64,000 nucleotides of DNA from Squalus acanthias. Taxonomy: Eukaryota. The notes under the pieces were generated by a model. That model saw nothing but the letters and a program-made list of their open reading frames with translations, was not told the DNA's origin and did no database searches. Positions 1 to 64,000 of the stretch are shown here, one piece after another (position 1 is the stretch's first letter; each line of letters opens with the position of its first letter). Both the position numbers and the translations under genes were made by a program. The stretch is taken from contig CM059432.1 in assembly GCA_030390025.1 (NCBI GenBank), positions 8,556,001 to 8,620,000 on the forward strand, given 5' to 3'.

Positions 1-134
1 CAGTATTTATGTGGCTGATCCAGTTAAGTTTCTGGTCAATGGTGACCCCCAGGATGTAGATGGGGGGGGGATTCGGTGATGGTAATGCCATTGAATGTCA
101 AGGGGCGGTGGGTAGACTCCCGCTTGTTGGAGAC
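1..134 (-). mobile_element. Fragment of LINE family B (same family as 16310-18218)
   Basis: Resembles the reverse complement of 17525-17652. Confidence 0.7.
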
Positions 135-142
135 TAACTAAT

Positions 143-805
143 GGCAGGACAGGTAGATAAGGCGGTTAAAAAGGCATATGGGATACTTGCCTTCATTAGC
201 AGAGGCATAGAATAGAAGAGCAGAGAGGTTATGATGGAGCTGTATAAAACGTTGGTTAGGCCACAGCTGGAATACTGTGTGCAGTTCTGGTCACCACACT
301 ATAGGAAGGATGTGATTGCATTGGAGATGGTGCAGAGGAGATTCACCAGGATGTTACCTGGGCTGGAGCGCTTCAGCTATGAAGAGAGACTGGACAGGCT
401 GGGGTTGTTTTCCTTAGAGCAGAGAAGGCTGAGGGGGGACCTGATTGAGGTGTACAAAATTATGAGGGGCATAGATAGGGTAGATAGAAAGGAACATTTC
501 CCCTTAGTAGAGGGGTCAATAACCAGGGGGCATAGTTTCAAGGTAAGGGGCAGGAGGTTTAGAGGGGATTTGAGGAACAACTTTTTCACCCAGAGGGTGG
601 TTGCAATCTGGAACTCACTGCCTGAAAGGGTGGTAGAGGCAGGAACCCTCACAACATTCAAGAAGCATTTAGATGAGCACTTGAAGCGCCATAGCATAGA
701 AGGCTACGGACCAAGTGTGAAAAATGGGATTAGAATAGACAGGGCTTGATGGCCGGCGCGGACACGATGGGCCGAATGGCCTCTTTCTGTGCTGTATAAC
801 TCTAT
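143..805 (+). mobile_element. 5'-truncated CR1 LINE, (CTCTATGA)n-tail subfamily; tail resumes at 1706 after the MITE
   Basis: ORF 231-749 has the CR1 ORF2 C-terminal motifs [27 protein letters not shown] and FFTQRVV; 3'UTR ends GGGCCGAATGGCCT...CTCTAT. Confidence 0.92.
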
Positions 806-1705
806 GGGGGAAAAAATTCAGTATCGCCCCGTTTGGGGCGCAATTATCGGCCGGGCACAAAGATTAGCGCCTGGCGCTAATTATCGCCTCTGACTGCAAA
901 CTTGACTTTTATCGCCCCTGGAGGTGATTGGAGCGCTAAATCAGGCGCTACACATCTGTCTTAAGGCGCAAAGGCCGAGGAGCGAGGCGCTAACTCAGAG
1001 CACTGGCGAAGCTCATGTGATGTCAGTCAGCAATGGAAAACAGACACAATGGCGCCAGCCAGTTCTTAAAGGGGTGGGTTGATCTTGCTTTCCATTCACA
1101 TCCTGCTCATTGCAGCCTTGAATCTTGGCCTGGAGAGACCTGTACATCAAATCTGCTGGAAAGAACAATGGAGAGGCCCAGGGAAAGAGCTCAGAGTGCA
1201 ACCCCCACAGACTCTTCTAAATCGATACAAGGAAGGGCAAATCAAAATGAACCTGCAAAGTGCTGCTCAGTACCCAAAACTCCTTCACACAGCGTTGAAT
1301 CTCTCCAGAAGTCTCTCTCTCTCTCTCTCTCTCTCAGAATGCGTGGTTCAAAAATGTCACCAACAAAAAAAGGCAGGAAGCGGTCGCCTTTAAATAGTGC
1401 TCCCCCAGTCCCTTCCTGACTGCAAAACGCTCCCCTCAACCTGTCGTTGCTAGCGGCAGGCGGTAAGGCAGGGGACGCCACTCAATATCCACTCCGGGGC
1501 GCTGCCGGGGCGTTGCGCACTCGACTGACGTCACGATCTGCCGGCGCAGGAGATCGTGGCGGTAGTGTTTAGCGCCGCCGCAAAATGTCTCGTTAATTTT
1601 GTGGGCGGCGCAAACATCGCCGCGCCCGGGTGCTAGTTGCTTTGTGCCCCAGTAGCGCCCTGTTAAGGCGCTAACAGGAGGCGCAACCAACTGAATTTTT
1701 CCCCC
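806..1705. mobile_element. Non-autonomous PIF/Harbinger-type MITE, family A
   Basis: TIRs GGGGGAAAAAATTCAGT / ACTGAATTTTTCCCCC, 3-bp TSD TAT, second copy inverted at 38425-39313. Confidence 0.88.
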
Positions 1706-1724
1706 TATGATTCTAATTGTCACT

Positions 1725-1970
1725 AACAGAGTGAGGTAAAAGGTTCGGAGGAATTTATTAGAGCATGCAATGCTTTGCCACATATAATAGTTGAAGCAGA
1801 GAACTTTGCACCTTTTAAGATGAAAGTGGATAAACATTTGAAGTGAAGGAAGATACAGAGGACTGAGCGGGGTAGTGGGATTCGCTGTGAATCGTTCCAG
1901 CAGAGAGCTGGCACAGACATGGTGAGTCAAATGGCCTCCTTCAATGCTGTGAAGTTCTCTGGTTCCATGA
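1725..1970 (+). mobile_element. Old CR1 3' fragment
   Basis: Degenerate CR1 3' end (GAGCTGGCACAGACATGGTGAGTCAAATGGCCTCCT). Confidence 0.6.
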
Positions 1971-2454
1971 CTTAACCTATAAGAAGTGGTCAGATTTCAA
2001 CAGCTATGTAACTGTTTTGCTGGGTATCTGGGAAAGATTTCAGTAAAGCCTTTATCATAAGCAGTACAAGGATTGTTTTGTCTGTACTCTGACTGCGGGA
2101 ATATTCCACATTTCAACAAAGGGAATGACACGGCACAGAGTTGAAGTAAATGTGCAAGAGACCAAACTTGCTTTCTTTTTTTTATTTCTTTCATTATTAT
2201 TTGCTCTCTGGAATGTTTATGTTTGGCATATATTCTGCATTGCCACCACAAATCTCCTGGAGATTCATCATGCGGTGAGGCTGGGAGGACAGTAAAGCGA
2301 ATGATGAAGGCTATACTGTCCAATTACGTCTTCATTAAAAAATAAAGCCGTCTGTCCCTTCAACAGAATCTTTTTAATGAGCAGAGATATCTATAGGAAT
2401 CCCTGGTGGGCCATGAGGTTGAAGGGAAACCAGCTTGAGACTGCAACTCTCACC

Positions 2455-2678
2455 TAACACTTCCACACGCAAAAGGGTGGTAGGTGTTTGGAACTGTCTT
2501 GCGCAAACGGCAGCTGGTGCTAGATCAATTGTTCATTTTACGTCTGAGATGGATAGATCTCTGTTAACCAAAGGCATGAAGAGATATGGGGCAAAGGCGG
2601 TCACAGATCAGCCATGATCTCATCGAATGGCGGCACAGGCTCGAGGGGCTAAATGGCCTCCTCCTCTTCTTATGTTCC
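2455..2678 (+). mobile_element. Old CR1 3' fragment
   Basis: RVVGVWN motif; GATCAGCCATGATCTCATCGAATGGCGG...TTATGTTC tail. Confidence 0.75.
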
Positions 2679-2839
2679 TCTTACTCTAATTCATCTCAAG
2701 CTACCCCTATTGTTTGGTTTTAATAGGCCAGATTAATAAAGTACTAAGCAGTCATCCCGCACAGATATCCTACAGTGCTAATTCCAATATTGTCATAACG
2801 CAGGCAGGGGCTAATAGTACACTGTAGATGGATGATAAT

Positions 2840-3818
2840 GGGCTGAATCTTGCTGGAACAATGACAGCGTGTTAACGACGCATGCCATTGTTAATGTGCA
2901 AATCAGCCAGCAAGTTCAGGGGATGAAGAGATAAGGCGTGATTTGCTAATCTCCAGAACTTGCTGGTTGATTTTCACCACTCCGCTGTTAACTTTGCACA
3001 AACGGCATTTCGTCCTCAGCACTCCCCGTTATTTTTAAGAACTTACGGATTTGCACATTAATTGCCTGTTAAACTCACCGCAGATTTGACTGTAATTCAC
3101 CCTATTTCCTTCTCCATTGTCCCTCTGTTTCTTTCCCAATTCTTAAATTTTGTTGCTTCAGGAGATACACTGTTGGTCCCGTCGTCCACCAATGGGCCCC
3201 AGATGCCCCAGCATCGAAGCTTTGACCACGCTCGATCAGCTCCGATGGACGGGCCACATCATCCGCATGCCCGATACGAGACTCCCAAAACAAGCGCTCT
3301 ACTCGGAGCTCCGACATGGCAAGAGAGCCCCAGGTGGGCAGAGGAAACGCTTCAAGGACACCCTCAAAGCCTCCTTGAAAAAGTGTAACACCCCCACCGA
3401 CACCTGGGAATCCCTGGCCCAAGACCGCACAAAGTGGAGGAGAAGCATCCGGGAAGACGCCGAACACCTCGAGTCTCTTCGCCGGGAGCAAGCGGAAACC
3501 AAGCGCAAACAGCGGACGTCAACACAAGCACCCCACCCACCCACCCTTTCAACCACCGTCTGCCCCACCTGTGACAGAGACTGTAGGTCCCGCATTGGAC
3601 TCATCAGTCACCTGAGAACTCATTTTTAGTGTGGAAGCAAGTCATCCTCGGTTCCGAGGGACTGCCTAAGAAGAAGAAGATGCCCCGATGCCCGTGCCGT
3701 TATCAGCTTGCACTTCCAGCAACTTACACCGTAAAAAATCTTTGAGCTGAAGGATGCAGAAAAATGTCTAACTAACTGGGCGCGCCGCGAGATGCCCCTC
3801 TCCAGCAAGATCTGGCCC
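2840..3818. mobile_element. Harbinger-type MITE, family B, containing an RTE insertion
   Basis: TIRs GGGCTGAATCTTGCTGGA / TCCAGCAAGATCTGGCCC, TSD AAT; related copy at 35573-36306. Confidence 0.8.
3210..3677 (+). mobile_element. 5'-truncated RTE-clade LINE
   Basis: QLRWTGHIIRMPDTRLPKQALYSEL...RKRFKDTLK motif, C-terminal CPTC..SHLRTH finger, (AAG)n tail, TSD AGATGCCCC at 3201-3209 and 3678-3686. Confidence 0.9.
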
Positions 3819-4512
3819 AATGAAGCTCAGCATCAGGGAAACGGATCTCTGAAGTTGCTCATTTAGTGTATTGTATGAGGGAAAAGAACGGAGAGGCATA
3901 ATTTGTGTCCATGCCCTGTTCTAACTCCCGGACAGATGAGCTGAGTCTAATTCTGAAATGCGGATTTGATGATGTTTTCATTTTGCAACATTGAAACGTA
4001 TCGTCTTCTTCGGAAATCCAGAGGCGAATGCTTTTTATCATCGGAACAGCCTACACAGCTGGATTGGACAGAGCAGTGGGTCATCTCTGGATCCCGGGTT
4101 CCAATGTAAGAAAAGCTTTATCTTTCGGGTGAGTGTTTCCTGTCTCTGTTGACTGAACGAGTCCTACGTTAAATGAATTGAAGCAAACTCGACCCAATAG
4201 GCGTGACATAATTACTTATAATTACTCATTTGTATTTCAATGGCTCTTTCACTAAGTGTCCCATTGATAGAGCAGATTGGGTTCTTTTGAGATTTGGGGT
4301 TAAGGCATTCTAACAGGGGGTAAGACACTTCACCAGGTGCCGGTGTTGCTTTCAGGTTCCTGGACTAACACCTTTTTTTTGAACACTAGATGGATCTTTA
4401 AATTGACTTTGCCAAGCATCTGGGTATTTTACTGTGGTTCTCTAATGGCCCGCGCCAATGGCGGAAATATCGGCCCAGAATTTCCTGGCGTCTTGTGCCT
4501 TTGGACTGGCAA

Positions 4513-4648
4513 AAAGAAGAGATTTGCAGGGCTACGGGGAAAGAGCAGGGGGGGGAGCGGGACTCAATGGATGGCTCTTTCAAAGAGCCGGCACAGGCAT
4601 GATGGGCCGAATGGCCTCCTTCTGTGCTCTAATCATTCTACAATCTAC
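4513..4648 (+). mobile_element. CR1 3' tail fragment
   Basis: GCAGGGCTACGGGGAAAGAGCAGG...GATGGGCCGAATGGCCTCCTTCTGTG. Confidence 0.7.
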
Positions 4649-5054
4649 GACGTTGGATTCGTTTTACACCCGTAAAAGTCCCAGGCAGTTATGGCGTGGG
4701 GGAGTTATGCCGTTATTTGCATAATTCCCTGGGACGTTCGCGCCGCTCCATCAATACCCTGAAAAATTAATTATTGTCGCTCTGCCCACCGGTCAAGTCA
4801 ATGGTCATCGCAAGTTTCCTGGATTTATGCCGGTCTTCTCACCGGGGCCGCTCTGACCGAATGGTGCGGGTGAATGTATTTGAATTCATGAGTTCCATAG
4901 GATTGATTAAAGTAAAATAAAATCACTGATATTTTTAATTCATAGCTAAAACCCATCCAAACACTACTTCTTCATCATTGTGTGTTATGTTTAATGTGCT
5001 TTGTGTGTGCATGGTGTGGGGCAGAAGTGCCTACAGATGCCATTGATAAAGGTG

Positions 5055-5252
5055 AGAAGTCGCACAACACCAGGTTATAGTCCAACAGCTTTATTTGAAA
5101 TCACAAGCTTTCGGAGCGCTGCTCCTTCGTCAGGTGACGAAGGAGCAGCGCTCCGAAAGCTTGTGATTTCAAATAAAGCTGTTGGACTATAACCTGGTGT
5201 TGTGCGACTTCTTACATTTGTCCACCCCAGTCCAACACTGGCATCTCCACAT
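5055..5252. mobile_element. Penelope-like family 2 fold-back terminal-repeat insertion
   Basis: Perfect 78-bp inverted arms (5055-5132 / 5135-5212), 40-nt tail, TSD CATTGATAAAGGTG; the same repeat follows GIY-YIG remnants at 37238 and 45147. Confidence 0.85.
5101..5137 (-). ncRNA. Minimal type I hammerhead ribozyme motif (PLE family 2)
   Basis: TCAC-CTGACGA-A-GGAGC agc GCTCC-GAAA-GC-TT-GTGA. Confidence 0.7.
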
Positions 5253-5300
5253 CATTGATAAAGGTGAGAGTGAGGGGGAAAATTTGTTCAGGCCTGTTTT

Positions 5301-5980
5301 CAACAATAATTTGCATTTATATAGCGCCTTTAACGTAGTAAAATTTCCCAAGGCGCTTCAAAGGAGCGATTATCAAACAAAATTTGACACCGAGCCACAT
5401 AAGGAGATATTAGGACAGGCTTGTTCACCGAGGTAGGTTTTAAGGAGCATCTTAAAGGAGAAGAGAGAGGTAGAGAGGAGCATAGGTTTAGGCAGGGAAT
5501 TCCAGAGCTTAGGGCCTTGGCAACAGAAGGCACGGCCGCCAATGGTGGAGCGATGAAAATTGGGCATGCACAGATGCCAGAATGGAGGTGCGCAGAGATC
5601 TCGGAGGGTTGTAAGGCTGGAGGAGGTTACAGAGATAGGGAGGGCCGAGTCTATGGAGTGATTTGAAAACAAGGATCAGAATTTTAAAATCGAGGTGTTG
5701 CTTTCAAAGGCAAGTTCAAAATGTAGGTCAGCGAGCGCAGGGGTGATGGGTAAACGGGACTTGGCGGGGACCAAAGACAATGGCTTTGGTCTTCCCAATG
5801 TTTAATTGGAGGAAATTTCTGCTCAGCCTGGATGTCGGACAAGCAGTTTGACAAATCAGAGGCAGTGGAGGGGTTAAGGGAGGTGGTGGTGAGGTAAAGC
5901 TGGGTATCATCAGCGTACATGTGGGACTTTACGCTGTGTTTTCGGATAATGTCGCCGAGGGGCAGCATGTCGAGGAGAAA
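5301..5980 (-). mobile_element. L2-clade LINE 3' fragment
   Basis: [12 protein letters not shown] motif; tail AGGCGCTATATAAATGCAA(A)TT(GTT)n. Confidence 0.85.
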
Positions 5981-5982
5981 CA

Positions 5983-6283
5983 GGGCCCGAAATTTTCGAC
6001 ACGCTCTCAGCGTGCATCAGAAGCTGGAGGGCCGCCCGAGGCTCGTTTCGAAATTGGATCTCAAGCCTGATCCTGAGGCAGCTACAGCAGTGATGCTCAG
6101 ATAGGTCCTGGGAGGCAAAAGGCAATGGGGGAGGAAGGGATGGGCGGGGGGGGGGGGGGGTTGCGGTGGGGAGCAGCCTTCTGTCATCCTGTGGAGCCGA
6201 GGGGGGGCACTCCAGCTCTCCTGACTCCACAGGAGATAAAACTTACCTTCGTGTTGGCGGGCTTCAGCAGTCCCTTTAAGGAC
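5983..6283. mobile_element. One-ended Harbinger-type MITE fragment
   Basis: Begins GGGCCCGAAATTTTC; has ACTTACCT and CCCTTTAAG motifs shared with other MITEs; no second TIR seen. Confidence 0.45.
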
Positions 6284-6335
6284 CCAAGTTCTGACCTTAT
6301 GACAAAGGAAAGGTCATTGATGAAGCAGCTGAAGA

Positions 6336-6880
6336 TCATGGAATCATGGAATCTCACAGCACAGGAGGAGGCCATTCGGCCCCTCGTGCCTGTGCCGGCT
6401 CTTTGAAAGAGCCGTCGTGCTCAGTCCCACATCCCCGCTTTTTGTCCGCAACCCTGTGAGTCCCTCATCCTCAAAAACCCGTCCAACTCCCTTTCTACCA
6501 CCTTTTCAGGCCGAGCGTTCCAGATCCGACTATTCTCTAATTGAAAAAAATTCTCCTCATCTCCCCTCGAGATCTTTTACCAATGATTTTAAATCTATGA
6601 CCTCTGGTTATTGACCCACTCGCCAGAGGGAACAATTTTTCTCTATCTGCTCTATCAAAACCTCTCATCATCTTGAAAACCTCTATTAGGTCTCCTCTTA
6701 ACCTTCTCTGTTCCAAGGAGAACAGTCCTAACTTTTCCAACCTCTCCTCATAACTGAAGCCCCTCATCCCTGCTAACATCCTGGTGAACCTCCACTGCAC
6801 CCTTTCTAAGGCCTTTACATCTTTCCTGAAGAGTGGTTCCCAGAAATGTCCACAATACTCCAACTGAGGCCTAATCCAGT
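6336..6880 (-). mobile_element. CR1 3' fragment
   Basis: ORF 6537-6995 contains RPQLEYCGHFW and RLRGDLIEVFK; (TTCCATGA)n tail. Confidence 0.85.
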
Positions 6881-7234
6881 GGTTAGATTGCAGTTGCTTC
6901 CCTGAGGAACTCCTGCAGTGATGTCCTGGGGGTGTGATGACTGGCCTCTGGCTGGGGAGTCTAGAACTAGGGGACCATGGTCTTTTTTTTTGCATCAGGT
7001 ATGACTGTAACCACTGGAGTGATTTCTCCTTGACTTATAATAACTTCTGTTTTGGTAGGGCTCCTTGGTGCCATTCTCAGTTGAATGCTGCCCTGCCGTC
7101 AAGGACAGCTACTCTCACCTCTCCTCTGGTATTCCGGTACAACCTTCATGTTTGTGTTGATATCCTGACAAGTGCTCCCTATGAATGCCATTCCTAGCCG
7201 GATGAGCCTCATCAGGGAATCAATTCTTTGATAT

Positions 7235-7975
7235 CATAAGAACATAAGAAATAGGAGCAGGAGTAGGCCATATGGCCCTTCGAGCCAGCTCCGACATTCA
7301 ATAATATAATGGCTGATCTTCTACCTCAACTTCACCCTCCCGCCCTATCCCCATATCCCTTGATTCCCTTAGTATCCAAAAATCTATCAACCTCTGTCTT
7401 GAATATACTCAACGACTGAGCATCCACAGCCTCTGGGGTAGAGAATTCTAAAGATTCACAAAACGCTGAGTGAAGAAATTTCTCCTTAGCTCAGTCCTAA
7501 ATGGCCGACCCCTTATTCTGAGACTGTGACCCCTAGTTCAAGACTCCCCAGCCGGGGGAAACATCCTCCCTGCATCTACCCTGTCAAGCTCGTTAAGAAT
7601 TTTATATGTTTCAATGAGATCACCTCTCATTCTCCGAAACACTAGAGAATATAGACCTAGATTTAAAAAATTCTTTCATGCGATGTGGGCGTCGCTGGCA
7701 AGGCCAGCATTTATTGCCCATCCCTAAGTGCCCTCGAGAAGGTGGTGGTGAGCTGCCTTCTTGAACCGCTGCAGTCCGTGTGGTGAAGGTACTCCCACAG
7801 TGCTGTTAGGGAGGGAGTTCCTGGATTTTGACCCAGCGACGATGAAGGAACGGCCGATATATTTCCAAGTCAGGATGGTGTGTGACTTGGAGTCTACTCA
7901 ATCTCTCCTCATAGGACAATCCCCTCATCAGTCTAGAAAACCTACATTGCACTCCCTCTAAGGCAAGTATATCCC
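7235..7975 (-). mobile_element. CR1 3' fragment interrupted by a LINE-B 3' end (about 7665-7891, minus)
   Basis: (TTCTTATG)n tail at 7235; insert matches the 3' end of 16310-18218; AGACCTA/AGTCTA flanks. Confidence 0.8.
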
Positions 7976-8704
7976 TTCCTATTTCAAGTGGTTAATGGAA
8001 TCAACTCAACAGTGAGAATTCGTCCCAGTCTGCGCTCATTTTCTCATATCTATAATTATTTATAAATGATGTTAACAACATAGTTGCCGTGCTAATGCTA
8101 AAAGTACATTACAAGTGGCACAGAAATATATACTGTGAAGACTGAGAGAGGCTGTTGTGGTGTCATGGCTTGTGAATAATACTGATACATGGTTCACAAG
8201 AGGATATAAATAGGGATTCATTTCGCAACTCTAACGCAGAATTGATGATGGAATTTAGAGACTAGTATTATAATAGCACCAAATGAGGCATTTATCAGGG
8301 AATGAGTGCCTTCTTGAGACAGCTTTCCACACTCCAGAGGAGCCAAGGAGAGCCCTAAGCCTGACGCCAAGACCAATTCAGATAATTAGATGAGCATTTC
8401 TAAACTCAAGGGGAGGCTCAAGAAGATGCTCGTGCCATCGAAACACTTTTTAAAATCTGCTGCTGAATTACAGGGACTGGGCTTTTGGTGGCAGGATGCG
8501 TGTATCTTTGGTTAGATCTTCCTGCACCAAGTGGTGCATGAGGCTTATTCCTTCCACTGCTTTCTATCCAGACGAAGATATCTGACTGTGATCGGTGGAA
8601 ACCAGGCTGGGGGTGGGGGGGGGGGCGTGGGTGGTGGGCGGAAGCAGGGGACTCATGCACTCCTTTCCCGCCCATATCTGGCTGACTGCAATTCCAGAAT
8701 AAAC

Positions 8705-8960
8705 TTTTTGATTGCTTTCTGTACCTGTCTGCTAGCTTTTAACGATTTGTGTACATGGACTTCCCAATCGATTTGCTCCTCTGCAGTTTCTCACTATTTA
8801 GAACATCCTCCGATTGATTTTTCTTGGGTCTGAAAGTGGATGACCTCACACGTGCCCACATTGAACTCCAATTGCTATAGTTTCGCCCACTCACTCAATC
8901 TGTCTACTTCCCTTTGCAAAAATACCCGCTCCCATCTACACTACTTGCTGCACCTCCTAA
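8705..8960 (-). mobile_element. Old CR1 RT fragment
   Basis: Degenerate match to CR1 RT thumb region (AAGTGGATGACCTCACAC...CATTGAACTCCA). Confidence 0.6.
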
Positions 8961-9322
8961 CTTCAGTCATGACTGTTCCCCTCCCCAGGGATTCCTAGGA
9001 AATGCGAAGGAGTTAGAGACCCAGTGCCTTGGGTATCCATCCCTTTATATTTTTTTTATTCGTTCATTGGGTGTGGGTGTCGCTGGCAAGGCCAGCATTT
9101 ATTGTCCATCCCTATTTGCCCTCGAGGTGGTAGTGAGCTGCCTTCTTGAACCACTGCAGTCGCGGTTTGGTACAACTGAGTGGCTTGCTAGGCCATTTCA
9201 GAGGGGCAGTTAAGAGTCAACCACCTTGCTCTGGGCCTGGTGTCACATATCGGCCAGACCGGGTAAGGATGACAGATTTCCTTCACTAAAGGACATTAGT
9301 GAACCAGATGGATTTTTATGAC

Positions 9323-11197
9323 GTAACAACAGAAAGTGCTGGAAACACTCAGCAGGTCAGGCAGCATCGCGGGGAGGAGAAACAGAGTCAACGTTTAGAG
9401 ACGGGGACCCTTTGTCAGAACTGGGAAAAGGTTAGGGAGGAGAGATTTTTAAGCAAGGGCAGGGAGGAGGGGAGGAAAGAACAAAGGGAAGGTCTGTGAT
9501 TGGATGGAAGGCAGGAGAGATTGACTGACAAAAGGGATGATGGTGCGAGGCAAAAGGAGATGGTAATGGGATGAGTTAAGAAACAAAAGATGGCTCTGGA
9601 TGATGTGTGAATGATGATGGCAGCAACATTAACAGCTACCATGTGAGATAACAAGAGAAAAAAAATATAAAGAAAGACAGGTTATAGTCTGAAATTGTTG
9701 AAATCGATATTAAACACAGAAAATGCTGGAAATACTCAGCAGGTCAGGCAGCATCTGTGGAGAGAGAAACAGAGTTAATGTTTCAGGTCGATGACCCTTC
9801 GCCAGAACTGACAGAAACAGGGTTAACGTTTCAGGTCGATGACCCTTCATCAGAACTGACGAAGGGTCATCGACCTGAAACGTTGACTCTGTTTCTCTCT
9901 CCACAGATGCTGCCTGACCTGCTGAGTGTTTCCAGCATTTTCTGTGTTTATTTCAGATTTCCAGCATCTGCAGTATTTTGCTTTTGTATTGTTGAACTTG
10001 ATGTTCAGTCCAGAAGGCTGTAAAGTGCCTAATAGAAAGATGAGGTGCTGTTCCTCGAGCTTACATTGAGCTTCGTTGGAACAGTGTAAGAGGCCGAGGA
10101 CGGAGAGGTCAGAGTGGGAGTGGAGCGCAGAGTTAAAGTGACAGATGACTGGAAGCTCGGGGTCATGCTTGCGGACTGAACGGAGGTGTTCCGCAAAGCA
10201 ATCACCCAATCTGCGTTTGGTCTCCCCAATGTAGAGGAGACCGCATCATGAGCAGCGAATACAGTATACTAAATTGTAAGAAGTACAAGTAAATCGCTGT
10301 TTCTCCTGGAAGGAGTGTTTGGGGCCCTGGACGGTGGGAAGGGAGGAGGTAAAAGGGCAGGTGTTGCATCTCCTGCACTTGCATGGGAAGGTGGCGGGCG
10401 AAGGGGAAGGGGTGTTGGGGTGGTAGAGGAGTGGACTAGGGTGTCGCGGAGGGAATGGTCCCTTCGGAATGCTGAAAGAAGGGGGGAAGGGGAAGATGTG
10501 TTTGGTGGTGGGATCACGCTGGAGGTGACGGAAATGGCGCAGGATGATCCGTTGAATGTGAAAGCTGGTGGAGTGAAAGGTGAGGACAAGAGGAACTCTA
10601 TCGTGGTTCTGGGAGGGAGGGGAAGGGGTGAGAGCAGAAGTGCGGGAAATCGAGGGCCATGTCAACCACGGTAGAAGGGAATCTTCGGTTGAGGAAAAAG
10701 GAAGACATACACTAGTATGGAAGGTGGCATCGTCAGAACAGATGCGGCGGAAATGGAGAAACTGGGAGAATGGAATAGAGTCCTTACAGGAAATGGGGTG
10801 GGAGGAAGTGTAGTCCAGGTAGCTGTGGGAGTCAGTGGGCTTGTAGTGGATGTTGGTCGATAGCCTATCGCCAGAAATGGAGACAGAGAAGTCGAGGAAG
10901 GGAAGGGAAGATTCGGAGATGGACCATGTGAAGGTGAGAGAAGGGTGGAAATTGGAAGCAAAATGAATAAAATTTTCTAGTTCAGGGCGAGAGCAGGAAA
11001 CGGCACCGATACAGTCATCAATGTACCGGAAAAAGAGGTGAGGGAGGAGACCTGAGAAGGACTGGAACAAAGAATGTTCCACATAGCCCACGAAAAGGCA
11101 GGCATAGCTAGGACCCATGCAGGTACCCATAGCAACACCTTTAATTTGGAGGAAGTGAGTGGAGTCAAAGGAGAAGTTGTTCAATGCGAGAACAAGT
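9323..11197 (-). mobile_element. 5'-truncated Penelope-like element family 1 (RT plus GIY-YIG endonuclease pseudogene)
   Basis: GVAMG and FRYIDD RT motifs, YKPTD, VYCIRCS*CGLLYIGET GIY-YIG motif, EH..SV and HFN motifs; frameshifts and stops. Confidence 0.9.
9712..9987. mobile_element. PLE family 1 fold-back terminal-repeat unit with three hammerhead motifs
   Basis: Inverted arms around 9852-9856; CTGAnGA-AGGGTCATCGACCT-GAAACGTT occurs twice on minus (one with a mutated core) and once on plus. Confidence 0.8.
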
Positions 11198-11562
11198 TCA
11201 CGACAATCCAATAGTTTGATGGTCACTGATACTAGCTTTTCAATTCCAGATTTATTTAATTAACTAAAATTAAATTCCCCAGCTGCTGTGTTGGGATTGA
11301 AATCACGTCTCCAGATTATTACTCCAGGCCACTGGATTTCTAGTCCAATAACATAACATACCGTACCCTACTTTATCCTCGACTTTTTCTTCTGACATCT
11401 GAGTGCTTCCTGGGTGCTTAGGAAAGGAAAATCTAAAATTTGAACTTGCCCAGTTTTGAATCACTGGCTGGAGAGAGCAAGACAATAAAAGGATAGAAAT
11501 AACAACAGACAATGCTGCAATTGGAGAAGAGTCAGATTTCTGATTCAGGTAATGTTAATATG

Positions 11563-11757
11563 TCTGTGGAGAGAGAAACAGAGTTAACATTTCAAGTTGA
11601 TGAACTTTCGTCAGAACTGGTTCTGACGAAGGGTCATCGACCTGAAACGTTAACTCTGTTTCTCTCTCCACAGATGCTGCCTGACCTGCTGAGTGTTTCC
11701 AGCATTTTCTGTTTCTATTTCAGATTTCCAGCATCCGCAGTATTTTGCTTTTGTATT
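11563..11757. mobile_element. PLE family 1 fold-back terminal-repeat insertion
   Basis: Inverted arms around 11618-11620; hammerhead motif GGTT-CTGACGA...GAAACGTT-AACT; imperfect TSD TAATG(T/A)TAAT(A/C)TG. Confidence 0.78.
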
Positions 11758-11921
11758 AATGATAATCTGCCTTTGCTCTTTCCATGTGCTGTCTGCTCCT
11801 AGCAGTTTTGTTTTTACTTTCAATATTTGCATGTTTTCTTATTACTCTATAGCACATAGAATCCCTGATAAATATTCTAAATACCGTTACCCTTCCTATT
11901 AAGAAACCTAGCTAAGTGTCA

Positions 11922-12378
11922 GCTGTGACTCAGTGGGCAGCACCCTCACCTCTGAGTCAGAAGGTTGTGGGTTTAAGTCCCACCCCAGAGACTTGAGCAC
12001 ATAAAGCTATCTGACACTCCAGTGCAGGGCTGAGGGAGTGCTGCACTGTCGGAGGTGCTGTCTTTCTGATGAGACATTAAACCGAGGGCCCGTCTGTTCT
12101 CTCAGGTGGACGTAAAAGATCTCATGGCCACTATTTTGAAGAAGAGCAGGGGAGTTCTCCCCAGTGTCCTGGGCCAATATTCATCCCTCAATCAACATCA
12201 CTAAAACAGATTATCTTGTCATTATCACATTGCTGTTTGCGGGAGCTTGCTGAGTGCGAATTGGCTGCTGCGTTTCCTACATTACAACAGAGACTCCACT
12301 TCAAAAAGTACTTCATTGACTGTAAAGCGCTTTGGGACATCCAGTGGTCGTGAAAGGCGCTGTATAAATGCAAGTCTT
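11922..12378 (+). mobile_element. Full-length DeuSINE (SacSINE1-like)
   Basis: tRNA-like A/B boxes (TGACTCAGTGG, GTTTAAGTCC), central GATTATCT.GTCATTATCACATTGCTGTTTG domain, L2-like tail; copies at 40781, 41624 and 56237. Confidence 0.82.
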
Positions 12379-12881
12379 TTTGCAGGCTGGTGTTCACTGA
12401 AAGCAACTGTTGCTCTTTTCAGCTGCATAAACAGACTAGGATTGCAGTCAAGGCTGAAAATCACTTTACCTTGAGGGTCATGCAAAAGCAGTGCAGCATT
12501 AAATAGGTTTTGAAATGTGCGCAAACAAACTGGCTGGGCTTCCTTATGCCACCAGGCTTCCCTTCAGTTCAGCTTTGCGTTTGTTTTCAAAATGCATTAG
12601 GTTTTGTTGGACGTCTGACAGAAGTTCATGGAGTTAGCGTCGGGGAGATGGGTTGAGTGAGTAACCCAGAGCTGACACCTGGGATCTACTCTGCCATCTG
12701 CCTTTCTTCACTTTCCTGCCTGGAATTGTACGCATCTTCCAAATATTTAGTTTGTTGGCCTCGTCGCAACGAACAAATCAAAGCTTCAAGAAGCAGCAGC
12801 TCTGTTACAATGTAGTCAGGGATACTGATGGTTTGCATTACTGCCTGGAATCTCATTTCCATCAGAACGCTGAGCACAGTT

Positions 12882-13210
12882 CATAGATTTATAGAATCAT
12901 AGAATAGTACAGCATAGCAGGAGGCCATTCTGCCCATCGAGTCTGTGCCGGCTCTTTCGAAGAGCAATCCAATTAGTCCCACTCTTTCCCCATATCCCTG
13001 CAATTTTTTCTCCTTCAAGAATTTATCCAATTCCCTTTTGAAGGCAGCTATTGAATCTGTCTCCACCACCCTATCAGGCAGCGCATTCCAGATCCTAACC
13101 ACTCGTTGCGTAAAAACGTTTTTCCTCATGTCGCCTCTGGCTCCTTTGCCAATCACCTGAAATCTGTGCCCTCTGGTTACCGACCCTTCAGCCACTGGAA
13201 ACAGTTTCCC
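12882..13210 (-). mobile_element. CR1 3' fragment
   Basis: TRGH, FTQRVVRIWNALP motifs and tail. Confidence 0.85.
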
Positions 13211-13316
13211 ACATTACAACAGTGACTCCACTTCAAAACAAAAAGTACTTCATTGGCTGTAAAGCGCTTTGAGACGTCCGGTGGTCGTGAAAGGCGCTAT
13301 ATAAATGCAAGTCTTT
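13207..13316 (+). mobile_element. DeuSINE 3' fragment
   Basis: Matches 12275-12378. Confidence 0.75.
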
Positions 13317-13589
13317 CTATCTAAATCTTTCATGATTTTAAACACTTATTCCATTTCAGGGGAGGCACGATTCTTTTGGTAGCGTTCTAACCTTCAAAAG
13401 GCATTATTGGGTAGAAATGAGTGTTACCATGCAAAGGCGTAATGTGCTTGATCAAATTCCTCTGTCCACTCTTTTAACAGAGGTGTGGTTTTGCTCACCC
13501 TGATCTGCATGCCCCCGGCTAGGTGAAGGGCCTGAAGTTGGGGGTCTGCTGCTATTCGGTGCGACATGAGGAAAAACGTTTTTACGCAA

Positions 13590-14022
13590 CGGTGGCATAG
13601 TGGTTAGCACTGGTGCTTCACAGCGCCAGGGACCCGGGTTCGAATCTGACCTCGGGTGACTGTCTGTGTGGAGTTTGCACATTCTCCCCGTGTCTGCGTG
13701 GGTTTCCTCCGGGTGCTCCGGTTTCCTCCCACAGTCCAAAAATGTGCGGGTTAGGTTGATTTGGCTATGATAAATTGACCCTTAGTGTTAGGGGGGGATT
13801 AAATATGTGGGGTTATGGGGATAGGATAGGATGGGATATGTTAGGGGGAATTAAATACGTGGGGTTACGGGGGTAGGGTGGGATATGTGTACTGTGGGGA
13901 TTAAAGCAGTGGACAGGGTACTGGATTTGGATGATCAGCCATGATCGTATTGAATGGTGGAGCAGGCTCGATGGGCCGAATGGCCTACTCCTGCTCCTAG
14001 ATTCTATGTTTCTATGTTTCTA
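13590..14022 (+). mobile_element. HE1-like V-SINE with a CR1-derived 3' tail
   Basis: A box TGGCATAGTGG, B box GGTTCGAATC, V core TGTGTGGAGTTTGCACATTCTCCCCGTGTCTGCGTGGGTTTCCTCCGGGTGCTCCGGTTTCCTCCCAC, (TTTCTATG)n tail, TSD CTATTC. Confidence 0.88.
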
Positions 14023-14059
14023 TTCCTCAGACTTTCTTCTATCTGACTGGAGTGGCGGC

Positions 14060-14227
14060 CAATGTTCCCTCTAAGATGCGCGGCCGCGCAGTAATGGGAA
14101 AGGTCCCCGCGCAGGCCGCTCACCGGTTTCTCCATTATGCATTATGCGCATGCACGGAAATTTAAAGGGACTGCGCACTAAAAGAAGCAGGCCGCGCGGA
14201 ACAAAGCGCAGCTCACAGGGGAGATTG
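14060..14227. mobile_element. Short hAT-type MITE
   Basis: Imperfect 22-bp TIRs CAATGTTCCCTCTAAGATGCGC / GCGCAGCTCACAGGGGAGATTG; degenerate 8-bp flanks (5/8 match). Confidence 0.6.
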
Positions 14228-14689
14228 GTGTCAACCACTCTTGCAATCCGCTCATCGGTGTCAGGATGTTTCTGCGCTTGGGTGACACAGTCCCTACTTT
14301 CATAAGCCTATCCTTGAAAGGCACATGGGCGGGGTTTGATTCTGGCACAGAGCTCGCGTTGACAGCTTGGTTTCTCAGCTGCTGCGATCTTTGGGCTTGT
14401 AGGGAAACCGCCGGAGGGTCACGCAGAAGGGCACCGTTGATCTCGCAGGTGTGGGGGAGGCACAAGATTGGGCGTCTTGGAGGTGACTGAATAACCTCTC
14501 TGGTGGATTATTAGGTCCATACTGCAGCCTACAGGTGGCAGCCCGGCAATTGTGAATGGTGCAGGTGCATCTGCTGAATCTCAGAATGCTGAGAAAGACC
14601 AGGGAGGCACTGCTTATCATTAGGAAGGAGTCAATAGACACTAGATAGATACCAATAGACTGGACAATAGTCTTACTTCAATTACATGA

Positions 14690-15272
14690 AAAATAGTGGA
14701 ATCCATTATCAGGAGTGAACTTCAGGATTCTATGCACGATAATAGTCTGGTAAACAGCAGTCAACATGCCTTACGAAGAGGAAAATCTTTCCTGACCAAC
14801 CTTCTTGATCTCTTTGAGGAAGTGACAACTCACGTTGACTGTGGTCAACCCTACGACATTGCGCACTTGGACTTCCAAAAGGCATTTGACAAAGTTCCAC
14901 GCAAAAGGATATTAGTTCAGCTTCAGGCTGCAGGGATTCAGGGCAAGACTTAGGAATGGAGAGAAGGATTAGCGGGGAGTTGAGAACAACATTTTATTCA
15001 CCTATAAGGGTGGTGGGGGTCTGGAACTCACTGCCTGAATGGGTGGTAGAGGCAGAAACCCTCATCACATTTAAAAAGTACTTGGATATGCACTTGAAGT
15101 GCTGTAACCTACAGGGCTACGGACCAAGAGCTGGAAAGTGGGATTAGGCTGGATAGCTCTTTGACGGCCGGCACAGACACGCTGGGCCAAATGGCCTCCT
15201 TCTGTGCCGTAAATTTCCAAGATTCTAAGAAATTGGCTGAAGGATAGCAAACAATGGGTACGGATTAGAGGA
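14690..15272 (+). mobile_element. Old CR1 RT fragment interrupted by a younger CR1 3' end (about 14960-15228)
   Basis: LDFQKAFDKVP motif; RVVGVWNSLP and tail. Confidence 0.75.
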
Positions 15273-15605
15273 ATTATACTGGAGTAGGGGGAAAGACTGA
15301 GTGTCTTGTGTCCTTTCAATCCGTTGCTGCCTCAACTGATTTCTTTGCAATGCTGGATGCCCATTGCACATGGCCGTCCTTTAAACATGACGACCTACAC
15401 GTCCGATCACCCAATAGACCTCCCCAAGTGAATATTCCATGCTTCTTGTGAAGCTTTTAAACAGTTGGGCAAAGCTTCCAGTGTGCCCGACCTCATGTGC
15501 CACAGTCATGAATCAAGCCCACAGCGTCCTAGAATATGATTTATTTTCACAATACAGTAGTCACTTTCTCAAATATTGTATATTTACAACTATAGGCTGG
15601 GTTTA

Positions 15606-15908
15606 TAAGAACATAAGAACCTAGGAGCAGGTGTCGGCCTCGTGCCTGCTCCACCATTCAATAAGATCACGGTTGATCTTCGAATTCGACTCCACTTTCC
15701 CACCCTCTCCCCATATCCCTTGATTCTCTCAGTGTCCAAAAATCAATCGATCTCTGTCTTGAATAAACTCAATAACTGAGCCTCCACAGCCCTCTGGGGT
15801 AGAGAATTCCAAAGATTCACAACCCTCTGAGTGAAGAAATTTCTCTTCATCTCAGTCCGAAATGGCCAACCCCTTATCCTGAGACAATGAATCCTAGTTC
15901 TAGACTCT
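15606..15908 (-). mobile_element. CR1 3' fragment
   Basis: (TTCTTATG)n tail; same family as 7235. Confidence 0.8.
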
Positions 15909-16309
15909 AAGCAGTAGACTTATGGAGAAATAAATGCAATTACCCTGTTTTCTCCCTGGGTGGAGATGTAACCTTCATCGATCCTTTCGATCCTGACTCG
16001 CTGTACAAATTGTGAAGGAAAGCTCAAGATCTTTATAGGCCTCCAGTAATGCGCACTGTCCTTGATGATTCATTATGTCCAGATAAGAGTTACTGTGAAA
16101 AAGACCCCAGAAATGAGAGAGTTTCTACAAAACACCAGATGCCAACTTGTTTATCATCTAGGATGTAACTAATCACCCTGAGCTCATTGTCCCATCTCCT
16201 TATCTCAAAACTATCTTGGCTATCTCGTTTCACAATGTGGCGACAAAAAGAAGTCAACAGGCATGAATCACACATCCTGCACTTTCCTGCATATCCTGCA
16301 CTTTGTATC

Positions 16310-18218
16310 GGGTACGGTAGCATAGTGGTTACGTTACAGGACTAGTAATCCAGAGGCCTGGACTATAATCTGTAACCTCATGGCCTGGCATATTACTCAC
16401 TCTAACATTACCATCAGGCCAGGAGACCAAACCTGGTTCAGTGAGGAGTATAGCCAAGTGCCGCACCAGGTGTACCTAAAAGTGAGGTGCCAACCTGGTG
16501 AAGCTACAACACAGAACTACATGCATGCTAAACAGCGGAAGCAGCATGTTATAGACAGAGCTTATCGATCCCACAACCGACGGATCAGATCAAAGCTCTG
16601 CAGTCCTGCCACATCCAGTCCTGAATGGTGGTGGACAATGAAACAACTAACGGGAGGAGGAGGCTCCAAGAATATCCCCATCCTCAATTATGTTGGAGCC
16701 CAGCAAGTGAGTGCAAAAGACAAGGCTGTAATGTTTGCAACCATCTTCAGCCAGAAGTGCCGAGTTGAGGATCCATCCCTGCCTCCTCTAGTCTTCAGCC
16801 AATTCGATTCACTCCATGTGATATCAAGAAATGGTTGAACGCGCTGGAAACAGCAAAGGCTATGGGCAAAAAGCAGGACAAATCCAATCTGGCCAAATAC
16901 TGCCCCATCAGCCCACTCTCAATCATCAGCAAAGTGATGGAAGGTGTCGTCGACAGTGCTATCAAGCAGCACTTACTCACCAATAACCTGCTCACTGATG
17001 CCCAGTTTGGGATCTGCCGGGACCATCGGCTCCCGACCTCATTACAGCCTTGGCCCAAACATGGACAAAAGAGCTGAATTCCAGAGGTGAGGTGAGAGTG
17101 ACTGCCCTTAACATCAAGGCAGCATTTGACCGAGTGCGGCATCAAGGAGCCCTAATAAAATTGAAGTAAATGGGAATCAGGGAGAAAACTCTCGACTGGC
17201 TGGAGTCATGCCTAGCACAAAGGAAGATGGTTGTGGTTGTTGGAGGCCAATCATCTCAGCCCCAGGACATTGCTGCAGGAGTTCCTCAGGGCAGTGTCCT
17301 AGGCCCAACCATCTTCATCTGCTTCATCAATTACCTTCCCGCCATCATAAGGTCAGAAGTGGGGATGTTCGCTGATGATTGCACAGTGTTCAGTGCCATT
17401 CACAACTCCTCAGATAATGAAGCTGTCCATGCCCGCATGCAGCAAGACCTGGACGACATTCAGGTTTGGGTTGATAGGTGACAAGTAACATTTCCGCCAC
17501 ACAAGTCACAGGCAACAACTATCTGCAACAAGAGGGAGTCTAGCCACCACCCCTTGACACTCAACGGCGTTACCATCATCGTATACCTCACCATCAACAT
17601 CCTGGGGTCACCATTCACCAGAAACTTAACTGGACCAGCCACATAAACACTGTGGCAACAAGAACAGGTCAGAGGCTGGGTATTCTGTGGCGAGTGACTC
17701 ACCTCCTGACTCCCCAAAGGCTTTCCACCATCTACAAGGCACAAGTCAGGAGTGTGATGGAATACTCTCCACTTGCCTGGACACTCAAGAAGCTCGACAC
17801 CATCCAGACCAAAGCGGCCCGCTCGACTGGAACCCCATCCACCAACTTAAACATTCACTCCCTCCACCATCGGCACACCGTGACTGCAGTGTGTATCATC
17901 TACTTTCCAAGACTTCGGCAGCACCTCCGAAACCCGGGACCTCAACACCTAGAAGGCAGCAGACGCATGGCAACTCCACCACCTGCAAGTTCCCCTCCAA
18001 GTCACACACCATCCTGACTTGGAAGTATATCGCCGTTCCTTCATCGTCGCTGGGTCAAAATCCTGGAACTCCCTCCCTAACAGCACTGTGGGAGCACCTT
18101 CACCACACGGACTGCAATGGTTCAAGAAGGCAGCTCATCACCAACTTCTCAAGGGCAATTAGGGATGGACAATAAATGCTGGCCTTGCCAGCGACGCCCA
18201 CATCCCATGATAAATTAA
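16310..18218 (+). mobile_element. Decayed LINE family B (CR1/L2-group RT) preceded by a 60-nt tRNA-like head
   Basis: PISPLSIISKVME, IKAAFDRV, GVPQGSVLGP, FADD and QVRSVMEY motifs; 3' AATAAATGCTGGCCTTGCCAGCGACGCCCACATCCCATGA; many frameshifts. Confidence 0.85.
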
Positions 18219-19146
18219 AGCATCCTGAGAATGAACAACTTTACCCATTTCATTATTTCTAGCTACAGTACAAATCCACAAGCCATTAATAAGTAAAAAG
18301 AAAGCAAAAACCTCAATCATATGAGATTAAACCAAATCATAATCCTCCGCCTATATTTATATACGACTAGAGTATCTTACACCTGGTTCAGGCATGGGCA
18401 CGGCACATCGATGTTTTTGGTCTTTAACAATATGGCAGGTGGCGTACATCTGTTCGCAGTGAGCGTGCGCCTCCCGCCCGCCATATTGGAGGCTTAGGAG
18501 GCCGTTTAGTGCCAGAAAAACTAAGGTCTGCCGTTGCACATTTGTCCACGATACGACGAGCTTTCCCCGGCTTTCTTCAGTGCGGGTCTTGTGTGGGCCA
18601 AACTGCGGAAGGAATTGGCTCCATTCTATACGCTAATTACAAGTAGTCTCCAGCTCCAAGTACAATTCAGAGCATTGCTTTGATGGTCCCAGCCACTTTG
18701 CTTTCCCACGTTGTGCCTTTTTTTTTCTTTCCTGGCATCCGTCCAATTGGAAGGCAGCATCGCGCTCTGCGAATGTGCTGTGAGCGCTATGTTCTGGAGA
18801 GTCCCTGGAGCTGAACCAAGATTCGACAGAAGTTCTTTGTCGGGTTATGCAGGACAATGGTGCTGGGTTATTGATCCTTCTCTATGATCCACACTGGTGA
18901 GTGTATTGTCCAGTGTGCAAACTATCCAGCTTCTTCTTTACTCAAATGATATTTATTGGCATGCAACTTATGCAAGCATGTGGCCCGGAGTCACAAAAAA
19001 TTACAGTGAAAACCTTGTTTACTACTTGAAGTCTGGACCTGCAAAACAAATCCAGTTCATTCAAAACACAGTGAGCAAGATTCAACCCAAAAAATGTCTC
19101 CATAAATTTAATATTCCCTCCTAAATACGTTAGTCATAGAGTCATA

Positions 19147-19989
19147 GGGCAGAATTTTCATTGACCCGTGGAGGCGGGTTTGGAGGCGTGGGGGGGTTAA
19201 AGTTGCAGATTCGGGGGTCCCGAACCCATCCCGCCCCCAACCCGCCTCCATGCCAGTTTCACAGGAGGCGGGTACCCGACCTATGCTGGGACCTGCCTCC
19301 CCGAGGCAGGAAGGGGATTAGTGCCAATAAACTGCCTGTTAACAGATAGTTAACAGGAAGTTTTTTGCCTAATCCCTATTTTTAGCCCTGAAGTGTGGGC
19401 TTCCCGACAGGTCCGAACCATGCCGTTTTAGCGAGGCGGACCGTGGGTCTGGAGGGGTTGGAGGGGTCGATATGTCCGGTGGGCAGGTGAATGATGGGTG
19501 CATGTGTGCAGAGGTAAGTGTGTAAGGTAAGTGTAAAGTGTGGGAAGAAGTTTTACTTACCTTAACTTCCTCCTGCAGGTGTCAGCTCTTCAGGTCTCGG
19601 GAGTCAGAAATCTCACCGGCACAGAAAGCAGAATGGCCGTTGAGCTGTCAAAAGCTGCAGCCGCTGCTTTTTGTTCTGCAGAGATCTCTAAATCAGCCTG
19701 AGAGGCAGGAATTAACTTAGAGGACAGATTGTCAATGTTTGACAGCTTCACAGAGCTGTCAAACGCTGATATTTCATCTGTCAAAAGCTCTTGACAGATG
19801 AAATGTCAATCTGTGACGTCACGTGTTGCCGGGTGGCCCTTAATTGGCCTGCTGAGCCCACTGGGCGGGCTCAACAAGGTCAATTGAGGGAAAATCGAGT
19901 GGGTTGGCCACAAGTCGATGGAGGCGGGACTACAACCCAAAAAGTGGGAGTCCTGCCTCCATCACGTCCCCATTGACAAAATCCAGCCC
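19147..19989. mobile_element. Harbinger-type MITE, family C
   Basis: Ends GGGCAGAATTTT / AAAATCCAGCCC, TSD ATA, interrupts a CR1 tail. Confidence 0.8.
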
Positions 19990-21835
19990 ATAGAGTTCTA
20001 CAGTACAGAAAGAGGCCCTTCGGCCCATCGAGTCTGCGCCGGCCATCAAGCCCTGTCTATTCTAATCCCATTTTCCAGCACTTGGTCCGTAGCCTTGTAT
20101 GCTATGGCGCTTCAAGTGCTCATCTAAATGCTTCTTGAATGTTGTGAGGGTTCTTGCCTCTACCACCCTTTCAGGCAGTGAGTTCCAGATTCCAATCACC
20201 CTCTGGGTGAAAAAGGTTTTCTTCAAATCCCCTCTACACCTCCTGCCCCTTAACTTGAAACTATGCCCCCTGGTTATTGACCCCTCTACTAAGGTGAAAA
20301 GTTCCTTTCTATCTACCCTATCTATGCCCCTCATAATTTTGTACACCTCAATCAGGTCCCCCCTCAGCCTTCTCTGCTCTAAGGAAAACAACCCCAGCCT
20401 GTCCAGTCTCTCTTCATAGCTGAAGCGCTCCAGCCCAGGTAACATCCTGGTGAATCTCCTCTGCACCCTCTCCAATGCAATCACATCCGTCCTATAGTGT
20501 GGCGACCAGAACTGCACACAGTATTCCAGCTGTGGCCTAACTAGCGTTTTGTACAGCTCCATCATAACCTCCCTGCTCTTCTATTCTATGCCTCAGCTAA
20601 TGAAGGCAAGTATCCCATATGCCTTTTTAACCACCTTATCTACCTGTCCTGCTGCCTTCAGAGATCTATGTACATGCACACCAAGGTCCCTCTGATCCTC
20701 TGTCCTTCCTAGAGTCCTACCATTCATTGTGTATTCCCTTGCCTTGTTAGTCCTCCCAAAATGCATCACCTCACATTTTTCAGGGTTAAATTCCATTTGC
20801 CACTGTTCTGCCCATCTGACCAACCCGTCTATATCGTCCTGTAGCCTGAGACTTCCCTCCTCGCTATTTACCACTCCACCAATTTTTGTGTCATCTGCGA
20901 ACTTACTGATCATACCTCCTACATTCATATCTAAATCATTAATGTACACTACAAACAGCAAACGACCCAGCACCGATCCCTGCGGTACACCACTTCCAGT
21001 CACAAAAACAACCTTCGACCATCACCCTCTGCCTCCTGCCACTAAGCCAATTTTGGATCCAATGTGCCAAATTGCCCTGGATCCCATGGGCTCTTACTTT
21101 CTTGACCAGTCTCCCATGCGGGAATTTGTCAAAAGCCTTACTGAAGTCCGTGTGGACTACATCAACTACACTACCCTCATGCACACACCTCGTCACCCCC
21201 TCGAAAAATTCAATCAAATTGGTTAGACATGATCTCCCCCTGACAAAGCCATGCTGACTATCCTTAATAATCCTTGCCTCTCCAAGTGGAGACTAATTCT
21301 GTCCCTCAGAATTTTTTCCAATAATTTCCCTACCACTGATGTTAGGCTCACTGGCCTGTAATTCCCTGGTTTATCCCTACTACCCTTCTTGAATAATGGT
21401 ACTACGTTAGCTGTCCTCCAGTCCTCTGGCACCTCCCCTGTGGCCAGAGAGGTTTTGAAAATTTGTGTCAGAGCCCCTGCAATCTCCTCCCTTGCCTCAC
21501 ACAGCAGCCTGGGATACATCTCATCTGGGCCTGGGGATTTATCCACTTTTAAGCCCGCTAAAACCGCTAGTACCTCCTCCCTCTCAATACTAATTTGTTC
21601 AATTATATCACAATCACCCTGCCTGATTTCTATGCCTGCATCGTCCTTCTCCATAGTGAACACAGATGCAAAATATTCATTTAAAACCTCACCCACATCT
21701 TCCGGCTCGACACACAGATTGCCACTTTGATCCCTAATGGGCCCTAACCTTTCCCTAGTTATCCTCTTGCCCTTAATATACTTATAAAACACCTTGGGAT
21801 TTTCCTTTATTTTGCCCGCCAGTGTTTTTTCATGT
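19990..21835 (-). mobile_element. 5'-truncated CR1 LINE, (CTCTATGA)n-tail subfamily
   Basis: Frameshifted RT ORFs 21223-21852, 20939-21217, 20593-21003 (FADD) and 20062-20565; tail continues at 19132-19146. Confidence 0.93.
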
Positions 21836-21988
21836 TGTGTTATTACATTCATTTATTAAATATGTCCTTTGGAGAAGATAAAATAACCTGCTGAGATAAT
21901 ATAGAATGTATTAATTTCTTTCATGCGGGTAAGTTTGATGTTTGATGCATTCAAGGGGAAGCTAGATAGGCGCACGAGGGAGAAAGGT

Positions 21989-22968
21989 CAGCGTGCAGTT
22001 AAAATAAACCAGGTGCCTTTCTCGCCCATGTCCTGTCTGGCTCCCGCCACCTTCGATTTCAACCGGCTCTTGTGAGCAAGCGATGGAAGGGGACCCACCC
22101 CGGAGCCAGCGGGGTCCTCTTTAAATATGCAGATCAGGTCCAATGACATCATCGGGCCACGAGCACCATTGTAACTCCAACCGGAGCGGGGAGACCACTG
22201 CGGCTTCGGCACCGGCTGAACTCTTCAGCACAAGAGGCCATTCAAGGTAAGCATTATTTACTGATCTTTGTCGGGCCAGGAGGAGTAGGAGGTGCCGCAA
22301 GGAAAGTTTAGGCCTCCCCTGCCCAGGACTGCACCCCCCCTCCCCCTCCCCCCCCACCGCCTCCCACACTGCCCAACTTCTGTGCTGTAACCATCCTACG
22401 ATTCTAATATCCTGCTCACCTTTTCTTAACTTCCTGTCCACTTCCTGCCCAGTTTCTTCCACTTCCCGCACGCTTTGTTCCCATTTCCTGCCTAGATCAG
22501 GCGGGAAGTCGACTGGCGACACGTTAATGAGGCCCGGTGGGTCAAATTGCTTCAGGCAGGCGGTAATCTAACGGGACCCAGAGGAGCGCCGGGCTGCCAG
22601 ATCACGGCACGGACCCCGCGCTCAAAGAGGCAACGGGCCGCGACAAGTAAGTTGGACAATTCTTTTTTTTCCTGCCCGCCACCTGCCCTTTGGTTAGCGC
22701 CCCGCGAGCCTCCTGCCGCTCCGTTCCCGGGTCCTGTGAATCGGCCGCTGCCATCGCCTGCCGCAGATTCAGGGGCCGCGGGTCAATTTTGCAGGCGGGG
22801 CGAAAACGGGGCGCCGCGCACGGTGACGATGTCGTCACCACCTGTGCAGCGGAGCGGGGCGCTACCGGTTACTGCTGCCGCTAGACTCCCGGGCGAAAAG
22901 TCGTTTGTGCCCCATTAGCGCCCCCGGGGGCGCAAACGAGAGGTGCAAACGCACTGAATTTCTAGCCC
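21989..22968. mobile_element. Harbinger-type MITE remnant(s), right end only
   Basis: Ends ACTGAATTTCTAGCCC with subterminal sequence similar to families A and F; no left TIR found. Confidence 0.6.
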
Positions 22969-23296
22969 AAAAGCTTTAAGCCGAAGGTGATCTGATCACA
23001 TTGGCAGCAAACACTGAGAGATAAGCACAAATCTTAACCCGACATGGACATATGGTGAAAATGGAGCAACTCGCACTCGATTCAAAAGCTGAATGATTCA
23101 ATATGTGAACCAGAGAAACACACAGAGAAGCTCGGACTGTTTCAAGGTGCTATGCCGACAATATCTGGGTATGTAACTCCGGTGAATGGTGAGCAGATCT
23201 GAGTTCCAGGGATGAGCAAATTAGCTTCACTTAGCGCTGTTCAATATGATCCGAATAGAATCCAATCAAACTCAATGGCCGCGAATTTCGGCTCCT

Positions 23297-25004
23297 TGTA
23301 ATGTTTCCAAAATTTAAAACCGAAGGAAAAAGGACTTTGGAACTACCTCAGAGTGATAAAAATTGCATTTGGGCCTAACATAAGGAATTTAAGACCAAAA
23401 ACCAAGTTTTGGCATTTTAAAAACATGTCTGGGCCTGTAAAGGGAGAAAAGGCTGTGAAGGAAGTTGGGTTCGACCTCTGTAAAAGCAGTTTGGGTATTG
23501 CAGTTAATTGCAATGTCTGGGGAACCGGGATGATCTCACTCAAAGCCCCAGCACGCATTAATATTTTGACAATAGACCCTAGGAGAAGACAGTCCCACCC
23601 AAAATAATAGGTCCCATCAACCCGATTACAGGGCCCATCAAGAAACATGAATAATACAGAGCACCCAGGACTAGGCTATAGATCAGTCTAGGAACCCAAA
23701 ACACAAAACCAATCACCAGCAATCAGCCAAGAAGATCGACAGGATGCAAACCATCCCAAAAACCCATTTGACACTTACAGAGCAGATACTGGTAGCAGGC
23801 CCGCCAAATTCAGACAATGAACTGAACAGATTTGGTGGGTAGGTAAGGCCATATTCAATGGGTCAGATTGAAGGCCTGTTAAAACCCAGTTAACGTGCTA
23901 GTAAATCATTACCGATTTACGAGCCCGCCAAAACTGGACAATGAACTGAACAGATTTGGCGGGTAGATAAGGCCACTTCAATTCTGCATAATTGAAGGCC
24001 CTCCAAGCACACACCAAGCAGGAAGAGCTAGCTAGAAGAGAGAGAAACAACACAGTCCAGCGTTCGTTGGGTCGAGCAGTCAGTCGCAACCGGTGGTCAT
24101 CAGAAGGAGGAGAGACCAAGAAGAAGAAGGCCCGAGCTGGAAGCGAGTCGGCATCGCTCACCACTCAGACACACCTGAGTCCAGCTCGTGAAGATACCAC
24201 CTCGACGGACCTCCAACAACGACCCCAACACAGTCACCCGGAGCAACAAGCAGCAACAAGTCACCGACAGCTCCACGAGGTCGACCGACACACCAACCAA
24301 GGCCTAAAGCCATCGCGGAAACCAAAGGCCTCACGAAACCAACAACCGCGCATTACCCCCAACTGACCGGGTAATGGCAGGCCACCGTGACCAACAAAGA
24401 CCAACTCCAGGGAAGAAAACCCGAAGAATCGCAAAGTTTCCACACTACAAACTACTCCTGACTTACCCCTGGGTAAGATTTTCCCCAAAGACTCTAAGCC
24501 CTGCTACTCAACTAAAGAAATTGGGTACTCACCAGATAAATCCATAACGACATCCTACCGCATCAGCGGACTCGCGAAGACTGACCAGAGACCCAGGTGA
24601 AGTCCTCTACCGCGTACGGGGTACGGCAGACAACAACCGCCATAAACAGTGAACCCCAAAACCGCGATTTAGCCCAACTGTCAAAGGATTGGTGAGCATT
24701 ATCCCTGGTCCTTCAAAACCTAACTTAGCTAGTAAAGTGGGGTTGGGAGGGGTGAAGTATTGTTCTACTGTCATTTCCCTCGCTTGTACCGAAGTGTTCC
24801 CCACCTTTAAAGTGATAAGAGTGTTATTATTTGTGTCTTACCTTTTAATAAAGATTGAAGTTCTTTCATCAAACTCAGTTGTCTGCTGCACCTTTTGTAT
24901 CACAACCCCCAAATAAGTCCAAGGTCTAGAACCAAGGGTGTGGGAGCGATTCGAACCGCTCAGAAGTCAGAGGTAAAGCTGACACAAAAACACCATCCCC
25001 TGCA
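23297..25004 (+). mobile_element. Solo LTR (1.7 kb) inserted 20 bp inside the Harbinger left end
   Basis: TGTA...TGCA termini, flanks CCT(T)/CCTT, AATAAA at 24847; both ends homologous to 45707-47005. Confidence 0.85.
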
Positions 25005-25435
25005 CCTTCAGCCCACGTCCGGCGCGGCCTGCGCTGAACGCCATCTTGGTGAGGGCAGGAGCACGGGCGGTACGTGCGTGCACCGGCATCATGCAGAGTA
25101 GGCAAATTGTGAAGCCAGTCAGCGTGTGATGCTGATTTGATGCACGACCTGCAATTTTCAACCTCACCGCTCCAATTAACCACCTCTCCTAAACATGCAC
25201 AGTTGGACGTGCGTTCAGCTGCACGAGGGACCCCCCACCAGCGCTACTTAAAGGGACACATCCAACTTGCAGGTTAGTTGCTTATTGCCACGAACTGGCT
25301 CTTGTAGATTTTGTAGGAGTGCTGGGTTGCTGGAAGAGATTTTAAAAGTTGTGAAAGCGTGCAGGGAGTGCGGCTGGACGTTGGGAAGGTTTTGGCTGCT
25401 CCTGGAATCTCTGACTACACCACTTGCTCCCAGTC

Positions 25436-26530
25436 ATGGGTGCTCTGGTTGCAGTCCCCCTCATGCTGCAACATGACAGGGAGATGGAGCAGAGGCAGCA
25501 AAGAAGACACGCTGCTCACAGAGGGAAGAGGAGGGGGTGGAGGAGGGCTCTCAGCAGGAGGCCTTACCCACCTGGGGTCTTCAGGGGGCACTTCTTCTAC
25601 CTGCACCTGAGCCAGGAGCAGTGTATTCGGTGGCTCCACTTCACCAAGGAGGTGGTCACAGAACTCTGCCACCTCTTGGAACCAGACCTGCAGCCTCAGA
25701 GCAGGGCGACGACGGCCCTGCCAGTGGCCCTCAAGGTGACCGTGGCCCTGAATTTCTTCACCAGCGGATCCTTCTAGGTTGGAACAGGCGACATAGCAAA
25801 TATCTTTCAGTTCGCCATCCATCGCTGCATCCGAGAGGTCAGAGAGGATCTGTACGCTAGGAGAGGGGACTTCATTGTCTTCTCTCTGGAGCGTGCTCGT
25901 GGCTTTGCCAGGATAGCGGGCTTCCCCATGGTGCAGGGCGCCATCGACTGCACACACGTGGCTTTGCGGGCGCCGCATCTCAATGGTGAGATGTTCCGTA
26001 ACGCAAAGGGTACCACTCACTTAATGTGCAGTTGGTGTGCGACCACGCCCAGCACATCTTGCTGGTGAATGCCTGCTATCCTGGCAGCAGTCATGATGCG
26101 TTCATCCTGTGGCAGTTCGCTGTGCCAGCACTCTTCCAGCCACCACGTCGAATCCGAGGGTGCCTGCTCGGCAACAAGGGCTATCCGCTCTGCACCTGGC
26201 TGATGAATCCCCTCCGCAACCCCACCACTGGTGGCCAGCACTCATATAATGGGAGCCATGCAGCCACGAGGAGCTTCATCGAGCAGATTGTCGGGCTGCT
26301 GAAGCAACGGTTCCGCTGCCTTGACCACTCGGGAGGAGCCCTCCAGTACTCGCCGGAGCGCGTGTCCCAATTCATGGTGGTCTGCCGCACAACTTGGCCA
26401 TCATGAGGGCGCAGCCCTTGCCACCACGGATTCCACAACCACCTCAGGAGGAGGAGGAGGAGGAGGAAGAGGAGGAAGGGAGGAGGCAGCCGGCACATCC
26501 ATGTTCTGGACGGACTGTCTGTCAGCGCAA
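25436..26530 (+). pseudogene. Harbinger DDE transposase (HARBI1-like) pseudogene
   Basis: ALNFFTSGSF*, GFPMVQGAIDCTH, KGYHSLNVQLVCD, YPGSSHDAFIL, LLGNKGYP (catalytic D to N), IEQIVGLLKQRFRCL; stop at 25775, frameshift near 26002; 5'UTR intron 25273-25433. Confidence 0.9.
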
Positions 26531-26721
26531 CATCAGATTCCAGTTCCCGTAAATGAAACCCCAGATCCCCGTTGCTCAACACTTCCCCACCTTACCATCC
26601 CTCTGTCACGGACCATTACAGCGTCCTCTTGGCCACAATGCTGAAATGAAAGCCACCACAAAATAAACATTTCAAACCAAATTTATAAATCAATCAATCC
26701 AATATTACATAACAAAGTCAA

Positions 26722-29651
26722 ATAATCACCCTTGTGCATTCCCTTAGTGCCTGTCTTGCGTGTGCCTTTGCCTGTCCTAGTGCTCCTACGCAGTGCTACC
26801 CCAGTGGCTGCAGCATGGCTGGTGGAAGGCTGCTGACTTTCAGTGGAGGACACTGCAGATGACCTTACCAGGATGACCTCGAGCAGCTGTAGGCCTAGTA
26901 GGCCTGGCTGCGGACTGCACCACCTTGGCACGGGGGGCAGCAGTCTGGGCTGGCTGGCCAACAGGCAACAGCAAGGGCACTGGCGGAGTGGCAGTGGGGG
27001 AAGGACGAATGCTGTCATCCTGAGAGAGGACACCAGGTTGGCCCTCCACGGATCCACTGCCACTCCCCCTGGGGCAGCGCCTCAGCAATCCTATTAATCT
27101 GTTGGAGGACAGAATGCTGGACTGCTCTGACACCCTGCAGGGCCCTTTCAACACTGGTAAACACAGCCACGATGGCAACAGTCTGAGCTTGCGTGGCAGC
27201 ACTCAGACGTTGGGTCGCTTCCGCTTGTGCTGCAATGGAAGCTGAGACATCGGCCATCAGACGCTGCATCATGGTTGGGTCCACAAGTTGCCCATGACTT
27301 CCATCCTGGAAATTATAAGCTCCAAGCTCTGCGCAAAGCCATGTGCAGAGTTTTTTTTTAATTCATTCATGGGATGTGGGCGTCGCTGGCAAGGCCAGCA
27401 TTTATTGCCCATCCCTAGTTGCCCTCGAGAAGGTGGTGGTGAGCCGCCTTCTTGGATCACAGCAGTCCGTGTGGTGCCGGACTCCTCCATGCACTTTGAC
27501 AGTGACAACAGGTTCTCTGGCAGGTCTACCATTGCACCAAGTATTTCTGTGTGCATGCTCATCAGCCTTCTTCTGTAGGCCGCCCCATCGAAGTCCTCAC
27601 CTGATTCCTTTGCAGCAGAACTCGTGTGTGACCTCACCCTCCGGGGAGCTTGCACCTGTGCTGACCTTTCCCCCTGTCCTGGCTGCAGCCCACTCATGTC
27701 CGGTGACTCACCAAGCACAGATCCCACCTCTAAGCTACCCTCTAAAGTACGCACAGTGCCAGTATCTGAGCTGATGCCTGCGAGTGTCAGATCGAGTGAC
27801 AGTGTCTCTTCTTCTCCATCACTCTGCTCTTCCTGCACTGGCTCACCAGGTTGGAGCTCTTGGGTATCTGAAAGGAGAAAGGCCCAAGGGTCGGGTTGTG
27901 GTGCGGGGAGTGGGGGAAAGCAAGATGTGCGTGCTTACACCATCAGCAGCTAGCAAGTGAGAAGAGATTGTGGGATGAGGGGGAAGTGGGATGTGAGAAG
28001 GAGGATTAGGTATGAGGATACCGGCATCTTCAATGGTTTCAGCCTCAACACACGCCACAGCCTCAGTGACGGCCTCTCCAATAATGTCGAGTACCGTCTC
28101 CTCCAACTGGGTAAGGATATCGAGGCTAGCCCATCCCCCGCCGGTTAGCTACTGCTGCCTGCGGTTATGAGCCACTTTGCCCTGCAAGAGAGAGGGAAGT
28201 GTGTCAGTGAGTGTGGTGCAATGTGTTTGGGTGATATGTGTGTCAGTGAGTGTGGTGCAATGTGTTTGGGTGATGTGTGTGTCAGTGAGTGTGGTGCAAT
28301 GTGTTTGGGTGATGTGTGTGTCAGTGAGTGTGGTGCAATGTGTTTGGGTGAAGTGTGTCAGTGAGTATAGTGCAATGTGTTTGGGTGAAGTGTGTCAGTG
28401 AGTGTGGTGCAATGTGTTTGAGTGAAGTGTGTCAGTGAGTGTGGTGCAATGTGTTTGGGTGATGTGTGTCAGTGAGTGTGGTGCAATGTGTTTGGGTGAA
28501 GTATGTCAGTGAGTGTGGTGCAATGTGTTTGGGTGAAGTGTGTCAGTGAGTGTGGTGCAATGTGTTTGGGTGATGTGTGTCAGTGAGTGTGGCGTAATGT
28601 GTTTGGGTGATGTGTGTCAGTGAGTGTGGTGCAATGTGTTTGGGTGAAGTGTGTCAGTGAGTGTGGTGCAATGTGTTTGGGTGAAGTGTGTCAGTGAGTG
28701 TGGTGCAATGTGTTTGGGTGATGTGTGTCAGTGAGTGTAGCGCAATGTGTTTGGGTGAAGTGTGTCAGTGAGTGTGGTGCAATGTGTTTGGGTGAAGTGT
28801 GTCAGTGAGTGCGGTGCAATGTGTTTGGGTGAAGTGTGTCAGTGAGTGTGGTGCAATGTGTTTGGGTGATGTGTGTGTCAGTGAGTGTGGTGCAATGTGT
28901 TTGGGTGAAGTGTGTGTCAGTGAGTGTGGTGCAATGTGTTTGGGTGATGTGTGTGTCAGTGAGTGTGGTGCAATGTGTTTGGGTGATGTGTGTGTCAGTG
29001 AGTGTGGAGCAATGTGTTTGGGTGATGTGTGTGTCAGTGAGTGTGGTGCAATGTGTTTGGGTGATGTGTGTGTCAGTGAGTGTGGCGCAATGTGTTTGGG
29101 TGATGTGTGTGTCAGTGAGTGTGGTGCAATGTGTTTGGGTGATGTGTGTGTCAGTGAGTGTGGCGCAATATATTTGGGTGATGTGCCTGTCATGGTTGAA
29201 TAGCTGGCAGTGTGTGCAAGCTGTGAGATATGGGTGTGAGGCTTGCAGTAGTGGCAGGTGAGTAAGGGTGAGGTGAACCTATGAGTGTGAGGTATGAGTC
29301 GTGATTGATAGAGATTGTTGGTCGGTGAGTGAAGGAGTATGATGCATTGAGCAGTGTGTGAGGTTAGTGGTGCAGTTGGTGGGATGTGGCATTTGAAGAA
29401 ACATTCACTGACCTTGACCACTCGTGTGAGTCATTGAACTTCTTTCAGCACTGCATCCATGTCCTCGGGGCAACACTGCTGGCATTGACCGTGTCGGCTA
29501 TCTGCTCCCACTGCCTTTCGCAGTGTGTGTCCGAGGGCCTCCTGGCCCCCTGCGGATAGAGGACCTGTCTCCTCCGTTCTACCCGCTGCACCAAGGCCTC
29601 TAGTGATGTGTCCGAGAACCTTGGAGTCCTTCCTCTGGCCTGTTGAGCCAT
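26722..29651 (-). pseudogene. Harbinger Myb/SANT-like DNA-binding protein pseudogene, three exons (about 29651-29413, 28182-28022, 27867-26722)
   Basis: PRFSDTSLEALV...WEQIADTVN...RTWMQC*KKFND trihelix motif; exon 2 KVAHNRRQQ*LTGGG; GT-AG boundaries; LINE-B tail inserted at about 27350-27465. Confidence 0.8.
28198..29186. repeat. Minisatellite, about 26 units of 37/39 bp
   Basis: (GT)GTGTGTCAGTGAGTGTGGTGCAATGTGTTTGGGTGA(T/A) in tandem. Confidence 0.97.
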
Positions 29652-29969
29652 TTTTCACTCTTCTTCTTTCTGACCCTTGCCTCCACAACCAGTTCCAGCA
29701 GCTGTTGCAGGCAGAATGCACCTCCCCTTTAAGAGGTGCAGACTGCCTTTAAGAAGTGGAGGCTAGCTTTAATTGGAGCCAGCCTCAGCCACTCAGCAGC
29801 GCATTCAGCCCTGGGCGGAACACTGCAATCATTGTAATTAACAGGCAGCATGAAGGTCGTGTGCTGCCTGCATTCCGTTCAACGGGCGTGGGCCGATTGT
29901 GCATCGTGGTCCCACAGGACTGTTTTCGTGTCCAATCCAATTTTTAGCCCAATATTCAAACAAAATAGG

Positions 29970-30240
29970 GACATAGGAACAGGAGGAGGCCAGTTAGCCC
30001 CTCGAGCTTGTTCCACCATTCAATGAGATCACGGCTGATCTGTGACCTAACTCCATATACCCGCCTGTGCCCAATATCCCTTCATACTTTGGTTAACAAA
30101 AGCCTATCAATCTCAGATTTAAAATTAACAATTGATCTGGCATCAACTGCTGTTTGCGGAAGAGAGTTCCAAACTTCTCCCGCCCTTTGTGTGTCGAAGT
30201 GTTTCCTAATTTCACTCCTGAAAGGCCTGGCTCTAATTTG
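29970..30240 (-). mobile_element. CR1 3' fragment
   Basis: CR1 3'UTR with (TTCCTATG)-type tail; related to 36541. Confidence 0.75.
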
Positions 30241-30625
30241 ATTCTAATTCTAAAATCATTCGACCTGTAGAACTCAATTGGAAAAATAGAATCGTGTCAG
30301 GTTTCGAAAAATAAGAGCGCTGTCTGCTTGCACCGTGCTGTTCCACGCACTGCTACATATCTGCCCTCATTAGTGTGACCGCTTCCAGTTAGTGATATTG
30401 TTCATTGATTTCTTGCTCTCGAGGCCTCAAAGGACTGCAATGAATAGAGCTTAAATCCTTTGGTGTTGATTTTGTGGTGACGTTGGTGGAGATAGCAGCA
30501 ATTCTGAACTCTGGAAGCGCAGGCACACTTAAACACTCCGAACCTCTCGCACAAGCAGCGAATTCAAAGGGGCAGGAATGCATTTGAAGAGGAATTCGAC
30601 CGATTAAACTTTCAAATTACTCTAA

Positions 30626-31304
30626 GAGGGAAAAATTGAGTTGATTTGCGCCTCTCGTTAGCGCCCCCTAACAGGGGGCCGCTAACGGGGCGCATTTCCC
30701 CTAGCTCCCGGGCGCGGCGCTGCTAATGCCTCCCGCGAAATTCAGCGGTAACGTCATCGCCGTGTGTAGTGCCCTGGCCGCAAACTTCCCTTGCGCCCCC
30801 TGACCTATCGCTGGACGATATGTCCGACAGGGTCAGGGGGGGCCGTTGTTGCAGCCGCGGCGGCGCTACTTAAAGGGCAGGTGTCGGGTGACCATTTTTA
30901 TTTTGGCCGACTGCCAGCACCTGCCCCCTTCCCCCTTTTATCTTCAGGGTGCCGGCCGTGATCGCTCAGCCCGGCCGGCGCTCCTCTTGAGTGCCGGGCT
31001 GTTTTCCCAGCACCCCGCTCCCCGGTCGTCCAGCAGGGCCCCGGTGCGCACAGCGCTAGGCCCCTCCCCTTTACTCAGGGGAGGGAGGGCTGCAATGACA
31101 TGGCGCTACATGCCGACGCACGTGGCGCTGTTGCACGTAGCGCCGTGATATTCAGTTGTAGCGACCCAGGAAGGAAGGGGAGCGCTTCCAGTAGTGCCCC
31201 GCCTCCTGCTGGGGCGCTACCACTGAATTTCAGGCGGAGGGGCGCTAAAAGTAGCGCCCTGGCGACATCAGCGGCCCAAAAGGGCAACACCAAATTTTTC
31301 CCCC
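30626..31304. mobile_element. Harbinger-type MITE, family D
   Basis: Ends GAGGGAAAAATT / AATTTTTCCCCC, canonical TSD TAA. Confidence 0.82.
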
Positions 31305-31582
31305 TAAGTTCCTGTCATGTGTCTTTTGAAGGTAAAGATTTGGGAGAAGGCTTTTTTAATTTATTGAACAAATTCTGCCAACTTCAAACTCCGAGGAAAA
31401 CAAAACCCATTTGAAAATGTAGTCAGAGGAGAAGATTAGTGACTGAACTTTTAAAGTCTTTGTCAGCTATAGATTCCAATCATGCCTCAATGGAAGCAGT
31501 GTGCAGTCAAAAGCAACCCGCATACTACTTCTTAGACGGATTAGTGGCATTTAGAGATACAGGTCAAAGTAGTAAGAGGTCT

Positions 31583-32515
31583 CACCCATTCTCTCCAACC
31601 TCCTCCAGCCCTACGACCCTCCGAGATCTCTGCGTTCCTCCAATTCTGGCCTCTTGCGCATCTCCGATTTCCTTCGCTCCACCATTGGCGGCCGTGCCTT
31701 CAGCTGCCTGGGCCCCTAAGCTGGGTATTATCAAATAAAATTTGACTCTGAGCCACATAAGTTCTGACGAAGGGTCATCGACCTGAAACGTTAACTCTGT
31801 TTCTCTCTCCACAGATGCTGCCCGACCGGGTGAGTATTTCCAGCATTTTCTGTTTTTATTCCACATGAGGAGATATTAGGACAGATGGCCAAAAGCTGTC
31901 GGCAAAGAGGTGGCTTTTAAGGAGCGTCTGAAAGGAGGAGAGCGAGGGAGAGAGGAGGAGAGGTTTAGGGAGGAAATTCCAGAGCTTGGGGACTAGGCAG
32001 CTGAAGGCACGGCCGCCAATGGTGGAGCGATTATAATCAGGGATGCTCAAGAGGCCAGAATTGGAGGAGCCAATGTAAGTCAGCAACCTTGGTTTAGGCT
32101 CCTTCTGGGTGGGTTATCTTAATCAAGGGCAAACTGACACAAGAATTTCTGCTGAGTTGGAATTGTCCCTTTGAGAAAGTGGTGCAATCAAAAAAATCAC
32201 TCAGCAACAACAACAACGATTTGCATTTATATAGCGCCTTCAACCGAGAAAAAGTCCCTGAGCAATTCACAGAAGTGTTATCAAACAAAAATAGACACTG
32301 AGGCAAAGGAGGAGATATTCAGAGGTGTGACCAAAAGCTTGGTCAAAGAGATAGATGTTGAAGGAGGAATGAGAGACAGAGAGTTGGAGGGGTTTAGGGA
32401 GGGAATTCGAGAATGTGGAGCCTAGGTGGCTGAAAGCATGACCACTAACGATGGGGCAAAGTGAGAGAAGGATGCAAAAGGGGCCAGAGTTTGGAGGAAC
32501 AGAGCGTTGGAGAGG
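31583..32515. mobile_element. Cluster of L2 3' fragments (31583-31725 plus; 31727-32070 and 32205-32515 minus)
   Basis: CCACCATTGGCGGCCGTGCCTTCAGCTGCC L2 3' motif and tail. Confidence 0.75.
31760..31860 (+). mobile_element. Solitary PLE family 1 terminal repeat beginning at the hammerhead motif (31760-31796)
   Basis: AGTT-CTGACGA-A-GGGTC atc GACCT-GAAA-CG-TT-AACT; flanks CCACAT(A/G)AG. Confidence 0.78.
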
Positions 32516-32527
32516 ATTTTTTTTCTT

Positions 32528-32646
32528 CGACCTGAAACGTTAACTCTGTTTCTCTCTCCACGGATGTTGCCTGGCCTGCTGAGTTTTTCCAGCGCTTTCT
32601 GTTGTTATTTCAGTTTTCCAGCATCTGCAGTATTTTGCTATTGTAT
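32528..32646 (+). mobile_element. PLE family 1 terminal repeat fragment
   Basis: Matches 11637-11757. Confidence 0.75.
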
Positions 32647-33155
32647 TTTTTTTTAAATATTCGTTCCTGGGATGTGGGCGTCGCTGGCAAGGCCAGCATT
32701 TATTGCCCATCCCTAATTGCCCTCGAGAAGGTGGTGCTGAGCCGCCTTCTTGAACCGCTGCAGTCTGTGTGGTGAAGGTACTCCCACAGTGATGTTAGGG
32801 AGGGAGTTCCAGGATTTTGACCCAGCGACGATGAAGGATCGGCGATATACTTCCAAGTCAGGGTGGTGTGTGACTTGGAGGGAACTTGCAGGTGATGGTG
32901 TTCCCATGCGCCTGCTGCCCTTGTCCTTCTAGGTGGAAGAGGTCGCGGGTTTGGGAGGTGCTGCCGAAGAGTCCTTGGCGAGTTGCTGCAGTGCATCTTG
33001 TAGATGGTACACACTGCAGCCACGGTACGCCAGTGGTGGAGTGAATGAATGTTTAAGGTGGTAGATGGGGTGCCAATCAAGCGGGCTGCTTTGTCCTGGA
33101 TGCTGTCGAGCTTCTTGAGTGTTGTTGGAGCTGCACTCATCCAGGCAAGTGGAAT
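32647..33155 (-). mobile_element. LINE family B 3' fragment
   Basis: Reverse complement of 17768-18215. Confidence 0.85.
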
Positions 33156-33920
33156 TAGATTGTCGAGCTGGACGAGGTTATAGACATAGGGAGGGGCAAG
33201 GCCTTGAAGAGATTTTAACATGAGGAGGTGACAGACAGCCAGGAGCTGATATATGTCAGCGAGCATAGGGGTGATGGATGATGATGTTCTTGCTCAGGCC
33301 AACATCCCCAGCATCGAAGCTTTGACCACGCTCGATCAGCTCCGATTGGACGGGCCACATCGTCCGCATGCCCGATACGAGACTCCCAAAACAAGCACTC
33401 TACTCGGAGCTCCGGCACGGCAAGAGAGCCCCAGGTGGGCAGAGGAAACGATTCAAGGACACCCTCAAAGCCTCCTTGAAAAAGTGTAACATCCCCACCG
33501 ACACCTGGGAATCCCTGGCCCAAGACCGCACAAAGTGGAGGAGAAGCATCCGGGAAGGCGCTGAACACCTGGAGTCTCTTCGCCGGGAGCAAGCGGAAGC
33601 CAAGTGCAAACAGCGGAAGGAGCGCACGTCAACCCAAGCACCCCACCCACCCGCCCCTTCAACCACCGTCTGCCCCACCTGTGACAGAGACTGTAGGTCC
33701 CACATCGGACTCATCAGTCACCTGAGAACTAATTTTTAATGTGGAAGCAAGTCATCCTCGGTTCCGAGGGACTGCCTAAGAAGAAGAAGGATGGATGAGT
33801 AGGACTTGGTGCGGAATAGGATGCGGGTAGCAGAGTTTCAGTTGAGCTGAAGTGTATAGAGCGTGGCGGGTGGAAGGTGGGCCAGGAGAGCATAGGAGTA
33901 GTCAAGTCTGGAGGTGACTA
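33156..33920 (-). mobile_element. L2 fragment split by an RTE insertion
   Basis: L2 C-terminal motif sequence continues across the RTE. Confidence 0.65.
33283..33788 (+). mobile_element. 5'-truncated RTE-clade LINE (same subfamily as 3210)
   Basis: Near-identical to 3210-3677, (AAG)n tail, TSD GATGGATGA. Confidence 0.9.
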
Positions 33921-34790
33921 CGACACTCCTCCATACGATTAAGCACATTTGAGAAACAAGGTGAATGGAGTTGTGTCCACAGTAGAGGAGGAGTTCAGCT
34001 GAGGGAAGCCAGAATTTACACCCAAATTATACGGCCCGATTTCCATCAATGTAACCTCTCTGAATCAACGCAGACTGTACGCTGTAGTCTCATGATGATA
34101 ATGACATTTCTTATTATGTTGTACATATCACTGACCCATATTACTGGGCTACAGAGGCTGTACGAGCATTTTTAATTGCTTTTCACTGGTGTTTTTGATA
34201 GGGATTTTTCTGGTCAAGAAATAAAATACACCAATTCAGCTGCTTCAAAAGATATCAAATCCATTACAAGCTTGGGTTTACATGTAACATTCTGGCTTCA
34301 GTCCAGTTCAATCAAGCCAATTTAATTCAAATTTCCATTCATTTGAAATAAATGTTAGAACCTATTCTAGACGGGGGGCGGGGGGGGGGGAAATGAATTT
34401 GTCTCTCTCGCTTTCCACAATAAATGTAATACCATTGAACCCTTTCATTGTTAAATCTTGTTCGCCACAACAGAATGTCACTAAATTATTAGAGGAGAGT
34501 CGGTTATCTCAGGAGCAGGTTGATTGAGGTTACCGACTGAGGTTTGATGAAACAGGCTTCCGCTTCAGGATCAAGCTCAGTTACAGCCGGGCGTGCGATT
34601 GCACGCTTGTAATGAGGGACACAGTAAATATCAGGGCCGGATTCCGAAAACGAAAAAACCCCGGATTGAAAAGATTGACAAATAGGCCAATTGTGCTGCG
34701 CAGTTTGCCCGGACACGCAGCCGTTCGGGCAACAGGAGTGAGAACAAATCCAGTAGGCGCTTCCAAGTTAAAACAAGCGGTGGTTACGCT

Positions 34791-35523
34791 GGCCCGGATT
34801 TTACGGGGCTCTATGACCGCGTACGCACAGAGTGCGTGGTCGTAAGTGCCCCCCCCCCAAAGTTTCGAGTTTCCACATGCGACGCACATGCGCGAAAACT
34901 CGGAACTGGCGATCTGTCCAGATTCCAGCTTGGACAGATCGTACGAATACACAGGAAATGGACAATCACGGGCGGAGGGTTGGGCTATTTGCCCCAACTG
35001 CTGCCCAGCGAATGCCCACGAAACCCTTACGCCTGGTAAAAGCAGGTGTAGGACCTTCTTTTACCAGCGTAAGGGTTTAAATAATTATTAAAATACATTT
35101 TTTTTAAATGATTTAACCAGACAAAAGCCTTTAAAATTAGTTCAGGTTAATTTTGGCCCCTTGAAAAATGTTTAATTTTTTTGTTTTAAATGTTTAGTTA
35201 AATTGTCTTTTAATTAATTTTGACCATTCTTTCAGTGTTGTGATAGTGTGTTTTTTCGGGGATTCCTATTCATGCTCGTGGGGATTCGGTACGGAAATGG
35301 AATCCCCCATAAGCATAATGGGAACCCCCCTTTGTGATTGGTTGGCCTGGCCCACGTGGTCCCAGGGATGCTCATGAACCGCCTGCCCCCCTGGGATACG
35401 TGGGCCTTTATGCAGGCCTACACCTGCAGGCACGAAGGTACGGAGCAATCAGGTAGGTGCGGAGTTTACTTGCAGTTCGGAGGCATCCGCCCGCGGGAAG
35501 CTTCCGACCGCAATTTCCAGCCC
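34791..35523. mobile_element. Harbinger-type MITE, family E
   Basis: Ends GGCCCGGATTTTACGG / CCGCAATTTCCAGCCC; GC-rich arms and AT-rich centre; TSD not conserved. Confidence 0.6.
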
Positions 35524-35572
35524 ATTACAACGAAACAAAAAAAAAAAAATTGCTGGCAATGTTCAGGAGATA

Positions 35573-36306
35573 GGGCCAGATCTTGCTGGATCGGGGAATT
35601 TTGCGGCGTGCCCCATTCGTTAGACTTTTTCCCTCACCCTTCAGCGTGACAAAATTTTGCCCTGTACGTTGCTGGAAGGGCGAACTGATAACGGCGCAGC
35701 GGGGGCAGCGCTGCATCTGGGGCCTTGGTGAACGACGGGACCAACCAATGAGATTTAAGGATTGAGAAAGGACAACGGAAAAGGAAATAGGGTGAATTAG
35801 AGCCAAATGAGGTCCAGAAAGAGAAATAGAGGGAAAGAAAGATTGGATTAAGAGAGAGAGAAAAGAGACAGAAAGGAACGTAAGAAAATTAAAAAATGTT
35901 TAACACCTTTAAAATCTCTAACAACAATTTACTACCTGTAGGAATGAGATAGGAATGAGACAGTTTAAATTGTTCCCTTTCTGGGCTGGAGAGGTTGAGT
36001 GGCATTGCAGAAACATAAATCTCCTCATTATAAGGTACTTACGTCGTTAAGTAGAAGCCCGAACTTGCTGTGCTGAGTTTAATGATTAATTAACGCGCGA
36101 CTGCAGCAATATCGTGAAACTCATGGAGAGGTTGAGGGCGAGCTGCCGTTTCCGCAAGGCTGACGGCGGAGCGGCGCAAATCATCCGGCAGCTGGTGGCG
36201 ATTCGCAACTCACCGAGTATCTCTTCCTCGCCACAAGTCGCTGGGCAATTTACACAGGGTGAGCGCCATTAAGCTCGCTGTTATTTTTGGCAGCAGAATC
36301 TGGGCC
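35573..36306. mobile_element. Harbinger-type MITE, family B relative
   Basis: Starts GGGCCAGATCTTGCTGGA; internal match to the reverse complement of 3090-3210; flanks ATA/ATT. Confidence 0.72.
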
Positions 36307-36540
36307 ATTCAGATCAGGCAACATCTGAGGAGAGAACAGAGGAGTTAATGTTTCAGTGAGGAGCCCACGTCAAAAACATTAATTCCTTTTTGCTTATAGT
36401 GTAGCCTATTCTTAAAAAGTTCTGTTGATATCAACAGATAGCCAGCAGGAGAGTCAAATCTCGAAGATCGTTAAAATCTATTCGGCATTGAGATGCCGGC
36501 GTGAGAAACCTGCTCTATTGGTTTCGCTGTCTTTCAAAAG

Positions 36541-37065
36541 GAACATAGGAGCAGGAGGAGGCCATTCAGCCCCTCGAGCCTGTTCCGCCATTCAATGAGA
36601 TCATGGCTGATCTGTATCCTAACTCCATTTATCCGCCTTGGCTCCACATCCTTGAATACCCCTGGCCAGCAAAAATCTCAGATTTAACATTATTAATCGA
36701 GCTAACATCTACTGTTGTATTTGGGAGAGAGTTCCGCCCTTCTACCACCCTCTGTGTGAAGAAGTGTTTCCTAACTTCTCTCCTGAATGGGCCTGGCTCT
36801 GATTTTAAGGTTGTGTCCCCTTGTCCTAGACTACCCCACCAGCAGAAAAGAAAGTTTCTCTCCATCTACACTTTCAAAATCCGAAAAACCTCAATCAAAT
36901 CACCTCTTAACCTTCTACATTCCAGCAAATAAAAGCCTAGTTGATGTAATTTCTCACAATTTCACCCTTGGAGCCCCGGTTCCCGGAAGGGCACACAGTT
37001 CTCCAGATGTGATCTAACCAGGGCTTTGTATAGCTGGAGCTAAACCTCCTCCTTTGTATATTCCA
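36541..37065 (-). mobile_element. CR1 3' fragment
   Basis: FRREVRKHFFTQRVV and tail. Confidence 0.75.
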
Positions 37066-37116
37066 ACCCTTTCAAACTGCTATAACCCCTGAAATTGAAT
37101 GTGTACGGTAGCAGAA

Positions 37117-38424
37117 GGATCAGAGGGACCTTGGTGTGCATGTACATAGATCCCTGAAGGCAGCAGGACAGGTAGATAAGGTGGTTAAAAAGGCATATGG
37201 GATACTTGCCTTCATTAGCCAAGGCATAGAATAGAAGTTGAGAGGTCGCACAACACCAGGTTATAGTCCAACAGTTTTATTTGAAATCACAAGCTTTCGG
37301 AGCTATCGATTGCTCCTTCCTCAGGTGAAGTAAATTAGATACAGAATCGCCAAAGCATATATAGATAGAGAACAAAGCATGTGTACCTTACAATTGCAGA
37401 CCACTAAATTAAATCATCCTGACTATCTGCCGAGGTGTGATAAAGTTAATCAAGTCAGCCAGGAAGGTACCACATCAAAGACATAGCAAGATACAACTGA
37501 GACAATGAGGTGTAGTCGCAGGGGTTCTAACGTGTCAAAAGCTGCCGTCTGTATGGAAAACGAAAAGCTTTAAAATTTTTAATTTTTTACTGGGAAAATT
37601 TTTACTTTTTTACTGGGAATCACATCTGTGAACAAGCCAACGACGACTCGAGTCCGGATCACGTCATGTATCGTGACATAAACCCAAGCTCCCGGTTGAG
37701 ACCGTCTTCATGAGTGCGGAACTTGGCTATCAGTTTCTGCTCGATGATTTTGCGTTGTCGTGTGTTTCTAAGGTGCGACCTCTCAATTTTGTCCACCCCA
37801 GTCCAACACCGGCATCTCCGCATCATAGAATAGAAGAGCAGGGAGGTTATGATGGAGCTGTACAAAATGCTAGTTAGGCCACAGCTGGAATACTGTGTGC
37901 AGTTCTGGTCGCCACACTATAGGAAGGATGTGATTGCATTGGAGAGGGTGCAGAGGAGATTCACCAGGATGTTACCTGGGCTGGAGCGCTTCAGCTATGA
38001 AGAGAGACTGGACAGGCTGGGGTTGTTTTCTTTAGAGCAGAGAAGGCTGAGGGGGGGACCTGATTGAGGTGTACAAAATTATGAGGGGCATAGATAGGGT
38101 AGATAGAAAGGAACTTTTCCCCTTAGTAGAGGGGTCAATAACCAGGAGGCATAGTTTCAAGGTAAGGGGCAGGAGGTTTAAAGGGGATTTGGGAAAAACT
38201 TTTTCACCCAGAGGGTGGTTGGAATCTGGAACTCACTGCCTGAAAGGGTGGTAGAGGCAGGAACCCTCGCAACATTCAGGAAGCATTTAGATGAGCACGT
38301 GAAACGCCATAGCATACAAGGCTACGGACCAAGTGCTGGAAAATGGGATTGGAATAGACAGGGCTTGATGGCCAGCGCAGACACGATGGGCCGAAGGGCC
38401 TCTTTCTGTGCTGTATAACTCTAT
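37117..38424 (+). mobile_element. 5'-truncated CR1, (CTCTATGA)n-tail subfamily, split by a PLE; tail resumes at 39314
   Basis: Near-identical to 143-805. Confidence 0.92.
37238..37823. mobile_element. PLE family 2 insertion: inverted body (GIY-YIG C-terminus, UTR, hammerhead 37287-37328) plus a forward 3' tail
   Basis: EQKLIAKFRTHEDGLNRE on minus; TSD CATAGAATAGAAG. Confidence 0.85.
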
Positions 38425-39313
38425 GAGCGAAAAATTCAGTTGGTTGCGCCTCCCGTTAGCGCCTTAAGAGGGCGCTAATGGGGCGCAAAGCAACTGGCGC
38501 CCGGGCGCGGCGATCTTTGTGCCGCTCACGAAATTAACTGGACATTTTGCGGCGGCGCTAAACACTACCGCCACGATCTCCTGTGCCGGCCGATCGTGAC
38601 GTCAGTCGAGAGTGCAATGCCCCGGTAGCGCCCCGGACCGGATATTGAGTGGTGCCCCCTGTCTTACCGCCTGCCGTTAGCAACGACAGGTTGAGGGGAG
38701 CGTTTTGCAGTCGGGAAGGGACTGGGGGAGCGCTATTTAAAGGCGACCGCTTCCTGCCTTTTTTTGTCGGCGAAATTTTTGCACCACGCATTCTGAGAGA
38801 GAGAGAGACTGCAGGAGATATTCAAAGCTGTGTTGAGGAGTTTCGGGTACTGAGCAGCGCTTTGCAGGTTCTTTTTGATTTGCCCTTCCTTGCATCGATT
38901 TAGAAGAGAATATGGAGGCTGCAGTCTGAGCTCTTTCCCTGGGCCTCTTCATTGTTCTTTCCAACAGATTTGATGTACAGGTCTCTCTAGGCCGAGATTC
39001 AAGGCTGCAACGAGCAGGGTGTGGATGTAGAGCAAGATCAACCCTCCTCTTTAAGAACAGGCCGGCGCCAGTGTGTCTGTGTTCCATTGCTGACTGACAT
39101 CACATGAGCTTCGCCAGCGCTCTGAGGTAGCGCCTCGCTCCTCGGCCTTTGCGCCTTAAGGCAGATGTGTAGCGCCTGATTTAGCGCTCCAATCACCTCC
39201 ATGGGTGATAAAAATCAAGTTTGCAGTCGGAGGCGATAATTAGCGCCAGGCGCTAAACTTTGCGCACGGCCGATAATGGCGCCCCAACCGGGGCGACACT
39301 GAATTTTTCCCCC
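38425..39313. mobile_element. Harbinger-type MITE, family A (inverted relative to 806-1705)
   Basis: Full-length reverse-complement homology, TSD TAT. Confidence 0.88.
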
Positions 39314-39871
39314 TATGACTCTATGAGAAATGGAATGAATGCTTCTGAACACAGTAATTAAGTGACTAATCAAGCACCAACAGCAATTAATGCCTCCTTA
39401 ATGCCAGTGAAACTCCACTCTGACTCTGGTGGCAAGATGGTAAAAGACTTATCGAAGAGCGGAGAATTTAAACCACAGATGTAAATAAGTAATATCAAAC
39501 ACGGCTGTCGGAGTAGTTGGTTGGCTGACCAAAAGGTGAAAACAATTAAATTAAAGAAACAGGTTTAACTTCATTCCCTCCTGCTGTCATGCAGCATGTT
39601 TCATCTTCGACCTCACAGAACTGCTGAATGCAAACGGTTATCGCTTTTTGTCCGCTATAAGCCGCTGCCTGTTTTAAATGCGGGTGTTTTAAGTGGTGGG
39701 TACTGCATGAGCATGCTATGTTATTGTCTACAGTAGCTGTATCTGTGCGGGCAAACATCTTTTTTTGATTCCTGCGAATATTTGGTCGCCTAAGTGTCGT
39801 GATGAGTAATACAGTTTCAATATCCTTCGTTTATTGCCCACCTTCAAAGGAAATTGCCTGCATCTTGGTTG

Positions 39872-40258
39872 AATCTTATTGAAACATATAAGATACTGAG
39901 GGGGCTTGACAAGGTAGATGCAGAGAGGATGTTTCCCCTTGTGGGGGAATCCAGAACTCGGGGGCATAGTTTCAGAATAAGGGGTCGCCCTTTTAGAACT
40001 GAGATGAGGAGGAATTTCTTCTCTCAGAGGGTCGTAAATCTATGGAATTCTCTGCCCCAGAGAGCTGTGGAGGCTGGGTCATTAAATACATTTAAGGTGG
40101 AGATAGACAGATTTTTGCAAGATAAGGGCGTGAAGGGTTATGGGGAGCGGGCAGGGAAGTGGCTTTGAGCCCAAGATCAGCCATGATCTTATTGAATGGC
40201 GGAGCAGGCTCGAGGGGCCAAGTGGCATATTCCTGCTCCTATTTCTTATGTTCTTATT
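39872..40258 (+). mobile_element. CR1 3' fragment
   Basis: LIETYKIL, FFSQRVVNLWNSLP; (TTCTTATG)n tail. Confidence 0.88.
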
Positions 40259-40717
40259 ATGACTCGCAGCTAGAGATCAGTCGGTCCGCGGCTAGTCAGA
40301 GGGCTGCAAGGTGGAGTACAGCCAGATAAGAAATGCGCTTCAAGAATCAATTTTGTGTCGAGGCTTAACACAGCAGAGGCATCTTTGTTGTTTTGAGGCT
40401 TTAAGGAGGATAGTAAAAATAGTAATTCAGTGTAAACGTGGAGTTTGTACGGCATACTATTCACTCATCTGTGTAATGTTCAAGACATTTGTCTGTTGGG
40501 TTATAGCCTGATCCATGCTCGCTCTGTTGGAATGTACATTCATCTTCTCAAGTCAAGGGGATCAAGTGTGAGCACAGAATAGATTCAGTCAGCCAGAGTA
40601 GAGTGATAAGGGTTCTCTGTCTGACCCCTGAGTCTTGTTATGTTCACCTAGATGTCATGCAACTGAAGGCACAGCCTGGTTCCAAAGGAGAACAAGCTTC
40701 ACTTGTGGGAATTAGCC

Positions 40718-41545
40718 TCGGGTTGCCATTGCCAGTCTTCCAGGATTGGCCTGGAGTCTCCAGGAATGACAGATTAATCTCAGCTGTGGCTCAGTGAGTA
40801 GCACACTCGCCTCTGAGTCAGAAGGTTGTGGGTTTAAGTCTCACTCCAGGGACTTAAACACATAAAGCTAGGCTGACACTCCAGTGCAGGGCTGAGGGAG
40901 TGCTACTCTGTCGGAGGTGCCGTCTTTCAGATGAGACGTTAAACCGAGGCCCCGTCTGCTCCCTCGGGTGGATGTAAAAGATCCCATGGCACTACTTCGA
41001 AGAAGAGCAGGGGAGTTCTCCCCGGTGACCTGGGCAATATTTATCCCTCAATCAACATCACTAAAAACCGATTATCTGGTCATTATCACGTTGCTGTTTG
41101 TGGGATCTTGCTGTGTGTAAATTGGCTGCTGCGTTACCTACATTACAACAGTGACTGCACTTCAAAAAGTACTTCATTGGCTGTAAAGCGCTTTGGGACA
41201 TCTGGTGGTCTTTCTTTCTTTTCCAGGACATTGTTGCAAGCAACTCCGGGAGAAAAGTCACCGGGGCAACAAAAAGTTTTGAAAAATTTCTTTGATCCTT
41301 TTTGTTTATTAGTTATAAAAATATAGGACTTGGGGGAAAAAATTGCTGTCTGACTGACAGTGGAGAATCACCCAATTGGGTAATGAAGAGTCTATTGGCT
41401 TTGCGATTGGTGTAGGAAGGTGGCGCTCCAGGAGGATGGCCATGCCAGGTGACCAATGGTGGGAGTTTGGGGGCGGGGCCATTGGTGGCAGATGGTCATG
41501 TGATGAAACCTCCAGGAATAAGTCCAGGCAGAGTTGGCAACCCTA
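40718..41545. mobile_element. hAT-type MITE containing a DeuSINE
   Basis: TIRs T(C)GGGTTGCCA / TGGCAACCCTA; flanks GAATTAGCC / GAATAGCC (8-bp TSD with one inserted T). Confidence 0.72.
40781..41210 (+). mobile_element. DeuSINE (SacSINE1-like)
   Basis: Matches 11922-12378. Confidence 0.85.
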
Positions 41546-41623
41546 GAATAGCCCAGTTGCTGAATGCAATGAAATCGCTCGGGTTAAAGCCCCAAAAATG
41601 TAACAAGGGAGAAAAGAAAAGAA

Positions 41624-42064
41624 AGACTTGCATTTCTACAGCGCCTTTCACGACCTCAGAACGTCCCAAAGCGCTTTTTAGCCAATGAAGTACTGTTGAA
41701 GTGTAGTCACTGTTGTAATGTGGGAAGCGTGGCAGCCAATTTGTGCACAGCAAGCTCCCACAAACAGCAATGTGATAATGACCAGATAATCTGTTTTTAG
41801 TGATGGTGATTGAGGATAAATATTGGCCAGGACACCAGGGAGAACTCCCCTGTTCTTCTTCAAAATAATACCATGGGATCTTTTACGTCCACGTGACGCA
41901 GCCTCGGTTTAACGTCTCATCCGAAAGACAGCACCTCCAACAGTGCAGCACTCCCTCAGTACCACACTGGATTGTGTCAGCCTGGATTTCTTTGCTCAAG
42001 TGGGACGATGAACCCACAACCTTCTGACTCAGAGGCGAGTATGCTACCAACTGAGCCACGGCTG
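41624..42064 (-). mobile_element. DeuSINE (SacSINE1-like)
   Basis: Reverse complement of 11922-12378. Confidence 0.85.
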
Positions 42065-42862
42065 ACTCTGCTAGAATTAGAACAGAGATAAACTAGGCCA
42101 TCTTGAGGATGTGGAAGGGGTACCATCTGGACCAGAGGTTTCACTGATTCCAGAGAGTGGAGGAATGACAGATATGATGGGGATACAGTACGATGTTGGT
42201 CACAGTGACAGTGTTCATGTGCTATTGGCGGGTCAACTTTGGATGTTACCACCACCAATTTGCCTTTATTCCAGCATCTTGAAAATGAGTGGTAAATACC
42301 ACCACTCGACCAGGTAATCAGGGCCTGAACCACAACGACAAGACGTGTGAAGCTCCAATGAGATAAGTTACGGTTTTCTATCGGGAGAGGAGCATCTGAT
42401 GTTGGTCAGATTTTTCATTGAGAATCTCCAACCAGTTTCCAATTTTTGATTGAGTGGCAGCTGCTTATCACTCATAGGGGCATTATAGTAATTGAGATAA
42501 AATGTGGCCACGTCCTGATCTTTCCATTCAAAATTTAAAGGCAACAAAAAAACGTCTACACTCTACGCTGGTCGATATTTTTTTTAAACTGTCTTAAAAC
42601 ATTTTAGAATTATATCCCTATGTGGCAAGAGCTCCAGCTGTATGAATTGATAGTAATCTGAAAGAAGTTTCAGTATGGAATCGTAGAATGGTTACAGCAT
42701 GGAAGAAGGCCATTTGGCCCATCGAGCCCACGCTGGCTCCCTGCAAGAGCACTTCATTCAGAGATATTTCATAACTCTCAACAGAGAGAATTTCCCAGTG
42801 AGAAAGAAAGACTCTACGAGAAGGATGAACCATCCGTGGCTAACTAAGGATGTTAAGGAGGG

Positions 42863-43091
42863 TGACATGAATCTTGTCATTCATGTGGAAATGACTTATG
42901 AAATAATACTGGGCGGCCTGCTGGTGGCGCTGTCCAGGGAGAGTATAAATACTCGGGTATGGGCCCAGCTTGCTCAGGACATTCTTTCACAGGAACTAGT
43001 GAAGGACACAACTAGACCTCCATGTTGAAAAACAGTTGATTAAAGCCTTGTTTCATACTCAGACCAAGTGCCTAGTAGTTTTCTTACCTCA
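42863..43091 (+). mobile_element. 229-bp solo LTR
   Basis: TG...CA termini, 5-bp TSD GAGGG, TATAAA at 42944, ATTAAA at 43039; CR1 sequence is restored on removal. Confidence 0.85.
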
Positions 43092-43125
43092 GAGGGTATC
43101 AAATTTAAAGAAAAGGCATACAATG

Positions 43126-43630
43126 CTGCAGAGAAGGTTCACGAGGTTGATTCCTGGGATGAAGGGGTTGACGTATGACGAAAGGTTGAGCAGGTTGGGC
43201 CTATACTCATTGGAGTTTAGAAGAATGAGAGGTGATCTTATTGAAACATATAAGATTCTGAGGGGACTCGACAAGGTAGATGCAGAGAGGATCTTTCCCC
43301 TAGTGGGGGTATCTAGAACTAGGGGGCATAGTCTCAGAATAAGGGGATCGCCCATTTAAGACGGAGATGAGGAGGAATTTCTTCTCTCAGAGGGTCGTGA
43401 ATCTTTGGAATTCTCTACCCCAAAGAGCTGTGGAGGCGGAGTCACTGAATGTATTCAAGGCGGAGATTGACAGACATTTGAACTACAAGGGAGTCAAGGG
43501 GTATGGGGAGAGAGCGGGAAAGTGGTGTTGAGGCCAAGATTGGATCAGCCATGATCTTATTGAATGGCGGAGCAGGCTCGAGGGGCCGATTGGCCAACTC
43601 CTGCTCCTGGTTCCTATGTTCATATGTTCT
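43126..43630 (+). mobile_element. Nested CR1 3' fragment
   Basis: QRRFTRLIPGM...TRGH and tail. Confidence 0.88.
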
Positions 43631-44484
43631 TTGCCAAGATTATTGGTAGGCCAGAAGATTGGGGAAATTTTTAGAAACTTGCAAAGGATGTCTAAAAAAA
43701 AATAAAGCGGGAGAAAATAGATTATGAGAGTAAACTGGCAAGAAATATAAAAACTGACAGTAAGAGTTTCTACAAGTATATAAAAAGGAAGAGAGTAGCT
43801 AAAGTAAACGTTGGTCCCTTAGAGGATGAGACTGGGGAATTAATAATGGGAAACAAGGAAATGACAGAGACTTTGAACAAATATTTTGTATCAGTCTTCA
43901 TGGTAGAAGACATTAAAAGCATCCCAATAATAGATAATCAAGGGGCAAAAGGGAGGGAGGAACTTAAAACAATCACTATCACTAGAGAAAAAGTATTAGG
44001 CAAACTAATGGGACTAAAGGCTGACAAGTCCCCTGGACCCGATGGCCTGCATCCTAGGGTCTTAAAAGAAGTGGCTACAGATATAATGGATGCATTGGTT
44101 GTAATCTACCAAAATTCCCTAGACTCTGGAAAGTTCCCAGCGGACTGGAAAACCGCAAATGCAACACACATATTCAAGAAAGGAGGGAGACAGAAAGCAG
44201 GAAACAAGAGGCCAGTTAACCTAACATCTGTCATTGGGAAAATGCTGGAATCCATTATTAAGGAAGTAATAGCAGGGTATTTAGAAAATCATAATACAAT
44301 CAAGCAGAGTCAACATGGCTTTGTGAAAGGGAAATCGTGTTTGACAAATTTACTACAGTTCTTTGAGGATGTAACAAGCAGGGTGGATAAAGGGGAACCA
44401 GTAGATGTAGTGTATTTGGATTTCCAAAAGGCATTCGATAAGGTGCCACATAAAAGGTTACTGCACAAGATAAGAGCTCCTGGT

Positions 44485-44590
44485 ATAACAACAGAAAATA
44501 GTGGAAACACTCAGCATGTCAGGCAGCATCGTGGAAAGAGAAACAGAGTTAACGTTTCAGGTCGATGACCCTTCGTCCAAACCCTTTGTC
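44485..44590 (-). mobile_element. PLE family 1 terminal repeat fragment
   Basis: Reverse complement of the family 1 repeat; TSD AGAGCTC(C/A)TGGT. Confidence 0.78.
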
Positions 44591-45146
44591 AGAGCTCATG
44601 GTGTTGGGGGTAATATATTAGCATGGATAGAGGATTGGCGAACTAACAGAAAACAGAGAGGCGGGATAAATGGCTCAATTTCAGGTTGGCAAACTGTAAC
44701 TAGTGGCGTGCCACAGGGATCAGTGCTGGGGCCTCAACTATTTACAATCTATATTAATGACTTGGATGAAGGGACCGAGTGTAATGTAGCCAGATTTGCT
44801 AACAATACAAAGATAGGTGGGAAAGCAACTTGTGTGGAGGACACAAAGAGTCTGCAAAGGGATATAGATAGGTTAAGTGAGTGGGCAAAAATTTGGCAAA
44901 TGGAGTAAAATGTGGGAAAATGTGAGGTTATCCACTTTGGTAGGAAGAATAGAAAAGCAAAATATTATTTAAATGGAGAGAGACTACAGAATGCTGCAGT
45001 ACAGAGGGATCTGGGGGTCCTCGTACATGAAACACAAAAAATTAGCATGCAGGTACAGCAAGTAATTAGGAAAACAAATGGAATGTTGCCTTTATTGCAA
45101 GGGGGGATGGAATATAAAAGTAAGGAAGTCTTGCTATAACTGTACA

Positions 45147-45678
45147 TGATGTGGAGATGCCGGCGTTGGACTGGGGTGGACAAAAATGAGAAGTCGCACA
45201 ACACCAGGTTATAGTCCAACAGATTTATTTAATTTTACAAGCTTTCGGAGCTATCGCTCCTTCGTCAGGTAAGTTAGCAATGAGAGAATCTCCCAGAATT
45301 CACAATTTAAACCCAGACAAAATCTATTCACATTATTCGCTACAACAAAGAGCACAGCCAAGACAATGAGATGTGTCCCAGGGGGTCCAGCGTGTCAAAC
45401 CACCTGCTGGCTGCATATCCTGTCAATTTGTGTTCTTGTGTTTTTAAAAAAAAAAAACAAAAAAAACACCTGGGAAGACCGGCCATGATGTCAAGTCACG
45501 TTCTGTATCGTGACATGAACCCGATATCGCGATTGAGGCCATCCTCATGAGTGCGGAACTTGGCTATCAGTTTCTGCTCTATGATTTTGCGCTGTCGTGT
45601 ATCTCGAAGGCCGCCTTGGAGAACGCTTACCCGCAGATCCGAGGCTGAATGCCCCTGGCTGCTGAAGTGTTCCCCGTG
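45147..45678 (-). mobile_element. 5'-truncated PLE family 2 (GIY-YIG C-terminus, hammerhead 45235-45272, tail)
   Basis: EHFS..H..SDLRVSVLQGGLRDTRQRKIIEQKLIAKF; TSD TATAACTGTACA. Confidence 0.88.
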
Positions 45679-45706
45679 TATAACTGTACAGGGTGTTGGT
45701 GAGACC

Positions 45707-47005
45707 TGTAGTGGGTGGTGGTTTGTGTCAGCTTCACCTCTGACTTCTGAGCGGTTAGAATCGCTCCCACTCCCTTGGTTCTAGACCCTGGACTTATTTG
45801 GGGGTTGTGATAAAAGGTGCAGCAGACAACTGGGTTTGATGCAAGAACTTTGATCTTTATTCAAGAAAGTAAAAACACAACACAAACACTCTTAACACTC
45901 TAAAGGTGGGGAACACTTCGGTACAAGCGAGGGAAATAACATTAAAAGAATACTTCACCCCTCCCAATCCCACTTCACTAGCTAGGTTGGACTCTGGAGA
46001 ACCAGGGATAATGCTCACCAAACGAATCCTTGACAATTGAGAGTTAGGGTTTAGAGTCTTTTGAGTAAAAGGTTTTGTAAGGCCCTTGTTGCCGCGAGGT
46101 GTCCGATGGTCACTGGAACTGTTGCTCTGGTTTCTTCTTGCGTGTCGGCCTGCTTCTGGAGCTGTTGGCCTTCTTTGTTGAACTGTCCTCTTCAGAGCTG
46201 TGGAATTGCCTTCTTGCAGAACTGCTTGCTGAACTCCCTGCTGCTGTGTAACTCTACTGGAGAACTCAAACTTGAACTGCTGTGCTGGAGAACTGGACAA
46301 CTCCCTTCTTACTGAACTGTCTTCTTTAACTGCCCAACTTGCTTCTCCTGAACTCTGTAACTCCAGCACTGACTTCTGCTGAAAACAGGCTTTCAATTGA
46401 ACTCGAAAACTGCAGAACTGCCTTCTGTTGAACTGTTTTACTGGAGAACTGGCTTCTTGAGAAAACAGCCTTTCAATTATACTAATTGAAGCTTCCTTAT
46501 CAAAATCAAAATCAAATCCCGGTCATTGTAAGATTTGAGGCCTCGTTAACAGTAATTGGTTTGTAAATGTGTGAAGTGGTTTCAGGACAGCTCCATCCTG
46601 TCGATCTGTTGTTTAATCGGAGTTTGAATTGTCCTCATGTTTTGGGTTTCTTGACTGGGCCTTGGACTTCTATAGAGTATCTGTTTTATGCATGTTTTTA
46701 ATGGGTTCTGTAAATTGGGGTGGAGACTGCTCTTCCGTGGGTCTATTGTCAAAATGTTCATGTCTGCTGAGGTCAGACGGTTCCCCAGACAGTGTAATTA
46801 ACTGCAATAGCCAAACTGCTTTTACAGAGGTCGAACCCACCTCCTTGCAGCCTTTACAGGCCCAGACATGTTTTTAAAATGCCAAAACTTGGTTTTTGGT
46901 CTTAAATTTCTTAGGTTAGGCCCAAATGCATTTTTATCACTCTGAGGTAGTTCCAAAGTCCTTTTTCCTTAGGTTTGGGGATCTGCAAATTTTGGAAACC
47001 TTACA
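45707..47005 (-). mobile_element. Solo LTR (1.3 kb), same family as 23297-25004
   Basis: TGTA...TACA termini, 4-bp TSD GACC, AATAAA on minus near 45856. Confidence 0.9.
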
Positions 47006-47155
47006 GACCACACCTGGAGTACTGCGTACAGTTTTGGTCTCCTTATTTAAGGAGGGATACACTTGCATTGGAGGCAGTTCAGCGAAGGTTCACTAGGTGG
47101 TTCCTGGGAATGGAAGGGGTTGTCTTATGAGGAAAGGTTGAGCAGGTTGGGCATA

Positions 47156-59324: not shown

Positions 59325-59847
59325 GTTTAACTGGCACTGAGTCCCATTCCCCCGTCACCCCTGCACTCGCTGACCTTGGTTGGCTCCCAGTTAAGCAACG
59401 CCTCGATTTTAAAATTCTCATCCTTGTTCTCAAATCCCTCCATGGCCTCGCCCCTCCCTATCTCTGTAATCTCCTCCAGCCCTTCAACCCCCCCCCCCCC
59501 CCCGCCCCCCCCGATTTTAATCGCTCCACCATTGGCAGCCGTGCCTTCAGCTGCCTAGACCCTGAGCTCTGGAATTCCCTCCCTAAACCTCTCCGCCTTT
59601 CTACCTCGCTCTCCTCCTTTAAGATGCTCCTTGAAACCTACCACTTTGATCTCACCTGCCTGAATGCATTGGAGATACCACACATATGTGGCTCGGTGTC
59701 AAATTTTGTCTTTGACCAAGCTTTTGGTCATCTGCCCTAATATTTCCTTATGTGGCTCGGTGTTAAATTTTGTTTGATAATCGCACCTGTGAAGCGCCTT
59801 GGGACATCTTACTACATTAAAGGTGCTATATAAATGCAAGTTGTTGC
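59325..59847 (+). mobile_element. L2 3' fragment
   Basis: L2 3' motif and GCTATATAAATGCAAGTTGTTG tail. Confidence 0.8.
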
Positions 59848-61109
59848 TGTTCCAGTTTACTTCAAATCACTGAAAATATATTTGTTGACTTCAAGTACAC
59901 GCGTGGGCCAGATTGGACGATGGAGACATGTCGGGAACACTGGATGAAATCAGTAGAGTTGGCAATGCCTCACTGCCAGATGGCAGCACCATTTGCCCGA
60001 ATCAGTGCCAGCAGAAAATCCATCCCTGAGGTGATGACGTTCACAGTAGCACCAATCAATAAGGTATCAGCCTCCTTTCAGAAGGAGTTGGAGACTCCTC
60101 TGGTTAAAGACTGAAGGTCACAGAGATAAGTACAGATCATCAAATAATAACATACAGAACACTGTGGCTCCAATCTTATTGGGAGTGCAGATCCAGGAAT
60201 ACCACCAGCTATAGTTGAATAATGCAGACGGTAATTTTCAATTCCTATCCTGCAGCTCCAGACAGGTAGATAGACAGATTTACTGAACTAGACAGACAGG
60301 TGGACCAACAGAACAACAAGTCGATTGCATTACGCTCTACATTTCCATATAGGGTGATCTCTAGTTAAATATTTAAGCATTTTTTTAAACTCAGTGCAGC
60401 ATTCTAAAGCCCCACAGGGTTTCCATTTTAACAATATGCAAAAATCCAATAATGTGGTACAAATTTGTTAGGAACAATTGATTTTTCAGACGTAATAAAA
60501 CCTCACTGCAAGGACAACAATTAAAGCTCGCCAATAAAAGAGCGGGATCATCTACGCTTAATCTCCGTGTTCATCAAGAATTGATTAAATGGCTGACTTA
60601 AGTTCAAAAAGAATTAATTACTTTCCAACTTCGATGTAATTAACAACATAAAGAATGGTTTCAAAATTATTCATTAGATAGTCATGGACAATCGGAAGCG
60701 GGAATGGAAATATGAAAGGCGTTTAATGAAAACACTAAACTAGTCATCTTTTAGACTTCATTTTAGATTAAAATAATTTCTGTAATGTGTAAAAGAAATT
60801 GCTTTTTGTCATAAATTTAATCACTTTTAATATATTGGTAGCTATATGGTTTAGATACCATTTGCAAAGGTTTACAAAATGACATTGATTGTGTAACATC
60901 TGTCATGTTTTATTCTTGACACATCCCCTTATCGACATTCTTACAGATAAAACGACTATGAAATCCAGGAACAAAGTCCATCTCTTGAGTTACCAGCGAC
61001 TTTTGTCCATAGGTCAAAAGACGGGCCTGCATGCAGCATAGCTGCCAGTAGGAGTCAAGCAAGTACGCCGTCAATAAACAGTGCCCAATCAAGCTTCGTT
61101 CTACCTCGG

Positions 61110-61592
61110 AGCCCGTGTCCTAACTCGTACCGAGTCCCGTTCACCCATCACCCCTGTGCTCGCTGACCTACATTGGCTCCTGGTTAAGCAACCCATCGAT
61201 TTCAAAATTCTCATCCTTGTTTTCAAATCCCTCCATGGCCTTGCCCCTCCCTATCTCTGTAATCTCCTCCAGCCCCAAAACCCCCCCGAGATATCTGCGC
61301 TCCTCTAATTCTGGCCTCTTGAGCATCCCTGATTATAATCACTCAACCATTGGTGGCCGTGCCTTCAGTTGTCTCGGCCCTGAGCTCTGGAATTCCCTCC
61401 CTAAACCTCTCCGCCTCGCTACCTCGCTGTCCTCCTTTAAGAGGCTCCTTAAAACTTACCTCCATCTGCCCTAATTTCTCCTTGTGTGGCTTGTCGTCAA
61501 ATTTTTGTCATATAATGCTCCTGTGAAGCGCCTTGGGACGTTTTACTACGTTAAATACGCTGCATAAATACAAGTTGTTGTTGTTGTTGTTG
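61110..61592 (+). mobile_element. L2 3' fragment
   Basis: SPITPVLADLHWL...[20 protein letters not shown]; (GTT)n tail. Confidence 0.88.
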
Positions 61593-61779
61593 AGAAAGCA
61601 TGACTGAAAATATAAAACTGAATATTCGAAAACTCTTTATGAAGGAAACTCAACCGAGAAAGTATGCAACAACAAAATGAGGGCAATTTGAGCTTGAACT
61701 GATCATCAATCATGCAGGTAAGAGTCTGCTTGATTCTTAAGTGGAGAGGATACCATCCATCCCTTTGTTACCTCTAGAC

Positions 61780-62330
61780 TTGAGTATTCCAATGCTCTCC
61801 TGTTCAGCCTCCACCTTCCACCTTAAATAAACTTGAGCTCTGCTACCCCGTGTCCTAACTCACACCAAGTCCCGTTCATCCATCATCCCCTGTCCTCGCT
61901 GACCTACATTGGCTCCCGGTTCGGCAACGCCTCAATTTTAAAATTCTCATCCTTGTTTTCAAATCCCTCCATGGCCTCGCCCCCCTCCCTATCTCTGTAA
62001 CCTCCTCCAGCCCAACAATCTTCCGAGATATCTGCGCTCCTCTAATTCAGGCCTCCTGCGCATCCCTGGTTATAATCGATCCACCACTGGCGGCCGTGCC
62101 TTCAGCCACCTAGGGCCTAAGCCCTGGAATTCCCTCCCTAAACCTCTCCGCTTCTCTACCTCTCTCTCCTCCTTTAAGGCGCTCCTTAAAACCTCCCTCT
62201 TTGACCAAGCTTTTGGTCACCTGTCCTATTATGTGGCTCGGTGCCAAACTTTATAACGCTCCTGTGAAGTACCTTGGGATGTTTTACTACTTTAAAGGCG
62301 CTATATAGATACACATTGTTGTTGTTGTTG
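61780..62330 (+). mobile_element. L2 3' fragment
   Basis: Same motifs and (GTT)n tail. Confidence 0.85.
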
Positions 62331-62518
62331 TCATGATTGCACTACTGATCAGTTTCGCTGCTATCTTTTCAAAAGAAAATTTATCTGAGACCAAATTAAA
62401 AGCATAGGCTGGAATCTTCTGATGTCCGTGCGGGCGACAATGGAGACAGGTCAGGAGGGAATTTTGAAATAAGTTGGAGTGGGTCGGTAACCCGCTGTCA
62501 CCCCGCCCCCATGCACCT

Positions 62519-63152
62519 TGTTAGAAACTAAAGATGCCTAAAAATGTATGTGGTTACGCGATTAAAGCTGTGACGCAAAACATGCTGTGTTTAAATGGTT
62601 ATGTTCGAATTGCAGACAGAAAGTCTCCTCGGACCAGATAGATGCTTAGAAGTGCTAATGTTTTGGTTTCCTACCGAGGTTACTGTATACAATCTCCCTG
62701 TTGCTAAGCGATTATCTGTTGTTTTTAAGTTAAGACTTGAACCTTGTTTATGTCTTTTATGTATAATGCTAAGGTAGGATTTGTAGTTAGCTTAAGAGGG
62801 AAGGGAAGTTTGGGGAAGTTAACGTAAACATTTGCTATGTCATAAAGGAGGTAACACTCTGAAGCGAACAGGTTTCTGGTTGGGCCTCATGAGATCAAAG
62901 AAGGATACGGGCAAAAGAGATAAGACACAAATTCCACAGGAAGGAAACCCTGGGAAAATATAAACAGAGAAAGACATGTGGGAAAAATCATAAGACATCT
63001 TTAGGGCGGGCTTTGACACAAGAATCGAGACAAAGAATTAGAATTCCCATTGGATATTAAGGTTTTAGGGAAACTTCTGTAGGTCAAACGGTCTTGTCAA
63101 TATCCCGGTTCAGGCCCACCCCTAAATGTAGAATGAAAGTAACCTCCCAAAA
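62519..63152. mobile_element. Possible LTR-like insertion into a MITE left end (62405-62518)
   Basis: Abrupt switch from GC-rich MITE-like sequence to TGTTAG...; the far end is not in the window. Confidence 0.3.
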
Positions 63153-63248
63153 GCTTGCACTCACAGACAGAAGAGAAAAAGAGAGAGAGAGCGAGCTTGT
63201 ACTGACAGATGGAAGAGAGAGAGAGAGAGAGAGAGCTTGTACTGACAG

Positions 63249-63279
<31 letters not shown>

Positions 63280-63416
63280 CTTGTACTCGCAGATGGAAGG
63301 GAGAGAGAGAGAGAGAGAGAGAGCTTGTACTGACAGATGGAAGAGAGAGAGAGAGAGAGAGAGAGCTTGTACTGACAGATGGAAGAGAGAGAGAGAGAGA
63401 GAGCTTGTACTGACAG

Positions 63417-63447
<31 letters not shown>

Positions 63448-64000
63448 CTTGTACTCACAGATGGAAGAGAGAGAGAGAGAGAGAGAGCTTGTACTGACAG
63501 ATGGAAGAGAGAGAGAGAGAGAGAGCTTGTACTCACAGATGGAAGAGAGAGAGAGAGAGAGAGCTTGTACCCACAGATGGAAGAGAGAGAGAGAGAGAGA
63601 GCGAGCTTGTACTGACAGATGGAAGAGAGAGAGAGAGAGAGAGAGCTTGTACTCACAGATGGAAGAGAGAGAGAGAGAGCTTGTACTCACAGATGGAAGA
63701 GAGAGAGAGAGAGAGAGAGCTTGTACTGACAGATGGAAGAGAGAGAGAGAGAGAGAGCTTGTACTGACAGATGGAAGAGAGAGAGAGAGAGAGAGAGAGA
63801 CCTTGTACTCACAGATGGAAAAGAGAGAGAGAGAGAGAGAGAGAGCTTGTACTGACAGATGGAAGAGAAAGAGAGAGAGAGAGAGAGCTTGTCTGACAGA
63901 TGAAGAGAGAGAGAGAGAGAAGAGAGCTTGTACTGACAGATGGAAGAGAGAGAGAGAGAGAGAGCGAGACCTTGTACTCACAGATGGAGGAGAAAGAGAG
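63153..64000. repeat. Composite minisatellite: 19-bp core plus variable (GA)n, about 21 units, running off the window
   Basis: CTTGTACT(G/C)ACAGATGGAA(GA)n in tandem. Confidence 0.97.

Follow-up and report, generated by a model that had tools for sequence, protein, structure and literature searches.

PIF/Harbinger-like MITEs at the first TAT of a CR1-type LINE tail in a shark genome window

The closest described counterparts of the elements studied here are Harbinger3_DR and Harbinger3N_DR of zebrafish, reportedly the subject of Sinzelle et al. 2008. In the accessible parts of the papers on them, vertebrate Harbingers show a 15-bp target preference and a target site duplication (TSD) of 3 bp (PMC2836001), and the target of Harbinger3_DR is given as AAACACCWGGTCTTT (PMC3016246). 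The MITEs in our window are similar in having a 3-bp TSD and an extended near-palindromic target (PMC3016246, PMC2836001), and the transposase and Myb-like partner genes of Harbinger3_DR have decayed counterparts in the window. They differ in the centre of the target, which is CWG in Harbinger3_DR and TAT, ATA, TAA or AAT here, and in their pile-up in LINE tails, which the accessible parts of these papers do not report for Harbinger3_DR (PMC3016246, PMC2836001).

Tourist-like MITEs of PIF/Pong (mPing, maize PIF) are also non-autonomous, with terminal inverted repeats (TIRs), 3-bp A/T TSDs and a preference that reaches past the TSD. In contrast to our elements of 840-900 bp in an animal genome, they have a 9-bp preference in plants, according to the portion of PMC2836001 available; a TAA preference in plants is stated in the part of PMC5738225 available. 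Dada and Pokey resemble the present case in that a DNA transposon inserts repeatedly at a single position within a multicopy sequence, and Pokey, like the MITE families here, inserts elsewhere too. Dada has strict target specificity and TSDs of 6-7 bp, and the targets of Dada and Pokey are host RNA genes rather than a retrotransposon tail common to several families (PMC3706591, as far as its accessible text goes).

We analysed a window of 64,000 nucleotides of Squalus acanthias DNA. In the window, all three tails of one LINE subfamily (3/3) have a TIR element inserted at their first TAT, which is duplicated; TAT stands on both sides of each element, and the tail resumes beyond it for 10-15 letters. 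We take the subfamily, whose tail unit is 8 bp, to be CR1. CR1-type features present are a reverse-transcriptase domain (RVT_1) in copy 2, truncated 5′ ends, a tandem tail and a predicted 3′ stem-loop directly before the tail of copy 3 (z -2.3). The relevant features are as follows, with site scores as matches to the 12 letters of the zebrafish motif.

143..805, + strand: LINE copy 1, CR1-type, 5′-truncated, 3′ end; ends in the first tail TAT
803-805, + strand: left TSD of tail 1, the first TAT
806-1705, + strand: MITE family A, copy A1; 900 bp, non-coding, G-rich TIRs
1706..1715, + strand: right TSD (TAT) and remainder of tail 1
2840-3818, + strand: GGGC-type TIR element, control outside tails; TSD AAT
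19132..19146, - strand: right TSD (TAT) and remainder of tail 2; second TAT empty, score 6/12
19147-19989, - strand: MITE family B; 843 bp, GGGC-type TIRs
19990..21835, - strand: LINE copy 2, CR1-type, piece of a broken reverse-transcriptase ORF (RVT_1, E 1.6e-11); ends in the first TAT
26002..26406, + strand: DDE_Tnp_4 transposase piece of a decayed two-gene Harbinger (E 9.9e-21)
29448..29654, - strand: Myb/SANT-like piece (PF13873) of the same decayed Harbinger (E 2.9e-9)
30626-31304, + strand: A-related MITE, control outside tails; TSD TAA, left flank ACTC as in the tail
37116..38424, + strand: LINE copy 3, CR1-type; interrupted by another insertion at about 37238-37823
38425-39313, + strand: MITE family A, copy A3; 889 bp
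39314..39326, + strand: right TSD (TAT) and remainder of tail 3; second TAT empty, score 4/12
52517-53242, + strand: A-related MITE, control outside tails; flanks AAT and TAT (one mismatch)

A sequence-only reading had proposed TIR elements at the first TAT of all three tails, with the TAT duplicated, and the junctions at the three loci confirmed this. Its description of two family A copies in opposite orientations and a third family with a different interior also held: A1 and A3 show 90.5% identity across 895 columns and lie in opposite orientations relative to their host LINEs, and BLAST gave no match between B and A. The three LINE copies have different 5′ ends (BLAST), and their 3′ parts diverge by 3.0-3.5% at non-CpG sites. 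The insertions are independent, as had been proposed, because they involve opposite orientations, two families and three host 5′ ends; an orthologous tail that is probably empty in organism H, described below, agrees with this.

The TIRs of A1, B and A3 are imperfect, about 12-16 bp long and begin with G; the usual Harbinger TIR length is 25-50 bp in the part of PMC9179366 available. ORFs of at least 110 amino acids in A1 and A3 had no Pfam match, and B contains no ORF of that length. The TSD is 3 bp, with TAT/TAT at the three tail sites, TAA and AAT at two controls and AAT/TAT at the remaining one. We rejected a 5-bp TSD, which the C and G beside TAT would allow at the tail sites, as the control at 2840-3818 fits 3 bp only. 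Families A and B are best read as non-autonomous PIF/Harbinger elements (Tourist-like MITEs) that would have been mobilised by a Harbinger transposase. The decayed Harbinger in the window has a single clear TIR, ending at 29950, which has the pattern GGG-n-AAATT in common with the MITE ends at a mean column identity of 59%. BLAST gave no match between it and A or B, its left end and TSD were looked for and not found, and its DDE_Tnp_4 piece had no match among solved structures.

CR1 tails with other repeat units had been described as free of MITEs. The window contains 23 matches to a LINE/SINE-type 3′-end motif, three of which are the tails above, and by inspection the remaining 20 have no TIR-TSD element at a tail TAT; near them, a TIR-TSD scan gave one match only, a weak candidate with TAC at 4649-4964 that has 5 mismatches in 18. 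This part of the description stood, but the empty tail at 12935 (- strand) has a core, TC-TAT-GA, almost identical to that of the occupied tails, so the repeat unit does not separate filled from empty tails cleanly. Searches of metagenome, viral and prokaryote collections gave no match to the tail pattern, which is in keeping with an animal repeat.

The MITEs are not confined to tails. Three of the six two-ended MITEs in the window lie outside them, and in contigs from related runs the same MITE ends stand in varied non-CR1 flanks (150-458 contigs per listed group); the proposal that the tail itself is the target is not supported. The flank consensus reads AAACAC-ATA (458 contigs, run X22), AAAGAC-TAG (150, X5), AAAAAC-TAA (307, X19) and AAAAAC-TAT (432, X22); these are majority letters with an agreement of 0.45-0.71 in an A/T-rich background, and the outer As are weak. 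In each group of 150-458 contigs a C adjoins the TSD, with arms like those of Harbinger3_DR; AAACAC and AAAGAC are the two half-sites of AAACACCWGGTCTTT and so recur around the MITE families of our window (target as given in the accessible part of PMC3016246). With hundreds of MITE ends in diverse flanks, strict target specificity of the Dada kind was not found. A CT at positions +5/+6, present at 6/6 window sites, was set aside, since the larger flank consensus has T there.

We scored window sites post hoc against the zebrafish motif, whose centre is CWG where TAT or TAA stands here. The occupied tail sites match 7, 8 and 8 of 12 letters and the second tail TATs 4 and 6; among background TAT/ATA sites in the window, a score of 7 is reached by 44/1603 and a score of 8 by 4/1603. 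C-TAW-G sites that stand empty in other tails have scores of 4-7, including one with score 7 in the tail at 13973. The three MITE sites outside tails score just 6, 5 and 5, and 17 TAT/ATA/TAA/TTA sites in the window score 8-9 yet are unoccupied. Occupancy is thus incompletely predicted by the published motif. The chance of three insertions at exactly the three tail sites is 7.5e-6 among 94 C-TAT-G sites, 2e-4 among 32 ANNY-TAT-RNNT sites and 0.0045 among 12 ANNC-TAT-GNNT sites, figures that are post hoc and hence overstate the surprise. Chance under such short motifs fails to account for the occupancy of 3/3 tails.

Comparison by contigs of four related runs (X1, X5, X19 and X22) revealed the hot-spot junctions in 4/4. 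Crude estimates from excess depth at 39323-39373 put the junctions of a MITE end with a tail at about 1010-5050 in X1, 475-1950 in X5, 333-849 in X19 and 45-237 in X22. Contigs with an empty tail numbered 325, 176, 454 and 944, respectively. These 176-944 empty-tail contigs per run, together with the good match of the first TAT to the general Harbinger target, speak against a special landing pad. Junction contigs at 38426 in X1 reach a depth of 122,611 over 93 contigs, and left-junction depth at this position is 4-17% of the depth at 38351 and 6-38% of the median LINE-body depth. We rejected this depth as a measure of occupancy because contigs with few target letters can align there and summed depth is not copy number. 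A guess of 0.12-0.23 for organism A, based on one end of one family, suggests that occupancy there may be high, perhaps above what the motif alone gives. One X19 contig of single-copy depth matches 39313-39554, and its preceding 10 letters differ from the MITE end; because of this mismatch, organism H probably has an orthologous tail 3 without a MITE. Among the 15 joints listed (143 more exist), none skips the MITE.

We consider it probable that the pattern reflects a known extended preference of PIF/Harbinger elements, to which the tail of a high-copy LINE happens to conform. A CR1-type subfamily, abundant to judge from contig depth, has multiplied with every copy ending in the same junction of 3′ UTR and tail, as seen in the window. 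A Harbinger transposase, presumably supplied in trans by autonomous two-gene elements, would read a near-palindromic target of about 15 bp with a 3-bp A/T centre, flanking C and G, and A-rich and T-rich outer arms, a preference published for Harbinger3_DR and visible here in the flank consensus. The first tail unit, with its left arm in the fixed 3′ UTR, would fit this target well (8/12), and the second unit and the tails of other subfamilies, from their scores, less well. Several MITE families in both orientations would then pile into the tail site while also inserting elsewhere, because a site copied with every LINE becomes a very common good target. The tail had been called self-renewing; this is apt only insofar as every LINE copy that is added brings one more matching site. 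The best reading is a sequence coincidence multiplied by copy number, rather than recognition of a retrotransposon.

Harbinger lineages might instead be tuned to the LINE tail beyond the general motif, through adaptation of a target arm, through local structure of the DNA where the 3′ stem-loop lies, or because selection favours a site that does no harm. We regard such targeting as unlikely: the 3/3 occupied tails, the crude estimates of about 45-5050 junctions across X1, X5, X19 and X22, and the empty window sites of equal score are in its favour, but MITE ends occur by the hundred in diverse flanks, 3/6 two-ended window MITEs are found away from tails, and the tail site is shared by two families. 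It is doubtful, too, that the LINE tail is a dominant and possibly co-evolved sink for Harbinger MITEs in this lineage. If it were, filled tails would, as a crude guess, make up tens of percent in organism A and less than 1% in organism J; the target arms of the transposase would be adapted to the tail, or filled tails would retrotranspose a DNA transposon via RNA; and a filled tail could block LINE priming, with one transposon class curbing another. Copying by reverse transcription could also have multiplied LINE-MITE-tail units from a few sources that had gained a tail MITE, in which case many junctions would stem from few insertions. Terminal repeats do persist 3′ of each MITE, and the very high depth of junction contigs fits copied composites or many insertions alike. 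The MITE would put about 850-900 nt between the predicted 3′ stem-loop and the terminal repeats, a distance expected to impair priming if the present LINE behaves as UnaL2 of eel does. The three window cases require three separate insertions regardless, and organism H probably has an empty tail 3, making this route quite unlikely as the main explanation.

That one composite was copied by gene conversion or in a segmental duplication, or that the three form a chance cluster singled out post hoc, appears very improbable. The cases number just three, it was the count of 3/3 that led to the choice of the pattern, and such an outcome has a probability of 0.008-0.027 at 20-30% occupancy; against this, the families, orientations, 5′ ends and downstream flanks differ, and the junctions recur in 4/4 runs. 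For these three loci, a single duplicated composite is contradicted by orientation and family. The reverse order of events, with a LINE inserted against the end of a pre-existing MITE, would be suggested by the divergence of A1 and A3 (6.8% at non-CpG sites), which exceeds that of their hosts (3.0-3.5%). Two copies of a DNA transposon differ as the lineages that gave rise to them do, and their divergence can be greater than the age of insertion implies. We rejected this order, which is scarcely credible, as the tail continues for 10-15 letters beyond each MITE, which tail sequence thus flanks on both sides.

The mechanism in the probable reading, a known target preference met in a high-copy tail, is itself already known. 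In the literature covered, in which subscription papers are thinly represented and Repbase lies outside the scope, we came across no account of Harbinger MITEs accumulating in the tail of a CR1. The flank consensus suggests that the outer target arms are common to zebrafish and this lineage and that the central triplet is different, and the junctions form a large natural data set for the target code of vertebrate Harbingers. The accessible part of PMC9179366 states that no Harbingers were found in the elephant shark and calls for checks of other cartilaginous fish, a question to which the Harbingers in this shark window add. More broadly, a known target preference can make an abundant repeat an insertion sink, in which numerous independent insertions share a single homologous base. 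Repeat annotation can then be misled by false composite families, and presence/absence markers by parallel insertions.

Each of three 3' ends of one LINE subfamily in the window, which we provisionally take to be CR1, is interrupted in its tail by one TIR element:

805, plus strand: 3' end of LINE copy 1, then A1 (806-1705), a copy of MITE family A
19990, minus strand: 3' end of LINE copy 2, then B (19989-19147), a MITE of another family
38424, plus strand: 3' end of LINE copy 3, then A3 (38425-39313), a second copy of family A

The junctions are real and, as the sequence-only reading had proposed, the element sits at the first TAT of every tail with TAT duplicated; beyond each element the duplicated TAT is followed by 10-15 further letters of the tail. 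We confirmed that A1 and A3 are one family (90.5% identity) inserted in opposite orientations relative to the LINE, and that B, which aligns to neither, differs internally. Other LINE/SINE tails were MITE-free at the tail TAT, an element being present in 3 of 23 3'-end matches in the window, these three tails only.

The tail elements have 3-bp TSDs and short, G-rich TIRs, and no coding sequence was detectable in them with Pfam. Three further two-ended elements of similar kind lie outside tails in the window (TSDs TAA, AAT and AAT/TAT). A decayed two-gene Harbinger is also present, and the TIR pattern at its end (29950) resembles that of the MITEs:

26002-26406, plus strand: DDE_Tnp_4 (Pfam domain) of the decayed Harbinger
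29448-29654, minus strand: Myb/SANT-like domain (domain match) of the same element

Together, the TSDs, the TIRs, the lack of Pfam coding matches and the similar Harbinger end suggest that A and B are most likely non-autonomous PIF/Harbinger elements. The decayed Harbinger spans about 25400-29950, with transposase (plus) and Myb-like (minus) genes tail to tail and a 37-bp tandem array (28199-29185) within the Myb-like gene region; its right end lies ~14 bp beyond another LINE/SINE tail, and its left end and TSD were looked for and not found. Left of the transposase, about 23400-24960 appears by eye to be an LTR-type insertion. More Harbinger-like ends, with no matching TSD (34791-35523, 35573-35662, 22968 and 60026), are probably older or rearranged MITEs.

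Several other repeats were observed. Strongly palindromic short elements of one family, sharing their ends, occur at 37238-37823, 5045-5222 and 55287-55672, and one splits LINE copy 3. At about 4470-4970 and about 22370-22410 the nesting is apparently reversed, with LINE/SINE 3' fragments and tails inside GC-rich MITE-like sequence; a weak TAC-flanked candidate (4649-4964) probably belongs to the former. The TIR element at 2840-3818 contains, by eye, a LINE-like fragment (about 3150-3680), whose two ORFs have no Pfam match. A 941-codon stop-free frame with endonuclease and reverse-transcriptase domains (47051-49876, plus strand) is a near-intact LINE ORF2 of a different subfamily, and a tandem array of 38-44-bp units with a variable GA run (63152-64000) continues past the window end.

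Logan contigs from 4 of 24 sequencing runs (X1 and X5, two samples of organism A; X19, organism H; X22, organism J) were aligned to 38150-39650 at 85% likeness, and 24 loose-end and 15 joint rows were examined, with 3113 and 143 more beyond these. Empty tails, in which the LINE continues to 38426 and then into tail repeat and diverse sequence, are common in all four runs (at least 325, 176, 454 and 944 contigs in X1, X5, X19 and X22), counts that may include copies of sister subfamilies and tails whose insertion lies in a later unit. MITE-plus-tail junctions also recur outside the window. Depth in the bin 39323-39373 was 1984, 1071, 1758 and 80 in the same order, whereas at 39351 it was single-copy or nil (5, 0, 26.5 and 0); the excess must therefore consist of contigs that begin in the MITE end and take in 10 or more letters of tail. 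Under assumptions, we estimate about 1010-5050, 475-1950, 333-849 and 45-237 such junctions, and guess occupancies for one end of one family of 0.23, 0.12, 0.06 and 0.003. Since contig depth, when summed, does not equal copy number, all of these are good only to an order of magnitude. Among the rows listed, MITE ends in diverse flanks formed groups of 458 and 432 contigs (X22), 307 (X19) and 150 (X5), with none in X1; a sister subfamily of A is the source of three of the four. In the H and J contigs, alignments jump back 44-47 letters at the LINE 3' end (38380-38426), a few letters intervening. Some of these copies thus carry a tandem duplication of the terminal ~45 bp of the LINE (stem-loop and first tail unit), possibly a small satellite; no such duplication is among the joints listed for organism A.

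Some of the counted junctions could stem from composite retrotransposition, but it cannot make the three window cases a single event. The host LINE copies, of which copy 2 contains a reverse-transcriptase piece, have unlike 5' ends and are 3.0-3.5% apart at non-CpG sites; A1 and A3 differ by 6.8%. At locus 3, an empty tail is expected to match exactly from 39313 and at 4 of the 10 letters before. A single-copy-depth X19 contig matched 39313-39554 with 13 differences, its first 10 letters not aligning to the MITE end; judged from the alignment, the contig fits a probable insertion of A3 into a pre-existing tail. The 5.4% difference is somewhat high against that between LINE copies, over a sample of only 242 letters. 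To gauge chance, nulls were built on the window after deletion of A1, B, A3 and one control element. On this basis, candidate sites number 94 (C-TAT-G), 32 (ANNY-TAT-RNNT) or 12 (ANNC-TAT-GNNT), giving probabilities of 7.5e-6, 2e-4 and 0.0045 for insertions in all three first-TAT sites, for a pattern picked post hoc. Despite this after-the-fact choice, a longer target preference or a true hot spot is needed.

Such a preference is known. The target of zebrafish Harbinger3_DR is given as AAACACCWGGTCTTT (PMC3016246), and extended preferences are described that span 9 bp for plant elements and 15 bp for vertebrate ones (PMC2836001). The Harbinger3_DR half-sites, AAACAC and, read on the complementary strand, AAAGAC, appear as the same 6-mers in the flank consensus of our MITEs (AAACAC-ATA, AAAAAC-TAT, AAAAAC-TAA and AAAGAC-TAG beside the TIR, for the groups of 458, 432, 307 and 150 contigs; agreement 0.45-0.71). 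Scored at 12 flanking positions against this motif, the occupied tail sites reach 7, 8 and 8; among 1603 window TAT/ATA sites, 44 reach 7 and 4 reach 8. The second TATs, which are unoccupied, score 4 and 6; in other tails, empty C-TAW-G sites score from 4 to 7. The motif match accounts for both the first-TAT position and the restriction to this LINE subfamily, since it is the fixed 3'UTR that supplies the first unit with its left arm. Three facts speak against the motif as a full account: the MITE sites outside tails score only 6, 5 and 5, 17 window sites at 8-9 are empty, and so is one site at 7 in another tail. An A-N-N-Y-[TSD]-R-N-N-T flank is found at 4 of 6 MITE sites, including all three tails. 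Two empty sites share it: the tail at 12935 and, in tail 2, the second TAT. Because the true matrix of these elements may differ from that of Harbinger3_DR, occupancy may exceed what the motif predicts.

A literature search that took in few subscription journals and no Repbase entries found no published report of Harbinger MITEs paired with this LINE tail. The earlier interpretation stands in part: the insertion hot spot is real and recurrent, but a special role of the tail as a landing pad is not supported. MITE ends are also common in diverse flanks, and the hot spot is best read as the known extended target preference of Harbinger meeting a high-copy LINE tail.
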